This document shows positions 1 to 64,000 of a stretch of DNA of 64,000 nucleotides, in pieces. Origin of the DNA: Escherichia coli (lineage in GTDB: Bacteria > Pseudomonadota > Gammaproteobacteria > Enterobacterales > Enterobacteriaceae); NCBI GenBank assembly GCA_005400705.1, contig GCA_005400705.1_4079.1; one strand, written 5' to 3'. A program made the position numbers and the translations under genes. How positions within the stretch are numbered: the stretch's first letter is position 1; each line of letters begins with the position of its first letter. The notes beneath the pieces are model-generated. The model had not been told where the DNA came from and made no database searches. It was given only the letters and a program-made list of their open reading frames with translations.

Positions 1-143
1 ATAAGAGCATCTCTATTGACCTGAAGCACGCAATGAAAGCTGAACTCTATGTAGGAGCACTATTGGGGACAAACTATCAACAAATGTATGTAGACCTATG
101 GATTGATGCATTAGTCAAGGAGGTCCAAAGTAAATGCAAATGA
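1..143 (+). CDS. family A small protein (5' truncated at window edge)
   Basis: ORF runs in from window start, stop TGA 141-143; C-terminal LLGTNYQQ motif shared with downstream array. Confidence 0.55.
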   Translation, partial: KSISIDLKHAMKAELYVGALLGTNYQQMYVDLWIDALVKEVQSKCK

Positions 144-352
144 TTAATTTAAGTAAAGATGAATTTTATGTTCTACTGGCGAAAACTTATTCATTACGCA
201 AGGCCGTTTATGATAGTCACATTATTGAACCAACAAAGAAGTTGATTTTAGTATCTGAGATAAAGATGCTTTCAGTCTTAGGAACAAACTACCAAGAGAA
301 TGCTGTACTGTTGTTAATTGATGCCCTCAAGAGAGAGATACAAAGTAAATGA
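134..352 (+). CDS. family A small protein
   Basis: Tiling ORF; motif VLGTNYQEN; ATG overlaps upstream stop (ATGCAAATGA). Confidence 0.65.
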   Translation: MQMINLSKDEFYVLLAKTYSLRKAVYDSHIIEPTKKLILVSEIKMLSVLGTNYQENAVLLLIDALKREIQSK

Positions 353-588
353 TTCATTTATCTTACCATGATTATCAAAAACGTTTAAATGCATCAAGGG
401 ATATAAGAATTCAAATCTTCAATAACAAAAAATTGAAACCTGACACCAGAAGAATCAAAATAATCGAAGCAGAGTTATGCAACTTCCTGGGGACGAACTA
501 TCAGGCAGGTAAGGTAAAAAACTATCTTAGAGAACTCATGAATTGTATCGAAAATAAATGCGATGCTTTGGAGGATAAAAATGATTAA
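349..588 (+). CDS. family A small protein
   Basis: Tiling ORF; motif FLGTNYQAG; ATGA overlap with upstream stop. Confidence 0.65.
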   Translation: MIHLSYHDYQKRLNASRDIRIQIFNNKKLKPDTRRIKIIEAELCNFLGTNYQAGKVKNYLRELMNCIENKCDALEDKND

Positions 589-838
589 TTTAAATTCTGA
601 TGAATATCATGAACGCATGGCTAAAATCTCAACTAAACGAAATGAAATCTATCACAACCCAGAAATTCAACACAGTAAGAAAATGATTATGATGCGTGAG
701 TTAAAGTTGGGTGTATTCTTAGGAACAAACTATCAAGAACCAGAGGTCCAACGCGTATTAAATGAATTACTAATGGAAATCAGAGGTAAGCTTTACTTTC
801 ATCAAATGACCCAACCACTGAGGTGTACTGTGAAATGA
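581..838 (+). CDS. family A small protein
   Basis: Start re-chosen at ATG 581 (GGAGG 570-574, N-terminus MINLNSDEY like other members); motif FLGTNYQEPE. Confidence 0.6.
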   Translation: MINLNSDEYHERMAKISTKRNEIYHNPEIQHSKKMIMMRELKLGVFLGTNYQEPEVQRVLNELLMEIRGKLYFHQMTQPLRCTVK

Positions 839-1050
839 TCAACATCACATTACAAGAAAGATTCATCCGAATCAACTATGCAATTTCCAAATTAGATGCT
901 ACAATAGGATTTCAAAGTCTACCGTTCAAAACCAGAATGATATTAGAGTGCGAAGCCAGGTTAGGTGTACTGTTAGGGACGCAACACCAACAACGATATG
1001 TGGAAATCTGGATTGATCTTTTAACCCAAAATGCACATGAGAGAATGTAA
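835..1050 (+). CDS. family A small protein
   Basis: Start at ATG 835 overlapping upstream TGA (ATGA); motif LLGTQHQQRY. Confidence 0.6.
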   Translation: MINITLQERFIRINYAISKLDATIGFQSLPFKTRMILECEARLGVLLGTQHQQRYVEIWIDLLTQNAHERM

Positions 1051-1281
1051 ATGCAAAATGAAATGATATACTTAACACATGATGAATTTCAAGAGAAGAT
1101 GTTAAAAGCCAATAACATTACTCTTAAGTTCGTTCCAAATCAATCAATATATGAAATGTCTGCGAATGTATTGTTTGAGAAGCTACCATACGTTCTTGGA
1201 ACTGATAAACAAGAATTTATGGTTCAAAATATGATTGAGCATCTTGCAATGAGTATTATGGAAAAAGTAAATGCAAAATGA
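1051..1281 (+). CDS. family A small protein
   Basis: Tiling ORF; motif VLGTDKQEF; N-terminus MQNEMIYLT repeated in next two genes. Confidence 0.65.
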   Translation: MQNEMIYLTHDEFQEKMLKANNITLKFVPNQSIYEMSANVLFEKLPYVLGTDKQEFMVQNMIEHLAMSIMEKVNAK

Positions 1282-1531
1282 AATGAAATACTTAACATAT
1301 AATGAATACGTCGAGAGATTAGTTAGTGCCAAGAGATATGCCAATCAACTTCCTAATGATCCAAACCAAACCCCAGAGGAAAAGAATGCGGAAGCTCTAT
1401 TCCAAGCACTACCATACCTTCTTGGAACTGATAGGCAGGAGTATCACGTTGAACGTATAATTAAATCTCTTAAAATCACTATTAAGGAAAAAGTAAATGC
1501 AAAAGGAAATGATATACTTAACAGACGATGA
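1271..1531 (+). CDS. family A small protein
   Basis: Motif LLGTDRQEYH; N-terminus MQNEMKYLT; start overlaps upstream stop. Confidence 0.65.
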   Translation: MQNEMKYLTYNEYVERLVSAKRYANQLPNDPNQTPEEKNAEALFQALPYLLGTDRQEYHVERIIKSLKITIKEKVNAKGNDILNRR

Positions 1532-1754
1532 GTTAAAAGAACGATTAATTAAATCCAGAAAACTTACAAATCAACTTCCAAACGACACAAACAAGTCACC
1601 TGCCGAAAGGAGTGCAGAAGTTTTATACATTCAACTCATGTACTTTCTTGGAACTGACAGACAAGAGTATTACATTGAAAGTATGCTTCGATATCTTAAA
1701 TTCTCTATAAAGGAAAAGATACATGCTCAAGAATTTAAAAATCCTAACAGCTAA
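1497..1754 (+). CDS. family A small protein
   Basis: Motif FLGTDRQEYY; N-terminus MQKEMIYLT; close paralog of 1271-1531. Confidence 0.65.
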   Translation: MQKEMIYLTDDELKERLIKSRKLTNQLPNDTNKSPAERSAEVLYIQLMYFLGTDRQEYYIESMLRYLKFSIKEKIHAQEFKNPNS

Positions 1755-1980
1755 TGAATATCATAAGATTGTAATGGAAACTAATAGTGCTTACGCTAAA
1801 AAATCAAACCCAAAGTATATACTGGAACACACATTTGAAGAACGTCAATTAGCTCTAGTTGAAGCAAAACTTCTTGCACTATTAGGAACAAACTATCAGG
1901 AAGAATACAATAGAAAACTAATATACCTTTTAACTAAACACATCAGGAAAAGAAAAAAGCATGAAACACTTGACAGATGA
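1723..1980 (+). CDS. family A small protein
   Basis: Motif LLGTNYQEEY; tiling ORF. Confidence 0.65.
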   Translation: MLKNLKILTANEYHKIVMETNSAYAKKSNPKYILEHTFEERQLALVEAKLLALLGTNYQEEYNRKLIYLLTKHIRKRKKHETLDR

Positions 1981-2191
1981 TGAACATGGGCTTATAGTAA
2001 TGGATGTAATCAACATCGAATTCAAAAAGTTGATACGCTACCGTTGTTATGAAGATAAGCAACTCGTTCTAGCAGAACAGAAGTTGTTTCGACTCTTAAA
2101 CACAAACTACCAAGCACAATACGAAGAATCGTATATGTACCTTTTGGCGAGGAAAGCAAAAAGAGATTATGAAAATTTTAAGCCACGATAA
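1961..2191 (+). CDS. family A small protein
   Basis: Motif LLNTNYQAQY; tiling ORF. Confidence 0.6.
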   Translation: MKHLTDDEHGLIVMDVINIEFKKLIRYRCYEDKQLVLAEQKLFRLLNTNYQAQYEESYMYLLARKAKRDYENFKPR

Positions 2192-2384
2192 ACAAACAGA
2201 ATTGTTAATCTTTAATACAAGTAAATTCTTAAACATAACATTGTCTGATATAGATGAGGATGAAAAAGAGTTACTTAGAGCAGATTTAAGAGTTCTTTTA
2301 TATATTGGAACTAACTTCCAAGAGCAATTCGTTGAGGACTACATCGATGAACTTAAAGAATCTGTACTGAGAACATGCAAATGA
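2169..2384 (+). CDS. family A small protein
   Basis: Motif YIGTNFQEQF; tiling ORF. Confidence 0.6.
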   Translation: MKILSHDKQTELLIFNTSKFLNITLSDIDEDEKELLRADLRVLLYIGTNFQEQFVEDYIDELKESVLRTCK

Positions 2385-2626
2385 AAATCCTTTCACCAAG
2401 TGAATACCACGAACTATTAAGTAGTTTAATTCTAAAATTGTATATAGCAAAGACCACAGATTTACCAGATGAAGAAAAAAATATTCTAATGAGTGAAATC
2501 TATGTTAATTCTACCCTAGGGACTAACTATCAAGAATGTAATATTAATGATTACATCAAAGAACTAAAAAGGTTTATCCAATGCAAATGCGAATCATTAC
2601 CGGAGAAGAATACCGAACAATCATAA
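2375..2626 (+). CDS. family A small protein
   Basis: Motif TLGTNYQECN; N-terminus MQMKILS. Confidence 0.65.
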   Translation: MQMKILSPSEYHELLSSLILKLYIAKTTDLPDEEKNILMSEIYVNSTLGTNYQECNINDYIKELKRFIQCKCESLPEKNTEQS

Positions 2627-2823
2627 ATGGACTGTTTTTGAAGTTATTTGCCATTAACACATCAAAACTACCAGATACGGATAAAATTATTAAGTTAAAT
2701 GAAATCTACGTTCAAGCAACTCTAGGAACTAACTATCAAGAAGCCAATGTTTATAATTACATTAATACACTTAAAAGGGTAATACAATTAAAATGCACAG
2801 ACAGCACATACACAAACCCCTAG
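2581..2823 (+). CDS. family A small protein
   Basis: Motif TLGTNYQEAN; close paralog of 2375-2626. Confidence 0.65.
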   Translation: MQMRIITGEEYRTIINGLFLKLFAINTSKLPDTDKIIKLNEIYVQATLGTNYQEANVYNYINTLKRVIQLKCTDSTYTNP

Positions 2824-3023
2824 GAACAGCAGAATACATTGAACTAATGGCAGCAAACTTCTCATCCTTTCAGAAACTGATGCAAGAATCAAATAATGAT
2901 TTAGAATATCATATCAAAAGTTCAGATTTAAGATTGTTACTCACTCTAGGAACAGACAGTCAGTACAAATTCGTACAGGAGCATATTAGAGCACTTTTAA
3001 ATGGCATCAGGAATAAACTATGA
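2793..3023 (+). CDS. family A small protein
   Basis: Motif TLGTDSQYKF; tiling ORF. Confidence 0.6.
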   Translation: MHRQHIHKPLGTAEYIELMAANFSSFQKLMQESNNDLEYHIKSSDLRLLLTLGTDSQYKFVQEHIRALLNGIRNKL

Positions 3024-3235
3024 AGGTAATATCAAACCAAGAGTACTTGGCACTATTCAGAAAAAATAGTCAAGAATTTCTGAATCTTGATACAAGAACT
3101 GATATAAGTGAACTTGAAAAAAATCTTTTGCGTTCAGAGATGATAGTACTGACACTCTTAGGAACACAGCACCAAGAGAGAACTGTTAATTCACACATAG
3201 GGATTCTTATACAGATAGTACAGGAAAAGATATGA
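3020..3235 (+). CDS. family A small protein
   Basis: Motif LLGTQHQERT; ATGA overlap. Confidence 0.65.
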   Translation: MKVISNQEYLALFRKNSQEFLNLDTRTDISELEKNLLRSEMIVLTLLGTQHQERTVNSHIGILIQIVQEKI

Positions 3236-3453
3236 GAATCATAACACAACAAGATATTCTTAAGTTCACAAGGGTTCATGCATCTGAATTTGATGCTATA
3301 TTATCAAAAAGTTACAACAACCCTTATACAGAAGATGTACACTACAGTGAATTATGGGTGTATATACTTTTAGGTACAGATCATCAAGAGCAAGCAGTAC
3401 AGAAGTATTTGTTAGCGTTAAGTACTGCTACTGCTAATGGAGTATGTGTTTAA
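3232..3453 (+). CDS. family A small protein
   Basis: Motif LLGTDHQEQA; ATGA overlap. Confidence 0.65.
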   Translation: MRIITQQDILKFTRVHASEFDAILSKSYNNPYTEDVHYSELWVYILLGTDHQEQAVQKYLLALSTATANGVCV

Positions 3454-3454
3454 T

Positions 3455-3697
3455 ATGAAAGTACTGACAGAATTAGAAATGTATCATAGATTTAATAAGT
3501 ACTATCATTTACTTAAACCTATACAGAGGATTAAGTGTCCCTTTGTAGTGAAACAGGTATTAATTTATGAGCATAAGTTATTTGTATCATTAGGTACGAA
3601 TGAACAAGAGTATTATTTGAAGTTGTACTTAATTACTTTAATTGAATTGATTAATTACAAAACTCAGAAAGCGAAGAAATCTAAAAATGAAAACTAA
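3455..3697 (+). CDS. family A small protein
   Basis: Start re-chosen at ATG 3455 (GGAG upstream, directly after upstream stop); motif SLGTNEQEYY. Confidence 0.6.
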   Translation: MKVLTELEMYHRFNKYYHLLKPIQRIKCPFVVKQVLIYEHKLFVSLGTNEQEYYLKLYLITLIELINYKTQKAKKSKNEN

Positions 3698-4028
3698 AAT
3701 TCAACTCAGGGTATACATATCGTATGAAAATATATACGTTAAAAGTAGTCTATGTAAAGATGTAATGGACTACAAAGGTAAACCATTCACAGTTACTTAC
3801 AGTTTAACAGGAGGTTTATATATCTCTTTTGCTAATTACGAAAATAATATGTACGAACACATTGACATTGAAGATTTAAGTACTTTATCACCAGAGGAAT
3901 ACTTCCAGGAATCATTAGTATGGGATTTAGAGTTCCCTATGCCATTAGTACATAAGATGATAGTACTAATGAAAGAATCTAAACAGGAGCCTAATAGTGC
4001 TTATGAAGAACACATTATTGAGTATTAA
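3687..4028 (+). CDS. family B protein
   Basis: Tiling ORF; core motif EEYFQESLVWD. Confidence 0.65.
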   Translation: MKTKIQLRVYISYENIYVKSSLCKDVMDYKGKPFTVTYSLTGGLYISFANYENNMYEHIDIEDLSTLSPEEYFQESLVWDLEFPMPLVHKMIVLMKESKQEPNSAYEEHIIEY

Positions 4029-4040
4029 GAGTACTGATAT

Positions 4041-4256
4041 ATGAAAAGATTATCATACAAAGATTACAGTAAACTTATCAGTACTTTACAACCAGAAATT
4101 AGAAGAATTAATTATCTTCCTATATCTAACGAAGAACGTGTAGTACTGAAAAATGAGTTAATCTTAAAACGCACAGTAGGTACTAACTATCAAGATAATA
4201 GTGTTCGCGATTTAATTAGAGGGTTAATGATCACAATAAAGGCCAAGTGCTATTGA
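4041..4256 (+). CDS. family A small protein
   Basis: Motif TVGTNYQDNS. Confidence 0.65.
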   Translation: MKRLSYKDYSKLISTLQPEIRRINYLPISNEERVVLKNELILKRTVGTNYQDNSVRDLIRGLMITIKAKCY

Positions 4257-4262
4257 CAGTAC

Positions 4263-4291
4263 TTGACGGAGCTTTTCATTACTGATATAGT
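4263..4291 (+). promoter_or_regulatory. sigma70-like promoter (TTGACG-17-TATAGT, TG-extended)
   Basis: -35 TTGACG 4263-4268, 17-nt spacer, -10 TATAGT 4286-4291 preceded by TG; about 30 nt upstream of ATG 4321. Confidence 0.5.
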
Positions 4292-4320
4292 GCATCAACG
4301 TTAATCATAGGGTACAGATT

Positions 4321-4566
4321 ATGTTAAAATTTTTAAATTTCCTTATCGTCTTGTGTATTGTTCTTGGAATTGCACCGTTTGTATTAGCGTATCTGGATTC
4401 AGATGAAATGCAGAAGATGAATTGCACAAAGACAGGACAGAGTAGAGAAGAGACGGTTATGATGCCTGTAACGGTTATTGTGAATAACATACCAATTACG
4501 AACATGATTCCTACCCTAACGACAACGTACCAGTACTCTTGTGCTGACGGAGAGAGGTGGAGATGA
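4321..4566 (+). CDS. small membrane protein
   Basis: Hydrophobic N-terminus LNFLIVLCIVLGIAPFVLAYL; follows promoter. Confidence 0.55.
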   Translation: MLKFLNFLIVLCIVLGIAPFVLAYLDSDEMQKMNCTKTGQSREETVMMPVTVIVNNIPITNMIPTLTTTYQYSCADGERWR

Positions 4567-4874
4567 AATTTAATATAGCAAAAACATCGAGTATATGTAT
4601 TTTTGGTTATTCCTATGAATTGGGTGATATTGACATTCTATTGTACAAAACGAATGGTGTTATGCATTTCAAGTACCAGGATGAAGAGGCAGACAATTAT
4701 CTTTTACCTAATTTAGTACAAATGCAGGAAGAGGAATTATTCCAGTACAGCTTAATATACGACATTGATATTTGCACGATGCCAGTATTAATTAGTATTC
4801 AAAAAGTGATGCTCGATATGTATGATAAGCTAATACAAGGTATGTCAGGGAGGATCATTGAAATCGATATATAA
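4563..4874 (+). CDS. family B protein
   Basis: ATG 4563 overlapping upstream TGA (ATGA), GGAG-rich upstream; motif EEELFQYSLIYD. Confidence 0.65.
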   Translation: MKFNIAKTSSICIFGYSYELGDIDILLYKTNGVMHFKYQDEEADNYLLPNLVQMQEEELFQYSLIYDIDICTMPVLISIQKVMLDMYDKLIQGMSGRIIEIDI

Positions 4875-5070
4875 GAATTTACCTAATGAATATTTGTTGA
4901 AGTACAAAGAGTTTATTAAAGATGTATATGTAGATCCTTTTAATATCAAATTTGCAGAGTTCGAAGTATCATTTTATCTAGGGACAATAGTACAGGACCA
5001 ATACGTTGATAATCTAATAAGGTGTTTGAAAAAGGAGATACAATGCAGACCCAAATGTACAAAAAAATAA
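4858..5070 (+). CDS. family A small protein
   Basis: Motif YLGTIVQDQY; no in-frame ATG, apparent TTG start so start uncertain. Confidence 0.45.
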   Translation: MKSIYKNLPNEYLLKYKEFIKDVYVDPFNIKFAEFEVSFYLGTIVQDQYVDNLIRCLKKEIQCRPKCTKK

Positions 5071-5306
5071 ACTGTTATTTGTATGCATCAAAGTACAGGG
5101 ATTTTTGTTTACGAGGGGGAGAGGAAGATTTTGCTCTGAGATTATCGGAATTTAATATGTTATTTTATCTTGGTACATCAGTACAAGAAGAAATGGTACA
5201 GAAATTTATCAATCACCTTGTACAAAAAATTAATATGCAAATTTTGATGCTTGAGTTACAGAATGAGATAAACAAATATGAACCCAACAATAGTACAGGA
5301 TCTTAA
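5043..5306 (+). CDS. family A small protein
   Basis: ATG 5043 with AAGGAG 5031-5036; motif YLGTSVQEEM. Confidence 0.6.
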   Translation: MQTQMYKKINCYLYASKYRDFCLRGGEEDFALRLSEFNMLFYLGTSVQEEMVQKFINHLVQKINMQILMLELQNEINKYEPNNSTGS

Positions 5307-5667
5307 ACAAGTAATATTCCTTTTGAATACAAGAAGTGAAATGTATACAGAGTTTAAAGAGATTAATGCATTTTATCAGAATTTTGTAATTCAAGAGTTC
5401 AGTGATTTAATTACAGATGCATTATTTGAATTATCGGAAAAATACAAAGGAACAGAGTTCAGTGTTAAAAATGTATTACGTTCTTTATCAACGCGTATAA
5501 TAAAATTAGATCATTTCAAATTTGAAAATAAAGATTTATTCAGTCACAATCCAAGTACAGCTTTATATTTTATTCCTGATTCAGACAAAAATCATCCTAT
5601 TCATTACGGATGGATTTTGTCGTACATAGTACAAGGAAAGGAGTATCCTATTAAATGGAACGATTAG
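5278..5667 (+). CDS. hypothetical protein
   Basis: Tiling 129-aa ORF; possible degenerate B-like core (NAFYQNFVIQ). Confidence 0.5.
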   Translation: MNPTIVQDLKQVIFLLNTRSEMYTEFKEINAFYQNFVIQEFSDLITDALFELSEKYKGTEFSVKNVLRSLSTRIIKLDHFKFENKDLFSHNPSTALYFIPDSDKNHPIHYGWILSYIVQGKEYPIKWND

Positions 5668-5815
5668 GGCGATTAGATTATTACACAATTAATACAAATT
5701 ATTTGTTGCGTAATATAAAATCCGATTACAAAATATGGATAAAGAACAGAGATAGTATGTGTTATGAATTTTATTTAGATTATGCCATCAAACGCTTTTT
5801 AAGAGAAGAACATTA

Positions 5816-6007
5816 ATGCACACACCGCACAAAGAGCACAAAAATACAAAAACGATAAATGTTTTAAATGATTCTTTATTGGTGAGTATAAATTTATATT
5901 ATAAAATTCATTTAAATGGTGGTATTGAAAATTTTAGTTATTATTTGAGTGCAATATCGCAAGAGCATTTAATATACCAAGATCATTTATTGCACCCGAA
6001 TCCATAA
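5816..6007 (+). CDS. hypothetical small protein
   Basis: 63-aa ORF in AT-rich gap between arrays; no motif, no clear RBS. Confidence 0.25.
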   Translation: MHTPHKEHKNTKTINVLNDSLLVSINLYYKIHLNGGIENFSYYLSAISQEHLIYQDHLLHPNP

Positions 6008-6015
6008 GGCGAATT

Positions 6016-6561
6016 ATGAATGAGATAGAATTATTAGCACACAAGATTAGTACAATAATGCTTATCCTAAATAACAACCATCCTATATCGCAGATAGATG
6101 GAATCCTGAGTCAGAGGACAGGTGGTAGTTTATATTTGACATTAACAGAGGTTATCGCAAGGAATTACATTGATATTGAAATCGAGAACAGTGATGCATC
6201 AGGAAAGGTTGATGTAGGTGCATTAATCAGTTCAAATCCAGTATCAGCATCCCCATTGACCAAAGGTGTTAGTACAGGATTCGAAGGGTATTTGTGGTAC
6301 AATACCAATGATGATTATTTTATATATCAGCATTCCAATACAAATTATGATGAAGACAAATTTCAGTTCATAGACCCTTATGATGAAGCTGAAGTATTTC
6401 AAAAATCATTAATCACAAAACCGCATGAGATGATGTATCTAATGTTATTCAGTACAATGCATTTGAATCCATTAATTAAAGGTTTAAAATTTTATATTCA
6501 ATTAAATTTAGTCCATGTAGTTTATGATTTATTAATGCAAGGATATAGTTATGAAGTATAA
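6016..6561 (+). CDS. family B protein
   Basis: Core motif EAEVFQKSLIT. Confidence 0.65.
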   Translation: MNEIELLAHKISTIMLILNNNHPISQIDGILSQRTGGSLYLTLTEVIARNYIDIEIENSDASGKVDVGALISSNPVSASPLTKGVSTGFEGYLWYNTNDDYFIYQHSNTNYDEDKFQFIDPYDEAEVFQKSLITKPHEMMYLMLFSTMHLNPLIKGLKFYIQLNLVHVVYDLLMQGYSYEV

Positions 6562-6862
6562 AATGATGTATACCCCAGATATGATTTATGTTGAATTAGA
6601 AGATGATGACGATGGGTGGAATTTGATTTATTCAAGAAGTTCAGGTTGGTACATGGCACATTTAAATGATTCGATAGTTACAGATTATTTTGTAGATTTC
6701 AATACATTATCCGATGAAGAATTGTTCCAACAGCAATTAGTGATTGACACGGGTGGTTATGATGTCTTATTATTAAAAAAGATACAAAAAGCTGTTATTG
6801 ATTTTAAGCCCATGATATGGCAAAGGAAATATTATGACCTCGAAGTACCATACCAGCAATGA
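6551..6862 (+). CDS. family B protein
   Basis: Core motif DEELFQQQLVID. Confidence 0.65.
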   Translation: MKYKMMYTPDMIYVELEDDDDGWNLIYSRSSGWYMAHLNDSIVTDYFVDFNTLSDEELFQQQLVIDTGGYDVLLLKKIQKAVIDFKPMIWQRKYYDLEVPYQQ

Positions 6863-7400
6863 AATTCAGTACACCTACGCTAATGCAATCCTTATGGGAC
6901 AAAAGTTAGCTTGTATTGTTGCAGCCTTATATAATGCCCAGAAATATCACAAGCGTCATTTCCACAAATGTATTGGTATTATTCCATCGAAGTACAATAC
7001 ATATATTGCGTGCACGAGTCATTTTGATAAACGATTCAATACACCTGATACCCCAAATGCCAGTAGTGTTATTGGTCTTTTGGATTTCGCACCTGGTGCT
7101 GTTATTGGAAAGAATGATTTAGAGTACACATGGTATAATAAAAATGCCCCGTTAGTAATGGGAAAATATGATACAGAAACGAATAAAACAATAGAGTACA
7201 ATACATATAAATCAGAGGAAGAATTTTTCCAAGGTTCATTGCTTGTACCAGTGCGTTTGTTGTTTTATAATGTCCTTATTAGTACAGTACACAATAGTCC
7301 ATTACACAAGAATCACAAAATTAATTTCAATTTTTGTGCTTATGCGATTGATGGTGTGTATGAGTGTTTAATGGAGGTATTGAGCTATGAAGCTGAATAA
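6834..7400 (+). CDS. family B protein
   Basis: Core motif EEEFFQGSLLV. Confidence 0.65.
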   Translation: MTSKYHTSNEIQYTYANAILMGQKLACIVAALYNAQKYHKRHFHKCIGIIPSKYNTYIACTSHFDKRFNTPDTPNASSVIGLLDFAPGAVIGKNDLEYTWYNKNAPLVMGKYDTETNKTIEYNTYKSEEEFFQGSLLVPVRLLFYNVLISTVHNSPLHKNHKINFNFCAYAIDGVYECLMEVLSYEAE

Positions 7401-7728
7401 TACATTTGATATTAATAAGTTAAGAGAATGGTTTTATAGTATTGAAATTGAAGCCATCCCGTATCATAGATATGAACAATATAATTTAACCAGTATTGAT
7501 ATCCGTGAGTTGTACGCGTATTATCAAAGTGCATTAGAGATGCATAAGTTATTTTTGAGTACAGATTTTGTTATAAATTACAATTTTGAGGAATTTAATA
7601 ATTATAATTTAGTACAGAAATATGTAGTAGCAAAGTACATGTACCTTCAAGGAATTACAAGTAATTTGGAATTCAATACAGTCCTGGCTTTAGTTGAGGT
7701 AATTTTATGCAGTACATGTATGATTTAG
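7387..7728 (+). CDS. hypothetical protein (degenerate family B-like)
   Basis: Tiling ORF; weak core EEFNNYNLVQ. Confidence 0.5.
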   Translation: MKLNNTFDINKLREWFYSIEIEAIPYHRYEQYNLTSIDIRELYAYYQSALEMHKLFLSTDFVINYNFEEFNNYNLVQKYVVAKYMYLQGITSNLEFNTVLALVEVILCSTCMI

Positions 7729-8213
7729 AGTTTAGTTTAGATGCTGCCTTTAAATTTGTTCACAAGATAGAAACAATATACAGTACATTATGTGCAATAC
7801 AATCAGTATCATCTGAGTTTGATGTTGGTGAAAAATATCAGGTATGGAATAATACATTTCTAAACAAAGAACGTTGCTCTACGGGGTTTAATATTTTAAC
7901 ATTTAACCCCAGCAATTGTTACCCAGAGAAGCATGAACGTTATCCGAATGACGACATGTGGTTTGATTACACAAAAGATGGTGATATGTCATCCCTTGTA
8001 GTTCCTGATGATTTTAATGCCGAAGATTTAACGAAAGAGTGGTGGTTTCAACAGAATTTAGTACACGATGATATTGATTTATTTTTTTATGTAGTATTTA
8101 AAATGCTTTACCACAACAATATATTAAAAGATAGTGTGTTTTTTTCATGTCTATATATTGATGATTTGTACAATGAAATCCAAATCAACATGCCCAGAAC
8201 GCCTGTATCGTAA
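7707..8213 (+). CDS. family B protein
   Basis: Core motif KEWWFQQNLVHD. Confidence 0.65.
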   Translation: MQYMYDLEFSLDAAFKFVHKIETIYSTLCAIQSVSSEFDVGEKYQVWNNTFLNKERCSTGFNILTFNPSNCYPEKHERYPNDDMWFDYTKDGDMSSLVVPDDFNAEDLTKEWWFQQNLVHDDIDLFFYVVFKMLYHNNILKDSVFFSCLYIDDLYNEIQINMPRTPVS

Positions 8214-8238
8214 GATATGGGCTTTTTTCGTTTTGGTA

Positions 8239-8267
8239 TTGACAAAGAAGTGCAAAGCTGTTATCAT
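8239..8267 (+). promoter_or_regulatory. sigma70-like promoter (TTGACA-17-TATCAT)
   Basis: -35 TTGACA 8239-8244, 17-nt spacer, -10 TATCAT 8262-8267; upstream of RBS AAGGAG 8282-8287. Confidence 0.5.
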
Positions 8268-8295
8268 GTGTAATCATTTTAAAGGAGAACATATA

Positions 8296-8817
8296 GTGAG
8301 TTTCATAATCCCAAGTACATACGAAGATGCATCAAGTGCAGTGTATAAGGTTCATTATATTTTTAATTTAATTATTAGTGCATCAAAAAATAAAATGTAT
8401 GCACCTCTTGTGAAATATGATAAAAATGAGGAAATTTTTGTTAGCACAGAACAAACGATTTTTCCATATTTCAAAGAAGATAGATTGTGGTTCATGCATT
8501 CAGTCGCATTACAAAGATATAATATAACAAGGTCCAATGAGCATGATTATTTGGATATACAATTAGATCAACCCGATATTGGAGAGGATGAATATTTTCA
8601 GTACAGCACAGTACACCACCATGAAGATATCTTTGCTGCTATGCTTATTGCTAAATTGAACACCGTTGATTTGGAGCAGCACAAATACAATAATAAATCA
8701 TGTAAGATCATAATCCCTGCATTCATTGCTCTTTATGATTACATTGTGCATAACAAAAAAGATGATACATATGCTTTCAATGAAGAGTATTTGAATTTTT
8801 TTAAGGAGAACATATGA
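8296..8817 (+). CDS. family B protein
   Basis: Start placed at in-frame GTG 8296, 8 nt after AAGGAG; core motif EDEYFQYSTVHH. Confidence 0.55.
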   Translation: MSFIIPSTYEDASSAVYKVHYIFNLIISASKNKMYAPLVKYDKNEEIFVSTEQTIFPYFKEDRLWFMHSVALQRYNITRSNEHDYLDIQLDQPDIGEDEYFQYSTVHHHEDIFAAMLIAKLNTVDLEQHKYNNKSCKIIIPAFIALYDYIVHNKKDDTYAFNEEYLNFFKENI

Positions 8818-9341
8818 GCAGTGAAGTGCTGAAATCAATGACATTCAATGAAATTGGTGCATTTAAAGATAAGATCATTGATTGCATTGAATACATGATT
8901 TGTAGTAATATCGAAAGTATTGAGATATTTAACAAGACAAATCGCTCTTACCATATGATGTACATTGCAAACAATAATGGTATCATTCCATTTATTTCGG
9001 ATAGTACAATATGGTACGCATGTGATACGAAAAAAACCACAATAGGTTTACATTCATTTGAGACACATTATGATCTAATTATTCCTGAACATTGTATGCA
9101 AGAAGAAGAATATTTTCAAATGCAATGTATACATTCACCATTAGTGTTGTTTAGTTTATATATTATACCTTATATCACCAAATGTGTTCATGAGAATAAA
9201 GCTCCGTGGAATCATGAATTTGTATCGTTGAAGTTATTGTATAATGTATTAGTAGAATATTATGATTACAGGCACAATGGTACAATCAGTGATGTATGGG
9301 ATTTTGAATCGCTAAGGGTGAAAACATACACAGGTGAATGA
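8814..9341 (+). CDS. family B protein
   Basis: Core motif EEEYFQMQCIH; ATGA overlap. Confidence 0.65.
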   Translation: MSSEVLKSMTFNEIGAFKDKIIDCIEYMICSNIESIEIFNKTNRSYHMMYIANNNGIIPFISDSTIWYACDTKKTTIGLHSFETHYDLIIPEHCMQEEEYFQMQCIHSPLVLFSLYIIPYITKCVHENKAPWNHEFVSLKLLYNVLVEYYDYRHNGTISDVWDFESLRVKTYTGE

Positions 9342-9342
9342 T

Positions 9343-9957
9343 ATGACCAGAATTAAAATGTATGATTTGATGCAGTACAGTAAAATTGCCATTCCAGTGC
9401 TTAATAAAGTGCTGGATGCATTCATTGCCAAATACCCTGAGAATTCAGTGTTATGTATTCCATTTAGTGTTCCAGATAAAGATGATATATTCCAAGTGAA
9501 TGTCAGTACACGTGGTATTACATTGCAGCAGAAATACATGGATACGGAATATTATGGAATAAAGTTGGATTCAGTACAGGGTTCAAAATCAGCCTATGAT
9601 TTTTTTGTTCCTAATAATATAGAGTCATGGGAAACAAACATTTCAAAGAAAGATGAAAATGATGTTCCTATTAGTGGTGTGTTCAACAATAAAGTTTTTT
9701 ATTATTACGAAACCGACAAATTCCCTGAAGAGTTATATTACAATTCAGAAATGAATGAAGATGTAGATGCATTCATGTTTCAATTATCGTTAGTACATGA
9801 TATCATTGATGTTCAAGAGTTAAGAGCAGAAATCAATTTAGCTAAAGAGTTATCGGACATGCTGCCACCGTTTAGTATGCTTTTTTGTGAAGGAGGTTAT
9901 TTTTCAAAAGAAGTGTTTGAACATTTCGTAGATGTTGTAAAAGGGTTGGATATATAG
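9343..9957 (+). CDS. family B protein
   Basis: ATG 9343 just after upstream stop; core motif DAFMFQLSLVHD. Confidence 0.6.
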   Translation: MTRIKMYDLMQYSKIAIPVLNKVLDAFIAKYPENSVLCIPFSVPDKDDIFQVNVSTRGITLQQKYMDTEYYGIKLDSVQGSKSAYDFFVPNNIESWETNISKKDENDVPISGVFNNKVFYYYETDKFPEELYYNSEMNEDVDAFMFQLSLVHDIIDVQELRAEINLAKELSDMLPPFSMLFCEGGYFSKEVFEHFVDVVKGLDI

Positions 9958-9958
9958 T

Positions 9959-10153
9959 ATGCTTACAGTTGATGTTAAACAAAAATACCGTAAGTTTGAT
10001 TGGTTCACCGACAGTTTCCAGCTTGAATTATTACATTTGAATATCTGTGAAACATTATGTGCAGAAACACAAGATGAATTTGATGATAGAGTGCTTCACA
10101 TCGTAGTTCTTTCTTGCTTTAAACATTTTGGTTATTTTTTCGGACAGAATTGA
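9959..10153 (+). CDS. hypothetical small protein
   Basis: 64-aa tiling ORF; contains DSFQLELL. Confidence 0.45.
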   Translation: MLTVDVKQKYRKFDWFTDSFQLELLHLNICETLCAETQDEFDDRVLHIVVLSCFKHFGYFFGQN

Positions 10154-10161
10154 GGTAAAAA

Positions 10162-10680
10162 ATGCATCAACACAAGCATCATTCATATGATTTTGCAATT
10201 AACATTATGAAGTTCATTCGAGCGTTGGAGGATGGGAAGCTTAGTCATAAGTACACCAAAGTGGGTGACAATTGGTTCAGAAATGATGATGATGAGTTCA
10301 GAAGTCATAAGATTGTTTACAGCAATAATTACAGTGCCAATTACCTACAAGATGTAGTGATGTGTTTTGAATACGTGTTACAGTTCAGGGGTTCCATCAG
10401 TCCTGAGCTAAGAGAACACATGTACATTCGATACCTACCAATGCTTAAGGATGAGAAATCAATATTCAATTCAGTACACCACAGAGTACGAGAGAGAACA
10501 TTCAGAGATATTTTGGAAGATGAAGCTGCCTATTTTCAGCAATCATTGATTGATGCTCCTGATGTGTTACAGATGCAGAATTTGTATAATGTATTAGATG
10601 CGAACATCGATACGGATATCTTTTTTTCCTTAAGTGATTATGAAACATTTTTGGAAGATTTAAAGGAAATAGGATTATGA
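10162..10680 (+). CDS. family B protein
   Basis: RBS GAGG upstream; core motif EAAYFQQSLID. Confidence 0.65.
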   Translation: MHQHKHHSYDFAINIMKFIRALEDGKLSHKYTKVGDNWFRNDDDEFRSHKIVYSNNYSANYLQDVVMCFEYVLQFRGSISPELREHMYIRYLPMLKDEKSIFNSVHHRVRERTFRDILEDEAAYFQQSLIDAPDVLQMQNLYNVLDANIDTDIFFSLSDYETFLEDLKEIGL

Positions 10681-11021
10681 GTAGATTTTCAGTTTATATA
10701 GTAAACGTCAGTAAAGATGGTAGTTTAATTGAATTTGATGTAGTTGATAACAATGATAATTCATATGGTATTAAGGTACAGGACAATGATGTACAGTTCA
10801 GTACAAGGACAAATTTTGAGAATCCAGTCCAAGTTCCGAATTTCATAGAAGATGAAGCTGCACGATTCCAATACGAAACGGCCTTTGATAATTTAGCGAT
10901 GCATATTATTATGCAAGAAAGTTTAGTTCAATTGCTTCAGGTATTCAGACAAAATATATATGTACATGAAGTGTCGATTAATGGCATTCAAAGTTCCGTT
11001 TTGTTCGGTACAAATATGTAA
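10677..11021 (+). CDS. family B protein
   Basis: ATGA overlap; core motif EAARFQYETAFD. Confidence 0.6.
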   Translation: MSRFSVYIVNVSKDGSLIEFDVVDNNDNSYGIKVQDNDVQFSTRTNFENPVQVPNFIEDEAARFQYETAFDNLAMHIIMQESLVQLLQVFRQNIYVHEVSINGIQSSVLFGTNM

Positions 11022-11031
11022 GGAAAGTACA

Positions 11032-11586
11032 ATGAGTTCAATGAGTTTATTAGATACATTAGAAAAAGACAGAAGTGCCATTAAGAGATTAAAAAATCTT
11101 GTCCAGAGCATTGCGAACAACGCTGAGAAGTTCAGTGACAATCTTAGTATAGGTGATATAACCAGTACAGGAATAAAATCCCTGAAGTCAGATTTATTAA
11201 TTCATAAGGAAGATAAATTATTATTTGTATTGAGTTCAGATTTAATGGTTGCAAGTAATGGTTTCAATTCGATATCAACACAAGATGGTAGCACAGGATT
11301 ATATCTATCACAGGGTGTCCAGACGAACGAACAGAAGTGTTTTAGTTCAGGAGTACAGAATCCCTTTAAGTTCAGTACAGAACAAGCTACAGAGCTTTTA
11401 GAGGCTTCAGAAGAGATGTTATTTCAGTACAAAACGGTTCATACAGATTTTGAATTACGATGCATGTACGCTGTTAAGCATTATGTTCAGGAGTTCGAGG
11501 ATTTAAGTTATCTTTTAGTTCGAACGAATACAAAGAACATTGGTGCATTAGAAGATTACATTTCAAAAGTTGTTAAAGGTTGTTAA
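11032..11586 (+). CDS. family B protein
   Basis: ATG 11032 with AAGGA upstream; core motif EEMLFQYKTVH. Confidence 0.6.
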   Translation: MSSMSLLDTLEKDRSAIKRLKNLVQSIANNAEKFSDNLSIGDITSTGIKSLKSDLLIHKEDKLLFVLSSDLMVASNGFNSISTQDGSTGLYLSQGVQTNEQKCFSSGVQNPFKFSTEQATELLEASEEMLFQYKTVHTDFELRCMYAVKHYVQEFEDLSYLLVRTNTKNIGALEDYISKVVKGC

Positions 11587-11595
11587 AGGGTGCTG

Positions 11596-11757
11596 ATGAA
11601 AGAGTTATTTGAAGAACAGTTCGATACATATGTGGATAATATTCTTTATTCTAGCCGTGCTAGTCAACGAGGAAATCGTGCTTACAACATAGATTACCTA
11701 TTAACGGTGCTGAGTTCACAGTACACCTACGCTGTACAGAGGACATATTATGAATAA
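11596..11757 (+). CDS. hypothetical small protein (53 aa, absent from ORF track)
   Basis: ATG 11596 to TAA 11755-11757 fills an otherwise empty gap; AAGGG upstream. Confidence 0.3.
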   Translation: MKELFEEQFDTYVDNILYSSRASQRGNRAYNIDYLLTVLSSQYTYAVQRTYYE

Positions 11758-11953
11758 TTTTAGAGATGTTGCAAAGGAGAAGTTCAAGTGCAGTTTAGAT
11801 TACGGTTTAAATGATTTTCTTACATGCACAATGTACAGGAATGATGATTATGAGCAATCCGTAATTTCGTTGCACAGATATTTCGAAATAATTTACGCAA
11901 GATATCTTAGAAGGTTAGATGGGATAGGGGATTGGAATTATGATTACGTTTGA
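11750..11953 (+). CDS. hypothetical small protein
   Basis: 67-aa tiling ORF. Confidence 0.5.
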   Translation: MNNFRDVAKEKFKCSLDYGLNDFLTCTMYRNDDYEQSVISLHRYFEIIYARYLRRLDGIGDWNYDYV

Positions 11954-12164
11954 AGAGCCGGAAGTGGTATATTGCTTTAGTGTGAAAGGTTTTGAATACA
12001 TGATGGATTCGATTTTGAAGGATACATATTTGGTTCAGATTGCAGTTACAGATAATACAGATAATGCATTACAGCGTGTAATGAATATGTACGAGAAGAC
12101 AAGTCGAAGGCTTTGTGCAATGAAAAGGATTGAAGAAATCAAGGTTTCTAGGCTGAATAAATAG
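11940..12164 (+). CDS. hypothetical small protein
   Basis: 74-aa tiling ORF overlapping upstream stop. Confidence 0.5.
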   Translation: MITFEEPEVVYCFSVKGFEYMMDSILKDTYLVQIAVTDNTDNALQRVMNMYEKTSRRLCAMKRIEEIKVSRLNK

Positions 12165-12364
12165 AGACGTTTCATTTTGACAGGCCGCAGGGGGGTCAAA
12201 AAAATTTCCGCTGAAAAACATGCTAAGGTATATGTTTAATATAAAGTTTTATATTGTGTTTTTCAGAGTACAGTTTATGTTTCCTGAAACAAAAAAAAAA
12301 TACCCCGCCACCGAACGTGCTCCTTATATTGGAGTTTACCTTATTAATTATAGTAGAGATTAAG

Positions 12365-12742
12365 ATGGAAATAAAATATAATGAATTTTGTGCAAGGACA
12401 TGGATGTACACTGGTGAGTTAGTTACGCACTCTAACTTATACAAGGGTGATTTAAACTACGCTAGGGACAAGATTTTAAAGTACTGGAATGCTGACTTTT
12501 ATTTGATGGATTTTAGTACTGGGTTTAGGGGTAAAGCAACCGAGATGTTGGACTATACAGTACTTGATGATGCTGCACTGTTTCAGGAGGCATTAGTATT
12601 TGATAAGAAGTACATCTGTACATTAGAAGAGATGATTGAATTACAGCGTAGAATTAAATGTATTCACAGGGAATGTATAGATATCTGGTGCAGTACTGGT
12701 GAAGTTGATTTTTGTAATCATTTCAATCTAGGGGAAGTGTGA
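12365..12742 (+). CDS. family B protein (subfamily B1)
   Basis: ATG 12365 preferred over track start 12254; core DDAALFQEALVFDKKYICTLEE. Confidence 0.65.
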   Translation: MEIKYNEFCARTWMYTGELVTHSNLYKGDLNYARDKILKYWNADFYLMDFSTGFRGKATEMLDYTVLDDAALFQEALVFDKKYICTLEEMIELQRRIKCIHRECIDIWCSTGEVDFCNHFNLGEV

Positions 12743-13098
12743 TGGAATTTGATTTTTTAATATCAGTACATTCTTTTAAGCACAGTTTTCAGTACTTTTG
12801 TAATTTAAACAAAGGTGATTTAATGCACAGTGCGAATGAGTATATTCATTTTACTGATGGTAAATTCTCATTTATTGATTACAGTTCATTAGATTTTCCA
12901 TACACTGATATGCCGGACTATACATTGATGGATGCTGGTGAACTATTTCAAGCTGCATTAGTATTTGACAAGAAGTACATCTGTACATTTGAAGAAGTAA
13001 TTACTATACAAAATGAAATGAAGGTGTATGCATCGTTGAATAAACCTAATGAATGTATTAATCAAGAATACAAATTCAATATAGGAATTCCAAAATGA
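12739..13098 (+). CDS. family B protein (subfamily B1)
   Basis: Core DAGELFQAALVFDKKYICTFEE; ATGA overlap. Confidence 0.7.
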   Translation: MMEFDFLISVHSFKHSFQYFCNLNKGDLMHSANEYIHFTDGKFSFIDYSSLDFPYTDMPDYTLMDAGELFQAALVFDKKYICTFEEVITIQNEMKVYASLNKPNECINQEYKFNIGIPK

Positions 13099-13454
13099 CA
13101 TATGATTATTCTATGTACTATTATAAGTTACCTAAAGGATGGGACTTGTGCTGTAATCTTATTAAGGGAGACTCGGAACATGAGTTGAGTTTATATATGC
13201 ACTACAAAGATTCTTGTTTTAAATTTATTCATGTATTACATGATGGCTATGACTATGAATCTGAGAGTCTTATAGATTATACAGTACTGGACGATGGTGA
13301 ACTATTTCAGGAAGCATTAGTGTTTGATAAGAATAAGTACTCCTGTACATTTGAAGAAATGGTTTCTTTGCAAAATGAAATGAAGAGATTTGAAAAAGAA
13401 AACGTATTTAATCCATCCCCATCAAGAACGAATAATTATTATTTCAATATATGA
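13095..13454 (+). CDS. family B protein (subfamily B1)
   Basis: Core DDGELFQEALVFDKNKYSCTFEE; ATGA overlap. Confidence 0.7.
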   Translation: MTYDYSMYYYKLPKGWDLCCNLIKGDSEHELSLYMHYKDSCFKFIHVLHDGYDYESESLIDYTVLDDGELFQEALVFDKNKYSCTFEEMVSLQNEMKRFEKENVFNPSPSRTNNYYFNI

Positions 13455-13463
13455 GATTATAAA

Positions 13464-13958
13464 ATGACATTACAGAGTTCATTGGAAAAAGCAAAGAAGA
13501 TTCATGAGTACATGAATATGGCAAAAGAAGGTTCAGTTTACGGTGTTTTCAAAGACACAAGTACTCAATATTATGTGCCGGATAACCTCCTTTATAATGA
13601 CTGCTCAGATACAGAAACGTGCGTACTGGATACAGAAACGTGCATACTAGATACCGACCCTAATGATTATGAATGTTTCATTGATATGCATAATGAGTAC
13701 ATGGTCTATATTAATGATGCAGATATTACCATATACAGTACTGACTGCGATTCCGATGACATTATAATTCCGAGTGAAGTACTAGAAGGTCAGTGGGATA
13801 GTGAAGAGTATTACTTCCAACAAAGTACTGTTTACGATGATGAAGTACTTGAAGTATTAGTTATTATGTGGTACTTTAAAAGTATTGGTTCTGGGAACTT
13901 CTATTTCGATTACAGATACGTAACGAAAACTGTAGATAACGGTATTAACAGGGGTTGA
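13464..13958 (+). CDS. family B protein (subfamily B2)
   Basis: N-terminus MTLQSSLEKAKKIHEYM; core WDSEEYYFQQSTVYDDEVLEVLVIMWYFKS. Confidence 0.7.
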   Translation: MTLQSSLEKAKKIHEYMNMAKEGSVYGVFKDTSTQYYVPDNLLYNDCSDTETCVLDTETCILDTDPNDYECFIDMHNEYMVYINDADITIYSTDCDSDDIIIPSEVLEGQWDSEEYYFQQSTVYDDEVLEVLVIMWYFKSIGSGNFYFDYRYVTKTVDNGINRG

Positions 13959-13959
13959 A

Positions 13960-14430
13960 ATGAGTTTAGAAAGAGCATTAGAGATTGCGAAGTTAATTGA
14001 TTTATGCAGCAAAGAAATTGTATCAAATTGTCTCAATGGATATCTATTCAAGGAAGGTAAATCATATTGTCGAATGATATACGATGACAGTAGTGAATAT
14101 ATCCATATGTATGAAGAAAACTTAGATGATTCTGACATAGTACTCACAGGATGTGATGTTAATTTGGAAGATAATTACATGTACTTCTGCCGTGATGCTG
14201 ATATTTTAATCCAAGATTCATTAATTCAAACAGGTGCACCAGAGGTATATCTTCCGTATTCAGTACTGGATAATAACTGGGGTAGTGAAGATTACTATTT
14301 CCAGCAGAGTACTATATATAATGAAGATATACTTGACAAACTTGTTATTTCTTGGTACTTTCATAACACGGATTATAGTAGCTTCTACATAGACTTGGAT
14401 CTACTAAGAGTACTTAAAGAGGATATATGA
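13960..14430 (+). CDS. family B protein (subfamily B2)
   Basis: N-terminus MSLERALEIAK; core EDYYFQQSTIYNED. Confidence 0.7.
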   Translation: MSLERALEIAKLIDLCSKEIVSNCLNGYLFKEGKSYCRMIYDDSSEYIHMYEENLDDSDIVLTGCDVNLEDNYMYFCRDADILIQDSLIQTGAPEVYLPYSVLDNNWGSEDYYFQQSTIYNEDILDKLVISWYFHNTDYSSFYIDLDLLRVLKEDI

Positions 14431-14867
14431 GTTTAGAAAAAGCACTAGAACTAGCCAACAAAATACATCAGTACCATGATAAAATAAAAAGTGGGTTCTA
14501 TGCTGATAAAGTACATGCATATGGGAATGAATATTACCTCACTGGAGTAAAGAGATACTCTAATGATATTTTACTTATGGGTCATGATAAAGACAATAAT
14601 ATACAGTACTCTTCATGTAGTCAATATACTAGTTTTATGGTATATATTCCTGGTACTAAGATTACTTTTGACACATCAAATACACCTGTTGACTTCGGAG
14701 TACTTGATGGCCCGTGGGGTACTGAAGAGTATTACTTCCAACAGAGTCTCATTTTTAACCAAGAAATGCTTGATTCCTTGGTTGTGTTGTGGTACTTTAA
14801 GGAATTGAATTTTGAACCATTCTTTCTTGACTGGGGATCATGTGAGTATTTAATTTCAGGGGAATAA
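14427..14867 (+). CDS. family B protein (subfamily B2)
   Basis: N-terminus MSLEKALELANK; core EEYYFQQSLIFNQE. Confidence 0.7.
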   Translation: MSLEKALELANKIHQYHDKIKSGFYADKVHAYGNEYYLTGVKRYSNDILLMGHDKDNNIQYSSCSQYTSFMVYIPGTKITFDTSNTPVDFGVLDGPWGTEEYYFQQSLIFNQEMLDSLVVLWYFKELNFEPFFLDWGSCEYLISGE

Positions 14868-14869
14868 TA

Positions 14870-15358
14870 ATGTCATTACAAAGTGCATTGAAAGAAGCAA
14901 AGAAAATTCATGAGTACATGATTATGGTACAGGAAGGTTCAGTACCAGGTGTATACAAAACATCAGATACGGAATTCTTCGTTAAGGATAGAGATGATTA
15001 TGACGAATCAGAGGTATGTGCAGAAACATTAGTACTGCACACTGATACTGGTGACAGTGATAACTGTGAATATCATATGTACAACCAGTACATTAGTTAT
15101 TGCCGTAATGAAGATATTACCATCTACAACACAGATAGTGATGCTGATGACACTATCATTCCTTATTCAGTACTGGAAGGTCAGTGGGATAGTGAAGAAT
15201 ATTACTTCCAGAATAGTACTATCTACAATGAAGAAGAACTGGATGTTATTGTGATTATGTGGTATTTCAAAAGTATTGACTCCAGTAGTTTCTATTTTGA
15301 TTATGAATATGTAGAGAATACAGTAGGAGAAGGTAATGTCATTACAAAGTGCTCTTGA
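14870..15358 (+). CDS. family B protein (subfamily B2)
   Basis: N-terminus MSLQSALKEAKKIHEYM; core EEYYFQNSTIYNEE. Confidence 0.7.
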   Translation: MSLQSALKEAKKIHEYMIMVQEGSVPGVYKTSDTEFFVKDRDDYDESEVCAETLVLHTDTGDSDNCEYHMYNQYISYCRNEDITIYNTDSDADDTIIPYSVLEGQWDSEEYYFQNSTIYNEEELDVIVIMWYFKSIDSSSFYFDYEYVENTVGEGNVITKCS

Positions 15359-15788
15359 AAAAGCAAAAGAACTACATGGATACTTTGAAGATATAAAGGC
15401 CGGAAAGTTCAAAGAAGTGTACAAAGCCGAGAACGGTAACTACTACAAAGATGAAATGTATAATAACTCCGTTAGTGTAAGGGTTATTCTTGGGTTGAAT
15501 TCCAATAGTCCTATATCGTTTTCTGAATACAATAGAGATGCAGAATTTATTAGTTATGTTGAAAATGGTAGCATTCGTTTTATTAATAGACAAAAACCAT
15601 TAATTTTGAATTATGAAGTACTGAATGGTCCGTGGAATAGTGAAGAGTATTACTTCCAAAACAGTACTGTATATGATGATGAAGTACTTGAAGCATTAGT
15701 TATTATGTGGTACTTCAAGAGTGTTAGCTGTCCTCGATTTTATTTGGATTTCGAAGATCTTCGTAAAGATCCAGAAGGTATAGAATGA
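15336..15788 (+). CDS. family B protein (subfamily B2)
   Basis: N-terminus MSLQSALEKAKELH; core EEYYFQNSTVYDDEVLEALVIMWYFKS. Confidence 0.7.
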   Translation: MSLQSALEKAKELHGYFEDIKAGKFKEVYKAENGNYYKDEMYNNSVSVRVILGLNSNSPISFSEYNRDAEFISYVENGSIRFINRQKPLILNYEVLNGPWNSEEYYFQNSTVYDDEVLEALVIMWYFKSVSCPRFYLDFEDLRKDPEGIE

Positions 15789-16099
15789 AAAACTTATTCA
15801 GTGTTCAGTACGTTCCTGGTGAAATTGGTTTATTGTATCTATTTGACCATGATAATTCATTATTACTAGTAGTGAAGAAATGCCAAGCTAGTTCGTTTGT
15901 TGAATACATTCACGATAGTGAATACATTCCTGATTTCCTAGAGTGTGATTATCACGATGAACATGAATCATTTATTTTTCAGGAATCACTCGTTTGGAAT
16001 AAGTCTATTAACTTCTTTACGTTAATTGAATTACAAAAGCAGGTGAAGTATCATTGGGATTACTTAATTACACAGGATTACATTGAGATAGAAATATAA
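15785..16099 (+). CDS. family B protein
   Basis: Core ESFIFQESLVWN; ATGA overlap. Confidence 0.65.
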   Translation: MKNLFSVQYVPGEIGLLYLFDHDNSLLLVVKKCQASSFVEYIHDSEYIPDFLECDYHDEHESFIFQESLVWNKSINFFTLIELQKQVKYHWDYLITQDYIEIEI

Positions 16100-16407
16100 T
16101 GACTAAAAATGAATTTGATTCACTTTGTACGGTTTATAATTCATTGACAGAAATACCTGACTTTATTAATTACATTTCAGCTTTAAATCAAATTATGCAT
16201 AGTTTTGAACAATCGTTTGAAGAGAAATATGCAGGTAGAAAAGTTCTATGTCATATGTCAATGTACTTGGGAGATGGTGAGCCTTACACTACCAGTACTA
16301 CATGTGAAATAAAAAAATATAATATATTATTGGGGACAATAGAATTCAAGGTATCCAATGGTGGTAGTTATATGTACTTTAGAGATGGAGTGGTTGAATT
16401 ATTATGA
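16099..16407 (+). CDS. family D-like small protein
   Basis: Motif EEKYAGRKVLCHMSMY; tiling ORF. Confidence 0.55.
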   Translation: MTKNEFDSLCTVYNSLTEIPDFINYISALNQIMHSFEQSFEEKYAGRKVLCHMSMYLGDGEPYTTSTTCEIKKYNILLGTIEFKVSNGGSYMYFRDGVVELL

Positions 16408-16853
16408 GTTACGAAAGTGCAATCAAGAAAGCAAATGATATTCTAAAAGTTGTTAAGTTCTTCAAAGAAAATCCTGAATACTTAGCTGATGAAAACCATG
16501 ATCACGATGAGAGATTGAGACGAAAAATTGTTTCTTTATTTGACACTAATGCAGATAATTATAGTCTAATTGAGTTAGCATACGATTATATTTCATTGAA
16601 CCGAAACGGAAATTTAGTTAATATAGAAAGACATGAGAGTGAAGAATCTTTTAAAATTTCAGACATTTTATCCCTGAGTACTGAAGAAGGGTACTTCCAG
16701 GGTAGTACTGTTTATGAACAAGGAACACTTGACAATCTATGCACATTCAGTGTAATATATCAGAAATCAGTACTGGATGTATTTTATCTTGACACTGCTG
16801 AACTGGATACACTAACCAATTTTGTTACTACTGAAGAGGCCACATTCGAGTGA
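16404..16853 (+). CDS. family B protein
   Basis: Core EEGYFQGSTVYE. Confidence 0.65.
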   Translation: MSYESAIKKANDILKVVKFFKENPEYLADENHDHDERLRRKIVSLFDTNADNYSLIELAYDYISLNRNGNLVNIERHESEESFKISDILSLSTEEGYFQGSTVYEQGTLDNLCTFSVIYQKSVLDVFYLDTAELDTLTNFVTTEEATFE

Positions 16854-17386
16854 TGAAAGTTAACATCAATGACTTTGATGCATTACAAGATTTATCAAAA
16901 AAGATTCGTATCATCGTACCAGTACTAAAAAAATGCAGTACTGGTTTAATTGATCCTAGTACTGTTGTTAATGAGAAGTACAATTTTCATCGTGTATTAC
17001 AGGGTACAGGTGCATTTCAGAAGTGTGATGTACGTGAGAAACACGTAATTGATACATCATTGTTTTCTATTGGTGCACCTGTGTCGAATAATTCTATTTT
17101 CTTGGATAACGCAGGAAATATTCAACAATTAACATTTAAGAAAAGGAAAAAGAACAATAACATTGGTGTGTACGCGATGAAGTGGGGGCAACCTGATTTG
17201 AAGCGTGAAATTCACATCCCTAAGTACAATTACAATGCATTTGACGAACAGTGTTTTCAACTATCGTGTACTGACCCTGACTATGCAATCATTCAGTTCT
17301 ATATGGAATTGCAGATAGCATTTAATAGTAATTTGTATATTAACTTATTGGCGATGAACATCGATGAAGTATTCAAAAACATTTAA
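16850..17386 (+). CDS. family B protein
   Basis: Core DEQCFQLSCTD. Confidence 0.6.
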   Translation: MMKVNINDFDALQDLSKKIRIIVPVLKKCSTGLIDPSTVVNEKYNFHRVLQGTGAFQKCDVREKHVIDTSLFSIGAPVSNNSIFLDNAGNIQQLTFKKRKKNNNIGVYAMKWGQPDLKREIHIPKYNYNAFDEQCFQLSCTDPDYAIIQFYMELQIAFNSNLYINLLAMNIDEVFKNI

Positions 17387-17582
17387 TCGAATTGAATACA
17401 TGAGAACTGTGAGTGCAGTGTGGGATATATGGTTCACTACTAAACCAAAAATGGATTACCATGACTTTAAGCTATTGTTCTTCATTGGCTCTAACAAACA
17501 GGATGTTGCAATGAAGGGTTATATTCAGCACTTACAGGAACTAATACAGAAGAGGGTTAATGAAAATAATAGACCAAGATGA
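17364..17582 (+). CDS. family A-like small protein
   Basis: Motif FIGSNKQDVA; start could instead be ATG 17400. Confidence 0.5.
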   Translation: MKYSKTFNRIEYMRTVSAVWDIWFTTKPKMDYHDFKLLFFIGSNKQDVAMKGYIQHLQELIQKRVNENNRPR

Positions 17583-17751
17583 TATTGCTAAACTATTCAA
17601 TATATATTCTACTAGAATGATGCAAACAGACTCATATAGTACTGAATTCAAAGAGTTGAAAGTACTGATGTACTTGGGAACCCAATATCAGGAACAAGTT
17701 ATTTTGGAATATATTAATTCGTTGAAGAAGGATATCCGTTATGTACGATGA
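17560..17751 (+). CDS. family A small protein
   Basis: Motif YLGTQYQEQV; isolated inside the B array. Confidence 0.6.
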   Translation: MKIIDQDDIAKLFNIYSTRMMQTDSYSTEFKELKVLMYLGTQYQEQVILEYINSLKKDIRYVR

Positions 17752-18301
17752 TTTAGATCTTGCGTTTGAACGTATGGTAATTTTAATGCAATGTGCAGAA
17801 ATGCATGAAACAATCCGTCGCACCAAAGGGATTGAATATACAAGTAAACTATTCTCATACGAAAGTCGTCGAGGGATGGATCATTTTTACTGCACTGATT
17901 GTTCAAAGTTTTCAGTACTGAAATATTATCATCCTACTGTTTCCAATAATAGTTTAATATCCACATATGATGGTGATCTGTTTAGTGTAATGTATGACAC
18001 ATTACATCCATCAATTTCAATCTATAAAGATTGCGATAGTAGTTTATCGTATATAATTGAAGATTACTTATCTCCTAATACTGAAGAGAATATTTTTCAG
18101 AACAGTGTGTTGCATGATGAATTAAGTATAAAATGCATCTATATGTTCAATAAGTTAAAAGAGTACGCCGATAATAATTACTTCATTGATGATTTAGCGG
18201 TATTGTCTGTTTCCGTTTTTAATACAAATGATATTGATATGAAATACTATAATGAGATTTGTAAAGTACATCATATGTATAAGGAACTATTATGTCAATA
18301 A
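17741..18301 (+). CDS. family B protein
   Basis: Core EENIFQNSVLHD. Confidence 0.65.
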   Translation: MYDDLDLAFERMVILMQCAEMHETIRRTKGIEYTSKLFSYESRRGMDHFYCTDCSKFSVLKYYHPTVSNNSLISTYDGDLFSVMYDTLHPSISIYKDCDSSLSYIIEDYLSPNTEENIFQNSVLHDELSIKCIYMFNKLKEYADNNYFIDDLAVLSVSVFNTNDIDMKYYNEICKVHHMYKELLCQ

Positions 18302-18894
18302 ATGCAAATAAATGTTGTAGTGCAAATGTGCATTTGTTTTTTAAGAAATTAGCAAATGATATTATATATATGCAGGAAATGATTTATCACAAACGAGCGG
18401 ATTTAGAAAAAGCATTAGTACAGTTCTCATTTATGCTTGATGGTGATATATTTCTAGAGAGTGATGCATTGCGAATAGTATTAGACAAAAATGCTAAAAG
18501 ATTTTTATTTCATATAGATAATAAATTATGTTCCTCCGTATGTCGTACTTTTTATAATCGTGATTCGGACTTATATCAATTCCTTTATTCCAAAGGTGCA
18601 GTAGAAGCATCATATGGTGATGGTTATGCCCTAGGAAAGAGTATTCCATTTATGAAATCATTTAAAATAGAACACATCAGTACTGATGAAGATGCAATGT
18701 TCACAAATGATATAACTATGGGACGTGAAGATGCAATGCGATATATTACAAATTCTATGCATACATTCTTTCAACGAACAGAATTTGATAATGTATATAT
18801 ATCAAATGTAAATATTTTCAATGACCTGTGTCAGTACTTGAGAAGTGTTTGTGACTTCGATGAAAGTTATTGTAAGCTATACACTGAGGTATAA
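18292..18894 (+). CDS. hypothetical protein (degenerate family B-like)
   Basis: 200-aa tiling ORF; weak core DAMFTNDIT. Confidence 0.5.
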   Translation: MSINANKCCSANVHLFFKKLANDIIYMQEMIYHKRADLEKALVQFSFMLDGDIFLESDALRIVLDKNAKRFLFHIDNKLCSSVCRTFYNRDSDLYQFLYSKGAVEASYGDGYALGKSIPFMKSFKIEHISTDEDAMFTNDITMGREDAMRYITNSMHTFFQRTEFDNVYISNVNIFNDLCQYLRSVCDFDESYCKLYTEV

Positions 18895-18899
18895 AACAA

Positions 18900-19262
18900 A
18901 TGAACACATTAAGTATTACATACTATACAACTAAAAAATTAGTTACTTGTTTAATATCTTTGAAGACAAACCATGATGATATGTTTGATATGGCTGCATA
19001 TGAATTAGAATTATCAGAAGATGGCTTCAAGAGCTATGAATTATATAGCTATGTCCGTGAAGATGTAATTGACACTACACTAATGCAAGAGGATGAGTTA
19101 TTCCAAGAAAGTTTAGTATGGGATAATAAGTACGATTGTAACTTTGATTTCTTATGTTTAATCCAGAAAGAAATGAAAAGAATCTTTGATAATTATCCAA
19201 TCAAACGTTTCAGTACTGCACCTGAGCAATATAAAAGGATTATATTCACCTATGAAGATTGA
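18900..19262 (+). CDS. family B protein
   Basis: Core EDELFQESLVWDNKY. Confidence 0.65.
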   Translation: MNTLSITYYTTKKLVTCLISLKTNHDDMFDMAAYELELSEDGFKSYELYSYVREDVIDTTLMQEDELFQESLVWDNKYDCNFDFLCLIQKEMKRIFDNYPIKRFSTAPEQYKRIIFTYED

Positions 19263-19629
19263 ATTTGAAGTTATTACATATAGTATAGGTGATGGTATCC
19301 GTTGCTATGTACAAGCAAGGCATATGGTTCCTGATGATAAACTGTCACCCAAAAGCTTCTGTATCACACAAGATCTCTTAGATATCAACGGAGAGTACAA
19401 GTACATATATTATCTTACTAAGGGTTATTGTAGTACACGTGGTTTTAATATTGTAGCTGTTTCTAGAGATGAAATTGATGATTTAACTGAGTACGGGGAA
19501 GAAGAGATGTTCCAGTACAGTACTGTTTTTAATGAACTGGATGTGTTTCTGTTACGAAAAATACAACACATTATGCAAAAATGTTTGCATCATAAGAGAG
19601 GTATTGTATGCGACGTGAATCTGAATTAG
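19252..19629 (+). CDS. family B protein
   Basis: ATG 19252 overlapping upstream end; core EEEMFQYSTVFN. Confidence 0.6.
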   Translation: MKIEFEVITYSIGDGIRCYVQARHMVPDDKLSPKSFCITQDLLDINGEYKYIYYLTKGYCSTRGFNIVAVSRDEIDDLTEYGEEEMFQYSTVFNELDVFLLRKIQHIMQKCLHHKRGIVCDVNLN

Positions 19630-19949
19630 TTAAAGTAATGTACGCTACTCATATTAAACTACTACTTGTTAAATTTGATTATAATAAAAAACATAATGAT
19701 TTCTATACTTTAATTCGTGATGAAAATACATTCTCCTTGCGATGCAACAATATACCCTTGAAGATAAATGATTTTACTTCACTTGACGAGGGGGAATTAT
19801 TTCAAGAATCATTAGTTTTTAATAGTAATATAAAAATTGATATAGAAGTTATTAAAAAATACCAGATTCTATTGAACAAAATTATGAATTGTTATCCATG
19901 TGAAATAGGTGGTCATATGCAGTTCAAATCAAAAATGTATGAATTATGA
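19608..19949 (+). CDS. family B protein
   Basis: Core EGELFQESLVFN. Confidence 0.65.
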   Translation: MRRESELVKVMYATHIKLLLVKFDYNKKHNDFYTLIRDENTFSLRCNNIPLKINDFTSLDEGELFQESLVFNSNIKIDIEVIKKYQILLNKIMNCYPCEIGGHMQFKSKMYEL

Positions 19950-19956
19950 GGTTTAT

Positions 19957-20493
19957 ATGTTAGATAAAAAAATGAACTCTGGAACCCAATATAATCATCT
20001 TAAGTTGGATACATTCGAATCAGCTATCAGTACAGCACAAGATATAATTGATATTATCAAGTTCATTAAAGAAGATAAGTTCAAATGTTTGAAAATACTA
20101 AATCGTTCAATGTACCGTGATAAAAATATTCATGTATCAGTACGTAGACCGAAAGATCAAGAAAGTGGGAGAGATTTCTATAACAACAGTGAGCAGTTCG
20201 AATGTGAATATGATCCAGAATTTAGAGGTGGTTTCATGTGTTACTGTATGAAGGATACCTCACACATTGAGATACGTTCATCGAAAGGTGGCATACGTAC
20301 ATTAGAGTTTATTGATATAGTTTTAAATCAGGAATACTACTTTCAACTATCATTATTGTTTCCTGCATACGATTTAGGAGTTCTATTCATGTATAAGTAC
20401 TTTTATGAGCACTGGAATGAAGACTTCTATCTGGACTTAGAAGATTACCAATTAGTTTGGAAAGAAATGGTAAAACTTCGCAACCCATCTTGA
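19957..20493 (+). CDS. family B protein
   Basis: ATG 19957 with GAGG upstream; core NQEYYFQLSLLF. Confidence 0.6.
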   Translation: MLDKKMNSGTQYNHLKLDTFESAISTAQDIIDIIKFIKEDKFKCLKILNRSMYRDKNIHVSVRRPKDQESGRDFYNNSEQFECEYDPEFRGGFMCYCMKDTSHIEIRSSKGGIRTLEFIDIVLNQEYYFQLSLLFPAYDLGVLFMYKYFYEHWNEDFYLDLEDYQLVWKEMVKLRNPS

Positions 20494-20519
20494 CACCCTC
20501 CGATTCTTTGTGATATAAT
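20490..20519 (+). promoter_or_regulatory. sigma70-like promoter with extended -10 (TTGACA-18-TGATATAAT)
   Basis: -35 TTGACA 20490-20495, -10 TATAAT 20514-20519 preceded by TGA; the box forms the 5' arm of a 9-bp inverted repeat GTGATATAA / TTATATCAC whose 3' arm abuts ATG 20553. Confidence 0.65.
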
Positions 20520-20552
20520 CTCTTTATATTAATTGTAAAGGGTTATATCACA

Positions 20553-21035
20553 ATGTCCAAAGACCTATCATTTAGCAATGCACAAAAAATCGCACAAAAT
20601 ATCATTAAACTTCATAAGTTCCTTTTAACAGTTAAAGAGAATATAATTCTCCCACGATGCACACTTTATGCGTACAAAAATTATTTGTCAATGAATAGCA
20701 ATTTGTTGCATACTACAGATGAGAATTTCTGTGGTATTCGTGTACTTGACGATGCACCAACAGGGGATTTTATCTCATATTGTTTCCATACATCTGATAG
20801 TTTTAAGTACTATCATCCTAGATTTAATGATGATGAATATGAATATGACACATTTAATGTTAGATCAGAAGAAGAATTCTTCCAGTACAGTACTTTGTAC
20901 AATGAGAGAATCGTGTTTAGTTCTACAATTTTTACAGTACTTAAAGATGAACTCAATGACGCAGATGATAGATTCTATATGGATTTAAACTTCGTAGATG
21001 AAATCATTGAGTACATGGAGAAAAATGGTCTATGA
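20553..21035 (+). CDS. family B protein
   Basis: Core EEEFFQYSTLYN; downstream of promoter. Confidence 0.65.
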   Translation: MSKDLSFSNAQKIAQNIIKLHKFLLTVKENIILPRCTLYAYKNYLSMNSNLLHTTDENFCGIRVLDDAPTGDFISYCFHTSDSFKYYHPRFNDDEYEYDTFNVRSEEEFFQYSTLYNERIVFSSTIFTVLKDELNDADDRFYMDLNFVDEIIEYMEKNGL

Positions 21036-21514
21036 TTACAACAGAATATGATTACGATGGTGTTTTAGAATTTGCATCTAACATTCATCGCATTGCAAAG
21101 GAGTTCAGAAGTCCCCAACCTTTCGGTGGAATGCCTTTTGGTGGAATGTTCCAATATGACCAATTCAGTTCAACCAAAGGAAGACTTGCCTTTAAAAATA
21201 ATAAGGGCAATCAAGTATATGCTGAGTTCTTTGACGATAATGACTTTCACTACAGAGCTGAATATATTTCATATTGTCAAGGGTCTGATTTGAAGATTAA
21301 CATTGATACATTTAGAGATTCAGTGTTTATCCCTTATAGTGAGTTAGTTTTCATGACAGAAGAAATGTACTTCCAAGGGTCTTGTATTCATGATGCAAAA
21401 GTACTTAATGCTATATTACTTTATGGTGCACTACTTCATCATTACAAATACAAACAACGATTCTTTATAGATTTAGTTGTATACCATCAATGCGTGGATT
21501 ATTTGAATGCATAA
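21032..21514 (+). CDS. family B protein
   Basis: Core EEMYFQGSCIHD; ATGA overlap. Confidence 0.65.
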   Translation: MITTEYDYDGVLEFASNIHRIAKEFRSPQPFGGMPFGGMFQYDQFSSTKGRLAFKNNKGNQVYAEFFDDNDFHYRAEYISYCQGSDLKINIDTFRDSVFIPYSELVFMTEEMYFQGSCIHDAKVLNAILLYGALLHHYKYKQRFFIDLVVYHQCVDYLNA

Positions 21515-21869
21515 TACAACAACAATTCAGTACATGACGGATGGCAATGATTGCTTTGCTTCAAGATATGAATTCATCAAGAACCATTTCGTAACCTATA
21601 TCCCTGAATATAATCAGTTTTATCTACAGATTTACCAAAATGATTCATATATGAATGAGATATATTCTGAAATAAAAATCCCTGATTATAGTACTTTATC
21701 AGAAGAGGAATTGTTTCAGGAGAGCACTGTCAATACTGAAGATGTGTACGAACTAATGGAATACCAGAAGGTACTTAAATATTTCCATGAAGTTCAGGAT
21801 ATACAAATGGATAGTGTTAAAACGTGGAATTATAACACATACGAGGTAAATTATGTTCGAAATGATTAA
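21507..21869 (+). CDS. family B protein
   Basis: Core EEELFQESTVN. Confidence 0.65.
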   Translation: MHNTTTIQYMTDGNDCFASRYEFIKNHFVTYIPEYNQFYLQIYQNDSYMNEIYSEIKIPDYSTLSEEELFQESTVNTEDVYELMEYQKVLKYFHEVQDIQMDSVKTWNYNTYEVNYVRND

Positions 21870-22266
21870 AATTATGCAACGATGCATTGTTGACCAACAT
21901 GGAATATATGGATATAGTTTAAGTGCAGCTATTGACAAAAACAAAACAACCTATGTAAGATATAATGCAGTACTTGGATTTGATATATTCATTGATGCTA
22001 ACAATAAAATCAAACAAGCTAAGGATGTGTCTATAATGACCCCTGACGAGTTATTTCAGTACAGCTTAGTTCTGCCCACCTGTATTGATTTACAACGCCT
22101 AGGAGCTATACAGAAGGTTTTACGCGAACATAAAGTACAACCAAATAAAATTACACACATCCCAGAAACATTCTACAAACCAATAGAAGTAGAAACACCT
22201 GATTATATGTTAAGTGATGATGAGTTCTACAAGAAACACTTCCCTGGTAAAGTTTGGAGAGAATAA
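21853..22266 (+). CDS. family B protein
   Basis: Core PDELFQYSLVL. Confidence 0.65.
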   Translation: MFEMIKIMQRCIVDQHGIYGYSLSAAIDKNKTTYVRYNAVLGFDIFIDANNKIKQAKDVSIMTPDELFQYSLVLPTCIDLQRLGAIQKVLREHKVQPNKITHIPETFYKPIEVETPDYMLSDDEFYKKHFPGKVWRE

Positions 22267-22748
22267 TGAACAGAAAGTACAGAGAAACTATGAAGTTCGC
22301 TAAGGAGTGTTTAGAGACAGTTGATTTCATTTTCGATAACAAAGACTCATTGGGTCGCCACTTCGTAATTACAAAGAAAGAAGATAAGAGATACAAATGT
22401 CAACGATTAGGATACAGTATTGAGTTCTCCTTAATGATTGACGGAATGATAAACTCCTTATATGAATGTGGTAAGACTGATTACATTTCATTTAGATCAT
22501 GGAGTGAAGGTATCATGTTCTTGAGAACAAATGGAGTTATATATCCTTTTATTGATGATTTATCAGAAGAAAGTTACTTTCAAAATACTTTAATTTACAC
22601 AGAAAAAGAACTCAAGATGCTATTCATTATGTCGTACTTTAAAAAGTACTGCAAATTTAAATCATTAGCTTTTGAGATTTCTGCAATGAAAGTATTCATT
22701 AAAAATGTAAAAGAATTAAAGAGGATTTACGATGTACATAGAAAATGA
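22266..22748 (+). CDS. family B protein
   Basis: ATG 22266 in TAATG overlap with upstream stop; core EESYFQNTLIY. Confidence 0.6.
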   Translation: MNRKYRETMKFAKECLETVDFIFDNKDSLGRHFVITKKEDKRYKCQRLGYSIEFSLMIDGMINSLYECGKTDYISFRSWSEGIMFLRTNGVIYPFIDDLSEESYFQNTLIYTEKELKMLFIMSYFKKYCKFKSLAFEISAMKVFIKNVKELKRIYDVHRK

Positions 22749-23274
22749 TAATGTAAAATGCATTACTGACATTTGTATAAAATTAATGAAAATTTTCATT
22801 AACCCAAAATACAAGACTCGTTCTTTACGTCATAACATTGATGATCATTGTGTAATTACTATTCTAGGTAGTATGCTTGATGTAAAATACGATGGTAAAT
22901 TGTTATTCGGTGTCCGAGAAGAGAAGATAGATGATGCATTCTTTTCCTGTAAAGATAAATTTGAACCTTCTGATTATAAAGTAATTATTCGTGATGATAG
23001 CATCTACATTAGTAGTGATTATTCAAATTACTTCGATAAAATATACACTGAAAACGTTGACTACCATTATGAAATGATAGATTTACCAGTAACAGACATT
23101 GATATGGAGAGAATCAAATTTTCATTATCAGATAATGAGTACTTAGGTATACAAACATATTATTCACTACAAGGAAAGATTCCACCTGCTATGTATATAA
23201 GGATTGAGATTGGTAATGTATTCAATGATAAGGTTATATCAATTGCTGATAAAATATTGAGGGTTGAATTATGA
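22732..23274 (+). CDS. hypothetical protein (degenerate family B-like)
   Basis: 180-aa tiling ORF; no clean FQ core. Confidence 0.5.
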   Translation: MYIENDNVKCITDICIKLMKIFINPKYKTRSLRHNIDDHCVITILGSMLDVKYDGKLLFGVREEKIDDAFFSCKDKFEPSDYKVIIRDDSIYISSDYSNYFDKIYTENVDYHYEMIDLPVTDIDMERIKFSLSDNEYLGIQTYYSLQGKIPPAMYIRIEIGNVFNDKVISIADKILRVEL

Positions 23275-23834
23275 ATATCAATGATTACCAATTTCATAGG
23301 CTTGAATTTCGTCATTGTGTTGCATTTGCAAAAACATTGATGTGCATCATTGACACTCTTTCATCCAAACAATTTCGTAAGGATAATGATTTATTTCTGA
23401 AAAAAGGTCGTGTAACATCAACTGATATCGGTATTGAACTATTTGTTGATATCAGTGTTGATACCGGAGACAGTACAAGGGTTGGTTGTATAGGTCATAT
23501 TGGTACACATTGCTTCACATGGAATCCAAATACAAGTCAAGTGCGAATTGATTATAGAAATTCACGTTGGGTTGATCTTAGTACTGAATCAGATTTAGAA
23601 TCAGCTATGTTCCAGCTAAGTTTAATTCATAATCCTAATGAACTTCTTTACATTATTACTTTCAGTTATCTGTTACAAAACTACGATAATCCATCAGGGT
23701 TTTTCATGGAATCGGATATAGAAGAAATTATGGCAGTGTTTCCTAGTTTAAAGGATATTCTGGAAGAAAAAGATTTCTATGAAGACTTCAGAGATTTATA
23801 CGACATGCACTTGGAGTTATTTAAGAATGGATAA
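23271..23834 (+). CDS. family B protein
   Basis: Core ESAMFQLSLIHN; ATGA overlap. Confidence 0.65.
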   Translation: MNINDYQFHRLEFRHCVAFAKTLMCIIDTLSSKQFRKDNDLFLKKGRVTSTDIGIELFVDISVDTGDSTRVGCIGHIGTHCFTWNPNTSQVRIDYRNSRWVDLSTESDLESAMFQLSLIHNPNELLYIITFSYLLQNYDNPSGFFMESDIEEIMAVFPSLKDILEEKDFYEDFRDLYDMHLELFKNG

Positions 23835-24345
23835 AGATGATATTCTAATTAGACTAATTAATAGTTTAATAAAGTTCTCAAATAATGATGTCGATACATA
23901 CAAAGTAGGGGATATTGAATTTAAATCATTTGGTATGTACGGTGAGGATAAAACATATTATGCGTCAATGAAATTTCAAGATTTTCACGAGATGTTAATA
24001 TCGTTATCATATGAAGATGTTGATCCAAGATGGAGTTCCAGTATTTCACTATCGAGAATGGTAATTCGTAGTAAGCATCGTTATATTTCGTCAAAGAATA
24101 CTCCTAACTTGATTAATATTGTGTTGAATGAAAATACAAATCCCCTATCTAAACATGATATCGTACCGTTAACCGATGAAGTTCTTTTTCAATTGAGTAC
24201 CATTTGTGATGAAGATGTGATATCATGTATGAAAATTTATGAGAAGGTTGGGAGTGATATTCCCATGAACTATTACCTAACTATAGATGGAACGTACCTT
24301 CGAGATGAGGTTCTAGCGTACATTGACAGTGTTTTACCAAAATAA
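23827..24345 (+). CDS. family B protein
   Basis: ATG 23827 overlapping upstream stop; core DEVLFQLSTICD. Confidence 0.6.
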   Translation: MDKDDILIRLINSLIKFSNNDVDTYKVGDIEFKSFGMYGEDKTYYASMKFQDFHEMLISLSYEDVDPRWSSSISLSRMVIRSKHRYISSKNTPNLINIVLNENTNPLSKHDIVPLTDEVLFQLSTICDEDVISCMKIYEKVGSDIPMNYYLTIDGTYLRDEVLAYIDSVLPK

Positions 24346-24367
24346 AGACCCGTATGGGTCTTTTTGT
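24345..24367 (+). terminator. rho-independent terminator
   Basis: Hairpin GACCC-GTAT-GGGTC followed by TTTTT. Confidence 0.75.
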
Positions 24368-24376
24368 GTTTATGGC

Positions 24377-24405
24377 TTTACAAGAGCATTCAGGTGTGTT
24401 ATACT
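24377..24405 (+). promoter_or_regulatory. sigma70-like promoter (TTTACA-17-TATACT, TG-extended)
   Basis: -35 TTTACA 24377-24382, -10 TATACT 24400-24405 with TG at 24397-24398; sits between terminator and RBS GGAGGA 24423-24428. Confidence 0.55.
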
Positions 24406-24432
24406 TGATTTTAAATAGAGTTGGAGGAATCT

Positions 24433-24999
24433 ATGAGTACTGAATTAATTAAAGAAGTCACATTACTTCTGAAGCATTGTTTTAAGTTCATTCCTGATAC
24501 TGGTTCCCGCCAGTACATTAAAGTCAATGAGAAATATAACATCAATATCCTTGCATCCGAAACTGCAAGCAGTTATGCTAACATTGAGTTGGATTCTGAA
24601 GAAAAATATACAGTATTACAAATCATATCAGATGTACAACGTAAACAAGATTATCGTTCTTCATTTTACAACGATCATCTGTGTGTTTGCTCAAACTTCA
24701 GTGAGAATAAAATTGTGTATACGAATTTATACACACATGAAGTGATTGATACATATAATTATAAAATTTCATCTGATGAATACAATGTTCTAATGTTCAA
24801 CGCAAACCTTTTGTATGATGCCAGTACTGTACGCTGTTTAGAGTTAGCATATAAAATTCCAAAGATCATGGAAAGAAAAGATTTGATTCACTTTAAAACT
24901 ATTTTAAAATACAGTACAAAAGAATTAGAGGATTTAGTACAGGCTCTTAAGAATTTCATTAATGAACATGTACCTGTTAAATTCGAGGATGCACAATGA
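24433..24999 (+). CDS. hypothetical protein (degenerate family B-like)
   Basis: ATG 24433 after GGAGGA; weak core VLMFNANLLYD. Confidence 0.55.
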   Translation: MSTELIKEVTLLLKHCFKFIPDTGSRQYIKVNEKYNINILASETASSYANIELDSEEKYTVLQIISDVQRKQDYRSSFYNDHLCVCSNFSENKIVYTNLYTHEVIDTYNYKISSDEYNVLMFNANLLYDASTVRCLELAYKIPKIMERKDLIHFKTILKYSTKELEDLVQALKNFINEHVPVKFEDAQ

Positions 25000-25580
25000 A
25001 CCATATCAGAACTAAAATTTTGAGACTCATGCATGACATTGCAGAACTTTCAGAGATTCATGACATTACGGAAATTGTTGAATTTGATAATTATCGACTG
25101 AAAATTGAAAACAAATCCAAACATCGTTTTGGTTCAGTTCAGTTGGATGTATATAAAACTTATGAATTTTCTAAAAAAATTAAAAGTTCATGGGATACGA
25201 TTACTATGTACATTCGCACATCCAGAAATCGTGAACGTATTGGTTCTATTTCTTATAATATGGTATTTGCGAATGCATTACATGAAAAAATGAATAAAAT
25301 TGTAGAATCTAATTTCAGTGAAGATGATGGTTTTATTGGTTTGGAAGTTCCACCAGAATTAGACCAAAGTGAAGATATTCGAGATGCATTCATTTTCCAG
25401 AAATCATTGTTGGACAATTACAAAGAATTCGAGTACTTAATGCTTTGTTACGATACTGCAAAAGTTCTTGATTGTGGTGAACTAGTTATGTACAATGATT
25501 TTATCAATTGCAAGACTGATGTTCTGAATACACTACTTCAAAATATAGAATCTGTTAAGGAAAAATATGAACGCTTATAG
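24996..25580 (+). CDS. family B protein
   Basis: Core RDAFIFQKSLLD; ATGA overlap. Confidence 0.65.
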   Translation: MNHIRTKILRLMHDIAELSEIHDITEIVEFDNYRLKIENKSKHRFGSVQLDVYKTYEFSKKIKSSWDTITMYIRTSRNRERIGSISYNMVFANALHEKMNKIVESNFSEDDGFIGLEVPPELDQSEDIRDAFIFQKSLLDNYKEFEYLMLCYDTAKVLDCGELVMYNDFINCKTDVLNTLLQNIESVKEKYERL

Positions 25581-26145
25581 TTATATGACAGAACGCCATC
25601 AGTTATTATATGATATCAGTAAAAAAATGCTATCAATTGTTGGTAGTGCGAAAGAAATTGAAAAACAATCTCTCATCCGTGATGTAGCAATTTCATCTAA
25701 ATGTTGGTCAAATGAATATTACGACCACGGTATTCTTACTATTTCTGGGGCCAGAAATATTTGTATTGTAAAAAATAAAAGTAAAAGTAATGAAGAGTGT
25801 GAGATTAGAACCGATATACAAATTAAGGATGATGGAAGTTTTTCACATCACCCATTCCATATTAGTACTGTTGGTGTTTTATATAATATTAAAGTTCTAT
25901 TCGGTGATGAAGAGTATGTGTTAAAAGCTATCAATCCAGATTCAAGTACAGTTGAAGAAGAACTGTTCCAGATGAGCACTGTTATACCTGAAGAGGTTCT
26001 TAGTACTGTTATTTTTTGTAGTTTAATTTATCATGAATACAAAAAGAACCAGTTCGATTTCCACATGTTAGGAACGTACATCTTCAATAATTTGAATGTA
26101 GATCGTTTAAAAGCATTAAATTCAGCAATGGATAAGGTGCTATAA
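25567..26145 (+). CDS. family B protein
   Basis: Core EEELFQMSTVI. Confidence 0.65.
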   Translation: MNAYSYMTERHQLLYDISKKMLSIVGSAKEIEKQSLIRDVAISSKCWSNEYYDHGILTISGARNICIVKNKSKSNEECEIRTDIQIKDDGSFSHHPFHISTVGVLYNIKVLFGDEEYVLKAINPDSSTVEEELFQMSTVIPEEVLSTVIFCSLIYHEYKKNQFDFHMLGTYIFNNLNVDRLKALNSAMDKVL

Positions 26146-26573
26146 TGACAAGAGATGATTGTTTGTACATATGGGATATAATTGAAACTACACTTTCAAA
26201 TCCAGAAAATTATAAAACACAAAAAAGACAACGACACAAAACATGGATAGATTTGTTCGTTGAGGACATACACGCAGTGACTATTTGGGATTCACCGAGG
26301 ACATCAGCATCTACTCTGTTGGACAATGAATGCATTGATTGTATTAATTCCACTTTTCATCTCCACGGTACTACAATTTTTGGTACATTTCTGGATATTG
26401 AAAGTAAAGATGATATTGATTCACTTGCGTTACAATACCAAGTACTGTATAATACTAAATTAATTTACGATTTAGTACTAGCTTCTTATGTGTATAAATT
26501 AATGATGAAATATAATCATATTTCTGTTTCAGTTTATACTAAGGATATTCTTTCATTAAGAGACAAAACATGA
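26145..26573 (+). CDS. hypothetical protein (degenerate family B-like)
   Basis: Tiling ORF; weak core LALQYQVLYN. Confidence 0.5.
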   Translation: MTRDDCLYIWDIIETTLSNPENYKTQKRQRHKTWIDLFVEDIHAVTIWDSPRTSASTLLDNECIDCINSTFHLHGTTIFGTFLDIESKDDIDSLALQYQVLYNTKLIYDLVLASYVYKLMMKYNHISVSVYTKDILSLRDKT

Positions 26574-27079
26574 GTTTATTAAATGCACGCGAATTGGTTG
26601 AGATGTATGAGATTTTGTCTTCATATAAAAATTCTCATGGAGATGTGATTCTCGACAAAAAGTTCCATGTCAGTGTTGAAAATATATCAAATATAGATAT
26701 GATTTCTTTGGTGGAAAGTAATAAGTCAGGTCTTGAACGCGATATCATGCGTTTGATTTATATTCCCAAACCATCATATACTAATGATAGTTCAATTAGT
26801 AATGAGACATTCATGTATAGTCCTGGTACGGATTCTACTATAGTATCGCTGTCCAATAAATCAATGGGTACTTTCCAATTCATCTATACCAGTACTGATA
26901 ACATTGAAGAAATTGAATTTCAAAACAATACATTAAGTCCATGTAGTAGTGTTATAACCTTTATGTCATATCTATGGTCAACTAAAACAAGTGCTGTTGT
27001 ATATAGTTCAAATTATACACAAGATAGTATTGTTGAATCATATAAAGTTCTAAAGGAATACTATGAAAATAACAAATGA
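26570..27079 (+). CDS. family B protein
   Basis: Core EEIEFQNNTLS; ATGA overlap. Confidence 0.6.
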   Translation: MSLLNARELVEMYEILSSYKNSHGDVILDKKFHVSVENISNIDMISLVESNKSGLERDIMRLIYIPKPSYTNDSSISNETFMYSPGTDSTIVSLSNKSMGTFQFIYTSTDNIEEIEFQNNTLSPCSSVITFMSYLWSTKTSAVVYSSNYTQDSIVESYKVLKEYYENNK

Positions 27080-27644
27080 TTTTATTAAAAGTGTAGTACA
27101 CCCTATGCTTAGTATTATGAAAAAAATACAGAATCTACCGGAAGATAACGATTACAAGTTTAATCGTTTTGATTCAGATGTGTTTTGTATTGAAATTGAA
27201 ATTAATAACAATCGCAATTTACATTTAAAATTCAAAGAATCGTCAAGTCCGTACTACAACTTTGATATGAATTTTAAAATAGATACTGACATTGAAGAAA
27301 ACGTAATATCAAATCATACTAGCAAAAATGGTTTTATGCATAGAACTACTATGTACAATAATAAAAATAGTATTATATCTAAATGGAATCATCAATTCAC
27401 TAAAATTTGTGAAATTGTATATAGTGATTTTGGTGAAGAGAATTACTTTCAGTTAAGTACAATTCATGAACTTCCACCGTATGATTATGTTAAAACATGG
27501 TTTGATATTCATAATATAATTGATGATGCAATCAAACTTCCATTTGGTGTGTCAATATCATATACTGCTCCTAAAACATTTGTTTTTACTGAAGATATGA
27601 TTATGAAAAAGATATGGGCAATTATCCCACTTATGATGGATTAA
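27063..27644 (+). CDS. family B protein
   Basis: Core EENYFQLSTIHE. Confidence 0.65.
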   Translation: MKITNDFIKSVVHPMLSIMKKIQNLPEDNDYKFNRFDSDVFCIEIEINNNRNLHLKFKESSSPYYNFDMNFKIDTDIEENVISNHTSKNGFMHRTTMYNNKNSIISKWNHQFTKICEIVYSDFGEENYFQLSTIHELPPYDYVKTWFDIHNIIDDAIKLPFGVSISYTAPKTFVFTEDMIMKKIWAIIPLMMD

Positions 27645-27658
27645 ATTCGTACCAGGGG

Positions 27659-27688
27659 TTGACTCTGGTATTTTTGTATGATACATTG
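27659..27688 (+). promoter_or_regulatory. possible promoter (TTGACT-18-TACATT)
   Basis: -35 TTGACT 27659-27664 and -10-like TACATT 27683-27688 in the 60-nt gap before RBS AAGGAG. Confidence 0.3.
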
Positions 27689-27705
27689 TCCTAAAGGAGA
27701 ATTTT

Positions 27706-28257
27706 ATGAACTACAATCATGATCTTTTTACATTATGTGCATCCAAATGTGTTGATGGATGGACAGATAAAATCAATACCATAATTCATCGATATCTGGT
27801 CTTTAGTTCTCGTGCACGAAGTGAGGGGGCTATGGATTTCAAATATACACTATCTATTGATGGTGTAACTATCCATGCAGACGAAGAACGTCTGAGCATT
27901 AATTTGTATGATTCCTGTGTATTTGCTATTCACCAAAAGATGGGGAAAGGATGGGGTTGTAATAACATTAACTCAAAAGCTATCTTTTGGGTTGGTCACC
28001 ACCAGACAGTACTTGATCCTTCAATCAAATCTAATCTTTTATCCGATAATATGGTTTATGATTTATTGTACTCCGAAGAACAACATTTTCAGTTAAGTAC
28101 ATTACATGATCTGGCACAGTACGAGGATTGTTACAAAACATTAGAACTATGCCATTCCCTTGAACTTAAAGATAAATTGATACAAGTTTACCCTTCATTC
28201 TTTCATGAAGAAGTACAAAGTACACTAGATCATATTTTATATGGATACGATAAATGA
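27706..28257 (+). CDS. family B protein
   Basis: RBS AAGGAG; core EEQHFQLSTLHD. Confidence 0.65.
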   Translation: MNYNHDLFTLCASKCVDGWTDKINTIIHRYLVFSSRARSEGAMDFKYTLSIDGVTIHADEERLSINLYDSCVFAIHQKMGKGWGCNNINSKAIFWVGHHQTVLDPSIKSNLLSDNMVYDLLYSEEQHFQLSTLHDLAQYEDCYKTLELCHSLELKDKLIQVYPSFFHEEVQSTLDHILYGYDK

Positions 28258-28856
28258 GAAAAAGTTATCAAGAAGCTATTGACTTAATTCGTGAAGTTAT
28301 CAAGGTGGCTCCTGCTGCTATTGAGTTCAAGAAGTCCATATACAAGAAGTATGGTTCAATGTCGAGTATGTGCTTTCAAAAGAAACGTAGAGCATTCACT
28401 ACCCAGTACTGGAATGATTCTATCATCCTGAGCAATGAGACTCAGCGTATTTTAACACTAGAATCTGAACCTAATGAGTACGGGGAAGGGAACATTTGTG
28501 TACCTGATTATGATGAAATTAACTTCAACTGCGGTGATTTTGAAACAACATTATTACTTCATGAGGGTTATCCAGAAGGTGATGTATTAGCTGAGTACAA
28601 TCCAAAAACTAAAATTCTCAAAAGAGGAATCCAGTTCACTATTAATAACAAAGATGATGTTCAAGCAGCACTGATGCAACTGAGTACAAGTGAACCTATC
28701 ACTATTAGTGTAGAAGAGTTATGGGGAATTATTTCAGTACTCAATGAGTGCTATAAAGTAAAATCATTGCGTAAACACAGCATTATATTACATACCAATA
28801 TGGCAAATATAAAATGTAAGCACATTCAAGAAATGGTGGTTCCAGATGGACTTTAA
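28254..28856 (+). CDS. family B protein (MQ variant)
   Basis: Core QAALMQLSTSE; ATGA overlap. Confidence 0.6.
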   Translation: MRKSYQEAIDLIREVIKVAPAAIEFKKSIYKKYGSMSSMCFQKKRRAFTTQYWNDSIILSNETQRILTLESEPNEYGEGNICVPDYDEINFNCGDFETTLLLHEGYPEGDVLAEYNPKTKILKRGIQFTINNKDDVQAALMQLSTSEPITISVEELWGIISVLNECYKVKSLRKHSIILHTNMANIKCKHIQEMVVPDGL

Positions 28857-29430
28857 AGAAATTGAAAGTAAATTAAAGTACTTCAAAGATATCAAACTTC
28901 TTTGGGAAAAGTATAAAGTTGATTACAATTTCAGTGATGATGACACTGTAAAAACAATTGAGATTAATATCAAAATCAAGTTCAAGAATAATAATTATGG
29001 TGAAGTAACCTTAAATCATACTGGTATATCACTCAAGGACTATGATGGTTCAACACTCGCATATTTTGACTTCACACCAGAACCAGGTGAAACACTACTT
29101 AGTGAGATAAATTCCTATGACATGGAAGTGTTCGGCGGGAATCCGTTACTGTTCCGACTTTCTGAAGATTGGAGTGAAGAATACTACACTTACAAAGATG
29201 GTGTAGTACTTGACATTAATGGTGAAGTTGTGAATGACTTGGAAGAACGCTTGTTCCAAGAATTGTGTGTTTCAAATACTTCATATGCATACAATCATAT
29301 CCTTGACATGTTTGATTTATATAGTAAAATAGATGCTGAAATGAATGCACATGGTATTCATTATCTTACAATCAACGACTATGCTCAACTTGAAACTGTA
29401 GTGAAAGCATTGACTAAAGTACTGAAATAG
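28846..29430 (+). CDS. family B protein
   Basis: Core EERLFQELCVS. Confidence 0.6.
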   Translation: MDFKEIESKLKYFKDIKLLWEKYKVDYNFSDDDTVKTIEINIKIKFKNNNYGEVTLNHTGISLKDYDGSTLAYFDFTPEPGETLLSEINSYDMEVFGGNPLLFRLSEDWSEEYYTYKDGVVLDINGEVVNDLEERLFQELCVSNTSYAYNHILDMFDLYSKIDAEMNAHGIHYLTINDYAQLETVVKALTKVLK

Positions 29431-29439
29431 GAATGAAAT

Positions 29440-29853
29440 ATGAAACTGTATCATGCGAGTACTGTAAAAATTGATAACTTTTATATCCCGTATGGTGGTC
29501 TTCATATGGGAGGTAAACACAGTGCTTTGGAAGCTGCATTACGCAAGCTCAGAAGTCCACTGAACGTAGTAGACGCATGTACAGTATACTTGCATACCTT
29601 AGAAGTTGATGTTGATAACGTGCTTCTGTGTGAAGATTTAGGCAGTGATGATGAGTGGCGTTCACTTATTGAGAATTGCACTGCTCAAGGTTATGATGCT
29701 GTTCAGTACAAAAATGATTACGAGCCAGACAATGTTCCTAGTTTTATGATTTGGGATGCATCTAAAGTTCGCATCATTGAAGTTGATGCTATGCATATGG
29801 ATGAAGCTGAAATGATTATCGAAGATTTTCTTGATGAATATGAAGGTGTATAA
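29440..29853 (+). CDS. hypothetical protein (non-family insert)
   Basis: 137-aa tiling ORF lacking the FQ core; acidic C-terminus. Confidence 0.55.
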   Translation: MKLYHASTVKIDNFYIPYGGLHMGGKHSALEAALRKLRSPLNVVDACTVYLHTLEVDVDNVLLCEDLGSDDEWRSLIENCTAQGYDAVQYKNDYEPDNVPSFMIWDASKVRIIEVDAMHMDEAEMIIEDFLDEYEGV

Positions 29854-30371
29854 TGATTGAACCTATGACAGTACTAGCACGTACTAAATTATTATTGAGG
29901 ATTGGTGAGATATTCACTGATATTTTGTACAGTGGGATTGATATACTTGAATTAGGCATTAAGCAACCGTGGGAATTAACCAAGTTCTCTGCGTTCCATC
30001 GTTTATCCTATAAAGGGGAAACGGTTCTTGACTTGAACCCCAAAGCCAGATTCATGGACTATGCAGCTTTATATGGAACATGTGGAGGAATAACAAATGA
30101 TTTCAAAGAAATTAAAGTTCAAACAGCGTCACATGAATTTAATGATTTATTATATCCAGAATTTAAGTTAACAGAAGAATCATTCTTCCAGTACTCATTG
30201 ATTTTAAAAGATCTTAATGATTTAGAGTACTACAAAGAGTTAGTAGATATTTTTATTAATACACGACTTTCAAAAGATATTGTGATATTCTGGTATACAG
30301 AGCATGTTACGGAGGAATTGCTTACTGAATTTCTTCTAAATATGACAGCTATAAAGGAGAAGTTATGTTAG
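29853..30371 (+). CDS. family B protein
   Basis: Core EESFFQYSLIL. Confidence 0.65.
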   Translation: MIEPMTVLARTKLLLRIGEIFTDILYSGIDILELGIKQPWELTKFSAFHRLSYKGETVLDLNPKARFMDYAALYGTCGGITNDFKEIKVQTASHEFNDLLYPEFKLTEESFFQYSLILKDLNDLEYYKELVDIFINTRLSKDIVIFWYTEHVTEELLTEFLLNMTAIKEKLC

Positions 30372-30838
30372 ATATTTTAGGAAACATCGACACTGCAAAT
30401 TATTTTATTCAAGATGCATTGTTTAATACAGTACAACAAGGTTTAGAAGTTCACCACAATGTTTATCAGGGTGATGGATATTTTGTTGATATTATCGAGA
30501 CACGTAAAAATACATTTAATGTTAACATTACGACGCTTGGAAGACAGAACATTGCACGAATTTTAGTAAGTAAAGATGAAATAGTACTGAGATACAGTGC
30601 TAAGTTTATGTTGACTTATAAGAAAAAAACTGATATGTTCAGTACTAATTTATTTGATGAGCCATTTGACCTTGAAGATATTGAAGCTACTTTCTTTACT
30701 CAAAGTACTATGGTAAAATACACTGATGTTCAATTTTCTGCTGATGTAATGTCAGAAACATTACAAATGATCAAGGTATTATTTTATGCATTTGAGCAAT
30801 TTAGAGAAGAAAGAAACAAGGTTAACAACCACAGATGA
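30365..30838 (+). CDS. family B protein
   Basis: Core EATFFTQSTMV. Confidence 0.6.
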   Translation: MLDILGNIDTANYFIQDALFNTVQQGLEVHHNVYQGDGYFVDIIETRKNTFNVNITTLGRQNIARILVSKDEIVLRYSAKFMLTYKKKTDMFSTNLFDEPFDLEDIEATFFTQSTMVKYTDVQFSADVMSETLQMIKVLFYAFEQFREERNKVNNHR

Positions 30839-31199
30839 ACTAATAGAGGCGATCACTAAGGAGTCAAAATACCATAAAGGTATTCGTCTATACTTTATAG
30901 ATACTGGTTCGATGGAAGGTACATACATTTATGGTTCACAATCGTTGTCTTATGATGCAATGCCAAATAAACATGTTAAAATCTTTTTAGGTTCAAGTAA
31001 TAAAACTTTCTTGACAATTAATGATAGCAGTGTTATTATGAATTCGTTGGGTCATGATAAGGTGGAAATTGATCTAAACACGCTGGAGGATATTGATTTT
31101 TTTCAATACGAGTGTTTAGGTGTTGACTTACATGGCATTAGTAGCGATATGATAAAATCATTAATCAAATATTTCGAAGGTGTTCATAAATGTATCTAA
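30786..31199 (+). CDS. family B protein
   Basis: Core DIDFFQYECLG; 53-nt overlap with upstream gene so start uncertain. Confidence 0.5.
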   Translation: MHLSNLEKKETRLTTTDELIEAITKESKYHKGIRLYFIDTGSMEGTYIYGSQSLSYDAMPNKHVKIFLGSSNKTFLTINDSSVIMNSLGHDKVEIDLNTLEDIDFFQYECLGVDLHGISSDMIKSLIKYFEGVHKCI

Positions 31200-31687
31200 C
31201 TAAATCAATGAAAAATTCATTTGATAAAATCAAGAGTTGTCTTGATGGAGAAAATATTACAAGTGTTACACAAACTGCTGACCAAATTCAAAGCAGTTCA
31301 AGTGATTGCACTGTTATTTTTGGTTTACATAGTCTGCGTTTATCAATAGTAAATAATATTGACAACACTGCTATTGTAATCACACCATGCAATATTCAAA
31401 ATGAGAATGGTGTATATCTTCATCACATGGGAACAGTATTTCACATTTTCAATTCAAACGAAAACATTGTTAAGGAATACAATACTCTTAATATTGATTC
31501 AGGTGAATTATTTCAAATGAGTACTTTGTACTCATGTAATTTTACAGATACTTCATGTATTTTGCCATTTTTCTTGGAAATTATTAAGAAAATGGAAAAT
31601 TTAAAACGTGAATACAATAAAGAAATGGTTCCTGAAGCTATATTAAATATTACTAATGCTATAGAGAAGTATAATGCAGTGACTTAA
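31190..31687 (+). CDS. family B protein
   Basis: Core SGELFQMSTLYS. Confidence 0.65.
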   Translation: MYLTKSMKNSFDKIKSCLDGENITSVTQTADQIQSSSSDCTVIFGLHSLRLSIVNNIDNTAIVITPCNIQNENGVYLHHMGTVFHIFNSNENIVKEYNTLNIDSGELFQMSTLYSCNFTDTSCILPFFLEIIKKMENLKREYNKEMVPEAILNITNAIEKYNAVT

Positions 31688-31729
31688 TAAAAACGCACAT
31701 GGAGTGCATTAGAAGATCAAGGATAGATC

Positions 31730-32203
31730 ATGGAGATTAAAACTGTTGAAAATGGGAAAATTGATGACATTTTAGAGTTGGACGCATTCAAAGTTCATGA
31801 TATAATGTTTAATGTGAAGGACATTATTCAATGTCTATTTTTGTGTAGCAAGACAATGCATGATTTTTTTCACAACCCAAATACTAACGTTTTTATACTA
31901 ACAATCAGTACTGAAAACTCGTTTATCATGGGTATGCCTATGAGTACAAATGAACAATATATTGATTGTGTTATTCGTAATAACGATAGTATTACGCCAC
32001 AATCTGAAGTACGTAAAAAGAAAAACACCTACACAATCAAAGATGATAAAATTATGATGTGCTGTAGTAAAGGGTTTATATTAGATAATTTTATCGTAAA
32101 AGACAGTTATCACGACTTTAAAGTATCTGAAAATCAATCCAATGTAGTTCTTTATGCGAGTGACATAGAAAGTCTAACAGTTAAAGATCCCAGTTTGGAG
32201 TAA
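31730..32203 (+). CDS. hypothetical protein
   Basis: 157-aa tiling ORF; no family motif. Confidence 0.55.
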   Translation: MEIKTVENGKIDDILELDAFKVHDIMFNVKDIIQCLFLCSKTMHDFFHNPNTNVFILTISTENSFIMGMPMSTNEQYIDCVIRNNDSITPQSEVRKKKNTYTIKDDKIMMCCSKGFILDNFIVKDSYHDFKVSENQSNVVLYASDIESLTVKDPSLE

Positions 32204-32205
32204 GT

Positions 32206-32337
32206 ATGGCTAAGAAAGTAAACAATTTCGTACAGAAACACATGAATGAGTTTAACAAGCCTCAGACACATGTGGATCGTAAAAAAGAAATGAAAAATGG
32301 TAAAGTAAAACACAAGTCGAGATTTATTCTCGACTAA
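32206..32337 (+). CDS. small basic protein (43 aa, absent from ORF track)
   Basis: ATG 32206 seven nt after GGAG; lysine-rich MAKKVNNFVQKHMNEFNKPQTHVDRKKEMKNGKVKHKSRFILD; followed by terminator. Confidence 0.45.
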   Translation: MAKKVNNFVQKHMNEFNKPQTHVDRKKEMKNGKVKHKSRFILD

Positions 32338-32343
32338 TTTTTT
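32316..32343 (+). terminator. rho-independent terminator
   Basis: Hairpin GTCGAG-atttatt-CTCGAC followed by T-run. Confidence 0.6.
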
Positions 32344-32366
32344 GTATAAATTTATGAGGATTGTAT

Positions 32367-33215
32367 ATGTTAGACATTTCAGATTTTCTTAATTTTAAAA
32401 AGTATTCAGTACTTGAACATATCAACGAATTTCTGAATTCTACTACACCATTTGGTATCAGTACATCAGATGTATACGATGGATATACAATCTTCCCATA
32501 CAATGACTTTCAAATTTCCGTCAAAAAAGGTTTTACAAAAGAAGTTGCAATTCGTGATGTAGTAATGTATAGCGATTCTTCTATTTCTTACTGTCATGAT
32601 GTGAACAAGTTTGAATCTCTTGCAACACCTAATTGTTCATACTACAAATCCCATGACACGATGATGTATAAAGAACAACATATCAATGGTGTTTCGTTCT
32701 ATAAAACTAGCAGTGATAAATCATATACATCTAGAGATGATTTTGGAAAATACACATGTACTATGCACACGGATAATGAAAAAACAAATTACACTCATTC
32801 ATTCGAGTCCAAATTCCAAGAGAGTGAAGTTTCAAATATCACTATACAAGAACAGGTTTCAGAAGGCATTGTATATCGTAGCACTGCATTCTTTCGCATG
32901 AAAGATATTGTCACAGGCAGACCAATGATGTACAATATTGACATATACATGAAAGGTGATATATCCGAAGTAGTGATTAGTACTGGTTATCGTGAAAAAT
33001 ATACAGTTACAATGGAATCACCAGATGCATCATTAGTTCACCTCTTTAACAATTTATATACATTCCAATTCGAACTTAGTTTCGATCCAAATGAATATCA
33101 AATATTTGATATATTAAAAAGTAATATTATTAATAAGTTAGAATATTACTACAAGTTAGGTGGTAAGATGTGCATAGTTAATACTATGTTACATAACATA
33201 AAAGAAACATTATAA
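32367..33215 (+). CDS. hypothetical protein (possible family B-like)
   Basis: ATG 32367 six nt after GAGGA; 283 aa; contains SKFQESEVS. Confidence 0.55.
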   Translation: MLDISDFLNFKKYSVLEHINEFLNSTTPFGISTSDVYDGYTIFPYNDFQISVKKGFTKEVAIRDVVMYSDSSISYCHDVNKFESLATPNCSYYKSHDTMMYKEQHINGVSFYKTSSDKSYTSRDDFGKYTCTMHTDNEKTNYTHSFESKFQESEVSNITIQEQVSEGIVYRSTAFFRMKDIVTGRPMMYNIDIYMKGDISEVVISTGYREKYTVTMESPDASLVHLFNNLYTFQFELSFDPNEYQIFDILKSNIINKLEYYYKLGGKMCIVNTMLHNIKETL

Positions 33216-33231
33216 ATCTGGAGGATTTGGT

Positions 33232-33525
33232 ATGGATACTAAATTCAAAATTATTTTTAAAACTAAGCCGTATATTCCACATACAGCAGAACGTTTTATA
33301 CCACATGGTGCTGAGGAAATTATTCACCAAGATGGTACTAAGTTATACCTTGTTCCTTGTTCTTATGAACGTGCAGTAGAAATGTTGCTAATGAATGCTA
33401 GACTATGCAAAAACAAGTACATTAGTTACCTATACAATGAACATATTTTAGATTTCAATGATGAAAATATGTTCATTCTAGCAATTGAGGATTTTGATAA
33501 CTGGTACAATATTATTAAAATCTAA
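33232..33525 (+). CDS. hypothetical protein
   Basis: 97-aa ORF with GGAGG RBS. Confidence 0.55.
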   Translation: MDTKFKIIFKTKPYIPHTAERFIPHGAEEIIHQDGTKLYLVPCSYERAVEMLLMNARLCKNKYISYLYNEHILDFNDENMFILAIEDFDNWYNIIKI

Positions 33526-33534
33526 TGAAAATAA

Positions 33535-33580
33535 TGTGAACATATTAGATTCTTGTGATATAATGTTCACATCTTTTTTT
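33535..33580 (+). promoter_or_regulatory. extended -10 promoter box inside a hairpin plus T-run element
   Basis: TGATATAAT 33556-33564 lies between 9-bp inverted repeat arms TGTGAACAT 33535-33543 and ATGTTCACA 33563-33571, followed by T-run 33572-33580. Confidence 0.5.
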
Positions 33581-33596
33581 GATAACGGAGATATAG

Positions 33597-33983
33597 ATGA
33601 ATACAAGTTCAGTCCTAAAAGCAATTGGTGGTGTTTTACTCATTGAAGTAAAAGGTGAGCCAAAGCTATGCTGTTTAGAAGATATGAAGAATACAAAACA
33701 CTTCAGTACTGGTCAGATTTTCAATGCCATTCGTATTCTAAATGACAAATCCATTGCTGATTATGGAAAAGTTTGGCCTGTATATCAAAATGCTGATGGT
33801 GATATCAGTACTGATTGGAAAACAATTGAGGCGGTACGACAAAGTTGTGAGAGTGATTGGGACTTCATTGTTGAAGTTTGTGATCAACTACAAGAAGATG
33901 TTCCAGAAATTGTTGAACGAAAAGAAGTTCTAGCACGACTTGAAAAATTCCGTCACGGAACACTACAGTATGACACAATCTAA
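33597..33983 (+). CDS. hypothetical protein
   Basis: 128-aa ORF after GGAG RBS. Confidence 0.55.
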   Translation: MNTSSVLKAIGGVLLIEVKGEPKLCCLEDMKNTKHFSTGQIFNAIRILNDKSIADYGKVWPVYQNADGDISTDWKTIEAVRQSCESDWDFIVEVCDQLQEDVPEIVERKEVLARLEKFRHGTLQYDTI

Positions 33984-34032
33984 TCTGCTTATTAAAAATA
34001 TCTAATTAACATTATATAAAAGGAATTTAAAA

Positions 34033-34338
34033 ATGGAAGACAATGGAATGAAATTTGATATGTTTGAAGGTGTACCAGAGTTCGATTTCAACAAACTTGA
34101 AGAAGGTGAGGAATCAGAACTAGTTAGTGTTACACTTAAAGCAGATTCTAAAAAGAAATATTCATCATCAGTACGTTCACGTTCACAAGAAGAATACGAA
34201 TCATTTATTGAAAGTATTCATTATGAAACATTCCATCACGCAGATGGAACTCCATATGAAGTACGTGTAACAGTACTGAAGCCTGAAGTAAATCCAATGG
34301 AAAATCTACGTCCTGTTTACTGCTGGGCAAGTCACTAA
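34033..34338 (+). CDS. hypothetical protein
   Basis: 101-aa ORF with AAGGAA RBS; followed by terminator. Confidence 0.55.
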   Translation: MEDNGMKFDMFEGVPEFDFNKLEEGEESELVSVTLKADSKKKYSSSVRSRSQEEYESFIESIHYETFHHADGTPYEVRVTVLKPEVNPMENLRPVYCWASH

Positions 34339-34347
34339 TAAACCAAA

Positions 34348-34378
34348 GGACGGGATTTGTTATCTCGTCCTTTTTTTT
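34348..34378 (+). terminator. rho-independent terminator
   Basis: Hairpin GGACGGGAT-ttgtt-ATCTCGTCC (one G-U pair) followed by T8. Confidence 0.75.
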
Positions 34379-34390
34379 GTCTGGAGATGT

Positions 34391-35245
34391 ATGAAACTTT
34401 ATCTAATCGTTGACTACAATAAGGATTATGCTGGTAACTTCACCGAAGATTCGGATGGATATTGCACATCGACTAATGTCAATGTACGTAGCAGTAGTGC
34501 TCATGAACATGAATCTTGTAAAAATCTAAAAGATTTTATCGCATACCGAGCATTTGAAAAGAACTTCTGCCGCAGTAGATATTCGAAGTTTGAGTACCCG
34601 TTAATTGATGTTCCTGATGATTTAATGTTCCAGTTAATGCTGACTGGAGTTCAAGATTATGATTACATAGCGTATAATCATATTACTAAGAAAATTTATA
34701 TTGGTACATCATCACATGACACTTCTATGTATGCATCATGCCCAGATGATCGAATGAATGATAGAAAATCATACTATAGTGGGTCAGTTGGTTTAAATGA
34801 TTCATTAAATAAAAATTCATTCTTTGAGTATGTTTATGATTACCATCATGAGAAAAAAGAACGTGAAGATTACTGTATAGCAATTGATAGTACTAATGGT
34901 TATGAAGACGTGAAAGAAGCACTTATGCCGTACATTATTGAAAAGTACTACAAAGATTTTCAGTACTGTAGTAATTTTCTAATCAGAAATTCTATTATAA
35001 TCGGTCGCCAATCTAGTGCATACTCTCAGTACTATAATGATTCACCAGTAGCATCGGCAAATGAAATGTGTGATATTTTACAAATTCCACGTGAAGATAT
35101 GGCATTCATTTTTACATCTTTTATTGAAGATGATGAGTTGTATATTAAAAATAAACACCGTTTCATGCCAAGCAAGATTGAGGTTATTCGAAGTTTTAGT
35201 GTTGATATACTAACAAATTTCACAGAAAAAACCGAATATAACTGA
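34391..35245 (+). CDS. family B protein (long member)
   Basis: 284 aa; core DDLMFQLMLTG. Confidence 0.6.
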   Translation: MKLYLIVDYNKDYAGNFTEDSDGYCTSTNVNVRSSSAHEHESCKNLKDFIAYRAFEKNFCRSRYSKFEYPLIDVPDDLMFQLMLTGVQDYDYIAYNHITKKIYIGTSSHDTSMYASCPDDRMNDRKSYYSGSVGLNDSLNKNSFFEYVYDYHHEKKEREDYCIAIDSTNGYEDVKEALMPYIIEKYYKDFQYCSNFLIRNSIIIGRQSSAYSQYYNDSPVASANEMCDILQIPREDMAFIFTSFIEDDELYIKNKHRFMPSKIEVIRSFSVDILTNFTEKTEYN

Positions 35246-35262
35246 GACAAATGATAAGTTAA

Positions 35263-35307
35263 TGATATAATATAAGGTGACAACATAATATGTTAGTCAC
35301 CTTTTTT
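35263..35307 (+). terminator. rho-independent terminator preceded by a TGATATAAT box
   Basis: TGATATAAT 35263-35271, then hairpin GGTGACAACAT-aat-ATGTTAGTCACC 35276-35301 and T6 35302-35307. Confidence 0.65.
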
Positions 35308-35830
35308 AATCCTGAAAGGTTCCCATAAGGAAATGATTAAAAGCCTAATCCACTCGAAAATGTAGAGGGTAGATGAGTAGTCCTTTCAGTACGAACAGCA
35401 GATGAAACCCGTTAGATGATGGCATAGTTTGAACCACTCACGGCAATGCGGCTGTATAAAGAACTCCAATAGGATAAAGAGAGTTCCTCGATAGACATAT
35501 AAGGATCGCACCTTACCAATTATCTAAGGGAGATTTCATAAGAAATATGCGGTCGGAATTATACAATATAGTTGCGTCCAAATTTTGTGAAATCAAATAC
35601 AAGTACTGGTCATATGGTATTTGTATTATGTGTCGGGATGTTTAAGACCGACGACCGTTGCTACAAGAACCGCGATAGAGAGAAACAGAGCAACCCGCTT
35701 TCGTCTCGTAAGAGAATTCGTGATATGAACTATGTGAAGGCCACCAGCGTCAAATTTTTTTGTTCTTTCCCCTGCGGGGGGATGAAATATGCTCAAGCAA
35801 ACCCCGTCAATATTAATTAAAAGAAAATAG
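35308..35830 (+). ncRNA. candidate structured non-coding RNA or regulatory island (GC-enriched, ORF-free)
   Basis: About 520 bp with no tiling ORF in a genome that is otherwise saturated with coding sequence; visibly higher GC; several local hairpins (GTCGG..CCGAC near 35632-35652, GTTGCT..AGCAAC 35658-35693, CCCCTGCGGGGGG 35770-35782); strand uncertain. Confidence 0.3.
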
Positions 35831-35847
35831 TACTTGTAGAATTAGAC

Positions 35848-36468
35848 ATGCGTAGCATGATAATTCTACTGATGTTGATGCAATCAACGTCACGTATATT
35901 CATTGATGTTTCCATAGGAATAATGATGGCATTTATTAGAAAAGAAAAAACTGTTACTTATAAAACTTTGAATTTTGATGATTGCATTAATCAATCACAA
36001 GACGAAGATATCTTTACTGGATATGTGGTTATTAAAGAAAAAGGATGCATTTCTTATATAAAGGAATTACAAAATGGAATTGAAGTGACTTCAGTTAAAT
36101 TACTTCCTACTCAAAAACCAACAATATCAAAAGCCCAGTATGGTAATTATTTTGAAGAAAGATATAGTAATAATTCAATAAGTGTTAAGGCTCATATTAT
36201 TAAAGGAGAACTAGAAGGAGAATATAGAAAATACAACCCACAAGGAAAATGTGTTTGGGTTAAATACTTCAATTCAGGATATGATGTAACATCTGAAATT
36301 ATAGAATTCTTGGGTTTAAAATGTACCCCTGAGACTATTCATGATTACAAGTTCAATACTGAAGAAGAGTTTAATCTGATGATGCGTTACGGTTCACATT
36401 TTAAATTTTTATATGAATATAACATTGACAGTAGTACTTTTGATAAGATAGTACACAACTGTCTCTAA
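35848..36468 (+). CDS. hypothetical protein
   Basis: 206-aa ORF; several in-frame ATGs so start uncertain. Confidence 0.5.
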   Translation: MRSMIILLMLMQSTSRIFIDVSIGIMMAFIRKEKTVTYKTLNFDDCINQSQDEDIFTGYVVIKEKGCISYIKELQNGIEVTSVKLLPTQKPTISKAQYGNYFEERYSNNSISVKAHIIKGELEGEYRKYNPQGKCVWVKYFNSGYDVTSEIIEFLGLKCTPETIHDYKFNTEEEFNLMMRYGSHFKFLYEYNIDSSTFDKIVHNCL

Positions 36469-36484
36469 CAAAAGGAATTATATA

Positions 36485-37006
36485 ATGTCGAAGAAGGATG
36501 CTTCGAAAAAACATTCAGTACATTTCAGTACTGGAAAAGATAACTGGACAACTCCCAAAGATTTCTTTGAAGATTTGGATGAGTTATGGGGATTTACACT
36601 TGATGCTGCTTGTGTTGATGAGACTGCATTGTGTGATAATTTTTTCACTCCAGAAGATGATTCACTATCACAGGATTGGGGAAATAATATAGTTTGGTTG
36701 AATCCACCATACAGTGACTTGAAAACTTGGTTATCTAAAGCAGTAGATGCATATAATAACGGGGCAACTGTAGTTATTCTTGTACCCTCAAGAACCGACA
36801 CAATTGCTTTTCAGGATTATGCTGCTAAAATATGTGATTGTATTTGTTTTATTAAGGGAAGATTACGATTTGGTATACCAGAAGAACCCGATAAGAAAAC
36901 AGATTCAGCACCATTTCCTTCGTGTCTGATAGTACTGGATAAGTACTTAACCACTGCTAAAATCAATTATCTTAAATCTCTTGGGTTGGTGATGAAGAAT
37001 TTATGA
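36485..37006 (+). CDS. dam: DNA N6-adenine methyltransferase (phage Dam-type)
   Basis: NPPY catalytic motif in VWLNPPYSDLKTWLSKA, with the upstream WTTPKDFFEDLDE context typical of small phage Dam enzymes. Confidence 0.7.
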   Translation: MSKKDASKKHSVHFSTGKDNWTTPKDFFEDLDELWGFTLDAACVDETALCDNFFTPEDDSLSQDWGNNIVWLNPPYSDLKTWLSKAVDAYNNGATVVILVPSRTDTIAFQDYAAKICDCICFIKGRLRFGIPEEPDKKTDSAPFPSCLIVLDKYLTTAKINYLKSLGLVMKNL

Positions 37007-37536
37007 AAGAAACATGTGTATTAACGTTTGGTCGTATTAATCCTGTACATCGTGGACATGGTTTAGTTTTTGAAAAGGCCAAAACATTACAAGAACAGTA
37101 CAATGCTGATTTAAAAATATATCTAAGCACCAGTACTGACAATATAAAAAACCCACTCCCACCTGAACTAAAAATGTATTATACAGAGGGATTCTATCCT
37201 TCAGTGCAAGAGAACATCTACACAGAAGACAATCTGTTTGATATAATGAGAGAACTGGATGGAAAGTACTTAGATGTTCTTTTCATATGTGGTTCTGACC
37301 GTATTGATTCTTTTCAAAAAACTCTTGACATGTACAATGGTAAGTTGTATAATTTTTGTAGTATAAAAGCAATTCAGGCAGGTATTGACCGTAATGTAAG
37401 TCAATATAGCTCAACACAAATGCGTAACTTCGCAAAAAATGAAGATTTTGATAGTTTTCGTGAGTTTTTACCTGGAAATGACGAGGACTTAAAAATACAA
37501 TTATTTGAAGACGTTATAAAATACATGAGGAAATAA
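37003..37536 (+). CDS. HxGH-family nucleotidyltransferase (NadM-like NMN adenylyltransferase candidate)
   Basis: N-terminal FGRINPVHRGH matches the (H/T)xGH motif of archaeal-type NMNAT and cytidylyltransferases; ATGA overlap with dam. Confidence 0.5.
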   Translation: MKETCVLTFGRINPVHRGHGLVFEKAKTLQEQYNADLKIYLSTSTDNIKNPLPPELKMYYTEGFYPSVQENIYTEDNLFDIMRELDGKYLDVLFICGSDRIDSFQKTLDMYNGKLYNFCSIKAIQAGIDRNVSQYSSTQMRNFAKNEDFDSFREFLPGNDEDLKIQLFEDVIKYMRK

Positions 37537-37538
37537 TT

Positions 37539-37832
37539 ATGTCAGTACTGTTCAAAACCAATCCAGTACTTTGGGATCAAAATGAGCAATCAGGATTTCG
37601 TTCCATCCATGTTGAATACAAAGGTAATACTGTAGTTGCAATTATTGCTAACAAAACTCTAGGAAACTGGACTGCACAGGTTGTTCCTATGGGATATTCT
37701 TACACATCTGATGAGGTTCAATTCCTGGCTGAACTATATCGTCAAGTGCCGTTTATCATTAATGTACTAGAAGGTAATGATACATTATCACATGAAGATG
37801 TGATTAATTTTCTTGGAAACTTACATGTGTGA
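37539..37832 (+). CDS. hypothetical protein
   Basis: 97-aa tiling ORF. Confidence 0.55.
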   Translation: MSVLFKTNPVLWDQNEQSGFRSIHVEYKGNTVVAIIANKTLGNWTAQVVPMGYSYTSDEVQFLAELYRQVPFIINVLEGNDTLSHEDVINFLGNLHV

Positions 37833-38112
37833 TGAAATAAATCTTACAGGATATTTTTTACAAGAATCAATGATTAAATTTAGTGATAAATTTTCAGTAC
37901 TGGATGGTATCGAAATGTGGCATGTCAAACCACTGTTCCACACTTTCAGTAAAGAGCACAAAATGTTATTGACTGAAGCCAGTAAATCAAATAACATATG
38001 TGAAATCAAAATTGGTGTAAATGTCTATAAAGGGATGGTTATCTTTTTTGACAATAACAGCAACTACTTTTATATTGTTAAGGAGCATTACGTTGACAAA
38101 TACAAATACTAA
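37825..38112 (+). CDS. hypothetical protein
   Basis: ATG 37825 overlapping upstream TGA (ATGTGTGA). Confidence 0.5.
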   Translation: MCDEINLTGYFLQESMIKFSDKFSVLDGIEMWHVKPLFHTFSKEHKMLLTEASKSNNICEIKIGVNVYKGMVIFFDNNSNYFYIVKEHYVDKYKY

Positions 38113-38707
38113 TACATATTTCCGTTATCTTCGCTTAGGTCTTTCCCTACGTCCGATCCGTGGAAAGTGCGATTCACTCGCTGACCTTGACTATGCATAT
38201 GCATTACATCATGAAGGTGTACAGTATGTATTGGGTGATTATGGTGAATTTGAAGAAACAAATGACAGTACTGGAATTAATGCTGGTGTAGAAAATCTTA
38301 ACAACATTGCTAACAGTTCTCGCCATGACATTGTGTTACAGATTCAAAACTTTATTGAGCAGCACACAGGTAAACGTGTTTGGTGCTATGTCGGTACGGA
38401 TGCACAAATGTCAATTTCATTCGGTAACGATGAAGGATATGTTGCACAGCTTATTATGGATTTTGAATCTGAAGAGAAGTTTTTAGAATTCAAAGAAAAG
38501 ATTATTCAGTCACTTGTTGATATGGGTATCCCCGAAGATAAAATGCCAGAAGTCCAAAACATTGATGAATTTGTTTTGATTCCATCTGATGAGAAATATG
38601 ATGCAATGTTTACTGCTCTTAATATTCCAGGAGTTATTGTGGAGTACTTTGATGATGGTGATGATAGTATCTATATCGATCTAGATGACGATGACGACGA
38701 TGAATAA
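38093..38707 (+). CDS. hypothetical protein with poly-acidic C-terminal tail
   Basis: No ATG after upstream stop; start placed at in-frame TTG 38093, 7 nt after AAGGAG 38080-38085; C-terminus YFDDGDDSIYIDLDDDDDDE. Confidence 0.45.
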   Translation: MTNTNTNTYFRYLRLGLSLRPIRGKCDSLADLDYAYALHHEGVQYVLGDYGEFEETNDSTGINAGVENLNNIANSSRHDIVLQIQNFIEQHTGKRVWCYVGTDAQMSISFGNDEGYVAQLIMDFESEEKFLEFKEKIIQSLVDMGIPEDKMPEVQNIDEFVLIPSDEKYDAMFTALNIPGVIVEYFDDGDDSIYIDLDDDDDDE

Positions 38708-38713
38708 TGTACA

Positions 38714-38741
38714 TAGCCCGACATAAGTTCGGGCTATTTTT
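38714..38741 (+). terminator. rho-independent terminator
   Basis: Hairpin ATAGCCCGA-cataagt-TCGGGCTAT followed by TTTTT. Confidence 0.75.
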
Positions 38742-38753
38742 GTAAGGGGATAT

Positions 38754-39029
38754 ATGAATTATAAAGTTCTACAATATACATACAGTGTTTTGTTTGATTT
38801 ACATCACAATGGAAGATATCTCAATACAATACGAGAAAACACATTCACTCATACTATCTGGATTAATCACTTAATAATGATACGTGAATATTTTGTTAAT
38901 AGTGAGATAATCATTCGTGGTAAAAAACAGAAGATAGAACAAGTTAATAGTTTTGGTGGTAAATTAGTACTATCATTTATAGATAGTAATACTAATGAAA
39001 GATATAGTATAGATTTGGTGGACATATGA
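38754..39029 (+). CDS. family C small protein
   Basis: N-terminus MNYKVLQYTYSVLFDL. Confidence 0.6.
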   Translation: MNYKVLQYTYSVLFDLHHNGRYLNTIRENTFTHTIWINHLIMIREYFVNSEIIIRGKKQKIEQVNSFGGKLVLSFIDSNTNERYSIDLVDI

Positions 39030-39292
39030 ATTATAAAGATTTCCTACTAACATACAAGATTATTCGAGATTTAGCACACGACAATGATAGCCCTAGTCTA
39101 GAAGACACATGCACTGAAATGATTCATACAATTCGTGGTAAGATTAAAAAAAAATTCAGTACTGTTATTATTGGTGATGACCATGCAGAATTTTCTGATA
39201 TAATCATTAGACGTGATGGTAAAGTTGAGGTTCAGTACTACACTGATTTTGGATTTACCAGTATTCCGTTGGAGATATTCCCTTGGGATTAA
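39026..39292 (+). CDS. family C small protein
   Basis: N-terminus MNYKDFLLTYKIIRDL; ATGA overlap. Confidence 0.6.
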   Translation: MNYKDFLLTYKIIRDLAHDNDSPSLEDTCTEMIHTIRGKIKKKFSTVIIGDDHAEFSDIIIRRDGKVEVQYYTDFGFTSIPLEIFPWD

Positions 39293-39594
39293 ATTTAAAT
39301 GATATACAATTCACTTATAAGATCCTATATGATTTGTATGATTTATACCTTGTTAGTAACAAAATAGGTTCACATAACTCATCCAAAGAACAACCATTTA
39401 TTGATTTATATATTGAGTACTTAGATTCAGTAGGTGAATATATAAAAAAGAATTACAGTACTTTTAACGATGGAAATGATATATTCGAGTTCTCTGGAGT
39501 TAAATCATACAATGGGATTATCCATGTTGAATTTCTTGAAATAACCGATAGGGGATTTATCGAGATTAAAGTTGTGAAGTTGGTGAATTTATAA
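39283..39594 (+). CDS. family C small protein
   Basis: LNDIQFTYKILYDLYD; apparent TTG start after GGAG. Confidence 0.5.
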   Translation: MGLNLNDIQFTYKILYDLYDLYLVSNKIGSHNSSKEQPFIDLYIEYLDSVGEYIKKNYSTFNDGNDIFEFSGVKSYNGIIHVEFLEITDRGFIEIKVVKLVNL

Positions 39595-39604
39595 GAGGTT
39601 ACAT

Positions 39605-39916
39605 ATGTTATTAAATGATATACAATTCACATACAAATTTTTGTATATCCAATACGCTACGGTTGATGCTGGAGAATATCTCTACGGTGAAATCTATCGT
39701 TCGGTATGGATAAAGTTTTTGGATGAATTACATGAATATTACCATGATTTGTGTATAGTTCGTGATAATAAAATATACAAATTCCGCGATATTGTTAGTC
39801 ATAGCGGTAAGCTACGATTGGAATTAAGTACTGATAGTGATGTTGATTGGATTGGTGTAAATTTACTGGAGTTGGAGAATGAAAAACAACTTAAAGGAAA
39901 TACAAGTATTTTATAA
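39605..39916 (+). CDS. family C small protein
   Basis: N-terminus MLLNDIQFTYKFLYIQY; RBS GAGG. Confidence 0.6.
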   Translation: MLLNDIQFTYKFLYIQYATVDAGEYLYGEIYRSVWIKFLDELHEYYHDLCIVRDNKIYKFRDIVSHSGKLRLELSTDSDVDWIGVNLLELENEKQLKGNTSIL

Positions 39917-40163
39917 ATTCTTATACTTGTCATATGTAAAAGATGAGTACTATGAAAGTGTGTATTATTTTTTATGGCAACATTACCGTACTATAGTAAG
40001 AGATTTATATATAGGAAAATCTATCATATCCAATGGTGAAAAATGTATATGTACTGATGTTGTTAGTTTTAATGGTTCTTTAACACTGTGTTTCAGATGC
40101 GATAATAATAGTGGGTCATTTTCATTAAACGTATATCAGTTAGAAGGAATAAATTTTGAATAA
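39879..40163 (+). CDS. family C small protein
   Basis: EIQVFYKFLYLSY. Confidence 0.55.
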   Translation: MKNNLKEIQVFYKFLYLSYVKDEYYESVYYFLWQHYRTIVRDLYIGKSIISNGEKCICTDVVSFNGSLTLCFRCDNNSGSFSLNVYQLEGINFE

Positions 40164-40356
40164 ATGTCCATATTGTAACAGTACTCAATTAGCTCGTTTC
40201 CGTTTAGATTCAGACTGGGCGACTGGTGCTGGTGATTTCTTCCCTATTAATGATGATGCGGAATACACCGAAGAACAGCACAAAGATTTTGATAAATCAT
40301 GGCGACCTGACATTGAGTGCATTTATTGCCTTAATTGTGAGCGTGTTCATGACTAA
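40156..40356 (+). CDS. small zinc-ribbon protein
   Basis: Two CxxC pairs: CPYCNS and CIYCLNCERV. Confidence 0.55.
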   Translation: MNKCPYCNSTQLARFRLDSDWATGAGDFFPINDDAEYTEEQHKDFDKSWRPDIECIYCLNCERVHD

Positions 40357-40612
40357 AGCTGAACTAATAGTTCATACATATAAAATGATATCAAGTACTA
40401 AGTTATCATATAGTGAAGATAATCCAGTACTGGATTATTTTGTTGAATTATTGAAAGAGCATTATATTGGTAAATCACTGATTCTTAATAATATTAATTT
40501 CACGGTAAAGGATGTAGCACCTGGAAAAAACGTACTAATAGTATGTGTTACTTCATCTGATAACCCAGTATACCCAATATCAATAATTTTTGAGATATTA
40601 GGAGATTTATGA
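40349..40612 (+). CDS. family C-like small protein
   Basis: ATG 40349 overlapping upstream stop; MTKAELIVHTYKMI ... EHYIGKSLI. Confidence 0.5.
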   Translation: MTKAELIVHTYKMISSTKLSYSEDNPVLDYFVELLKEHYIGKSLILNNINFTVKDVAPGKNVLIVCVTSSDNPVYPISIIFEILGDL

Positions 40613-40899
40613 ATATCATTTTAATGCAGAAAACATATGCTATATTGGTGAAAGATTATTCCATTACTTTCGATTCACAAGAAAGTGCTCTACATAACCT
40701 ATACAAAAACGTAACACAAGAATACAGAAATATGTTTTCTGACTTAGTAGTAGGAAGGTATTTCAGTACTAGAAAATACCCAAAACTTCAAATAGTTGAT
40801 GTTTCTTTTTATTTCAATGGTCATATTACTATTCATAGTTTAGACCAAGATTCAACAACGTACTTAAACTTTTCATTTGATGAGGTAACATTTTTATGA
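40609..40899 (+). CDS. family C small protein
   Basis: MNIILMQKTYAILVKDY; ATGA overlap. Confidence 0.6.
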   Translation: MNIILMQKTYAILVKDYSITFDSQESALHNLYKNVTQEYRNMFSDLVVGRYFSTRKYPKLQIVDVSFYFNGHITIHSLDQDSTTYLNFSFDEVTFL

Positions 40900-41072
40900 G
40901 AACAGTATTTTTTATCTGGAGTCTTTTTTCATTGGCAGTACTGACAGTATGTGGGATTTGTTTCCTTTCATCAATTAATACTTGGTATATCAATTTACTA
41001 TTTCCATTTGTCTGTGTTGGTTTAGGGTTTACTTTGCATAGTGTATGTAAGGATTACAATGAGAACAAATGA
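40896..41072 (+). CDS. small membrane protein (58 aa, absent from ORF track)
   Basis: ATG 40896 in ATGA overlap with upstream stop; two hydrophobic segments (FFIWSLFSLAVLTVCGICFL, LLFPFVCVGLGF). Confidence 0.45.
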   Translation: MRTVFFIWSLFSLAVLTVCGICFLSSINTWYINLLFPFVCVGLGFTLHSVCKDYNENK

Positions 41073-41337
41073 AGTACTTATTGCTGAAACAATGAAGATG
41101 ATTTACAATATCACGTCAGCACAGAATATGCCCTATCCAACTAAGTCTTTATTGAGGACTGTGTATCTGGGGATAGTACAGGAGTACTACAAATCCAAGC
41201 ACCGAAGCATTATTAGTGTTTATCGTGATTATGAAAGGATTCGTATTTTATTCTGGAACAAGAATCGAGTACGTTCTGAATGTGACCTAGTGGACTTTAA
41301 ATTAGAGAATCTTTATTGCTATAAACAGGGACAATAG
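41059..41337 (+). CDS. family A-like small protein
   Basis: ATG 41059 after AAGGA; motif YLGIVQEYY. Confidence 0.5.
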   Translation: MRTNEVLIAETMKMIYNITSAQNMPYPTKSLLRTVYLGIVQEYYKSKHRSIISVYRDYERIRILFWNKNRVRSECDLVDFKLENLYCYKQGQ

Positions 41338-41345
41338 TTTAATTC

Positions 41346-41354
41346 ATGATATAA
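41346..41354 (+). promoter_or_regulatory. extended -10 box TGATATAAT
   Basis: Exact TGATATAAT about 40 nt upstream of ATG 41396; no good -35. Confidence 0.4.
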
Positions 41355-41395
41355 TAATGGGTAAGGAACAATAATTAACACAAGGAGTGTGTGAA

Positions 41396-42124
41396 ATGCT
41401 TGACCGTATCCGTTTCGCTACAGAGATGGCGAATGAATTAAACATGGCAAATTTCCAAATGTTAACATCAGTAATGGCTGAACATGCATGTGCTTATTCT
41501 GTAAGTGGTGTGCAGTGTGGTCAGGAGAATATGTTAGCAGATGTTTATAGTGAAGTGCAAAGTAAGCAATATAGTGTAAAGACATATAAGGATAAGTTTG
41601 TTAGTCTTTATATGAACGAAGATATTGCCGAAGACCGTAAATTCACTGATTTTATTATTGAACGACGAGTATCAGGTGTATCTAATCCTAATGCATCAAG
41701 CGAGGAAGTTTTTGCAGAAGTACTGAAAGATATATACGAAAATGAATTAAAAAGTAAGAATCATTACAATGTACGTGAAACTAACACAGTGCTCTTGGGA
41801 TATGATGAAGACGAAGAATACTATTATTTTCGTATGACTGAAGTTCCTTTTGAATACAAATCTCCATATACAACTACAGTGAAAGAATTTACTGAAAAAA
41901 GTAAAAACTTCATGAAGCATGAAGGAAATCGTTGTAGTATAAATGGTTACGACGAAAATGGCATTCACATTTATGAATGGGTTCACCCAAATTGTCAGAC
42001 ATACACTCGTTGCTTGAAAAAACGTTATAATTTAGAAGAGCATGAATCATTCTATTTTAAAGTTAAGAAGCAAGGTTACACTCGCCCCGCCGATTCTGAA
42101 TTGATGGGTATGATATATTTCTAA
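41396..42124 (+). CDS. hypothetical protein
   Basis: ATG 41396 nine nt after AAGGAG 41382-41387; 242 aa. Confidence 0.6.
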   Translation: MLDRIRFATEMANELNMANFQMLTSVMAEHACAYSVSGVQCGQENMLADVYSEVQSKQYSVKTYKDKFVSLYMNEDIAEDRKFTDFIIERRVSGVSNPNASSEEVFAEVLKDIYENELKSKNHYNVRETNTVLLGYDEDEEYYYFRMTEVPFEYKSPYTTTVKEFTEKSKNFMKHEGNRCSINGYDENGIHIYEWVHPNCQTYTRCLKKRYNLEEHESFYFKVKKQGYTRPADSELMGMIYF

Positions 42125-42134
42125 GGAAACTTCT

Positions 42135-42416
42135 ATGGATTTTTATCTACACACATGGACATACGAACAATATATTACATTATATCTTGAAATTATTAAC
42201 ACAGAACCTAGGTGTGGTTGTTGGTTCGCAGATATCATAAAAGAGTATGCTGACGAGTTCGAGTTTGTGTATCTTGGGTCTGATATATTTGTAAAAAGTG
42301 TAGGTAAAACCGGACGAATCACTGATATAGATTACGACACTGTTAGTGTGAATTTCTATGTTGATTTTCCTGATGCTGGCGTTGATGGTGTATATTGTCT
42401 TTATGAAATAATTTAA
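42135..42416 (+). CDS. hypothetical protein
   Basis: 93-aa ORF followed by terminator. Confidence 0.55.
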   Translation: MDFYLHTWTYEQYITLYLEIINTEPRCGCWFADIIKEYADEFEFVYLGSDIFVKSVGKTGRITDIDYDTVSVNFYVDFPDAGVDGVYCLYEII

Positions 42417-42423
42417 ATTCTTA

Positions 42424-42447
42424 GGCCAGCGTTTGCTGGTCTTTTTT
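42424..42447 (+). terminator. rho-independent terminator
   Basis: Hairpin GGCCAGC-gttt-GCTGGTC followed by T6. Confidence 0.75.
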
Positions 42448-42460
42448 CGCAGGTACAAAG

Positions 42461-42763
42461 ATGTTCAGTATAGATTTAATTAACAGTACTATCAAAATGT
42501 TGGCTGATTTGGTGAGACAATCAAATGGAACTTTATATTCTGCAATGTATAAAATGTTTGACCGATATATCAAGGATTGTAACATATCATTATATGGACT
42601 TGCTGTTGATATAGACGATTACTATGGAATTAATACTTCATATAAAACAGGAATTTTAATTGGTATTAATATAAAGATGGGGTATTTCCCTTATTACTGT
42701 ATAGGATTACCAGATAATACTTTGGTAGAATATCCAGCCAGTACTATTAAATTAAGAGGATAA
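42461..42763 (+). CDS. hypothetical protein
   Basis: 100-aa tiling ORF. Confidence 0.55.
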   Translation: MFSIDLINSTIKMLADLVRQSNGTLYSAMYKMFDRYIKDCNISLYGLAVDIDDYYGINTSYKTGILIGINIKMGYFPYYCIGLPDNTLVEYPASTIKLRG

Positions 42764-42770
42764 AACTAAA

Positions 42771-43349
42771 ATGAATGTATTAGAATTAAGTACTAAGCTG
42801 ATTAGTATGCGTAATGAGTGGTACGATTGGTTTTATAATGGTACTGATATGGATTTTTCAAAATATCCATTTATGGAATCAGGATGTGATGCAAGATACC
42901 GCTGGTTGAGCAAAGATTGTTCTGGTTTACATATTCTAGTTGACGATAGTGGTCAGGGAATTATAAAAGATTTACTTCAAGTTGAACAACTCGTCCATGA
43001 TAATTGGTGTGATAACGATCCATACCTTGGAAATATGATTTATGTAAGTGAAGATGATTGCATATTCGTTATCCAGCGTCATGGTAATTCTATGTTTTAT
43101 GTAGCAGACAGCAGTACTCCAGAAGGTGCAGCAGCCGATGGTCTTATGCCTAAGATTGATATATTGGAATTTGGATTACCTGAGCACTTCCAGATTAGTA
43201 CTTTATACGATATTCCACCACTTGAGTTCTTTGAAGAATTTAAATTGTACTACAATGATCTTCAAAAATTGAGTACTGATCGACGCATTGAAATAACTGT
43301 TAAGTACATGGACGGAACGAAATTAACTGATACGGGGATAGAATTTTGA
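42771..43349 (+). CDS. family B protein
   Basis: Core PEHFQISTLYD; isolated from the main array. Confidence 0.6.
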   Translation: MNVLELSTKLISMRNEWYDWFYNGTDMDFSKYPFMESGCDARYRWLSKDCSGLHILVDDSGQGIIKDLLQVEQLVHDNWCDNDPYLGNMIYVSEDDCIFVIQRHGNSMFYVADSSTPEGAAADGLMPKIDILEFGLPEHFQISTLYDIPPLEFFEEFKLYYNDLQKLSTDRRIEITVKYMDGTKLTDTGIEF

Positions 43350-44035
43350 TTAAAGATTTAGATAGAATTTTATATGTACTAAGGGGTGTAATTACATTAC
43401 ATCCACAAATCAATCGAATTGAAAGTACATTTCAGTTGGAGTCAAGAGAAACTCCATATTCACATATATCAAATGTAGTTGGTTCACTCAGTACTGAAGA
43501 CTCGCCTTACGATATTTGTGTATGTGAAGTACAACCAAGTTCGGATCTTGGATTTGCTATTTTTGATAAAAATCAAAATCTCATTAGTATGTTTCAGTGC
43601 AATAATCCTTTTTGGAAAACATGCCTGTATCCAGAGTGGGCGATGCTTGATCCAACCAAGAGTACCATTAAAGTTTATGACTCTAAAAATGATGAAGTCG
43701 TTATTGATTTGGATGAGTCAATGTCAGAGGAAGAACACTTTCAGCTAATGATGATGCGTGCTATGCCTGAGTACAATGCAATGATTAACACTGTGCAATA
43801 CATTAAGGATACTATGCCATCATTGCGTACACATGAGTTTTGTCATCCTGTATTGTATGAACATTTGGATTTAGATTTCAGTACTATTAAATTTAAAGAT
43901 AGTGTTATTAGATATATCCAAGAGGTTACTAAATTTGATTTTATTAGTACTATGAACAATAATCCAAAAACTAATTTTAGGCATCAGTACAATGAATCTT
44001 TGTCCGGTGGACGCGATACAAGTTGGTGGAAATAA
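43346..44035 (+). CDS. family B protein
   Basis: Core EEEHFQLMMMR; ATGA overlap. Confidence 0.6.
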   Translation: MIKDLDRILYVLRGVITLHPQINRIESTFQLESRETPYSHISNVVGSLSTEDSPYDICVCEVQPSSDLGFAIFDKNQNLISMFQCNNPFWKTCLYPEWAMLDPTKSTIKVYDSKNDEVVIDLDESMSEEEHFQLMMMRAMPEYNAMINTVQYIKDTMPSLRTHEFCHPVLYEHLDLDFSTIKFKDSVIRYIQEVTKFDFISTMNNNPKTNFRHQYNESLSGGRDTSWWK

Positions 44036-44036
44036 T

Positions 44037-44300
44037 ATGAATATTAAAGATAGATTACAATTACTATACACTATTGAACAGGCTGCTTTTGAACTTGTTA
44101 ATAAAATCTCCGAAGAACTTCCCAAAGGAACTATAGTTCGTGTAATTGAGAGGGATTATGAATCTGGAGAAATTGAAGAACTAGTACTAACCGTGAATAA
44201 AGTAACATACTATGAATCTGAGTTGGCTATCCAATGTATATCGGAAGATGGTAAAATATACTATTATGACACTGGTGTAGATATAGAGGTAATAAAATGA
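44037..44300 (+). CDS. hypothetical protein
   Basis: ATG 44037 after GGTGGA. Confidence 0.5.
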   Translation: MNIKDRLQLLYTIEQAAFELVNKISEELPKGTIVRVIERDYESGEIEELVLTVNKVTYYESELAIQCISEDGKIYYYDTGVDIEVIK

Positions 44301-45439
44301 CCCTTTTACAAATATATGAAGATTTAATGCACTTATGTAATACAAACGATGCGTTTTTTTATGTGGATCATAAAAGTCCTGCTGGTGGTACGTATCGTGT
44401 ATTCAGTTATCGTCTAGCATCATACACTGATTTCATGCAACCAAATGCGTTGGAAACCCGTGGCTCTATGTGGGAAATTGATGAAGAAGGTGACATGATA
44501 CGTTGTGCAGCACGTACAATGAAAAAGTTCTTCAATGCTTACGAGAATCCTGCTACAATGTTCCCTGCTAACACCACATGCGATGACATTGCGGTAGTGA
44601 TGCCTAAGTTGGATGGTTCGATTATCAGTACTTATCGTGATAATGATGGTGAGATTCGTTGTAAATCACATACTGCATTGTATTCTGACCATGCGATTAA
44701 CAGTACTCGACTTATTAACGAGAACCAGAATTTGTACCAGTACATCGACGAAGCGGAACGTTTAGGTTACACAGTTAATATGGAGTATACAAGCCCAGAG
44801 TACCGAATTGTATTACCATATCAGGTAGAACAACTGTTTGTACTGAACGTTCGACATCGTGTGAGTGGTGAGTTGCTATGTGGTAAAGCACTACGTGATA
44901 AGTTTCCATGTCTTGCACAGTACAGTACTAATATGACTGGAAAAGATATTCATCACACTTTTCCGGTACGAAATACCTTCCGTGAAAGCGTGGAGGAAGT
45001 TCATAAAATGCTTGATATTGAGGGTTTTGTGTGCATCCTAAATAATGGGACAATGTGTAAAATAAAGACTGACTGGTACAGTTCATTACATCTTACAAAA
45101 GATAGTATTATTATTGATTCTCATTTATATGAAGCCGTATTAAATGGTTCAAGTGATGATTTAAAACAATTGTTCAGTACTGATGAATATGCTATGCAAA
45201 AGATATTAAGAATGGAACAATTGGTATTTTCGTGCTATAATGCATTACAAGATGAAGTAGAAAGCTTCGTCAAGGAACACAAGCACTTGGAGCGAAAGGA
45301 ATTCGCAATGAAGGTTCAGGAGTGTTTAACTAATGAACTGAATCGTCAGGGCTTGGCCTTTGCAATGTATAACAATAAGAAAGTTGATTACAAAGAGACT
45401 CTTATAAAATACATGAAAATTGTACTAAAGGATTTTTAG
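44297..45439 (+). CDS. rnlA: RNA ligase 1 (T4 RnlA-like)
   Basis: Remembered similarity to T4 Rnl1: N-terminal TYRVFSYRLASYTDF, RGSMWE and lysine-adenylation motif PKLDGSIIS; length 380 aa. Confidence 0.8.
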   Translation: MTLLQIYEDLMHLCNTNDAFFYVDHKSPAGGTYRVFSYRLASYTDFMQPNALETRGSMWEIDEEGDMIRCAARTMKKFFNAYENPATMFPANTTCDDIAVVMPKLDGSIISTYRDNDGEIRCKSHTALYSDHAINSTRLINENQNLYQYIDEAERLGYTVNMEYTSPEYRIVLPYQVEQLFVLNVRHRVSGELLCGKALRDKFPCLAQYSTNMTGKDIHHTFPVRNTFRESVEEVHKMLDIEGFVCILNNGTMCKIKTDWYSSLHLTKDSIIIDSHLYEAVLNGSSDDLKQLFSTDEYAMQKILRMEQLVFSCYNALQDEVESFVKEHKHLERKEFAMKVQECLTNELNRQGLAFAMYNNKKVDYKETLIKYMKIVLKDF

Positions 45440-45469
45440 TACTATCTAGCCTAAGCACAAGGAGAAGTG

Positions 45470-45724
45470 ATGGCTAAACCTAAGTATAAAAATGACGGTT
45501 CCCTTTCTCCGACTGAGTTCAGGAAAATACAAGAAGAAATCGATGAATTACAGCACAAACGCTCAATGAAAGGTGTGAAGATAAGTAAGAAACGAATCGA
45601 GAATACCTTCGGATGTAGTAGTACTGAATACAAGAAGAAAAGGAAACCAAAAGGTGTTAAGCCGAGAATACATGATGTAACTCGCTATACATCGAAACGT
45701 GAAAATAAATTTGATCCACTATAA
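45470..45724 (+). CDS. small basic protein
   Basis: ATG 45470 five nt after AAGGAG; lysine/arginine-rich. Confidence 0.55.
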   Translation: MAKPKYKNDGSLSPTEFRKIQEEIDELQHKRSMKGVKISKKRIENTFGCSSTEYKKKRKPKGVKPRIHDVTRYTSKRENKFDPL

Positions 45725-45733
45725 GGAGTTCAT

Positions 45734-45964
45734 ATGAAAGTTGAAGTTCAGCATAGTATTGTTCAGGATATGTCAGTAGTTAAATTTCTTTCTCTGAAAG
45801 ATTACTTCAGATGTATCAAGTTCCTAGAAGAATCTCAATTACAGTGGACCCCATTAAAGTACAGTTCATCCAATGATACAGCTAGTATTCGTTGTGATGA
45901 ATCTGTACTTGTGAAAATCTCCAAACGATTTGGAGTAGGAAAAGTTAATGAGCACAGTAAGTGA
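45734..45964 (+). CDS. hypothetical small protein
   Basis: 76-aa ORF after AAGGAG. Confidence 0.55.
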   Translation: MKVEVQHSIVQDMSVVKFLSLKDYFRCIKFLEESQLQWTPLKYSSSNDTASIRCDESVLVKISKRFGVGKVNEHSK

Positions 45965-46202
45965 CCTAAAATACTACAACAAAACTGCGGATACGTTTAT
46001 TACTCATTTATATGAAGAATTTAGTCGTATCCGTAAGGAATATACAGGTAAATGTATTTTATATAGTTCTTATCATAGTGGTGGAATTGAAAGTGCTTAC
46101 ATTACTAAAGTGAAGTTTTCTGATGACTATCAATTACTCTTTGAATTAGATGATTGTTTCGTTATTGAAGCTTGTTTGATAGTGGATGTTCTAGATAATT
46201 GA
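45948..46202 (+). CDS. family D-like small protein
   Basis: Motif KEYTGKCILYSSY. Confidence 0.5.
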   Translation: MSTVSDLKYYNKTADTFITHLYEEFSRIRKEYTGKCILYSSYHSGGIESAYITKVKFSDDYQLLFELDDCFVIEACLIVDVLDN

Positions 46203-46208
46203 GGACAT

Positions 46209-46523
46209 ATGAATAAAGAACTTGCATTTGAGAGGATCGAAAAGTTAAAGTACATTGAAAAGGAACTAATAAAATCTGTCGAATCAATGGTCGAAGATTA
46301 CGTTTTCGATTTTAAGAAAACATTGATTGGATGTAAAGTTAAATGCTGGGATCATACAATCAGAGAATGGTTCAGTACTATAATTCTTGATGTTAAAGTA
46401 TCGCGTACTGCTATTGGTAATTTAGTAAATGGTGAATGCTTTGTATACACTGAATACAATAACGGAACAAGAAACCTTTCAAGAGGATGGCACAAACTCG
46501 AAGATGTAGAATTCATTGAGTAA
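46209..46523 (+). CDS. family D small protein
   Basis: Motif KTLIGCKVKCWDH; RBS GAGGA. Confidence 0.55.
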   Translation: MNKELAFERIEKLKYIEKELIKSVESMVEDYVFDFKKTLIGCKVKCWDHTIREWFSTIILDVKVSRTAIGNLVNGECFVYTEYNNGTRNLSRGWHKLEDVEFIE

Positions 46524-46535
46524 CAAGGAGTAATA

Positions 46536-47468
46536 ATGCCAACTATTACACTAACAGTTGGATTACCTGGGTGTGGTAAAACCACATGGGCAGTTCAAGA
46601 AATTAAAAATGCCAAATCCAAGACTATCAACATCAACCGTGATGATATTCGTGAATCTATGGCTGGGTCACATGATGCTTACAAATTCAACGATGCTAAT
46701 GAGCAGTACGTAACTAATTTACAGTTCAGTGCAGCAAATTCAGCAGCAGAGAATGGTTGGAACATCATCATATCCGATACAAACCTTAAACAACATTTCC
46801 GTAATCTCTGGAAAGTATGGGCTAAAGATAATGGTTATGATTACAAAGAAAAGAACTTCTATGATGATTTTGTACCTAATGAAGACCGTGGTGCAGATGT
46901 TCATGAATTCTTTAAGATTAAAGAGTTCGTAAAACTTTGTAAGAAATATAACCTTCAGCGTGAGCGTTCAGTACAAGATAATATCATTGACACAATGGCA
47001 GATACGTACTATTATAGTAAGGCATTGCACATTGGTTACTATGGTAATTCACGAGAAGCTGCTGTTATCGTTGATATTGACGGTACTCTTGCTCATAAAT
47101 GGGGTCGTAATCCTTACGATGAAAGTACTGTTCTTCAGGATACACCTGATGAAGAAGTTATTTTGTCTATTATCGCTGAAGCAGTTTTTCATAAACGCAA
47201 GATTATCGTCATGAGTGGGCGTACTGAAGGGTGTCGTACTGACACCGAACAGTGGCTTAAGAATTGGGGTGTTCCTTACGATGCATTGTTTATGCGAGGC
47301 ATCGATGATAAACGTCCTGATGATGTTGTTAAATTCGACCTGTACATGAAAAATGTGGTTAATCAATACGATGTTAAAAAGGTATATGATGACCGCGAAG
47401 CCGTGACGTTCATGTGGCGTAAGCTACTTGGTTTGAAGGTATTTCAAGTAGATTTTGGACGTTTTTGA
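46536..47468 (+). CDS. pseT: polynucleotide 5'-kinase / 3'-phosphatase (T4 Pnk-like)
   Basis: N-terminal P-loop LTVGLPGCGKTTWA and HAD phosphatase motif VIVDIDGTLA; 310 aa. Confidence 0.8.
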   Translation: MPTITLTVGLPGCGKTTWAVQEIKNAKSKTININRDDIRESMAGSHDAYKFNDANEQYVTNLQFSAANSAAENGWNIIISDTNLKQHFRNLWKVWAKDNGYDYKEKNFYDDFVPNEDRGADVHEFFKIKEFVKLCKKYNLQRERSVQDNIIDTMADTYYYSKALHIGYYGNSREAAVIVDIDGTLAHKWGRNPYDESTVLQDTPDEEVILSIIAEAVFHKRKIIVMSGRTEGCRTDTEQWLKNWGVPYDALFMRGIDDKRPDDVVKFDLYMKNVVNQYDVKKVYDDREAVTFMWRKLLGLKVFQVDFGRF

Positions 47469-47508
47469 TAAAATAAATAGTGCATATATGACAAAAAGGA
47501 CTTTCTAT

Positions 47509-48195
47509 ATGCACTATTATATTATATATAAAATAACCAATTTAATTAATAATAAAATTTATATTGGTGCTCATATGACTGATGACATAAATGATGAATA
47601 TATGGGTTCAGGTGTTCTGATAAAGAAATCCATTAAGAAATATGGAATTGAAAAATTCAATAAAGAAATACTTTATATTTTTGATAATAAAGAAGAAATG
47701 TATAACAAAGAAAGAGAAATTGTTAATGAACAATTTATACAAAGAAGCGACACATATAACATCAAACGTGGTGGAGAAGGTGGCTACGGCGTAATTGATA
47801 AAGAAAATTGGAAAAAACAAATATCAACGGCACAAAAGAAGCGATATTCTTCAGGTGTTGTGGCTTGGAATAAAGGTAAATCTGTATCAGAAGAAACACG
47901 TATTCAAATGAGTCAGAGGATGAAAGGTCGTTTCCCTGGAGATAAAAATCCTATGCATGGTAAACCCTGTACATATAAAATGACAGATGAAGAAAAAACA
48001 TCATGGTCCAACAATATAAAGAAATCAAACACTGGTAAAAAGAGAACTGATGTTCAAAAACAAAAATATTCTTCGGTCGCGTCAAAACGAATTTGGTTAG
48101 TTCATAAAAGTGGTAAAGTTACTAATACACAAAATGAAAATGACCCACGTTTGAATGATCCAGATTGGCAACGTGGTCAAAAGTGGAGAGAATGA
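47509..48195 (+). CDS. GIY-YIG homing endonuclease
   Basis: YIIYKITNLINNKIYIGAH ... NIKRGGEGG motifs and NUMOD-like WNKGKS repeats; very AT-rich; start could be ATG 47488. Confidence 0.7.
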   Translation: MHYYIIYKITNLINNKIYIGAHMTDDINDEYMGSGVLIKKSIKKYGIEKFNKEILYIFDNKEEMYNKEREIVNEQFIQRSDTYNIKRGGEGGYGVIDKENWKKQISTAQKKRYSSGVVAWNKGKSVSEETRIQMSQRMKGRFPGDKNPMHGKPCTYKMTDEEKTSWSNNIKKSNTGKKRTDVQKQKYSSVASKRIWLVHKSGKVTNTQNENDPRLNDPDWQRGQKWRE

Positions 48196-48220
48196 ATATT
48201 TTTATGGATTATAATTTTTG

Positions 48221-48246
48221 AGGGATCATAATTTGGTCCCTTTTTC
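48221..48246 (+). terminator. rho-independent terminator
   Basis: Hairpin GGGATCA-taatt-TGGTCCC followed by TTTTT. Confidence 0.6.
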
Positions 48247-48439
48247 TTTTAAGGTACATTATAGTGAATGTAACAACACAGATGTTATTGCGAAAAGACT
48301 ACTTAGAAAATATAGAAAGATTCTATAGAATGTCTTTGTATGAAAATAAACATAAAAATTATAATTTTGATAAACTACTAAATTCCAGTACTGATGATTA
48401 TCTATTTTCATCAATGTTTTATGTGAGAGGTTTATTATA

Positions 48440-48700
48440 ATGGATAAATTTCACACAGATATAACACAGATAGGTAATCTTATCAATAGTCTAATTACTG
48501 ATTTAGAAGAAAAGTATTTAGGTCGAAATGTATACGTAGAAATGTATGAAACATATGGTGTTATTGATATGATTTATTACAGTGCATTGAAGTGTGAAAT
48601 ACGTTTAACAGTATGTTTGTTTGAAAAAAATACATTCAACAGAAGTACTGCAATTCGCCAAGTTGGAGTTGATGATATAGAATTATACGAGGAACAATGA
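48440..48700 (+). CDS. family D small protein
   Basis: Motif DLEEKYLGRNVYVEMY. Confidence 0.55.
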   Translation: MDKFHTDITQIGNLINSLITDLEEKYLGRNVYVEMYETYGVIDMIYYSALKCEIRLTVCLFEKNTFNRSTAIRQVGVDDIELYEEQ

Positions 48701-48951
48701 TGTTTGAGCAGGACTTAGAGATATTCAAAAGTCATATTGATTACTTGACTATATTAGAAAATGATTTAACTACAAAGTACAAAGGTATTCGTGTTCTGTG
48801 CTGGTATGATGATTGGGATTATAAACGTGAACTCACTATTGATCGAATTTATTTCAGTGACGGTGTACTAAATGTACATGGTGTAAATGATTTTGGTCAT
48901 TCATATACATATTCTAATAATGCTAAATTTAAAAGGATCTGCAATGAATGA
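48697..48951 (+). CDS. family D small protein
   Basis: Motif DLTTKYKGIRVLCWYD; ATGA overlap. Confidence 0.55.
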   Translation: MMFEQDLEIFKSHIDYLTILENDLTTKYKGIRVLCWYDDWDYKRELTIDRIYFSDGVLNVHGVNDFGHSYTYSNNAKFKRICNE

Positions 48952-49246
48952 ATATTATCATAATTTATTCGATTACATAAAACTAATAGATGATCTTTCT
49001 TTTGAATTTCTCAGTACTGAAAAAGTTCTTGAACCTCTCTATTATGATTGTATTAGTTCACTATCTTTAGATGAAAAAGAGATATTATCAAATAATTTAC
49101 CGTCAACCGTCTGTGTAATCAATGGTTCCAAGGCTGTGGTGTCTGAGGTTAATTTTCATAAATCACTTAATACAATTGTTTACAAGTTCGATAACACTTG
49201 GATCAATCATGTAACCAGTAATATTAAATCTGTGAGATTTTTATGA
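48944..49246 (+). CDS. hypothetical protein
   Basis: ATG 48944 overlapping upstream stop; AAAGGA upstream. Confidence 0.5.
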   Translation: MNEYYHNLFDYIKLIDDLSFEFLSTEKVLEPLYYDCISSLSLDEKEILSNNLPSTVCVINGSKAVVSEVNFHKSLNTIVYKFDNTWINHVTSNIKSVRFL

Positions 49247-49539
49247 ATATAAAAAAATTATTTGAACAAGTAAATTTATTGTACTGGTGTTCAGACGGTT
49301 CAGATAAGGAATATAGTGAAGTTTATTTAGAACTGTTTAGAACTGAAATTCATTATATTCGAAGATACTTAATTGATAACAAAACTAAAGTACAAGTAAG
49401 ATACCATAACGGTACTTTAAAGGATGGTATAATTATTGGATTGATAGTTGCACGATGGTCTAGTAATATTAAAGTTGCAGTAAGATTAATGACTGATGAT
49501 GGTGTCTACACAATAGAAGCTAGTGAGATTATATATTAA
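49243..49539 (+). CDS. hypothetical protein
   Basis: 98-aa tiling ORF; ATGA overlap. Confidence 0.55.
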   Translation: MNIKKLFEQVNLLYWCSDGSDKEYSEVYLELFRTEIHYIRRYLIDNKTKVQVRYHNGTLKDGIIIGLIVARWSSNIKVAVRLMTDDGVYTIEASEIIY

Positions 49540-49845
49540 ATGGATATACAAACATTCAATAAGCTAAAGTACTATGATAATGGTTTTGCATTAATAATTA
49601 ACGAACTTGATGGGATACCATACGAATATCATAATCAATTAATGAAGATAGTAAAATGTATATGTGAAGAATTAAAAAGTATGTTTAAAAATGAATATGT
49701 TTATGATTTAGGTAATAGTAGCAAAAAACTATACATAAAGAAATTCTGGGGAACGCATTGTGGTTTAATGGTCGATTTAGGTTTAAGTTTAGACGATAAT
49801 TCTGAATCATGTTCATTATATATAGATGAAATGCGAATATCATGA
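49540..49845 (+). CDS. hypothetical protein
   Basis: 101-aa tiling ORF. Confidence 0.55.
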   Translation: MDIQTFNKLKYYDNGFALIINELDGIPYEYHNQLMKIVKCICEELKSMFKNEYVYDLGNSSKKLYIKKFWGTHCGLMVDLGLSLDDNSESCSLYIDEMRIS

Positions 49846-49860
49846 GACGTATCAGAATTC

Positions 49861-49885
49861 GGTGATATAATTTGATTACATCACC
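49861..49885 (+). promoter_or_regulatory. TGATATAAT box embedded in a hairpin
   Basis: TGATATAAT 49863-49871 inside inverted repeat GGTGAT 49861-49866 / ATCACC 49880-49885; just upstream of RBS GGAGAAG. Confidence 0.45.
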
Positions 49886-49902
49886 AATGTGGAGAAGTTG
49901 AA

Positions 49903-50229
49903 GTGAATGGTTCGTTTTTAACAATTTTAGAAAAGACATCCGAGATGCTTTCTAGTTCGTTAATGCACATTTTCAGTACTAATAATTTATACAATACCCA
50001 GGTGTTAGATTCAATTAGTAATAACTATGTGGTAAGTATATCTGATGAAATATGTCCATTTAATGCGTATACGAATTATAGTGTAGAAGAGTTTCATATA
50101 TCCGAAATTCGATGTGGTTTTGGTGCTTGGTTAGTTCTAAATGAACGTTCAGGGACGTCTTTATACATCGAAGAAATTGATAAATTTATATACAAAGGAG
50201 TAGAATATGTTAACCCCAATCATTCTTAG
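49903..50229 (+). CDS. hypothetical protein
   Basis: 108-aa ORF; apparent GTG start after GGAGAAG. Confidence 0.45.
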   Translation: MNGSFLTILEKTSEMLSSSLMHIFSTNNLYNTQVLDSISNNYVVSISDEICPFNAYTNYSVEEFHISEIRCGFGAWLVLNERSGTSLYIEEIDKFIYKGVEYVNPNHS

Positions 50230-50836
50230 CAGTGCATATGTAATCGGTATTATTATTTCTGGTATGCTTGCATATAACTATAACAGAAGTGTTCTAGGTT
50301 ATGTAGTACTTGGTACAGTACTAAGTCCAGTGATTGCTATTGGTCTTCTTGTTATGCTAGGTGAGAAAAATACAAACTTCTTTATTACTAAAGAACTTGA
50401 TAAAATCACCCCAGCACCAGAAACAGTTATTCCAGAAGTTAAAGAAGAAGTTAAAGAAGTTGAAGTGCAAATGCAAGTTAAAGTGTATAATACACTTGAA
50501 GAAACTGACCCTAAAGTTGTAGTGAATGTAGTTCCAGTCGTTGAAGATGTGAAACCAAAAGCTCCTAAAGCACAGAAAAATACTAAAACTGCAAAGAAAG
50601 CTCGTTACACTAAAGGTAAGAACAAAGGTAAATCTAAGGATGAACCACAACTAGGTGTTCATGACCATACTGCACAAATTGCAACGGCAGCGACCGCAGC
50701 AGCAATCGTAACATCACCAATCTACAACAATGATGATTACAGTGATTATAGCCGTCACAGCAGTTCTTCCTCTGATTCTTGTTCCTATGATAGCTCTAGT
50801 TCTGATTCAAGTTCATCTTCTGGAAGTTGTGATTAA
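50207..50836 (+). CDS. membrane protein with low-complexity C-terminal region
   Basis: Two N-terminal hydrophobic helices; lysine-rich middle; Ser/Asp-rich tail SSSSSDSCSYDSSSSDSSSSSGSCD. Confidence 0.6.
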   Translation: MLTPIILSSAYVIGIIISGMLAYNYNRSVLGYVVLGTVLSPVIAIGLLVMLGEKNTNFFITKELDKITPAPETVIPEVKEEVKEVEVQMQVKVYNTLEETDPKVVVNVVPVVEDVKPKAPKAQKNTKTAKKARYTKGKNKGKSKDEPQLGVHDHTAQIATAATAAAIVTSPIYNNDDYSDYSRHSSSSSDSCSYDSSSSDSSSSSGSCD

Positions 50837-51165
50837 TGTCAATGAAACCACTAATTCAACATAATATTTTTTATAGGTCATTATTCAAAATTCAAGATGA
50901 TTTTTATCAGACGTTGAGTAATGATCTTATAGGTAAAACTGTACGATATTCGGAACAATACATCAAACGTATGACAAGTCAGTATATTGACCCTGAATAC
51001 GAATACGACATTGAACACATTAATCCCAATACTAGAATGAAAATCATTGAGATATTTAAGAATGGGAGAACTATAGGTGCTGAAATTGAGTACTTGAATT
51101 GTGATTGTTACATAGATACAGAGTTGAGTTTGGATTATCTTGTTTTAGTGGATGATGAGGAATAA
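50836..51165 (+). CDS. family D small protein
   Basis: Motif NDLIGKTVRYSEQY; TAATG overlap. Confidence 0.55.
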   Translation: MSMKPLIQHNIFYRSLFKIQDDFYQTLSNDLIGKTVRYSEQYIKRMTSQYIDPEYEYDIEHINPNTRMKIIEIFKNGRTIGAEIEYLNCDCYIDTELSLDYLVLVDDEE

Positions 51166-51167
51166 TT

Positions 51168-51383
51168 ATGATAACATTTTTCGCAATATATGGATTTGTA
51201 GCATTTGTTACATTTATAACCAACTTTCTAGTACTTAATTGGGGTTGTTTTAAAGATGAAATCATGATTATCATGAATCTCCAAACAGCAGCACTGATGG
51301 CTATTATTTGGCCTGTAACGTTAGTATATATTTTTATTTCACTTACCCAAGATATTATTAACAAATATAAGAGAAAGAAATAA
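51168..51383 (+). CDS. small membrane protein
   Basis: Two hydrophobic segments; RBS GAGGA. Confidence 0.55.
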   Translation: MITFFAIYGFVAFVTFITNFLVLNWGCFKDEIMIIMNLQTAALMAIIWPVTLVYIFISLTQDIINKYKRKK

Positions 51384-51634
51384 TGTTCAACAACGACTTA
51401 TCACATTTGCGATATCTTATGTCTTTGGCTGATGATTTTATAAATGATCTGAAGCCAAAATATATTGGTCAAGAAGTACGATTAATAAACTCCAGAGGGT
51501 ATGGAAAATATATTATTACTGATATGTATATTAGTGGTGGTGAATGGCGTTTTAAAATTAATACTTATCTTAAAGATGGTTCTTTTGCTGGAACACAAGT
51601 TACTAAACACACTAATATTATATGGTTGGAGTAA
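51383..51634 (+). CDS. family D small protein
   Basis: Motif DLKPKYIGQEVRLINS; TAATG overlap. Confidence 0.55.
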   Translation: MFNNDLSHLRYLMSLADDFINDLKPKYIGQEVRLINSRGYGKYIITDMYISGGEWRFKINTYLKDGSFAGTQVTKHTNIIWLE

Positions 51635-51636
51635 TA

Positions 51637-52380
51637 ATGAAACATTTCTTAGAAGTAACCGTACCTGATGATAAAGATTTATACATTGTAGGTGATTTGC
51701 ATGGTAATGGTAAACTATGGGATGCTACAGTGAAAGAATTTGGTATTACACACAATGATTATGTTTTCAGTGTAGGTGATATTATCGACCGTGGAGAACA
51801 AAATTCAAAGCTCCTTTTTGAATTTTTGTTCGGAGAAAATCGTTACATGATTGCAGGTAATCATGAGATGATGTGCGTTGATTCGGAAACACTTCGAGAT
51901 TGGTATCATTGTTGGATAAGTAATGGTGGTGATAAATTCCTTGATGAAGTTGGAGGAACAGGCATTCAATTCTTTCGTCAGTACTTAAAAGATCTCCCTA
52001 TGATTATCCAAATCAATCACCGAGGCTTGAAGATTGGGTTAGTTCATGCTGGAGTTCCGTTGGAATATACAACATGGGAACGATTTGTTAATGGGACAAA
52101 ATCACTTAGTGCTGATATAATTGATAAGTGCTTGTGGGATAGGAAAACATTCGATTATTGTAGAACGAATAATACCTATTATGCACCTAAGTTAGATGGA
52201 GTGCATTGTGTCTTTAGTGGACATACAGCAGTTACTGATCCACTCATTTATGGTAATCGCATTTGGATTGATAGTCAGTTCTTGACGGGTGACTTAACTC
52301 TCGCTACTCCACAAAGTGGTGGGATGAGATACTTACGTAAAGAAAAAGATGAATACTCATTCAATCGTTTCAAAAGGTAA
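51637..52380 (+). CDS. Ser/Thr protein phosphatase (lambda-PPase-like metallophosphoesterase)
   Basis: Motifs GDLHGN, GDIIDRG and GNHE in canonical order; ATG 51637 after GGAG (track start 51622 is in frame but overlaps the upstream gene). Confidence 0.8.
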   Translation: MKHFLEVTVPDDKDLYIVGDLHGNGKLWDATVKEFGITHNDYVFSVGDIIDRGEQNSKLLFEFLFGENRYMIAGNHEMMCVDSETLRDWYHCWISNGGDKFLDEVGGTGIQFFRQYLKDLPMIIQINHRGLKIGLVHAGVPLEYTTWERFVNGTKSLSADIIDKCLWDRKTFDYCRTNNTYYAPKLDGVHCVFSGHTAVTDPLIYGNRIWIDSQFLTGDLTLATPQSGGMRYLRKEKDEYSFNRFKR

Positions 52381-52385
52381 TAATT

Positions 52386-52655
52386 ATGCATGATGTAGTT
52401 AAAAAATATTTGAATGATAGATATATTATGAAAAAATCTATTAATTCTATCCTAAAAGATCATGCTAATCAAATACGTGAGATTCTATCAAATAAACTTA
52501 TTGGTTGTTCAGTTGAGTTCAATTACAAAAAGAATGTAGTGAAGATTGGAGTTATTAAACGTGTAGTTGCTGTTTATGACCAAAATGTATATGTTGAAAT
52601 TGAATATGATGGTAAATTATCACAATTAAGTACTGAAGATTTAACATTTTTATAA
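52386..52655 (+). CDS. family D small protein
   Basis: Motif NKLIGCSVEFNYK. Confidence 0.55.
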   Translation: MHDVVKKYLNDRYIMKKSINSILKDHANQIREILSNKLIGCSVEFNYKKNVVKIGVIKRVVAVYDQNVYVEIEYDGKLSQLSTEDLTFL

Positions 52656-52665
52656 GGAAATAGAA

Positions 52666-52893
52666 ATGAAAGTAATTCAAGTTATGGTAGAAAAATACCA
52701 AACTGAAGATGGTCGTATTTTTGATTCAGCTAAACAAGCTGAACACCATGAACGTATTATTTCGGGTGCACGTAAAGTGTGTCCTACATGTAATGGAACA
52801 CAACAAGTACCGTCAGAAGATTACCGCAGCTTTTATGCTTGTCCACACTGTGATGGGAAAGGCTATGTAGAAAAACAAGAGGTATGGAAATGA
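52666..52893 (+). CDS. small zinc-ribbon protein
   Basis: CPTCNG ... CPHCDGKG. Confidence 0.55.
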   Translation: MKVIQVMVEKYQTEDGRIFDSAKQAEHHERIISGARKVCPTCNGTQQVPSEDYRSFYACPHCDGKGYVEKQEVWK

Positions 52894-53303
52894 AATTGTA
52901 TTGCTTAACTAATATGTACTGTCAAGGTGTCCAAGCTGGTATTCAAGCATTCCATGCTGGTGTTAAACTAATTAAAGAATATGAAGGTACTGCTTTCAGT
53001 ACTATTATTGATGAATGGTACTATGAACACGAAACTATTGTAGTACTAAATGCTGGTGGACATGATAAATTAAATTCTTATTATAACAACCTTAGCAAAC
53101 AGGGGAAAGTTCCGTTTGCCAAGTTCAATGAAGCTGGATTGAATGATGCTATTACCTGTGTAGCAGTACTGTGTACGTCTGAAATGATTGAAGACATGGC
53201 TGTTATGCGTATGAATCTTCCTGCTGGTGATCAACTAATGCAAGTAAAATATGGTGCATTGTTTGACACACTAAAAGCAATCAGTACAATGAGGACTATT
53301 TGA
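52890..53303 (+). CDS. hypothetical protein
   Basis: ATG 52890 in ATGA overlap, nine nt after GAGG. Confidence 0.55.
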   Translation: MKLYCLTNMYCQGVQAGIQAFHAGVKLIKEYEGTAFSTIIDEWYYEHETIVVLNAGGHDKLNSYYNNLSKQGKVPFAKFNEAGLNDAITCVAVLCTSEMIEDMAVMRMNLPAGDQLMQVKYGALFDTLKAISTMRTI

Positions 53304-54502
53304 TGGATTTTCCAGAGAAGTTATTTGTTGCACGTTCCTATGTAAACCACAACCAAGTTGATGGTTTTATTATCGATGCAACAAAATCACATACAAAAGC
53401 GTTTGAAACAAAGAAAGAGAGAGCAGAGTACTGGGCAAAGAAGAACAATCTTCCATCGTTATATATTGACAACGTTCCAACTACTGGATTTTGTGTAGTT
53501 GATAAATTAACAATTCATGCACGAGAAACATATTTCACAATCCGTCACCCAGAAGGATTTGAATTTATGATTAGTGCCAAAAACATGAATGATTTAATTA
53601 TCAATAACGATATAATCAAAGGTGTTTTTGTAGACCCAATGTTTTTCAACAATAACTTAGAATTAATTAATGGTAAAACAAAAACATTTGCTAAGTTAGT
53701 TGAAAAAGAAAATAAAAAAGAACAACAAAAAGAAACTGTAGCAGGTCTTAAAGTTGGTGATGGTTTCACGTATCTCAAAGAAGATTACTATTACTGCGGT
53801 AAAGTACATGCAATTTGTATAAAGAAAACTAAAGAATTTGCATACCCCGACAAAAGTTCTGTTTATCATTTACTTTTTAACAGTACTCGTGGAACTTATG
53901 CATTGAATCAACGTTTGGATAATTACAATCTTGAACCTCGTGCACTCTTGAATAAGAAGACTACGGCAGATGAAGAAATTAAACTTGCTAATGAATTTTG
54001 GCAAAGCTATAGAACAAACAGACATAACCCATTAGGTGAATCTAACATTCCAGTACTGGTACACAATAAATCATTTAAAGCAAAAGACCTAAAAATTAAA
54101 TATGAAGAAATAAATGTTGATGATCTTATGAATAATGGACGTTTCAACGAGAACGTACCATTTATGACTAAAGATAATGAACAATCTTATCGCGTATTTT
54201 TTGGTGTAAGTAATAATACAACACGTAGTTATTATGGACGTAGCGGGGATTATAATATTCATTATAATGATAAATTTGAACGCTTTAGTGCATACCCAGT
54301 TCAAATTGATGATAATGGAATTATGTCAATGGATGTTGATATTAATGAGCACACATCATTTAGTACATGGAACGGTTATCGTTCACCATTCTTTCCACCA
54401 AATGAACGTAAAACATCAAGTAGTCGTTACTACCAAGATAAGCCGTGCCACGTCCAGCTATCAATTAATAATCCACTTTATATTGGAAAGTATTATCTAT
54501 AA
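53303..54502 (+). CDS. hypothetical protein
   Basis: 399-aa ORF; TGATG overlap; no motif recognised. Confidence 0.6.
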   Translation: MDFPEKLFVARSYVNHNQVDGFIIDATKSHTKAFETKKERAEYWAKKNNLPSLYIDNVPTTGFCVVDKLTIHARETYFTIRHPEGFEFMISAKNMNDLIINNDIIKGVFVDPMFFNNNLELINGKTKTFAKLVEKENKKEQQKETVAGLKVGDGFTYLKEDYYYCGKVHAICIKKTKEFAYPDKSSVYHLLFNSTRGTYALNQRLDNYNLEPRALLNKKTTADEEIKLANEFWQSYRTNRHNPLGESNIPVLVHNKSFKAKDLKIKYEEINVDDLMNNGRFNENVPFMTKDNEQSYRVFFGVSNNTTRSYYGRSGDYNIHYNDKFERFSAYPVQIDDNGIMSMDVDINEHTSFSTWNGYRSPFFPPNERKTSSSRYYQDKPCHVQLSINNPLYIGKYYL

Positions 54503-54513
54503 AGGAATATACA

Positions 54514-55932
54514 ATGAGCATTTTAGCAATTCTTGAAAGCATTAAAAATACTAGCAGTACTCTAGGAAAAAAAGCTATTCTTGAACAAAATAAAGATAAT
54601 GTAACTTTACAAAAAGTACTGAAATATACACTCGATCCTAGTATTGTAAGTGGGTATAAAAAGCTACCAGACGCTGATAACGTGTATCAACATATGACAT
54701 TGGATGAAGCTATTGATAAACTAGAATGCATCTATAAGCGTGCATTGACGGGACATACAGGGCGTGATTTCATTGCTTCAGTACTAGGTAGTGTGAGTCC
54801 AGATGATGCTGAAGTTCTTCGTAAGATGCTTACAAAGAACTTAGATTGTGGTATTCAAGAAAAGAACTGCAATGATGTATTTGGTAAAGGATTTATTAAA
54901 GATGAACCATATATGCGTTGTTCTTTGCTTGATAAAAAGACTGTTAAGAACATCAACTTCAAAGGTCATGGTTATGCTGTCTCCGAGGTCAAGATGGATG
55001 GTCAGTACTTAAACCATGTAGTCATTAATGGTGCTCTTACCTCTTCCTCCCGTAATGGTAAACTATATGACTTCTTAGGTTGTCGTGATGGTGAGATGGC
55101 AGGTCTTGCACATCAAATTCAAATGAATGATGAACGTTTTAGTAGTGGTGTCGTCTTTATGGGTGAAGGTCTAGTACTTGATAATGACGGTGAAACTATT
55201 CTTCCACGAACAACTGGTAATGGTATCATTCAGAAGGCTGGTAAAGATAGTATTAGTCAGAATGAAGCAATGCGTACTGTATTTGTACTATGGGATGTTG
55301 TTCCGTATGATGCATTCTGTGAAGGTACATGGAATGTAAAACGTAAAGAACGTCGCGAACTTCTTGAATCTGCCATCAATGTATTGGGTAGTGATTTTGT
55401 ACGTATGGTGAAATACCGTAAGGTTCAAAACATTAAAGAAGCATTTGAGTACAATAACGAACTCATGGATCAGGGTGAAGAAGGATCAGTACTGAAATGT
55501 GAAGATGGTATCTGGAAATCACATACATCTCCTAAGCAGTTGAAAGTAAAACTAAAAATGCAATTGGATTTGCGTATTGTTGGTTTCAACGAAGGTGAAG
55601 GTAAGCGTAAAGGTTCACTTGGTTCGTTACAACTTGAAAGTGCATGTGGCACACTGAAGGTAAATGTAGGAACAGGTATCCGTGAAAAAGATGCAGAGTG
55701 GACATTCAAAACCATTTGGGAACGAATGCAAGAACTAATTGGTAAAGTCGTTACCGTTGAGTGCAATGAGATTGTAATCGACAAGCGTACAGGTGAACCA
55801 TCACTATTTTTACCAGTGTTTATTGAATTTAGATTTGACAAAAACACTTGTGACGATTATACTCGTATCTTAGAAATTCGTGATAGTGCTGTTGAGGTGT
55901 TCTCTAACAGTATTATTGAAGCACTTAGCTAA
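54514..55932 (+). CDS. ATP-dependent DNA ligase (T4 gp30-like)
   Basis: N-terminal ILESIKNTSSTLGKKAILEQNKDN resembles the T4 ligase N-terminus as remembered; adenylation lysine motif EVKMDGQYL; 472 aa. Confidence 0.8.
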   Translation: MSILAILESIKNTSSTLGKKAILEQNKDNVTLQKVLKYTLDPSIVSGYKKLPDADNVYQHMTLDEAIDKLECIYKRALTGHTGRDFIASVLGSVSPDDAEVLRKMLTKNLDCGIQEKNCNDVFGKGFIKDEPYMRCSLLDKKTVKNINFKGHGYAVSEVKMDGQYLNHVVINGALTSSSRNGKLYDFLGCRDGEMAGLAHQIQMNDERFSSGVVFMGEGLVLDNDGETILPRTTGNGIIQKAGKDSISQNEAMRTVFVLWDVVPYDAFCEGTWNVKRKERRELLESAINVLGSDFVRMVKYRKVQNIKEAFEYNNELMDQGEEGSVLKCEDGIWKSHTSPKQLKVKLKMQLDLRIVGFNEGEGKRKGSLGSLQLESACGTLKVNVGTGIREKDAEWTFKTIWERMQELIGKVVTVECNEIVIDKRTGEPSLFLPVFIEFRFDKNTCDDYTRILEIRDSAVEVFSNSIIEALS

Positions 55933-55951
55933 TCATTTATTGGAGGTAATT

Positions 55952-56743
55952 ATGAAATTTGTTGTAACATCTGACGTACACGGTGGAACTGATTACCTCC
56001 ATAGCGGTGATTACAGTGATGTAGTACTGATCATTGCTGGTGACTTTGATGAAGTGAAGCGTAGTCGTTATCGTACTGGTATCGAATCACTGTGTAAGCA
56101 GTTCAAAAATGTAGTACTGGTTCCAGGTAATCACGAATATTATGGTTCCAATATCATCAAAACGCATAAAGTACTGTCCGATATGCAAGATGAGATTCCA
56201 AATTTCATCTTTTTGCAAAACAAATTTGTATGGCTGGATGGAGTACTGCTTGTTGGTAGTACTCTGTGGACAGACTTCGATAAAGGTAATTCTTTGACGA
56301 AGTTTGATGCTCGTCAGAAGATGAACGATTACAAACATATCCGTCATGGAACAACATCAGAGCCTTGGCGTAAGAAACTGACACCTGATGATACTGAGTT
56401 TATGCATCACAAAGATAAACAATTTATCAAAAATTCTATTGACACAGTTCGCTTTATGCATGATAATGATTTCAAGGTCATCGTGATTACTCATCACGCA
56501 CCAAGTTATCAAAGTGTTTCACCAAAATATAAAAATGATTCACTAAATGGTTGTTACTGTTCCGATATGGATCAGTACATTGAAGATTTGGGTGCTGATG
56601 TTTGGATTCATGGTCATGTTCATAGTAGCTTTGACTACCACATTGGTAAGACACGTATCATTTGTAATCCACGAGGCTATGAATCGTATAGTGGAGCTTG
56701 TGAGAATTTTTATTACAATCCTAAATTTGTATTTGAAATTTAA
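55952..56743 (+). CDS. calcineurin-like metallophosphoesterase
   Basis: ATG 55952 after GGAGG; motifs TSDVHGG, AGDFD, PGNHEYY, ITHHAP, HGHVH. Confidence 0.7.
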   Translation: MKFVVTSDVHGGTDYLHSGDYSDVVLIIAGDFDEVKRSRYRTGIESLCKQFKNVVLVPGNHEYYGSNIIKTHKVLSDMQDEIPNFIFLQNKFVWLDGVLLVGSTLWTDFDKGNSLTKFDARQKMNDYKHIRHGTTSEPWRKKLTPDDTEFMHHKDKQFIKNSIDTVRFMHDNDFKVIVITHHAPSYQSVSPKYKNDSLNGCYCSDMDQYIEDLGADVWIHGHVHSSFDYHIGKTRIICNPRGYESYSGACENFYYNPKFVFEI

Positions 56744-56761
56744 TGTGAGGATACAGTGTCA

Positions 56762-57139
56762 TTGATTTATTTTGAACTACCAGAATATACCAATTATCCA
56801 AGCCGAGTTATTTGCTCAGTTTATAGTAATGCATATCATCACTTGTTAGTGAATAGTAATAAAGCTGTGCATTATTATCGAAATAAAGAACCACGTACAT
56901 TAAAGAATCGTTATGGTTTTGACCCAACTAACACTGAAGTTGAACTCTGTGATCTGTTTGGGGAAGTAATGGTGGTGTTGAAACGAGATATTCATCTTTT
57001 CCATACATACAAACTTAATCAGTACTTTATGGAAACACTGTCTATACGTTCCCATGCTCCGATGATTAAAGTTGATTTGAATTATGTTGATGATAAATTG
57101 AAATATGATTTCATAAATTCACTTGTTTATTTGGAGTAA
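56762..57139 (+). CDS. hypothetical protein
   Basis: No ATG available; TTG 56762 eight nt after GAGGA (GTG 56756 also possible). Confidence 0.45.
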   Translation: MIYFELPEYTNYPSRVICSVYSNAYHHLLVNSNKAVHYYRNKEPRTLKNRYGFDPTNTEVELCDLFGEVMVVLKRDIHLFHTYKLNQYFMETLSIRSHAPMIKVDLNYVDDKLKYDFINSLVYLE

Positions 57140-57140
57140 T

Positions 57141-57545
57141 ATGAATATACGTTCAGTACGAATATTTTCATTTGTTGATATGAATGAAAAACACTCTTAT
57201 GTGTTTGAAACTGTCAATAAGTTAAATCCTCATACGGCAAAAATGATTGAAACCATGAAGATCTTGAGTTTGCATATAGAAGTTTACTATCTTCATGACG
57301 ATTCTGTTTTTGTATATGATGATGGATGGTATGACGGTGTGTTTTATGATGACATTAGCACTACTGCTGATTACTACTTTCTAGTGAGTAACCCACTATT
57401 CAGTACTAAAACTTTGTTTGACATTACCGATACAAGCGTGTATGATACAACTCATGTTGAGTTACTTAAGTTTGATCCAGTATTATTCAACAAAGAGACG
57501 GCGTATTGGATGACTGATTTCTTTTCAAATATTCCAGTAAAATAG
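57141..57545 (+). CDS. hypothetical protein
   Basis: ATG 57141 five nt after TGGAG. Confidence 0.55.
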   Translation: MNIRSVRIFSFVDMNEKHSYVFETVNKLNPHTAKMIETMKILSLHIEVYYLHDDSVFVYDDGWYDGVFYDDISTTADYYFLVSNPLFSTKTLFDITDTSVYDTTHVELLKFDPVLFNKETAYWMTDFFSNIPVK

Positions 57546-57546
57546 T

Positions 57547-57575
57547 TTGGACATTTTAAATCTTAGTGATATAAT
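57547..57575 (+). promoter_or_regulatory. sigma70-like promoter with extended -10 (TTGGAC-17-TGATATAAT)
   Basis: -35-like TTGGAC 57547-57552, -10 TATAAT 57570-57575 preceded by TGA; upstream of clpP RBS AGAGGAAA. Confidence 0.6.
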
Positions 57576-57609
57576 ACTCACAACAACGAAATAATAGAGG
57601 AAATTAATA

Positions 57610-58305
57610 ATGGTTGAACAATTCATGTTTGGTGGTTATGCTAATGGCGAAGTACGTAACATTTCTATTCCTTACGTAGTTGAGAAAGTTAATGGTTCAG
57701 AACGTACATATGATCTAGCATCTCGTATGATGCAAGACCGTATCATTTTCCTTGATACTGATTTCAATGATCAAATGGCACATATCATCAAACAACAATT
57801 GGTATGGTTAGACTCACAAGGTGATTCCCCTATTACATTCTACATTAGTTCACCGGGTGGTTCAGTACACGCAGGTTTGGGTATTGCAGATGTTGCTAAG
57901 TCTTGTATTTCGCCAATTCGCACTGTAGTAATGGGCTATGCAGCATCAATGGGTTGCTATACACAATCTGTTATTGGGACTAAAGGTTTCCGTTTAGGTG
58001 GTAAACGCTCATACTTCATGTGTCACCAAGTAAGTTCTGGTACACAAGGTCTAATTACAGACCAGAAGATTTCCCTACAACATTCTGATGCACTGAATAC
58101 ATTGTTGACCAAAGAAATTGCAGAAGCTGTAGGTGTATCACATGAACAATTACTAAAAGATGCTGACCGCGATTTGTGGTTAAATGCAGAAGAAGCACTT
58201 GAATATGGTGAACATGGTTTCATTGATGGTATTATTCTTGGTCCACGTAACGAAGAAGGCAAGTACTTAGTTAAGCGTCGCGGTGGTGTAGAAGAGTGGG
58301 TGTAA
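57610..58305 (+). CDS. clpP: ATP-dependent Clp protease proteolytic subunit (ClpP-like)
   Basis: ERIIFLD, ISSPGGSVHAG, GYAASMG (catalytic Ser) and downstream His (MCHQ) in ClpP order. Confidence 0.75.
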   Translation: MVEQFMFGGYANGEVRNISIPYVVEKVNGSERTYDLASRMMQDRIIFLDTDFNDQMAHIIKQQLVWLDSQGDSPITFYISSPGGSVHAGLGIADVAKSCISPIRTVVMGYAASMGCYTQSVIGTKGFRLGGKRSYFMCHQVSSGTQGLITDQKISLQHSDALNTLLTKEIAEAVGVSHEQLLKDADRDLWLNAEEALEYGEHGFIDGIILGPRNEEGKYLVKRRGGVEEWV

Positions 58306-58353
58306 GATAGATTTTGATGCCTCAATATGGGGCATCATCTTTGTGGAGATTAT

Positions 58354-58644
58354 ATGAAAGTACTAGTACGTAATAATACGGAAGTAGCAAATGTATTAGA
58401 AGATTCCGATTTTATTAATGTTGCGTTCGATCAAATTAGTGCAGTAGCACTTGAATTAAAAAATGTAGATGAATCTGAGCGTGTGCTGAATGGTTTTGCA
58501 ATTGTACTTGAATTAATGAATGAAGTACTAATTAAAAAGAACATTAATCCAGTTGATGCGGTTCAACATGCAGAAGCTGTGCGTAAAGAACACGGTACAT
58601 TCTCTGACAAAAAATACATTCAAACTGATGAGGTAAAAGAATAA
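58354..58644 (+). CDS. hypothetical small protein
   Basis: ATG 58354 after GGAG. Confidence 0.5.
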   Translation: MKVLVRNNTEVANVLEDSDFINVAFDQISAVALELKNVDESERVLNGFAIVLELMNEVLIKKNINPVDAVQHAEAVRKEHGTFSDKKYIQTDEVKE

Positions 58645-58645
58645 T

Positions 58646-59092
58646 ATGTCCAATGCACAATATAAAGATGGTTATGACGCATACAAAGCAAAAGTAGTTC
58701 TAAGTGCTGAACAGCTAAAAATGCAGCATCCATTCTATCGTCAGGGCTATCGTGCAGCACAAGCAGAAGCAATGAAGAAAAATAATGTAACTTTCCCTAC
58801 TACACTATATGATATTCCAAAACGTCCACACATTTTTAAAGCTGAATGGACTGATATTATGGCAGCGACAAAGCGTCCACGCTTTGCTAAATTACACACC
58901 GATGAAGGTCGCTGGTTGCTAATGGGGATTATGAAAGCAGTTGAGAATCAATCTCATAAGATTGTTCGTTATAAAGATGTTGTTGCTATGGTTGATAAAG
59001 CATTTGACCTTGTACTTCAATATGGTTATGATGAAGGTGTTCTAACTGTTTCTGATTGTGAAAAATATCAGTACACCCCATATCAAAAATAA
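58646..59092 (+). CDS. hypothetical protein
   Basis: 148-aa ORF followed by terminator. Confidence 0.55.
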   Translation: MSNAQYKDGYDAYKAKVVLSAEQLKMQHPFYRQGYRAAQAEAMKKNNVTFPTTLYDIPKRPHIFKAEWTDIMAATKRPRFAKLHTDEGRWLLMGIMKAVENQSHKIVRYKDVVAMVDKAFDLVLQYGYDEGVLTVSDCEKYQYTPYQK

Positions 59093-59102
59093 TATTGTGA
59101 AA

Positions 59103-59131
59103 AGGAATCCTATCATGGGATTCCTATTTTT
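59103..59131 (+). terminator. rho-independent terminator
   Basis: Hairpin AGGAATCC-tatcatg-GGATTCCT followed by T-run. Confidence 0.75.
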
Positions 59132-59218
59132 ATTGCTGTATATCAATTTTCCATTGATCATATTTTGATCTATATGAGCTAAATACCCAAGGAATCATTG
59201 TTACTAGGGTAGGTGAAT

Positions 59219-59767
59219 ATGCAGCAATATAATTTAACTGAAGAACAAAGTGATATTTTTTACCATCATATGTTTTTAATTGATGAATTTGCTTTAAAAA
59301 TTAATTCTGAAGCAATTGATATATTGAAGAAATGGTATAGTTGTTATAATAAAAACAAAAAGTGGTATTGGTTTAATAGAAATATAAAATCATTTCTAAA
59401 AACAATCACATACACTGATAGTATTGAGTTAATACATAGTTCTATTGGATATAGTTACTTAACTAAACACAACAGTACTATGATGTTATCAGGGTTTAAA
59501 GTTGAAAGAATTTCCAAGTTAACAGGTTTGTCATTAGAAACAATTCTATATGATATTGAGAAAATTTGGAAAACTATAGAATTAATGCATAAAAATATGT
59601 CATTCATATATAGAAATTATGATATATTCACTGATGTACGACAATATCATAATAAACCGTATGTATTGGATGAAAAGTACTATAATCATATGGAAGTTTG
59701 TTCTAAACTCGTTGATGATTGGAATCTAGAGGGACATAATGAAATACACACACCTAAGTATAGATGA
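59219..59767 (+). CDS. hypothetical protein
   Basis: ATG 59219; very AT-rich. Confidence 0.5.
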   Translation: MQQYNLTEEQSDIFYHHMFLIDEFALKINSEAIDILKKWYSCYNKNKKWYWFNRNIKSFLKTITYTDSIELIHSSIGYSYLTKHNSTMMLSGFKVERISKLTGLSLETILYDIEKIWKTIELMHKNMSFIYRNYDIFTDVRQYHNKPYVLDEKYYNHMEVCSKLVDDWNLEGHNEIHTPKYR

Positions 59768-60263
59768 TACTAATATCTGGTTAGATAACATAATCAAGAC
59801 ATTAGAATTAATTAAACTTACATTACAAAAAACTACAGATATTGAAATTAATATTAAAAAAGAAATATTAAACTATTATCATAGAAACAAATATAGCACG
59901 TTTATCTCTAAATTAATTTATGGATTATATGATATTGAAGATATTTGCATCGGTTACAGTACTGGTATTTGCTTCACTGTTAATGGTTTAAAAAATGATT
60001 TAAATTTCAGACTTTCCGATGAAGAGCAAAAGTTTCGTAGATTTTGTGATAATATTATGGATACAGATAAAATTACATTTGTTATTGAATTAAATCAAAC
60101 GTGGTCTACATATGCAGATAAACCATTTGAAATTAATGAAACAGATGTGTTAAACTATATTCGAGTTATGAAAATTCATGATTTGTGTAAAAACGCATTG
60201 TTAAGTATTGGAGCTTATAATGAAACATACGACTTGGTTGAAGATAGCAGAAGTAGTTGCTGA
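59739..60263 (+). CDS. hypothetical protein
   Basis: 174-aa ORF; overlaps both neighbours. Confidence 0.5.
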   Translation: MKYTHLSIDDTNIWLDNIIKTLELIKLTLQKTTDIEINIKKEILNYYHRNKYSTFISKLIYGLYDIEDICIGYSTGICFTVNGLKNDLNFRLSDEEQKFRRFCDNIMDTDKITFVIELNQTWSTYADKPFEINETDVLNYIRVMKIHDLCKNALLSIGAYNETYDLVEDSRSSC

Positions 60264-60699
60264 GGAAAGTAAATGTATTTCACAAAAAGTTGGTTGTGTT
60301 ATTGTTAAAAATAACCGAGTATTGAGTACTGGTTACAATGGTACTCCATCAAAACAACCAAATTGCTGTGATGTGAATCAACACTTAGTCAATGATGGGC
60401 GTTTTCAAGACTGGGTTAGTGATGAAGCAAAGCATGAACATCATGAGTGGAGTAATATTCATGAAATCCATGCTGAAATGAACGCTTTACTCTATAGTTC
60501 TCCTACTGAACGTCAAGGTGCTACTCTTTACACAACACTACAACCATGTTATACTTGTTCTAAGTTGATCGCAGGTAGTGGGATTTCACGTGTAATTTAT
60601 CTCAAAAATTATCCTCGTACACCACCAGAAGCTATTAAAGTACTGGAAGATGCTGGAATTATTGTTAATTGCATTTATGATAAGGGTCTTGATAAATGA
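60220..60699 (+). CDS. cd: dCMP deaminase
   Basis: Zinc-binding HAEMNAL and PCYTCSKLI motifs of cytidine/deoxycytidylate deaminases; ATG 60220 after GGAG. Confidence 0.8.
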   Translation: MKHTTWLKIAEVVAEESKCISQKVGCVIVKNNRVLSTGYNGTPSKQPNCCDVNQHLVNDGRFQDWVSDEAKHEHHEWSNIHEIHAEMNALLYSSPTERQGATLYTTLQPCYTCSKLIAGSGISRVIYLKNYPRTPPEAIKVLEDAGIIVNCIYDKGLDK

Positions 60700-60953
60700 C
60701 AGTAATAATTATTATTGCTTTTCTAATAACAGTGTTTTTCATTTTTATGTTATATATAGTTGCTATGGATGAACCTAATACTTCTTTTCGAAATTATGAA
60801 GTTCGTTTTTCTGCACAAAATAATAAGTACTATATTGTAAACTGTATACACCGTAGTGAGAAAAGGGTAACAAGTAGATTTGGATTTACCATTTATTATA
60901 AAGACCGAGTAGAAGCTGATATGATTTGTCAGAAGCTTAATACTGTAGAATAA
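60696..60953 (+). CDS. small membrane protein
   Basis: Hydrophobic N-terminus MTVIIIIAFLITVFFIFMLYIVAM; ATGA overlap. Confidence 0.55.
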   Translation: MTVIIIIAFLITVFFIFMLYIVAMDEPNTSFRNYEVRFSAQNNKYYIVNCIHRSEKRVTSRFGFTIYYKDRVEADMICQKLNTVE

Positions 60954-60981
60954 AAAAAGGAGCCGTATGGCTCCTTTTTTG
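60952..60981. terminator. bidirectional rho-independent terminator
   Basis: A-run, hairpin GGAGCC-gtat-GGCTCC, T-run; lies between convergent gene ends 60953 (+) and 60982 (-). Confidence 0.75.
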
Positions 60982-61359
60982 TTAACCAGGGAGGTTACAA
61001 TAATACAAATCCCAAGGGTGATATTTCATCGCACCAGTACTCAATTTAATTTTATGAAACTGGAATGATTCGGCAAATGCACTATCGTCAATCTTAATAC
61101 AAAAAGTGTTTTTGGCTAGAGTTGGTGCAATTTCCAATGCTGTTTTAGATGCATCTAATCTGATTTTATCTTTATCAAAACTTGTTATAGTTACAAAACG
61201 ATAAACATTAAAATCAGTGTCGATAAGATCGTAAACACAACTAGAACGTTGATTAAAGATGTTCAAGTTATATTTCAATTCACCGTTTATATTAGCTGCG
61301 GTTACACAAAACCCGCCGATATTGAATGGTAGTTTACCTTGTGCTGCGATAGCTTTCAT
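60982..61359 (-). CDS. hypothetical protein (only minus-strand gene in the window)
   Basis: 125-aa ORF with AAGGA upstream of its ATG on the minus strand; not antisense to any plus-strand gene. Confidence 0.6.
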   Translation of the reverse strand: MKAIAAQGKLPFNIGGFCVTAANINGELKYNLNIFNQRSSCVYDLIDTDFNVYRFVTITSFDKDKIRLDASKTALEIAPTLAKNTFCIKIDDSAFAESFQFHKIKLSTGAMKYHPWDLYYCNLPG

Positions 61360-61429
61360 ATTTTATTTCCTTTTTTAAATATAAGTATGAAATATATTTG
61401 TTTTTTACATCAGATGCACCATGAACTAG

Positions 61430-61458
61430 TTGACAAAACATCAGTGGTATGATATGAT
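61430..61458 (+). promoter_or_regulatory. sigma70-like promoter (TTGACA-17-TATGAT, TG-extended)
   Basis: -35 TTGACA 61430-61435, 17-nt spacer, -10 TATGAT 61453-61458 in context TGATATGAT. Confidence 0.55.
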
Positions 61459-61585
61459 CTGTTATAAACTGTACACCTTAAGTTTTATTTTTTAAAAATT
61501 TGAGTTAAGTACAGAAAAAGTTTGACTTAAGTGTTTAAGTACTATATTATTTATATCTTCCTAAACAAAATTGAGGACTTGTTAT

Positions 61586-62194
61586 ATGAAAAGACTATGG
61601 CTTGAAGTGATACAAGCAGCAATGTTTCTATTGTTAATAAATTTTCCAGCCAGTGCTGGTATTGAAAGTAAAAATGTGATAAAGTATAATCCTGAAACCC
61701 GAAATGTATATTTCATATCAGATATTACAGATGGGTCACTCAAGAGAATGATAGAGTTGTATGATAAAGAACACTATGATACCATCACAATTACATCTCC
61801 TGGTGGTGATTTTGATGCAGGTATTCGAATGGCAAACTTTGTTAGAGACAATGGGATAAATTTAATTGTTTCTAGGTATTGCAATTCAGCATGTACTGTG
61901 GTATTCTTTAGTGTATCTCCCGAAAAGCGATATATGACAAATCGCTCAGTACTGGGTCTTCATAACATTTCGATTAAAAGTAATGTTACTGATGGTGATA
62001 ATTCATTTGTATCTGTAAGACAGCTATCAACTTTTACCGAAGAAATGGCAACAAAGGTAGGTTTCCTTTTTTCACTATATGCAGCAAATGGAATCCCACC
62101 AGAAGTACTATTTAGAGTTAGTCGTTCTCGTGGTGAAGATGTTGTAATATTAACAAAACCAGAACTGGTTTTTTACGGTTCAGTCAAACAATAA
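61586..62194 (+). CDS. secreted ClpP-fold (S49/NfeD-like) serine peptidase candidate
   Basis: ATG 61586 after GAGGA; signal-peptide-like N-terminus with ASAG; ITSPGGDFDAGIRMANF ... CNSACTVVF resembles the ClpP/NfeD SPGG...AG...SA pattern. Confidence 0.4.
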   Translation: MKRLWLEVIQAAMFLLLINFPASAGIESKNVIKYNPETRNVYFISDITDGSLKRMIELYDKEHYDTITITSPGGDFDAGIRMANFVRDNGINLIVSRYCNSACTVVFFSVSPEKRYMTNRSVLGLHNISIKSNVTDGDNSFVSVRQLSTFTEEMATKVGFLFSLYAANGIPPEVLFRVSRSRGEDVVILTKPELVFYGSVKQ

Positions 62195-62264
62195 AAATAA
62201 TTAAAATAACAGGATGATTATGATGTACTTCCTTTGTTATTAATTATATTGAGATTATATAACT

Positions 62265-62525
62265 ATGACAAACATCCAAAACTTGACATCTATTATTTTT
62301 TATGCTACTGTAGTAATGTATGCTACAGTTATTTTTCTAACAGTTTTCATTTACAAAGATTATCGCAATGGCTTTATTGATCCAACTACAATGAAGTTCA
62401 ATTCAAAATTCGAAGCAATAATTTATTATGTACTATCAACTTCATACTTGGTGTGCCTAATGTTGTTAGGAGCACTAATTTATATCTTATACACAACATT
62501 ATTTGCAATTGGAGCTATTTTATGA
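62265..62525 (+). CDS. small membrane protein
   Basis: Three hydrophobic segments. Confidence 0.5.
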   Translation: MTNIQNLTSIIFYATVVMYATVIFLTVFIYKDYRNGFIDPTTMKFNSKFEAIIYYVLSTSYLVCLMLLGALIYILYTTLFAIGAIL

Positions 62526-63115
62526 CCTGTATTATTGCACACACTAACGGAGTAAGTTCTTTTATTGCTGGGGATAAGTTAGGAAGCAATGGATTTACAA
62601 AAACTGTTCAAACTGAACCAAAGGTATTCGAGAAAGAATTTATCAAGTTACATGATGATGGACTAACAAGAACTAAAGAAGTAATGGCATTGGGTTATAC
62701 TACATCATTTCGTATGGGTCAGTTGTTAAATTATAACCTTAATTTACCTGAACAAGATGCTAGTCAAACATTTTCACAATATTTGGTTCTTAAAGTTATT
62801 CCAATTATTCGTCAAATGTTTAAAGAAGAATGGGGTGCACGAGATGCATCACAAGATGTAGGTGGTGGACAATTTATCATTCTCCACAATCATACAATCT
62901 ATGAAGTTCAAGAAGACTTTTCAGTACTACAACCTAAAACAAGAATTACCGCAGTAGGTAGTGGGACATATCATGCAATTGCAGCAATGCAAGCATATAT
63001 TGAAGTTGAGAACGAATCTAAAAAACCACTACACGAACGTATCAAATCAATTTTTAAAATTGTTAGTGATAATGTAACAAGCGTAAGCGAAGAGTTTGAT
63101 GTTTTAAAATATTAA
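62522..63115 (+). CDS. HslV-like Ntn-hydrolase peptidase
   Basis: ATG 62522 in ATGA overlap; Thr at position 2 (MTCIIAHTNG...IAGD) and C-terminal ITAVGSGTYHAIAAMQAY resembling HslV GSGG...A...A. Confidence 0.5.
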   Translation: MTCIIAHTNGVSSFIAGDKLGSNGFTKTVQTEPKVFEKEFIKLHDDGLTRTKEVMALGYTTSFRMGQLLNYNLNLPEQDASQTFSQYLVLKVIPIIRQMFKEEWGARDASQDVGGGQFIILHNHTIYEVQEDFSVLQPKTRITAVGSGTYHAIAAMQAYIEVENESKKPLHERIKSIFKIVSDNVTSVSEEFDVLKY

Positions 63116-63142
63116 AAGTACTAATATTATAAGAGAGAATAG

Positions 63143-63337
63143 ATGATGGCATACACAATTTATGAATGGGTTTTGAGTTTTTTTATAGTTTTTTCTATTG
63201 TTGTAATTTATAACCATGCTAAATGCTTATATAGGGACTTGAAATCCAATGGTTATCACAAAGATAATAATTTTATGTATGCCTATCATATTGGAATCAT
63301 TCTGTTATTATCAATATATTTAATTGTTTTTTTATAA
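63143..63337 (+). CDS. small membrane protein
   Basis: Two hydrophobic segments. Confidence 0.5.
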   Translation: MMAYTIYEWVLSFFIVFSIVVIYNHAKCLYRDLKSNGYHKDNNFMYAYHIGIILLLSIYLIVFL

Positions 63338-63346
63338 GGATTGAAT

Positions 63347-64000
63347 ATGATATCAGAAAAATTTATAAGCAATGAAGGTAAAAAGCGATTACTGATTATA
63401 TCAGGTGCAGGACTTTCTGTTGAAAGTGGTATGGAACCTTTTCGATTTGATGATGGTTTGTGGGATACATTTAAAATTAATGATGTATGTAACATTGCGA
63501 GTTTAACTACAAAATATCATGTTGTTCATTCTTTCTATAATACATTACGTGTAAAATTGGGACAATGCGAACCGAATGCAATGCATTATTTTATAAAATC
63601 GTTAGAAGATCAATATGGTGATTGCTTCCTTCATATGACTTCTAACATGGACGATCTTTATACTCGTATTGGTGGTCATGAGCTTAAACTTCATGGAAAC
63701 TTGTGTGAAGTTATTGAAAATTATAGTATCAATTCCGATGATTATAATGTTATTAACTGCGGATACGAACCATACATACCAAAACATGATGTTTTTGCTA
63801 AACCAAATGTAGTAATGATTGGAGAATATCATCGTTATGTTGATGGTATTCGCTTACCAATTTACGAAGAACGAAATAATGTGTTGAAATCTCTTAATGA
63901 AAATGATACAGTTATTGTAATTGGTAGTAGCGATACAGTACTGGTATGGTCGAGATTAGCAGCAGCATTGCCATGTTATAGTGTTAATGTTAACATTCGT
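63347..64000 (+). CDS. Sir2-family NAD-dependent deacylase / ADP-ribosyltransferase (3' truncated)
   Basis: ATG 63347; open to window end; N-terminal GAGLSVESGMEPFRFDDGLWD matches the Sir2 GAGIS..SGIP.FR...GLW motif, then HMTSNMDDLY and HGNL. Confidence 0.7.
   Translation, partial: MISEKFISNEGKKRLLIISGAGLSVESGMEPFRFDDGLWDTFKINDVCNIASLTTKYHVVHSFYNTLRVKLGQCEPNAMHYFIKSLEDQYGDCFLHMTSNMDDLYTRIGGHELKLHGNLCEVIENYSINSDDYNVINCGYEPYIPKHDVFAKPNVVMIGEYHRYVDGIRLPIYEERNNVLKSLNENDTVIVIGSSDTVLVWSRLAAALPCYSVNVNIR

Follow-up and report, generated by a model that had tools for sequence, protein, structure and literature searches.

Why would a bacteriophage carry a long row of tiny, related genes near the end of its chromosome? 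The question is raised by the left end of the window (the whole 64,000-nt stretch analysed here), whose source phage is an Asteriusvirus jumbo coliphage of the PBECO4/121Q group, and a preliminary description had offered dosage or diversification as answers. The reading we favor, to which we give a probability of roughly one half, is that one gene family expanded long ago within this lineage into a set of small, non-redundant binders expressed early, which probably act in host takeover or counter-defence. The finding as it stands is descriptive; judged from position, architecture, and evolutionary pattern, early effectors are what these proteins would most likely be.

The tandem array of small-protein paralogs reported at positions 1-5306 is real. 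When 908 six-frame ORFs from the window were scanned with a profile HMM of the copies (family A), 19 full-length ORFs matched between 134 and 5306, with E values of 7e-21 to 2e-28, and a C-terminal family A fragment, matched at 3-140, shows that the window edge cuts the array. The preliminary description had counted 23 copies, including extra ones at 17364-17751 and 41059-41337. The first of these locations does hold two copies, but the ORF at the second (41041-41337) was not matched at E≤10 when the window was scanned, and disabling the filters gave E = 26 (0.9 bits); because it is a non-member, the total is 22, with 20 in 1-5306 (the edge-cut copy included) and two dispersed (Table 1). The dispersed pair has the same relative place in slurp01 (L001:38882/39069) and fEgEco12 (L002:42358/42551). 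Nor are the copies all consecutive, as had been stated, since three non-member genes, two of phrog_13866 and one of phrog_8826, interrupt the array. The proteins are 63 to 94 aa long, and their genes are tightly packed in a tandem block of ~8 kb. The tabulated coordinates of the 16 consecutive genes are those of the longest ORFs, and the true starts are likely at a conserved Met (140, 581, 835, 1063, 1283, 1509, 2381, 2587, and 3455).

Table 1. Family A genes and associated features in the window
Feature	Position	Strand	Evidence
Family A copy cut by window edge, C-terminal 46 aa, ...LLGTNYQQ...	3..143	+	HMM E 2.5e-14, profile positions 29-73; frame-3 translation
16 consecutive family A genes	134..3697	+	ORFs; HMM E 1e-22 to 2e-28; phrog_4148 matches; start/stop overlaps; orthologs dN/dS ~0.3
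Family A genes 1-8 of 16	134-352, 349-588, 563-838, 823-1050, 1051-1281, 1271-1531, 1497-1754, 1723-1980	+	
Family A genes 9-16 of 16	1961-2191, 2169-2384, 2375-2626, 2581-2823, 2793-3023, 3020-3235, 3232-3453, 3437-3697	+	
Junction repeat GTAAATGCAAAATGAAATGA	1047-1066, 1267-1286, 1493-1512 (last with 1 mismatch)	+	3 matches vs 0.04 expected
Promoter-like TTGACA-N17-TATAGT (11/12) inside gene 1961-2191	1970..1998	+	Also present in fEgEco12, at 25535
Non-member gene, 'family B', phrog_13866, paralog of 4557-4874	3687..4028	+	No family A HMM match; phrog_13866 E 2.7e-7
Family A copy	4041..4256	+	HMM E 6.5e-23
Promoter-like TTGACG-N17-TATAGT, TG upstream	4263..4291	+	Equivalent site at fEgEco12 28520
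Non-member gene, hydrophobic N-terminus, phrog_8826	4321..4566	+	ORF; no family A HMM match; phrog_8826 match
Non-member gene, 'family B', phrog_13866	4557..4874	+	phrog_13866 E 1.6e-37
Last two tandem family A copies: 4858-5070, 5022-5306 (likely start 5043)	4858..5306	+	HMM E 7e-21, 1e-23
Two dispersed family A copies: 17364-17582, 17560-17751	17364..17751	+	HMM E 4.4e-7 (17358-17579), 8.4e-12 (17545-17748)

The array is also larger than had been described. It starts ~2.6 kb upstream of the window in complete relatives, as in slurp01, where the tandem block has 31 or 32 matches in addition to two dispersed copies; positions 1-5306 hold its distal two-thirds, the whole being an old multigene array of ~30 cistrons that is specific to this lineage. 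Copy number in the tandem block is not constant among the seven relatives compared, varying from 24 (121Q) to ~32; CMSTMSU was left out of these counts because its assembly is riddled with frameshifts. Six units are missing from at least one of the seven, with copy 4041-4256 present in only fEgEco12 and Turkey3, and paralog order is conserved across phages. The Alcyoneusvirus phage KP13-7 has about seven family A copies, which are spaced, and fENko-Kae01 has none in the 26 kb scanned across its DTR boundary, where the post-DTR genes are syntenic with 13-36 kb of the window. From these genome comparisons, the array appears to be a lineage-specific expansion: tandem paralogs, a terminus-proximal location, strain-variable number and content, and expansion over sister lineages were all found. 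Dozens of published genomes already contain the array without annotating it, its sequences being public and PHROG-clustered and labeled only as 'hypothetical protein', and we found no mention of it in the Asteriusvirus genome papers examined. Phage UB encodes a protein (P0163) with a family A domain plus ~200 aa; this domain-fusion lead was dropped, the extra domain having no known family and being absent from the window.

The preliminary description attributed the array to unequal-crossover duplication, pointing to a shared junction sequence. The sequence, GTAAATGCAAAATGAAATGA, does recur as claimed (Table 1) and marks a local triplet of related units (1051/1271/1497; 1051-1754) with 47 to 50% aa identity, in a region where repeat family D3 shows 70 to 74% nt identity over 81 nt. 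Recombination between units is further indicated by copy number variation, by unit presence and absence, and by a chimera in fEgEco12, 121Q, and UB that joins a 1497-type 5′ half to a 1271-type 3′ half. However, most duplications in the array are ancient, with the junction repeat marking this one triplet only, and similarity between neighboring copies hardly exceeds that between distant ones (permutation p=0.04).

The position of the array is most clearly seen in fEgEco12, where the right end repeats positions 1-20,993 with 100% identity. The start of the first array gene, at 21,091, lies 98 bp past the end of this left 20,993-bp direct terminal repeat (DTR) and toward the genome interior; the DTR itself is reported to be confirmed by restriction digests (PMC13070987). 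By synteny, the array would lie beside the DTR in the window's own phage. Spacers in the fEgEco12 DTR contain eight perfect TTGACA-N16/17-TATAAT sites, one per small gene, and the array head has TTGACT-N16-TATTAT, a predicted sigma-70-type promoter with the conserved form TTGACT-N16-TA(T/A)(T/A)AT. This head site is conserved in seven of nine phages aligned; PBECO4 differs in its upstream sequence yet has TTGACA-N17-TATGAT, and the head promoter region is deleted in SD-1_S14. There are only two 11/12 promoter-like sites inside the array; in the window, the only sizeable spacer of the array (64 nt) holds the promoter-like site at 4263..4291. All of these promoter calls are consensus matches, and with 88 promoter-like sites in total compared with 88.2 in shuffles, only the perfect matches stand out. 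Our literature search found no transcriptome for any Asteriusvirus. For the related Rak2-like phage CBB, the authors inferred that short ORFs with RpoD-like promoters, adjoining the terminal repeat, make up a region for early host takeover (PMC5259590).

The overlapping start/stop codons noted at almost every gene junction are borne out: nearly all junctions overlap or abut, seven as ATGA when the conserved Met is taken as the start, and a gap of at least 12 nt is present at only three. Tight translational coupling of ~30 cistrons would suit equally well the subunits of one hetero-oligomeric assembly, made in similar amounts as, for example, an intracellular scaffold or filament during infection, and the near-universal overlaps, the single predicted head promoter, the hydrophobic core and fold common to the copies, and the conserved paralog order are all consistent with this. 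Nonetheless, the units are individually dispensable, with different ones lost as the number varies between 24 and ~32, which is a poor fit with fixed stoichiometry, and the array proteins are not in the phAPEC6 virion by mass spectrometry. A model of a natural two-copy fusion (P0001; pLDDT 68, pTM 0.47) also lacks confident inter-domain packing, although this is a weak test; its first domain has the same architecture as the single-copy model, and the second is almost without alignment. We consider an assembly of this kind unlikely.

An AlphaFold model of a family A copy has a small helical fold (pLDDT 94.2, pTM 0.78) in which residues 4 and 50 form a bridge, and the family consensus N-terminus is MK-x-L-x-x-x-EY. 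The LGT-x-x-QE motif is, in this model, the turn that closes the fold: an N-terminal M-K-x-L strand is predicted to pair with the L-G-T turn, and the last helix to start with (N/D)-x-Q-E. The conserved motif therefore probably keeps the fold together rather than forming an active site. Cys residues number zero to three per copy and are not conserved, and zinc ligands are absent. Family A is phrog_4148 (PHROGs v4), whose full profile is matched by six of seven copies tested (E = 4.6e-14 to 3.9e-26, profile positions 1-70/74); copy 5022-5306 has a partial, weak match (E = 1.2e-4). No known structural or DNA-binding domain was matched: searches of Pfam gave sub-threshold chance matches only, those of NCBIfam and, for defence homologues, PADLOC gave scattered single-member matches only (E≥5e-4 for PADLOC), a profile search of PDB sequences had a best E of 1.3, and a fold search with the AlphaFold model found no PDB match. 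When 1.84 billion representatives were searched exhaustively with an HMM, 98 proteins were found, all but one of 52 to 102 aa, and the 10 whose source was looked up are all from phages or E. coli assemblies. No homology or fold likeness to a known takeover or anti-defence protein emerged from the searches run, and Hha/YmoA-like, colicin-immunity-like, and HTH ideas, suggested by sequence pattern, were dropped for lack of any such hit among the profile and fold results.

These searches bear on a second alternative, that the copies bind DNA or modulate transcription as small HTH-like or nucleoid-associated proteins, the expansion serving to recognise many sites. About half of the copies are basic (pI 8.7-9.9), the spacing around LGT-x-x-QE is superficially HTH-like, and a transcription factor or DNA-binding role was suggested for the phage G expansion by Iyer et al. 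(PMC7824862). Family A neither matched an HTH profile nor showed an HTH fold containing a short recognition helix. The basic C-terminus that had been given as a general trait is not one, with pI values spanning 4.6 to 9.9 and net charges spanning -6.4 to +6.9. We regard a DNA-binding role as distinctly unlikely.

Paralogs share a mean of ~31% aa identity and a maximum of 50%, and the fold-determining residues are kept across ~30 deeply diverged copies. Orthologs at matching positions in other phages have 84 to 99% nt identity and a pooled dN/dS of 0.27 to 0.37, indicating purifying selection; the most nucleotide-conserved unit is gene 1961-2191 (97 to 99% nt identity in six of seven phages, pooled dS 0.033). 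The array value of ~0.33 reflects only moderate constraint. If spare jumbo capsid capacity allowed duplications to be tolerated, most copies could be largely neutral filler without important function; tandem duplication has been proposed as a route of genome expansion in jumbo phages by Hua et al. (PMC5646251), units can be lost, and dN/dS in the array (0.33-0.36) is slightly above that of neighboring early genes (0.25-0.27). This is improbable, however, as reading frames are intact for all copies in every good-quality genome, dN/dS is well under 1, and the residues that determine the fold are conserved. Dosage amplification, a 'gene accordion' in which equivalent copies raise the amount of one product, would account for many tandem copies whose number varies between strains, but is largely refuted already and very improbable: near-identical recent copies are not found, charge differs greatly, homogenisation is not seen, every copy has its own conserved ortholog, and a strong promoter would be a far cheaper way up. 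Between the two answers originally offered, diversification is thus the one that fits the low identity, the charge spread, and the position-specific orthologs. Least credible of all is packaging in the virion as internal proteins that are ejected together with the DNA, as the polymorphic internal proteins of T4 are. In its favor, the copies are small, polymorphic, and conserved at the N-terminus, and phAPEC6 has a capsid inner body (PMC7247149). Against it, none of the phAPEC6 array products (gp462c-gp489c) is among 62 virion proteins detected by a gel-based MS that easily misses small proteins but did detect one of 4.7 kDa, the N-terminus is predicted to belong to the folded core, and early expression, not late, is what the sigma-70 promoter context suggests.

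A plausible course of events for an expansion of early binders is as follows. Host sigma-70 RNA polymerase would start at the conserved array-head promoter soon after DNA entry, in parallel with the perfect-consensus promoters before each small gene in the adjacent DTR, giving one long polycistronic mRNA on which ribosomes may re-initiate at the observed stop/start overlaps. Each cistron would yield a small helical protein on the common scaffold, with a surface almost wholly diverged and each paralog held by purifying selection at its own position, and it is this combination that suggests non-redundant binders of different partners. Homologous recombination between units would add, delete, and shuffle copies, and therefore give each phage a strain-specific repertoire. 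The resulting panel of early effectors would most likely work by binding host proteins, whether to take over the cell or to disarm its defences.

A bolder version is doubtful, but worth stating: the array would be a phage 'library' of ~30 binders on one minimal helical scaffold of previously undescribed fold, each aimed at a target of its own, be it a host defence effector or a variant of a toxin, and all expressed from one immediate-early operon, with unit recombination continually reshuffling the repertoire so that its content sets host range. It would be the bacterial-virus equivalent of what ASFV and poxviruses have in their terminal multigene families. Should the copies prove to be non-redundant early effectors, one 8-kb block would offer ~30 natural variants of a confidently modelled scaffold, and their targets could be mapped in parallel, providing a compact resource for host-takeover and anti-defence functions in a tractable E. 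coli phage. The array also illustrates jumbo-phage genome growth by old tandem duplication followed by divergence, and copy-number variation across more than 30 sequenced relatives is a ready-made comparison for host-range studies.

Among known systems, the Bacillus jumbo phage G has a lineage-specific zinc-ribbon expansion of ~35 copies (Iyer et al., PMC7824862). Both are cases of ~30 copies of one small protein in a jumbo phage, read as tandem duplication, but the family A fold is helical and without zinc ligands. Hua et al. 2017 mention 121Q genes that are 'very similar', without naming which (PMC5646251). They may mean another array, since family A is 31% identical and 121Q has only 24 tandem copies. 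The same family as the window copies is represented by phrog_4148, a cluster that carries no functional, structural, copy-number, or positional information. The terminal redundancy of SPO1 reportedly carries host-takeover genes, and the T5 pre-early genes sit in the first-step-transfer DTR. These blocks resemble the array in that strong host-type promoters drive numerous tiny ORFs, of unknown fold, within or beside a long DTR; they differ in consisting of unrelated genes with their own promoters, whereas the array is one family repeated ~30 times, spacer-less, and just outside the repeat, and its early timing is predicted from promoter sequence. Large eukaryotic DNA viruses have terminal multigene families, including ASFV MGF110/360/505 and the poxvirus host-range families, and poxviruses are said to undergo expansion by 'gene accordions'. 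Like family A, these are diverged tandem paralogs near genome ends, with strain-variable number and recombinational gain and loss; they are without homology to family A, whose proteins are much smaller and whose host is bacterial, and they are defined by a link to host range or immune evasion, which for family A is hypothetical. Unlike those of the poxvirus accordion, family A copies are ancient and not near-identical. Finally, bacterial polymorphic-toxin loci reportedly contain arrays of diverged immunity-protein paralogs. Although there is no sequence or fold match, toxin genes are not adjacent, and the context is that of a phage, so that the likeness is one of analogy only, these too are tandem runs in which small paralogs have diverged while keeping a common scaffold, an arrangement believed to broaden binding specificity.

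The tandem array of family A genes (window 1-5306) is real, well defined, and larger than the preliminary description had it. Listing of the window ORFs shows densely packed plus-strand ORFs of 63-94 aa with the motif (L/I/V)-G-T-x-x-Q, and an HMM trained on 19 family A copies, when searched against all 908 six-frame window ORFs, recovered all 19 training copies (E 7e-21 to 2e-28), two dispersed copies, and, at 3-140, a fragment covering profile positions 29-73 (E 2.5e-14); the window therefore begins within the array. The tandem copies, previously described as consecutive, are supported by the profile, but three non-member genes interrupt them, and a further copy proposed at 41041-41337 is not a member, as it is absent at E ≤10 and appears at E = 26 with all filters off. 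The junction string reported earlier does recur, at 1047, 1267, and 1493 (3 matches, 0.04 expected), and start and stop codons overlap or abut at nearly every array junction, as had been claimed; taking the conserved Met as the start, there are ATGA overlaps at seven junctions and gaps of at least 12 nt at only three. The array (window 1-4000) also stands out in composition, with an AT skew of 0.17-0.21 and a GC skew of 0.03-0.04; elsewhere in the window these values are about -0.04 to 0.10 and 0.07-0.24, respectively. Several further sets of tandem paralogs are present.

Window 1-6000 has matches in 36 phage records, at nucleotide identities of 85-93%. All are jumbo phages of the Asteriusvirus type that infect E. 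coli or Salmonella (records of ~310-386 kb; including slurp01, PBECO4, 121Q, phAPEC6, and fEgEco12), and the genes in the matching stretch all carry the annotation 'hypothetical protein.' None is identical to the window, which therefore derives from a further member of this group. In slurp01, the HMM identifies one block of about 31-32 copies starting ~2.6 kb upstream of the point equivalent to window base 1, with two extra copies ~13 kb downstream of the block, as in the window. Among the relatives, fEgEco12 is informative in that its genome ends have been mapped, with a direct terminal repeat (DTR) reported to be 20,993 bp long and confirmed by restriction digests (PMC13070987); we found that its bases 1-20,993 recur at the right end with 100% identity, that the first array gene begins at 21,091, 98 bp past the DTR end on the inner side of the boundary, and that there is no family A copy in the right-end 30 kb. 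Because the slurp01 block starts upstream and the fEgEco12 array adjoins the DTR, the window covers the distal part, some two-thirds, of an array sitting directly inside the left terminal repeat. Immediately upstream of its right terminal repeat, fEgEco12 carries another tandem array, made up of 17 tiny genes (46-75 aa). This second array bears no relation to family A and does not occur in the window; BLASTP links at least 14 of its genes into two sub-families. Tiny-paralog arrays therefore flank both inner DTR boundaries in this phage.

Coordinates of features in the window and in related sequences (plain coordinates, window; L002 and L003, stretches of fEgEco12; L007, Salmonella phage SD-1_S14; L009, phage UB; L012, metagenome scaffold; L013, Klebsiella phage KP13-7)
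Feature	Coordinates	Basis or remark
Dispersed family A copy	17358-17579	HMM search of window
Dispersed family A copy	17545-17748	HMM search of window
Non-member gene inside array	3687-4028	phrog_13866
Non-member gene inside array	4321-4566	phrog_8826, hydrophobic N-terminus
Non-member gene inside array	4557-4874	phrog_13866
Promoter-like site inside gene 1961-2191	1970-1998	Consensus match, 11/12
Promoter-like site in 64-nt gap	4263-4291	Consensus match
Paralogs, 8 genes of 146-164 aa (~155-aa family)	13464-16853, 21032, 22266	
Paralogs, 5 genes of 113-125 aa	12365-13454, 18900, 19608	
Paralogs, 3 genes of 91-103 aa	38754-40163	
Paralog pair	6016/6834	
Eight perfect promoter-like sites, fEgEco12 DTR	L002:12781-19238	Consensus match, + strand
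Three identical hairpins, fEgEco12 DTR	L002:13489-13516, 16758-16785, 19510-19537	12-bp stem
Second tandem array, fEgEco12	L003:3836-8439 (PP777464.1 348835-353438)	
Head-promoter deletion, SD-1_S14	L007, around 5228-5396	
Family A domain plus extra domain (P0163)	L009:10118-10927	
Two-copy fusion (P0001)	L012:371-835	
Family A copies, KP13-7	L013:12001-22472	HMM

Family A corresponds to phrog_4148, to which PHROGs assigns no function; Pfam, NCBIfam, and PADLOC yielded nothing meaningful, and the best hit in a profile search of PDB sequences had an E value of only 1.3. An HMM search run exhaustively over 1.84 billion cluster representatives found only 98 proteins, 97 of them 52-102 aa long; the exception is a 269-aa protein of phage UB (P0163), which joins a family A domain to a C-terminal domain of about 200 aa with no recognisable family. 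Ten of the 98 were traced, to Asteriusvirus phages, E. coli assemblies, metagenome or read-archive contigs, and one Klebsiella phage record. The Klebsiella protein is a true family member by sequence and is encoded by K64-1 and KP13-7, both Klebsiella jumbo phages of the RaK2-like type; KP13-7 (Alcyoneusvirus) has about seven loosely clustered copies, annotated with spacers between them, and two of these relatives are longer, at 117 and 125 aa. The gene is also found in the 51.8-kb 'phiKp_21' record, which probably represents part of a KP13-7-like jumbo phage. In a third lineage, represented by Klebsiella phage fENko-Kae01, there is no family A in the 26 kb spanning the DTR boundary; the genes directly after its repeat are homologous to the ~155-aa family at 13.4 kb in the window, and are followed by synteny with window 27-36 kb. 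The spaced copies in KP13-7, and their absence from this part of fENko-Kae01, show that family A is older than the genus and that the ~30-copy block is an Asteriusvirus-specific expansion, inserted between the terminal repeat and conserved early genes.

An AlphaFold2 model of copy 2375-2626, built with an alignment of 21 window copies, is very confident (mean pLDDT 94.2, pTM 0.78) and predicts helices at residues 8-17, 19-27, 32-46, and 53-73; the modelled single bridge residues 4 and 50 (the T of LGT) pair mutually, and the tail beyond residue 73 is of low confidence. Q53 and L64 do not vary across the 21 copies, and G49 and T50 are almost invariant. In the model, the LGT motif lies at a turn pairing with the N-terminal M-K-x-L strand and starts the last helix, a placement from which we infer that it determines the fold and serves neither catalysis nor binding. 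The natural fusion P0001, which joins in-frame the orthologs of window 1723-1980 and 1961-2191, was also modelled (pLDDT 68, pTM 0.47); its first domain has the same architecture, the second had almost no alignment, and there is no confident inter-domain packing. The array represents an old tandem expansion, specific to this lineage, of a single small helical protein family without known relatives by fold.

The preliminary description suggested either a diversification strategy or a dosage role, in which many copies supply more of one product. Within the window, however, family A copies have a mean amino-acid identity of 31% (maximum, 50%), the only closer copies being the triplet 1051/1271/1497 and the pair 2375/2581, and neighbouring copies are barely more alike than distant ones (permutation p = 0.04). 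Isoelectric points range from 4.6 to 9.9 and net charges from -6.4 to +6.9. Yet each copy has a same-position ortholog in other phages (84-99% nucleotide identity), and pooled dN/dS against seven phages is 0.27-0.37, slightly higher than for non-family neighbours (0.25-0.27). These patterns indicate that the genes are real, individually maintained, and not interchangeable, which argues against dosage and against a recent 'accordion' amplification.

Tandem-block copy number varies, from about 31-32 (slurp01) through about 30 (PBECO4), 30 (Turkey3), 29 (fEgEco12 and UB), and about 26 (SD-1_S14) to 24 (121Q). Among the seven phages, particular units are absent from particular genomes; unit 1051-1281 is found only in slurp01 and Turkey3, and unit 4041-4256 only in fEgEco12 and Turkey3. 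A chimeric unit (fEgEco12 24835, 121Q 7785, UB 6045) is closest to window 1497 in its 5' part (78-90%) and to 1271 in its 3' part (88-96%). Recombination between units, proposed previously as the source of the array, therefore does reshape it, but overlies an ancient set of duplications. Unit 1961-2191, which has LNT in place of LGT and contains a promoter-like site, is conserved far above its neighbours (97-99% nucleotide identity in six of seven phages; pooled dS 0.033, versus 0.1-0.5 for other units), and this could reflect a regulatory element embedded in the gene or, alternatively, a recent sweep.

All promoter calls are predictions from consensus matches. In the 12-20 kb part of the fEgEco12 DTR there are eight perfect TTGACA-N16/17-TATAAT sites, each in a ~90-bp spacer ahead of a small gene, where a rough base-composition estimate gives a chance expectation well under one. 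The fEgEco12 array head has a predicted TTGACT-N16-TATTAT promoter and a GGAG ribosome-binding site, followed by ~6-8 kb that is nearly spacer-free, so that terminal repeat and array are differently built; only two other good promoter-like sites lie inside the array. The predicted head promoter is kept in seven of nine phages aligned. In PBECO4 the sequence upstream differs but retains TTGACA-N17-TATGAT. In SD-1_S14 a deletion of roughly 100 nt removes the promoter, so that DTR-type sequence runs directly into the first array gene; transcription of this array would then rely on read-through, unless the 310-kb assembly is imperfect. The three DTR hairpins (AAAGGGATTGACTCCGGTCAGTCCCTTT) each embed a -35-like TTGACT and then TATTAT, and could be combined terminator/promoters or regulated promoters; an 8-bp-stem relative (AATCCCTTGACT...AAGGGATT) lies ~140 nt upstream of the array head. 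We found no transcriptome for the genus Asteriusvirus in the literature. The authors describing the related phage CBB likewise infer that a stretch of short ORFs under RpoD-like promoters, adjoining the terminal repeat, serves early host takeover (PMC5259590).

The possibility that the array encodes packaged internal virion proteins gains no support from phAPEC6, whose array genes (gp462c-gp489c) are missing from the 62 proteins that mass spectrometry detected in the virion, a list that passes straight from gp347 to gp549 (PMC7247149). The most likely role, to which we give roughly even odds (about 0.5), is that of a panel of early proteins that bind host proteins without being redundant with one another, acting in takeover or counter-defence. 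The array lies just inside the left terminal repeat, behind a predicted host-type promoter from which it would be transcribed, and its cistrons would be translationally coupled. The copies have diverged surfaces, each copy is under purifying selection, and units continue to be gained, lost, and shuffled.

The array is unmentioned in the Asteriusvirus genome papers examined. A passage in Hua et al. (PMC5646251) possibly concerns family A, which in 121Q has 24 tandem copies and is not 'very similar.' Lineage-specific expansions of such a kind are already known in jumbo phages, and the family A sequences are public. Phages SPO1 and T5 have takeover modules in their terminal repeats, which the fEgEco12 DTR resembles in having a perfect promoter and short spacer for each small gene. 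The family A array itself is comparable to the zinc-ribbon expansion of ~35 copies in phage G (Iyer et al. 2021; PMC7824862).

Follow-up and report, generated by a model that had tools for sequence, protein, structure and literature searches.

The window, a 64,000-nucleotide stretch of DNA, belongs to an Asteriusvirus (121Q/PBECO4-like) jumbo coliphage with a 350-kb genome that infects E. coli, and it carries a tandem array of small genes whose products share a short motif centered on the residues FQ (here termed the FQ family). A strict form of the motif ([ED]x(1-3)FQx[STC][LTVCI]) was present in 33 of 73 ORFs (≥60 aa) in the 3.6- to 32-kb span, whereas 1000 within-protein shuffles averaged 0.28 and never exceeded 3, confirming that the array exists far beyond chance. 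An iterative HMM trained on ORFs of the window itself (cut-off E=1e-3) converged on 44 ORFs, 43 of which were kept as members, all on the plus strand; the other, at 37003-37536, was a false positive (a cytidyltransferase). Forty-one members lie within 3687-31687 and two further members lie at 42771-43349 and 43346-44035. With about nine more in-array ORFs that carry a degenerate motif and fall short of E=1e-3, the "about 50" copies given in the preliminary description were a fair estimate. Its range of 3687-35245 plus 42771-44035 holds for 3687-31687 and 42771-44035, but not for the end at 32 to 35.2 kb, where family membership of 32361-33215, 33232-33525, 33597-33983 and 34033-34338 was unsupported. 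Members are 102 to 229 aa long rather than 100 to 285 aa, two 284-aa ORFs tested by HMM being non-members.

The array opens with two genes of a short class (100 to 120 aa, without the N-terminal helix) at 3687-4028 (113 aa; SPEEYFQESLVW) and 4557-4874 (QEEELFQYSLIY), followed by a member at 6016-6561 (DEAEVFQKSLIT) and by a short-class gene at 6551-6862 (SDEELFQQQLVI, Gln in place of Ser), which joined at HMM iteration 2. Members then follow at 6834-7400 (phrog_19795; SEEEFFQGSLLV), 7707-8213 (TKEWWFQQNLVH), 8134-8817 (GEDEYFQYSTVH), 8814-9341 (QEEEYFQMQCIH), 9334-9957 (VDAFMFQLSLVH), 10162-10680 (DEAAYFQQSLID), 10960-11586 (SEEMLFQYKTVH) and 12254-12742 (DDAALFQEALVF); the GTG start of 8134-8817, whose PHROG match begins only at residue 45, and the TTG start of 12254-12742 are probably too far upstream. 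Short-class genes at 12739-13098 (DAGELFQAALVF) and 13095-13454 (DDGELFQEALVF) are recent paralogs of each other, and a recent tandem cluster spans 13464-15788, with members at 13464-13958 (phrog_9317; SEEYYFQQSTVY), 13960-14430 (SEDYYFQQSTIY), 14427-14867 (TEEYYFQQSLIF), 14870-15358 (SEEYYFQNSTIY) and 15336-15788 (SEEYYFQNSTVY). Beyond a short-class gene at 15785-16099 (HESFIFQESLVW) lie members at 16404-16853 (phrog_12674; TEEGYFQGSTVY), 16850-17386 (FDEQCFQLSCTD) and 17741-18301 (TEENIFQNSVLH).

From 18900 onward, the short class is represented at 18900-19262 (QEDELFQESLVW), 19608-19949 (DEGELFQESLVF) and 21507-21869 (SEEELFQESTVN), interspersed with members at 19186-19629 (GEEEMFQYSTVF), 19909-20493 (NQEYYFQLSLLF), 20553-21035 (SEEEFFQYSTLY), 21032-21514 (phrog_12674; TEEMYFQGSCIH), 21853-22266 (TPDELFQYSLVL) and 22254-22748 (SEESYFQNTLIY). 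The member at 23271-23834 (LESAMFQLSLIH) has a collinear ortholog in Klebsiella phage Muenster (L003:22286-22894), and is followed by 23779-24345 (TDEVLFQLSTIC), 24996-25580 (RDAFIFQKSLLD), 25567-26145 (VEEELFQMSTVI), 27063-27644 (GEENYFQLSTIH) and 27706-28257 (SEEQHFQLSTLH). The gene at 29853-30371 (TEESFFQYSLIL) comes after an ART-like gene, collinear with Muenster; 30786-31199 (EDIDFFQYECLG) is a weak member that joined at HMM iteration 3, and 31190-31687 (DSGELFQMSTLY) again has a collinear ortholog (L003:30421-30918). Outside the main array, 42771-43349 (GLPEHFQISTLY) matches phrog_37163, and 43346-44035 (SEEEHFQLMMMR; P0080 ortholog) is a weak member from iteration 3. Candidate degenerate members, likewise on the plus strand, are 10677-11021 (EDEAARFQYETAF, with ARFQYET; below threshold, E=0.004 against a 24-ORF set), 28846-29430 (LEERLFQELCVS, with RLFQELC; domain E=0.002) and 26570-27079 (IEEIEFQNNTLS; E=0.05). 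Sequence inspection only, with no significant HMM score, points to 28254-28856 (QAALMQLSTSEP, with ALMQLST, M for F) and to motif-only candidates at 18292-18894, 24421-24999, 26145-26573, 30365-30838 and 34391-35245 (the last with LMFQLML).

Motif conservation and predicted fold

The motif consensus is [ST]-E-E-x-[YLF]-F-Q-x-S-[TL]-[VIL]-[YHFW]-[DN], and its only invariant columns are F and Q (100% across 191 family sequences); Ser at +3 reaches 86% and the two Glu 73 to 75%, and the position preceding F is Y, L, F, H or M. Of the acidic-(Y/F)-F-Q-x-(S/T) core first described as invariant, F and Q therefore stand, both columns being conserved throughout the family, and the flanking positions do not. 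All 126 cluster representatives recovered from 1.84 billion proteins carried the motif. Conservation is not limited to this short core, as had been thought: in the 145- to 195-aa class the profile alignment spans nearly the whole protein, and pairwise identity between paralogs is 13 to 20%. Searches of Pfam, NCBIfam, PADLOC and PDB returned no match in sequence or fold. The FQ family is an undescribed family of small acidic proteins with about 45 tandem copies in this phage.

At the motif, F, Q, E and S codons vary synonymously (TTT:TTC = 24:19 and CAA:CAG = 19:24 among members; Ser encoded by both AGY and TCN codons). Against phAPEC6 orthologs, dN/dS was 0.34 in N-terminal parts and 0.28 in C-terminal parts, compared with 0.29 in neighboring non-family genes, and dN was 0.041 in C-terminal versus 0.061 in N-terminal parts. 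There was no sign in dN/dS of positive selection between orthologs, which pairwise averages would hide. Given free synonymous variation at the motif and an ortholog dN/dS of around 0.3, the array ORFs are constrained protein genes, and the constraint acts on protein, not DNA.

In an AlphaFold model of 13464-13958 (pLDDT 83, pTM 0.77), FQ occupies residues 118-119 in a predicted helix (114-121) that is followed by a second (126-140), with pLDDT block means of 96 to 97 around these helices; in the model of 18900-19262 it occupies residues 68-69 in helix 64-77 (local block mean 95), the high values at FQ partly reflecting alignment conservation there. Both models thus place the pair in a helix of their best-modeled part, neither in a loop or linker nor in the strand contemplated beforehand. 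The short class is predicted from the latter model to keep the FQ-bearing C-terminal module and a small sheet. The argument for burial of F and Q is the helical spacing at which conserved hydrophobic positions recur, and the pair looks like a buried keystone of the fold. A Gln that never varies in about 190 sequences at 13 to 20% identity is constrained more tightly than is usual for a residue with a structural role alone, and a binding function common to the members would also be compatible with it. The motif lies 40 to 75 residues from the C-terminus, not at the N-terminus. Median pI is 4.85 in members versus 6.05 in other ORFs, with a median net charge of -9, and only two TM-like segments were found among members, both within dubious N-terminal extensions; the proteins are accordingly predicted to be soluble and acidic. 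They have no conserved catalytic-type residues and look non-enzymatic.

Genomic position, distribution and probable timing

The array always lies just downstream of a direct terminal repeat (DTR) of about 20 kb, immediately interior to the left copy and co-oriented with it; the ORFs are packed tightly on a single strand, stop codons overlapping start codons. The DTR of Muenster spans 1-20030 and its first family member begins at 20938. In phage CBB (DTR of 22,456 bp; PMC5259590), CBB_53, ortholog of the candidate GAP32_048, begins at 22,520, with clearer members from CBB_54 onward directly after, and in fEgEco12 (DTR of 20,993 bp, termini confirmed experimentally; PMC13070987) members are located near 28 and 39 kb. 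The family was found only in RaK2-like jumbo phages: Muenster has at least 29 copies and GAP32 about 9, and CBB as well as jumbo phages of Erwinia, Serratia and Xanthomonas carry homologs. Toward its distal end the array is collinear across genera (compared with Muenster), and cross-genus orthologs at about 30% identity retain the motif intact; the family is ancient and widespread inside one phage group.

Array neighbors have T4-type early and middle functions, and one is the ortholog of a gene annotated by its depositors as a putative ADP-ribosyltransferase. The strongest sigma-70 matches fall within the few intergenic gaps of the array, at 4263, 12177, 20490 (12/12) and 24377, promoter-like sites overall being no more numerous than the shuffled expectation. 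The plus-strand site at 20490-20519, by consensus match only, is a perfect sigma-70 promoter-like sequence (TTGACA-18-TG-TATAAT) in the 60-bp gap ahead of the member at 20553-21035; in a further gap (24344-24405, plus strand), a terminator-like hairpin (24344-24363) precedes a sigma-70-like site with an extended -10 (24377-24405). Genes of the DTR region in the related phage PA5oct form the early, host-RNAP-dependent class (PMC7318152). From its position, the promoter-like sites and analogy with PA5oct, T5 and SPO1, the array is probably expressed early.

Proposed function and alternative readings of the motif

The reading that we favor, with moderate confidence, is a lineage-specific family of soluble, acidic, probably early host-takeover or anti-defense binders in which FQ is a non-cleaved fold keystone. 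Each member would be a single compact alpha/beta domain of about 100 to 200 aa, ordered as an optional N-terminal helix, a 4- to 5-stranded sheet and a C-terminal helix pair. The segment [ST]-E-E-x-[YLF]-F-Q-x-S-[TL]-[VIL] would form an N-capped short helix and a turn into a long hydrophobic helix, which would make F and Q the keystone of the fold core and the sole unchangeable residues, while the remaining surface diverges to near-random identity. Host RNA polymerase would transcribe the genes early, and the products would form a cytoplasmic repertoire of binding proteins, with a separate target for each among the functions of host takeover or anti-defense, the birth, death and replacement of copies tracking host diversity.

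It is possible, but unlikely, that the family instead consists of adaptors whose FQ-bearing C-terminal helix pair docks one common host or phage hub (for instance RNA polymerase, or an unfoldase or protease like the phage ClpP system) while N-terminal sheets pick different targets, a logic like that of the poxvirus ankyrin/PRANC (F-box-like) or BTB-Kelch families. The absolute invariance of F and Q and high conservation of the acidic pair and Ser in otherwise divergent sequences, the slightly slower change of ortholog C-terminal parts, the retention of exactly the FQ module and small sheet in the short class and the non-enzymatic appearance would all suit such a role, as would the phage's own ClpP gene (57610-58305), which follows the last member at a distance of about 14 kb. 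However, this adjacency is loose, ClpP lying in a block of genes for nucleotide metabolism and repair that are unrelated, and the conserved hydrophobic positions of the motif show a helical, core-facing pattern.

The preliminary description had likened the core to the TEV/NIa context E-x-x-Y-x-Q-(G/S) and proposed a shared processing, targeting or docking signal, for instance on ejected internal proteins processed by a phage protease. That proposal is partly supported. Cleavage of this kind, or a capsid-targeting signal on protease-processed, packaged proteins, is now largely refuted and highly improbable. With Q as P1, E occupies P6 in 73% and Tyr is the commonest P3 residue, and a few members (EEGYFQGS, EEMYFQGS) match ExxYxQ(G/S) literally; but Tyr at P3 reaches only 37%, P1' is variable (Y26 L19 Q12 E10 N7 G6 %) and seldom G or S, and it is P2' that holds the conserved Ser, which does not fit that context. 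T4 capsid-targeting sequences are N-terminal, unlike this motif, and in T4-type prohead proteases the residue cut after is Glu rather than Gln. The window yielded no 3C/NIa-like protease; the only protease found there is ClpP, which is processive rather than site-specific. While 121Q-type capsids do hold internal radiation-sensitive proteins (PMC7247149), the phAPEC6 virion proteome lists nothing between gp347 and gp549 (PMC7247149 Table 1), an interval that includes its array (gp404c-gp466c), and the CBB orthologs CBB_53-58 bear no virion-MS mark (PMC5259590 supplement). Array members are thus absent from both published virion proteomes, in which MS can miss low-copy proteins; this and the confident helix at FQ leave the cleaved, ejected-protein reading unsupported.

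Still less probable is that Q-x-S-L-[VI] is a sliding-clamp-binding short linear motif and the family a set of clamp competitors. Members with FQLSLV, FQLSLI or FQLSLL resemble the QLSLF form of the bacterial consensus QL[SD]LF, but L follows Q in only 19%, the last position is V, I or L rather than F, and the invariant partner of Q is the preceding F, not the L positions. Unlike this internal motif, helical in both models, clamp-binding motifs occupy disordered termini or loops. Finally, so dense a tandem array left it formally possible that what is conserved is a signal in the DNA embedded in the ORFs (promoter, recombination repeat or packaging repeat), or that the ORFs are not real genes. 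This is refuted, with negligible probability left to it, by the codon variation, including AGY/TCN alternation at Ser, together with the dN/dS, the tight one-strand packing and the motif-intact orthologs kept across genera.

Membership and sequence signature of the FQ family

The window has a G+C content of ~32%, with genes nearly all on the + strand. Its stretch at 13000-22000 shared 96.7% identity with Escherichia phage 121Q and also matched ~30 other Asteriusvirus jumbo coliphages and Salmonella phages (310-386 kb); in 121Q and phAPEC6, all genes of the array region are annotated as hypothetical proteins. In a direct scan of the window, 35 ORFs contained FQx[STC] with acidic residues ahead of it, and an HMM seeded with the motif-bearing ORFs and iterated over the window's own ORFs converged at 44 ORFs. 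One of these (37003-37536), drawn in by the first HMM, was removed because PHROGs identified it as a cytidyltransferase, leaving 43 FQ members, 41 of which lie in 3687-31687 and the remaining two at 42771-43349 and 43346-44035. Around nine more ORFs within the array carry a degenerate motif (ARFQYET, RLFQELC, ALMQLST and others) and were not significant by HMM, so that the ~50 paralogs given in a preliminary description of this DNA were a fair count; the end at 32-35 kb of the range given there is not supported as part of the family. With 21 kb of coding sequence, this one family takes up ~6% of a 350-kb phage genome.

In a MAFFT alignment of the 43 proteins, most were 10-20% identical to the reference member, and the only invariant columns were the F and the Q, which were thereby found to be positionally conserved. 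The strict motif was observed in 33 ORFs against 0.28 in within-protein shuffles. Over 191 family sequences (numbers are percentages) it reads [LM]-[ST]-E(73)-E(75)-x-[Y37 L23 F10]-F(100)-Q(100)-x-S(86)-[T46 L45]-[V40 I30 L20]-[Y37 H15 F W]-[D37 N14]; the invariant core first described therefore narrows to F and Q, with the Ser, the two Glu and the residue before F conserved to lesser degrees. In the same set, the distance from motif to C-terminus is fairly constant (41-74 residues, median 50), and N-terminal parts differ in length, from 63 to 138 residues. The proteins are acidic, with a median pI of 4.85 (against 6.05 for the other ORFs) and a median net charge of -9, and none has a credible membrane segment. 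The longest-ORF starts at 8134 (GTG) and 12254 (TTG) add hydrophobic N-terminal extensions that are missing from orthologs and PHROG profiles, and the real starts of these two ORFs are probably internal.

At E ≤ 10, no Pfam family was common to as many as two of the 43 members. NCBIfam and PADLOC scans covering the full set returned isolated spurious matches only, and a profile search of PDB sequences gave 0 matches at E ≤ 10. The preliminary description had not recognised the family, and no consistent match was obtained in these four resources. At the structural level, the best Foldseek match in the PDB had an E-value of 1.6, and BFVD matches were confined to uncharacterised relatives from the same phage group. 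Members are spread over at least eight PHROGs families, all of “unknown function”: phrog_9317, 12674, 13866, 30978, 22855, 34636, 37163 and 19795 contain the same proteins (window members match at E = 1e-53 to 1e-136) and show weak cross-matches, yet the groups are unlinked and unannotated, with no record of an FQ superfamily or of its size. A literature search found no paper describing the family; the RaK2 paper states that nearly 10% of its proteins are paralogs, with nothing more specific (PMC3622015), and the CBB paper mentions 22 paralogous ORFs (PMC5259590). The FQ proteins thus constitute a new protein family with an apparently new fold, named in no database and resembling no solved structure, and the profile and motif give a unified definition to proteins scattered across PHROGs groups.

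Predicted fold and proposed role of the FQ dipeptide

An AlphaFold model of the member at 13464-13958, built from the family alignment, was reasonably confident (pLDDT 83, pTM 0.77) and placed, in order, an N-terminal helix (3-21), five strands, a short helix (104-108), a helix (114-121; EEYYFQQS, N-capped by Ser113), the turn TVYD, a long hydrophobic helix (126-140), one further strand and a final helix, with pLDDT block means of 96-97 across residues 111-140. The model of a short member (18900-19262) was weaker overall (pLDDT 64) and had a local pLDDT of 95 at the motif; it shows the same arrangement, with a small sheet leading into helix 64-77, which contains F68-Q69, and then helix 82-98. 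Conserved positions -1, 0, +4 and +5 line up as a hydrophobic stripe, and [ST]-E-E is typical of a helix N-cap; because of these features in the modelled helices, FQ is interpreted as belonging to the core of the fold, where the two C-terminal helices meet at a corner, and would be buried. On balance, we lean towards interpreting the array as a lineage-specific family of soluble, acidic, non-virion proteins on a novel alpha/beta scaffold, probably made early from the region beside the left terminal repeat, in which every paralog would recognise a separate target, serving host takeover or anti-defence, and FQ would be the structural keystone of the scaffold. Of this account, family status, constraint at the protein level, distribution and genomic position are established, the part played by FQ in the fold comes from models, and expression timing and function are inferences.

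In the main rival account, the invariant C-terminal module would be a common docking surface, making the family a set of adaptors. We regard this as unlikely, but the strictness of the invariant Gln and the fact that the phage encodes its own ClpP keep the idea alive. Considerably less probable is a substrate-adaptor repertoire, in which the FQ helix-hairpin would dock all members on one hub, such as the unfoldase partner of the phage ClpP, and the hypervariable sheet would capture different host defence or housekeeping proteins for destruction or sequestration; if true, this would be the bacterial-virus counterpart of poxvirus PRANC/F-box and BTB-Kelch adaptors.

The preliminary description had likened the FQ core to a TEV/NIa cleavage site and suggested ejected, protease-processed proteins, a reading we now consider very improbable in view of motif statistics, helical models and published virion proteomes. 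The TEV site E-x-x-Y-x-Q-(G/S) does share with the FQ motif an invariant Q, an aromatic residue ahead of it and acidic residues 4-5 positions upstream. However, over the 191 sequences the residue after Q is Y, L, Q, E, N or G in 26, 19, 12, 10, 7 and 6% of cases rather than the small P1' residue of such sites, the conserved Ser (86%) comes one position later at P2', and with Q as P1, Tyr occupies P3 in only 37%. The motif is also internal and, in both modelled members, predicted to lie in a helix (114-121, pLDDT block means 96-97; 64-77, pLDDT 95) rather than in a loop or exposed linker. A cognate protease was not found: when the larger ORFs between 32 and 63 kb of the window were scanned with Pfam, no 3C/chymotrypsin-like protease was detected, only a phage ClpP (57610-58305; E = 4e-41) and a very weak ClpP-like ORF (61571-62194; E = 0.004). 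Of the two proteases proposed earlier as candidates for cleavage, ClpP is therefore encoded, but no HslV-like product was present among the ORFs scanned. T4-type capsid-targeting peptides sit at the extreme N-terminus, from which the prohead protease removes them, whereas the FQ motif is separated from the N-terminus by 60-155 residues and from the C-terminus by 40-75. Evidence on virions comes from published data on the related phages phAPEC6 and CBB, not this isolate: in phAPEC6 the array spans gp404c-gp466c, and the 62-protein virion proteome is empty between gp347 and gp549 (PMC7247149, Table 1), and the supplement of the CBB paper gives CBB_53-58 as “conserved hypothetical” and has no entry for them under MS, Pfam or HHpred (PMC5259590). 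The resemblance of FQ to the TEV site is coincidental, and an attractive but wrong reading is thereby removed.

A sliding-clamp-binding motif (QL[SD]LF) is even harder to credit and was dropped on residue frequencies, with L after Q in 19% of sequences and V, I or L (40, 30 and 20%) at the last position, in a helical context rather than a disordered segment. Least credible of all is a DNA-level repeat or signal, which was ruled out by synonymous codon variation at the motif (TTT:TTC 24:19; CAA:CAG 19:24; Ser from both AGY and TCN); constraint therefore acts on the protein. The cleavage-site, clamp-motif and DNA-signal readings are all effectively excluded.

The FQ genes are under ordinary purifying selection with no sign of decay. 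Compared with phAPEC6 orthologs, dN/dS was 0.34 for N-terminal parts, 0.28 for C-terminal parts and 0.29 for neighbouring non-family genes, and this crude pairwise method gave no sign of positive selection. Identity to the phAPEC6 orthologs is mosaic, ranging from 58% to 100%, and some copies are patchy among Asteriusviruses (phAPEC6 gp465c, recovered as protein P0103 in an exhaustive HMM search, has no counterpart in the window).

Phyletic range and birth-and-death evolution

When 1.84 billion cluster representatives were searched exhaustively with the HMM, 126 proteins were recovered at E ≤ 1e-3 (55-229 aa), all with the motif and many just 25-45% identical to any window member; this search was more informative than another profile-based protein homology search, which returned close Asteriusvirus relatives only. 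Isolated phages carrying the family include Asteriusvirus and Alcyoneusvirus (RaK2, K64-1 and Muenster). Copy number falls from 43 in the window to at least 29 in Klebsiella phage Muenster, where members occupy a 30-kb syntenic array, and to ~9 in GAP32 (Mimasvirus), where they lie upstream of Dam and cytidyltransferase, in the syntenic position. One GAP32 member has homologs in CBB, in Eneladusvirus phages of Erwinia and Serratia, and in a jumbo phage of Xanthomonas. The family is conserved, with varying copy number, in all RaK2-like jumbo phages of Enterobacterales examined, and is also present in a Xanthomonas phage. For the PA5oct-like phage Cassandra, the part of the genome covered was the 48 kb upstream of its cytidyltransferase, a non-syntenic region, and it held no convincing member. 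The distal array is collinear across genera (members at 23271, 25567, 27063, 29853 and 31190 match Muenster genes in the same order), and recent local duplications are seen at 13464-15788 and 12254-13454. From this phyletic range, the collinear copies and the recent clusters, it follows that the FQ family is old and evolves by birth and death.

One of the recovered proteins (P0014, 242 aa, from a ~358-kb contig resembling phage UE-S1) fuses two short-class FQ domains in a single ORF, with motifs LMDEAALFQESLVF and IMNEAELFQASLVF, and is the counterpart of the adjacent window genes at 12739-13454. Family proteins are also deposited under bacterial names (P0035, another of the recovered proteins, and many “Escherichia coli” entries). 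Contigs of ~350 kb filed as E. coli “genome” sequences are whole Asteriusvirus genomes inside bacterial assemblies, and a 563-nt contig of Actinomadura adrarensis that is 80% identical to a window gene is likely contamination.

Genomic position, timing and neighbouring genes

The array lies next to the terminal repeat in related phages. In Muenster, PhageTerm places the repeat at 1-20030 and the first family member starts at 20938; in CBB, whose direct terminal repeat (DTR) measures 22,456 bp, the gene orthologous to candidate member GAP32_048, CBB_53, begins at 22,520, immediately ahead of clearer members from CBB_54 onward. Asteriusvirus fEgEco12 has a repeat of 20,993 bp with termini confirmed by restriction mapping (PMC13070987). 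Its FQ members are found at about 28 and 39 kb on the + strand, and the ~7 kb between the repeat and the first of these is presumably filled by a small-ORF family seen at 134-3697 of the window. In the related phage PA5oct, genes of the DTR region form an early class with high expression, and the phage relies on host RNA polymerase for infection (PMC7318152). Sigma-70-like sites were, in total, no more numerous in the window than in shuffles; the best matches sit in the rare intergenic gaps of the array (4263-4291, 12177-12205, 20490-20519 and 24377-24405), including a perfect 12-of-12 consensus match with an extended -10 (20490-20519) and one just past a terminator-like hairpin (24377-24405). 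Terminator-like hairpins number 16 at 20001-40000 compared to 5.6 ± 1.8 in shuffles, with strong examples at 24344, 27649, 34345 and 38713; therefore, the distal array seems to be split into several transcription units. The first 20 kb of the window hold only three such hairpins.

T5 pre-early genes and the SPO1 host-takeover module resemble terminal-repeat arrays of this kind. Like the FQ array, these sets and the PA5oct early DTR genes are dense one-strand runs of small, functionally uncharacterised genes at or beside a long DTR, with host-type promoters (in the array, promoter-like sites, its timing being drawn by analogy) and products absent from virions. They differ in comprising mostly unrelated small proteins, as opposed to one fold amplified to ~45 copies (21 kb) around an invariant dipeptide, and no sequence similarity to T5, SPO1 or PA5oct proteins was found (for a PA5oct-like genome, in the part examined). 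In eukaryotic DNA viruses, ASFV MGF360/505, poxvirus ankyrin/PRANC and BTB-Kelch, and herpesvirus US22 are tandem terminal-region expansions of one domain that show birth-and-death evolution, copy-number variation between related viruses, and roles in host range or immune evasion. The FQ array is built in the same way, as tandem paralogs of one domain whose copy number varies from ~9 to ~45 across genera, with ancient collinear copies and recent local clusters, located at or next to a genome terminus or repeat (Muenster, CBB and fEgEco12); it differs in host domain and fold, shares no homology with these families, and has a putative host role. The array belongs to none of these sets, and is a new family following a familiar viral strategy. 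The sigma-70-like sites, the PA5oct early genes and the non-virion status would fit, by analogy, genes that are expressed early and act in host takeover, immune evasion or host range. If members are early host-directed binders, each phage would carry a library of ~45 natural variants on a single scaffold, and relatives and metagenomes add dozens more. Inhibitors of host functions or of defence systems could then be sought in such a collection, which may also help explain the host range of phages proposed for therapy and would extend the multigene-family strategy of large eukaryotic DNA viruses to bacteriophages.

Downstream neighbours encode Dam, cytidyltransferase, RNA ligase 1, polynucleotide kinase-phosphatase, DNA ligase, two metallophosphoesterases, ClpP and dCMP deaminase. 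The T4-type RNA repair set (RNA ligase 1 and polynucleotide kinase-phosphatase) and the ATP-dependent DNA ligase occupy 44297-47468 and 54514-55932, and between RNA repair set and ligase lies an ORF (47455-48195) with a weak NUMOD3 match, possibly homing-endonuclease-like. Inside the array, in both genera, is an ADP-ribosyltransferase-like ORF (29440-29853; 137 aa) that is 59% identical to CPT_Muenster_123, which was deposited as a “putative ADP-ribosyl transferase” (HHpred 4GV2_A); it had no Pfam or PDB sequence match and is far better conserved across genera than the surrounding FQ members.

A second tandem family, of 16 ORFs of 71-91 aa on the + strand (134-3697), carries [LF]LGT[ND]xQE near the C-terminus (e.g., FLGTNYQE and LLGTDRQEY), gave 90 significant blastp matches (query-subject rows) among its 16 ORFs, and presumably fills the space from the terminal repeat to the FQ array. 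In 121Q, a run of this type, with genes of ~70 aa, continues farther upstream, and an ORF within the FQ array (5022-5306; FYLGTSVQEE) looks like a stray copy. Two 284-aa ORFs (32361-33215 and 34391-35245) without a Pfam match flank a terminator-rich stretch; the latter contains an FQ-like DDLMFQLMLTG near residue 80 and is a non-member by HMM, and the syntenic Muenster gene is annotated as “putative secreted protein.”

Follow-up and report, generated by a model that had tools for sequence, protein, structure and literature searches.

The sequence analysed here (the window, 64,000 nucleotides in all) derives from an Asteriusvirus jumbo coliphage of the 121Q/PBECO4 type: positions 12000-17000 are 97.8% identical at the nucleotide level to phage 121Q, and the region matches 36 records of related phages from Escherichia and Salmonella. 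Eight co-oriented ORFs, tightly packed or overlapping, lie on the plus strand where the original prediction had placed two runs of repeated genes, g1-g3 at 12365-13454 (block A) and g4-g8 at 13464-15788 (block B). Block A is opened by g1 (12365-12742), a short-type gene of 125 aa, followed by g2 (12739-13098; short type, 118-119 aa), the start of which overlaps the g1 stop, and g3 (13095-13454; short type, 119 aa), which shares 41-43% amino acid identity with g1 and g2. All three match phrog_15629 in the PHROGs collection (E 2e-58, 8e-58 and 2e-59, respectively). The genes of block B are of a long type and match phrog_9317: g4 (13464-13958; 164 aa; E 4e-66), whose closest paralogue is g7 (58% aa, 70% nt identity); g5 (13960-14430; 156 aa; E 1e-54), which is 30-37% identical in amino acids to g4, g6, g7 and g8; g6 (14427-14867; 146 aa; E 6e-57); g7 (14870-15358; 162 aa; E 1e-65), which overlaps the next gene by 23 nt; and g8 (15336-15788; 150 aa; E 3e-59), which closes the block. 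These full-length matches (E 1e-54 to 4e-66) span essentially the entire profile, and both PHROGs groups carry the label 'unknown function'. Downstream on the same strand, g9 (15785-16099; phrog_32253) and g10 (16404-16853; phrog_12674) are more distant members of the same family, separated by an unrelated 102-aa gene; neighbouring members also fall into phrog_13866 and phrog_34017.

The sole sizeable intergenic space is an ORF-free gap of 200 nt 5' of g1 (12165-12364, plus strand), which is likely to be where transcription enters g1 to g11. The best promoter-like site in front of g1 is TTGACA-17-AAAAAT at 12177-12205; a promoter scan found 37 sigma-70-like sites where 36 were expected, so that these sites are not enriched, and a terminator scan of 11000-17500 found none. 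In 121Q, the downstream genes on the same strand encode a DNA methyltransferase, NrdB, RNA ligase and polynucleotide kinase, a set that we read as a typical early/middle neighbourhood.

A family of FQ-motif proteins

The eight genes belong to a much larger family, which in the window spans 3.7-44 kb and comprises about 42 small, mostly acidic, soluble proteins, covering most of ~28 kb within a genome of ~350 kb. At E<0.01, a family HMM had 42 matches in the window, while the corresponding 50-kb stretch of 121Q gave 43; all eight of g1-g8 were recovered at E values from 7e-17 to 3e-18. The median pI of the family is 4.8, falling to 4.05 for g4, g5 and g7. Its members have in common a beta-sheet, a short helix bearing the motif (E/D)(E/D)x[Y/L]FQxS (consensus over the 42, [ST]-E-E-E-[YL]-F-Q-x-S) and, after it, a long helix; the F and the Q of the motif are the same in all 42. 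The cores of short-type and long-type proteins are homologous (hhalign probability 93.9%, E 1.5e-7), and the N-terminal helix of the long-type g4-g8 is wholly missing from short-type members.

The family is confined to one clade: a search of 1.84 billion proteins yielded only 113 representatives at E<=1e-3. Pfam scans, first of 10 and then of 91 members, matched zero families, PDB sequence profile searches found nothing, no solved structure matched the family proteins convincingly, and a tblastn search with a divergent metagenomic member (P0038) gave no match among isolated phages. The PHROGs groups matched by g1-g8 evidently derive from homologues in 121Q and PBECO4; the collection as a whole scatters the family over many groups with no link between them, captures neither the family-wide FQ motif nor the homology of short and long types, and attaches no function.

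Divergence and age of the copies

The original prediction held that g1-g3 share about 20 identical residues and near-identical DNA, and that g4-g8 share an N-terminal sequence and a long core with almost identical nucleotide sequence. The protein-level part of this description was borne out. In g1-g3 we found 19 identical residues within a stretch of about 30 (core DYT..D...LFQ.ALVFDKKY.CT.EE), and g4-g8 do share a MSLQSALEKAKKIHEY-like N-terminal helix together with a common core, VL.G.W.SEEYYFQ.ST.Y....L...VI.WYFKS...FY.D. The DNA, however, is far from identical. In codon-aware alignments, whole genes were 34-43% identical in amino acids and 53-58% in nucleotides within g1-g3, and 30-58% and 47-70%, respectively, within g4-g8. 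(Naive global nucleotide alignment was unfit for this purpose, returning 61-75% for every pair, even unrelated ones, because of how gaps are placed in AT-rich DNA.) Even the cores have diverged, with nucleotide identities of 62-80% over the 99-nt core of block A, 66-82% over the 137-nt core of block B and 58-79% over a codon-aligned core of 47 codons, and third-codon-position identity among block copies was 40-58%. No exact match between two genes was longer than 23 nt, and ungapped stretches of >=95% identity were 41, 35 and 35 nt at their longest. Short reads would therefore not collapse these old, diverged copies during assembly, a risk that the original prediction had raised.

The two sub-blocks are nevertheless genuine, and are the youngest and tightest clades of the family. 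Within each block, similarity was well beyond chance, with BLASTP E values from 1e-17 to 1e-58, compared with 1e-4 to 1e-11, or no match, against other family members; likewise, codon-aligned nucleotide identity was higher within the blocks than to distant members (47-70% versus 36-46%), so that the comparison put forward as able to refute the original prediction did not do so. What did not hold was their supposed recent amplification. Paralogue dS was 0.82-2.5 or saturated, with dN of 0.29-0.73, against 0-0.8 for orthologue dS. Each gene has syntenic 1:1 orthologues in 121Q, PBECO4, SHEFM2K and WPEC3, the exception being g4, which is missing from WPEC3 and ph0011. These orthologues are 70-100% identical in amino acids, for example 98% for g1 in 121Q, PBECO4 and SHEFM2K and 88% in WPEC3, or 100% for g2 in 121Q (gene 368) and ~81-82% in PBECO4, SHEFM2K and WPEC3, with dN/dS of 0.04-0.58 (0.04-0.07 for g7), whereas paralogues share 30-58%. 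No two units were >=95% identical over their length, and paralogues were not closer to one another than orthologues were. Since orthologues are 1:1 and paralogue dS is this large, the duplications must predate the sampled Asteriusvirus lineages. At 0.82, the dS of g1-g2 barely differs from the highest value among orthologues (0.80), so the youngest duplications preceded the deepest sampled split by a modest margin only, bearing in mind that gene conversion can bias dS values downward. On this sequence evidence, g1-g8 are two real clusters of old, well-diverged duplicates and not a recent amplification.

Gene conversion, cassettes and gene replacement

The suggestion that the direct repeats serve as substrates for recombination did find support, on a small scale. 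One case is a patch in g4 (13853-13862, plus strand) apparently converted to the sequence of g8, with a donor site at 15692-15701. Of the 14 differences between the window g4 and that of 121Q, six fall within these ten positions, and each of the six has the base found in g8 at the corresponding alignment position. Over the 41 nt in which the patch sits, g4 (13836-13876) and g8 (15675-15715) share 98% identity, and a run of seven derived g4 sites matches g8. Other patches were found in relatives, g4-like in g7 of WPEC3 and g8-like in g5 of the PBECO4 lineage.

These patches raise the question of whether the core similarity of g4, g7 and g8 (and of g1 and g2) might be due mainly to repeated gene conversion and not to selection. 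Besides the clustered, templated changes themselves, two observations fit such concerted evolution: the orthologues of g5 are less conserved in the core (82%) than in the rest of the gene (90-95%), and g4 and g8 use the same codon at identical residues at 25 of 31 sites in the core versus 14 of 28 outside it. Yet the patches are 10-35 nt long and have left the cores as divergent as described above, and core trees cluster by orthologue, not by genome. Moreover, F, Q and S of the motif are kept across 42 members with differing codons, which conversion cannot account for. At the invariant F, the codons are TTC in 20 members and TTT in 22; at the Q, CAG in 25 and CAA in 17; and the motif Ser is encoded by AGY as well as TCN codons. 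This mixture indicates that constraint acts on the protein and not on DNA, and it also led us to reject the idea that the core owes its existence to a repeat needed at the DNA level, for instance a binding site. We consider it unlikely, then, that conversion is the main source of core similarity.

Whole genes are also gained, lost and exchanged. At the g1/g2 junction (12739-12742, plus strand), an alignment of five phages revealed the site at which relatives carry an extra cassette of 529-589 bp. The cassette consists of a truncated copy of the 5' part of g2 and one family gene of the phrog_13866 type, is bounded by a second copy, ~80 nt long, of the g2 5' end, and is present in 121Q, SHEFM2K and others; the geometry of matches, rather than a junction alignment, implies it in slurp01, EC22.5-2, BF17, CRJP21, G17, Sharanji, phAPEC6 and ECO103 4-12-1. 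The Sharanji record is cut near g1, and this cut was considered as a physical genome end and dropped; record starts vary arbitrarily among relatives. In WPEC3 and ph0011, the place of g4 is taken by a fourth gene of the short type.

Copy number was compared using the gene tables of the window and of eight relatives, nine genomes in all, of which E9.1, EC.P1 and SP27 were assessed from annotation tables, with one translation added for EC.P1 and one for ph0011. Blocks A and B hold 3+5 genes in the window, PBECO4, E9.1, EC.P1 and SP27, and 4+4 in WPEC3 and ph0011, while in 121Q and SHEFM2K a single gene from another subfamily is inserted in addition to the 3+5. The differences among these genomes are insertions, deletions or replacements of diverged genes, and not one unit repeated. 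Within g4, a repeat search detected a 21-nt tandem duplication (DTETCVL/DTETCIL; 13608-13649, plus strand; 90% identity), which is single-copy in some orthologues, one unit being absent from P0010, P0011 and P0015 in the alignment.

It is probable, in our judgement, that the locus represents an old, lineage-specific tandem family with two adjacent clades, maintained by purifying selection and touched by micro-conversion, the products of which would have a role in interaction with the host. The sequences show that g1-g3 and g4-g8 stem from tandem duplications older than the split of the sampled Asteriusvirus lineages, every copy being retained thereafter as a separate gene by purifying selection. 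Conservation of the core mainly reflects protein constraint, with occasional very short conversion patches contributing, and short repeats at the 5' ends of genes allow the occasional gain or loss of a whole gene. Three remodelling processes can be distinguished: micro-conversion of ~10 nt, indels of repeat-bounded cassettes, and replacement of single genes between lineages. The value of the locus lies in what it tells about the way in which a jumbo phage maintains a very large family of paralogues in its genome and gradually reshapes it.

Predicted structure and possible roles

AlphaFold 2 models of g7 (pLDDT 86.7, pTM 0.82) and g2 (pLDDT 85.4, pTM 0.81) have the same order of elements: an antiparallel sheet, a short helix that contains the motif, a long helix and a terminal strand. 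The motif occupies residues 65-73 in g2 and residues 109-115 in g7 and is confidently predicted as a helix in both (block pLDDT 95-97 in g7); at the N-terminus of g7, the model places a helix that forms an integral part of the fold (pLDDT 93-96). Structural matches in BFVD came from Rak2-like jumbo phages only, and Foldseek recovered proteins of 121Q, RaK2 and Serratia BF with a probability of 1.00, with weaker matches (0.72-0.75) in Yersinia fHe-Yen9-04 and GAP32. According to the model that we favour, of an old family under purifying selection, the proteins would be non-structural and intracellular, expressed from one long co-oriented operon, and would have diversified as factors for host interaction or counter-defence, in which the invariant FQ helix may serve as a common scaffold or partner site, while the variable surface of the sheet confers the specificity of each copy.

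A more far-reaching possibility, which we regard as tentative and rather doubtful as it stands, is that the FQ proteins constitute an undescribed, clade-confined superfamily, with more than 40 tandem paralogues per genome, that acts for Rak2-like jumbo phages as a diversified arsenal against host factors or defences, the invariant E-E-x-[Y/L]-F-Q helix docking every member onto one shared partner and the variable sheet choosing among targets. If so, g1-g3 and g4-g8 would be the latest rounds of target-driven diversification, and short-patch conversion and whole-gene replacement between lineages may shuffle specificities. The family is a reasonable target for functional screens such as anti-defence and host-takeover assays, to be taken as a lead and not a result.

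Two other roles were weighed. The E-x-x-[Y/L]-F-Q motif resembles the TEV site ENLYFQ|G/S and the picornavirus 3C site LEVLFQ|GP, and an exact E-x-x-[YF]-F-Q-G occurs in three members (6834-7400, 16404-16853 and 21032-21514), as might be expected if family members were substrates of a Gln-specific protease. Such a role is very improbable, however, given that in the g2 and g7 models the motif lies in a predicted helix inside a folded domain instead of an exposed linker, and that the residue after Q varies (E, Y, L, Q or N). It is just as improbable that the proteins are packaged inside the virion like the internal proteins of T4, with the N-terminus of g4-g8 as a capsid-targeting signal. Although the N-terminal 16 residues are conserved across five consecutive genes, and an inner body has been described within phAPEC6 capsids (PMC7247149), this N-terminus forms, in the g7 model, a helix that belongs to the fold itself, and it is absent from short-type members. 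Furthermore, the phAPEC6 virion proteome, as given in Table 1 of the same paper, contains no protein between gp347 and gp549, an interval that includes gp442c, the orthologue of g4; the family is accordingly read as probably non-structural, on the strength of one virion proteome in which low-abundance packaged proteins could have escaped detection.

Turning to other viruses, the MGF110/360/505 families of African swine fever virus (ASFV) and the host-range families of poxviruses likewise comprise dozens of diverged tandem paralogues that encode small non-structural proteins. As here, genes are gained, lost and replaced between isolates while syntenic orthologues remain under purifying selection. 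There is, however, no sequence or structural relationship, the host here is bacterial, and a host-range or immune-evasion role for the phage proteins is speculative. The genomic accordions of poxviruses, by contrast, consist of copies with practically no differences between them, present in numbers that vary within populations; head-to-tail copies in the phage could in principle expand and contract by unequal recombination in the same way, but they are 47-70% identical in nucleotides and vary little in number across the genus. That g1-g8 are themselves an accordion, with young, near-identical copies shifting rapidly in number by unequal homologous recombination and perhaps collapsed by assemblers, has next to no chance of being correct: the units are tandem, co-oriented and of the same length, with common N-termini and cores, the pairs within blocks are the most similar of the family and the 21-nt duplication in g4 is polymorphic among orthologues, but high dS, low third-position identity and the lack of longer exact matches speak against it, as do gene counts of 3+5 or 4+4, two of them with one inserted gene, and the individual orthologues of all eight genes down to ~70% amino acid identity (g4 excepted in WPEC3 and ph0011). 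We see neither recent amplification nor an assembly hazard nor, among the nine genomes compared, accordion-like copy-number dynamics at the locus.

Tandem arrays in Asteriusvirus phages have been reported in 121Q (Hua et al. 2017, PMC5646251) and phAPEC6 (Wagemans et al. 2020, PMC7247149), phages of the same genus with the same kind of feature as that described here. In the literature found on Asteriusvirus paralogues and transcriptomes, such arrays receive two mentions of a single sentence each, which do not specify which of two adjacent arrays is meant, describe no motif and date no duplication; their wording, 'very similar', is at odds with the 15-58% amino acid identities measured here. 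The second, adjacent array encodes a family of ~72-aa LGTNYQE proteins and occupies positions 134-3697 of the window, corresponding to genes 318-341 of 121Q.

Layout and similarity of the tandem genes

The eight predicted ORFs are all present on the + strand, comprising three short-type genes, g1 (12365-12742), g2 (12739-13098) and g3 (13095-13454), and five long-type genes, g4 (13464-13958), g5 (13960-14430), g6 (14427-14867), g7 (14870-15358) and g8 (15336-15788). All of g1-g3 matched phrog_15629 (E about 1e-58) and all of g4-g8 matched phrog_9317 (E 1e-54 to 4e-66), both annotated as of unknown function. Adjacent genes either abut or share 4 nt, except for a 23-nt overlap between g7 and g8 (15336-15358), also present in the annotations of 121Q, PBECO4 and further relatives; in this overlap, conserved g8 N-terminal codons (MSLQSAL) double as the g7 C-terminus in a different frame. 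A scan of 11000-17500 found no terminator-like sites, and promoter-like sites were not enriched (37 found versus a shuffled expectation of 36). The sole sizeable gap, 200 nt without an ORF 5' of g1 (12165-12364), contains the G+C-rich runs GGCCGCAGGGGGGTC and CCCCGCCACCG and the region's best promoter-like site (TTGACA-17-AAAAAT, 12177-12205); the 121Q annotation places a 41-aa ORF (gene 364) here. Downstream, an unrelated 102-aa gene (16099-16407; phrog_11429 in the SHEFM2K annotation) separates the more distant family members g9 (15785-16099) and g10 (16404-16853). In WPEC3, EC.P1 and ph0011 its place is taken by a 147-aa family member weakly similar to g10 (5631-6074 of the reverse-complemented WPEC3 locus).

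The sharing of residues within each block proved real, with 19 identical positions in a core of about 30 residues in g1-g3, and a common N-terminal MSLQSALEKAKKIHEY-like segment plus a 47-residue core in g4-g8. The claim that the underlying DNA is near-identical did not hold. In codon-aware whole-gene comparisons, nucleotide identity was 53-58% for g1-g3 and 47-70% for g4-g8, amino acid identity 34-43% and 30-58% (best pair g4/g7), and third-codon-position identity 46-53% and 40-58%, respectively. Even the ungapped cores reached only 62-80% over 99 nt and 66-82% over 137 nt. Stretches at least 95% identical extended to 41 nt (g4/g8), 35 nt (g4/g7) and 35 nt (g1/g2), and the longest exact match between any two genes was 23 nt, so that short-read assembly should not realistically collapse these genes. 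The units are nevertheless closer to one another than to distant members of the family (36-46% nucleotide and 15-31% amino acid identity), with BLASTP E-values of 1e-17 to 1e-58 inside the blocks, versus 1e-4 to 1e-11 or no match elsewhere.

Age of the duplications

In a nucleotide search, 36 Escherichia and Salmonella jumbo-phage records matched 12000-17000, the best being Escherichia phage 121Q (Asteriusvirus; 97.8% identity, 99% of query). The window is AT-rich (GC 29-36%), and almost every gene in it lies on the + strand. For every one of g1-g8 there is a separate syntenic orthologue in 121Q, PBECO4, SHEFM2K and WPEC3 (70-100% amino acid identity; the one exception is g4, missing in WPEC3), and the second-best matches in these phages are paralogues at 30-58%. 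By the Nei-Gojobori method, orthologue dS was 0-0.8 and dN/dS 0.04-0.58, whereas paralogue dS was 0.82-2.5 or too saturated to compute, with dN of 0.29-0.73. Moreover, identity matrices for core and non-core regions alike grouped sequences by orthologue rather than by genome. Since synteny, the dS contrast and this grouping agree, we conclude from sequence comparison that the duplications are older than the split among the Asteriusvirus lineages sampled, and that purifying selection has maintained each of the copies. These genes are thus best read as old, slowly remodelled tandem paralogues, and not as the recent amplification originally predicted.

The window phage is not 121Q itself, because the family member at 20553-21032 is 57.8% identical to its 121Q counterpart, compared with 100% for vB_Ec-M-J and 99.4% for Turkey3. 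At 12-17 kb, by contrast, no relative is closer than 121Q, and the genome is therefore a mosaic of Asteriusvirus lineages. Position 20553-21032 holds very divergent alleles between lineages.

Small-scale exchange and remodelling

The expectation that the copies recombine was borne out, on a small scale: we found short patches, a repeat-bounded insert and gene replacement. Of the 495 positions of g4, 14 differ between the window and 121Q; six of the differences fall inside 13853-13862, and all six carry the g8 base at aligned 15692-15701, a change that created the 41-nt g4/g8 patch (98% identical). Such clustering is the mark of g8 having converted a short patch of g4, or templated its mutation, in the window's lineage. 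Candidate conversion patches were also found in g7 of WPEC3 (g4-like TGGTACTTTAAAAGTATTGGTTCTG) and g5 of the PBECO4 lineage (g8-like TGTCCT...TATTTGGA).

At the g1/g2 junction (12739), the 121Q and SHEFM2K genomes contain a further 589 bp and 529 bp, respectively, made up of a g2 5'-end copy that is truncated (121Q gene 366, M2K_0104) and one extra family gene (121Q gene 367; motif SEEEFFQESTVW; phrog_13866 type). Direct repeats of g2 5'-end sequence flank the insert; they are identical at 76 of 78 nt in SHEFM2K and share exact blocks of 31 and 23 nt in 121Q. The insert is missing from the window, PBECO4, WPEC3 and E9.1, while nucleotide-match geometry suggests its presence in about ten of the listed relatives. 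Because both otherwise 121Q-like and otherwise PBECO4-like genomes carry it, its distribution suggests that it has been lost repeatedly through recombination between the repeats, or else exchanged among phages. At the g4 position, WPEC3 and ph0011 have a fourth short-type gene (45% amino acid identity to g2) and a 61-aa ORF; EC.P1 still has g4. Finally, g4 contains a 21-nt tandem duplication (13608-13649; DTETCVL/DTETCIL, units 90% identical), a polymorphic small repeat that is single in some orthologues (P0010, P0011, P0015).

The wider family and its possible role

An HMM of the motif region identified 42 + strand ORFs in the window (E<0.01; 3687 to 44035, 40 of them within 3.7-31.7 kb) and 43 in the equivalent 50 kb of 121Q. 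In this FQ family (consensus [ST]-E-E-E-[YL]-F-Q-x-S-[LT]-[VIL]-[YHF]-[DN]), every one of the 42 members has the invariant F and Q, and 31 have the Ser two residues later. Phe and Gln are each written with both of their codons and Ser with codons from both of its families, implying that the constraint acts at the protein level. The short-type (about 100-137 aa) and long-type (about 146-218 aa) proteins share a homologous core (hhalign probability 93.9%). The proteins are acidic (median pI 4.8; 4.05 for g4, g5 and g7), and none is strongly hydrophobic (GRAVY ≤0.14).

AlphaFold 2 gave confident models for g7 (pLDDT 86.7, pTM 0.82; N-terminal helix, seven strands, short helix with EEYYFQ, long helix, strand, helix) and g2 (pLDDT 85.4, pTM 0.81; five strands, motif helix, long helix, strand). 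Foldseek matches in BFVD came exclusively from Rak2-like jumbo phages, and all are uncharacterised proteins (121Q, Klebsiella RaK2, Serratia BF, Yersinia fHe-Yen9-04, Cronobacter GAP32, Erwinia pEa_SNUABM_47). Among 1.84 billion representative proteins, a profile search gave only 113 matches at E≤1e-3, none of 91 members scanned matched a Pfam family, and profile searches found no PDB relatives.

The FQ helix may serve as a common scaffold or docking element. The motif resembles the cleavage sites of the TEV and 3C proteases, and E-x-x-[YF]-F-Q-G fits three of the members; proteolytic processing there is unlikely, however, since both models place the motif in a helix within the folded core. 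The g4 orthologue in phAPEC6, gp442c, falls between gp347 and gp549, an interval from which Table 1 of the phAPEC6 paper lists no virion protein (PMC7247149), so the family is probably non-structural. The array lies upstream of, and in the same orientation as, genes to which the 121Q annotation assigns DNA methyltransferase, NrdB, RNA ligase and polynucleotide kinase, and its genes are under purifying selection, yet positions are swapped between lineages for other paralogues or very divergent alleles. Virion absence, neighbourhood and this pattern of selection with replacement lead us to infer that these may be intracellular accessory proteins targeting host factors or defences. This clade-restricted, uncharacterised family is a moderate lead for functional work. 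By offset, the same-strand methyltransferase/NrdB/RNA ligase/polynucleotide kinase/phosphatase genes at 121Q 193985-204968 would fall at about 36.5-47 kb of the window.

Genes of the g1-g8 type are a kind of feature already sequenced and noted: at least 36 phage records contain them as hypothetical proteins, and PHROGs has already grouped them. Tandem arrays are mentioned for 121Q (Hua et al. 2017, PMC5646251) and phAPEC6 (Wagemans et al., PMC7247149) in passages that leave the genes unspecified, and two adjacent families are candidates for them, the FQ family and an LGTNYQE family (~72 aa). The latter forms a second tandem array of 16 consecutive genes at 134-3697 (70-90 aa, about 72 aa; LGTNYQE-like motif), with further members at 17364-17751 and probably 11590-12164; it adjoins the FQ array and extends upstream in 121Q (genes 318-341).
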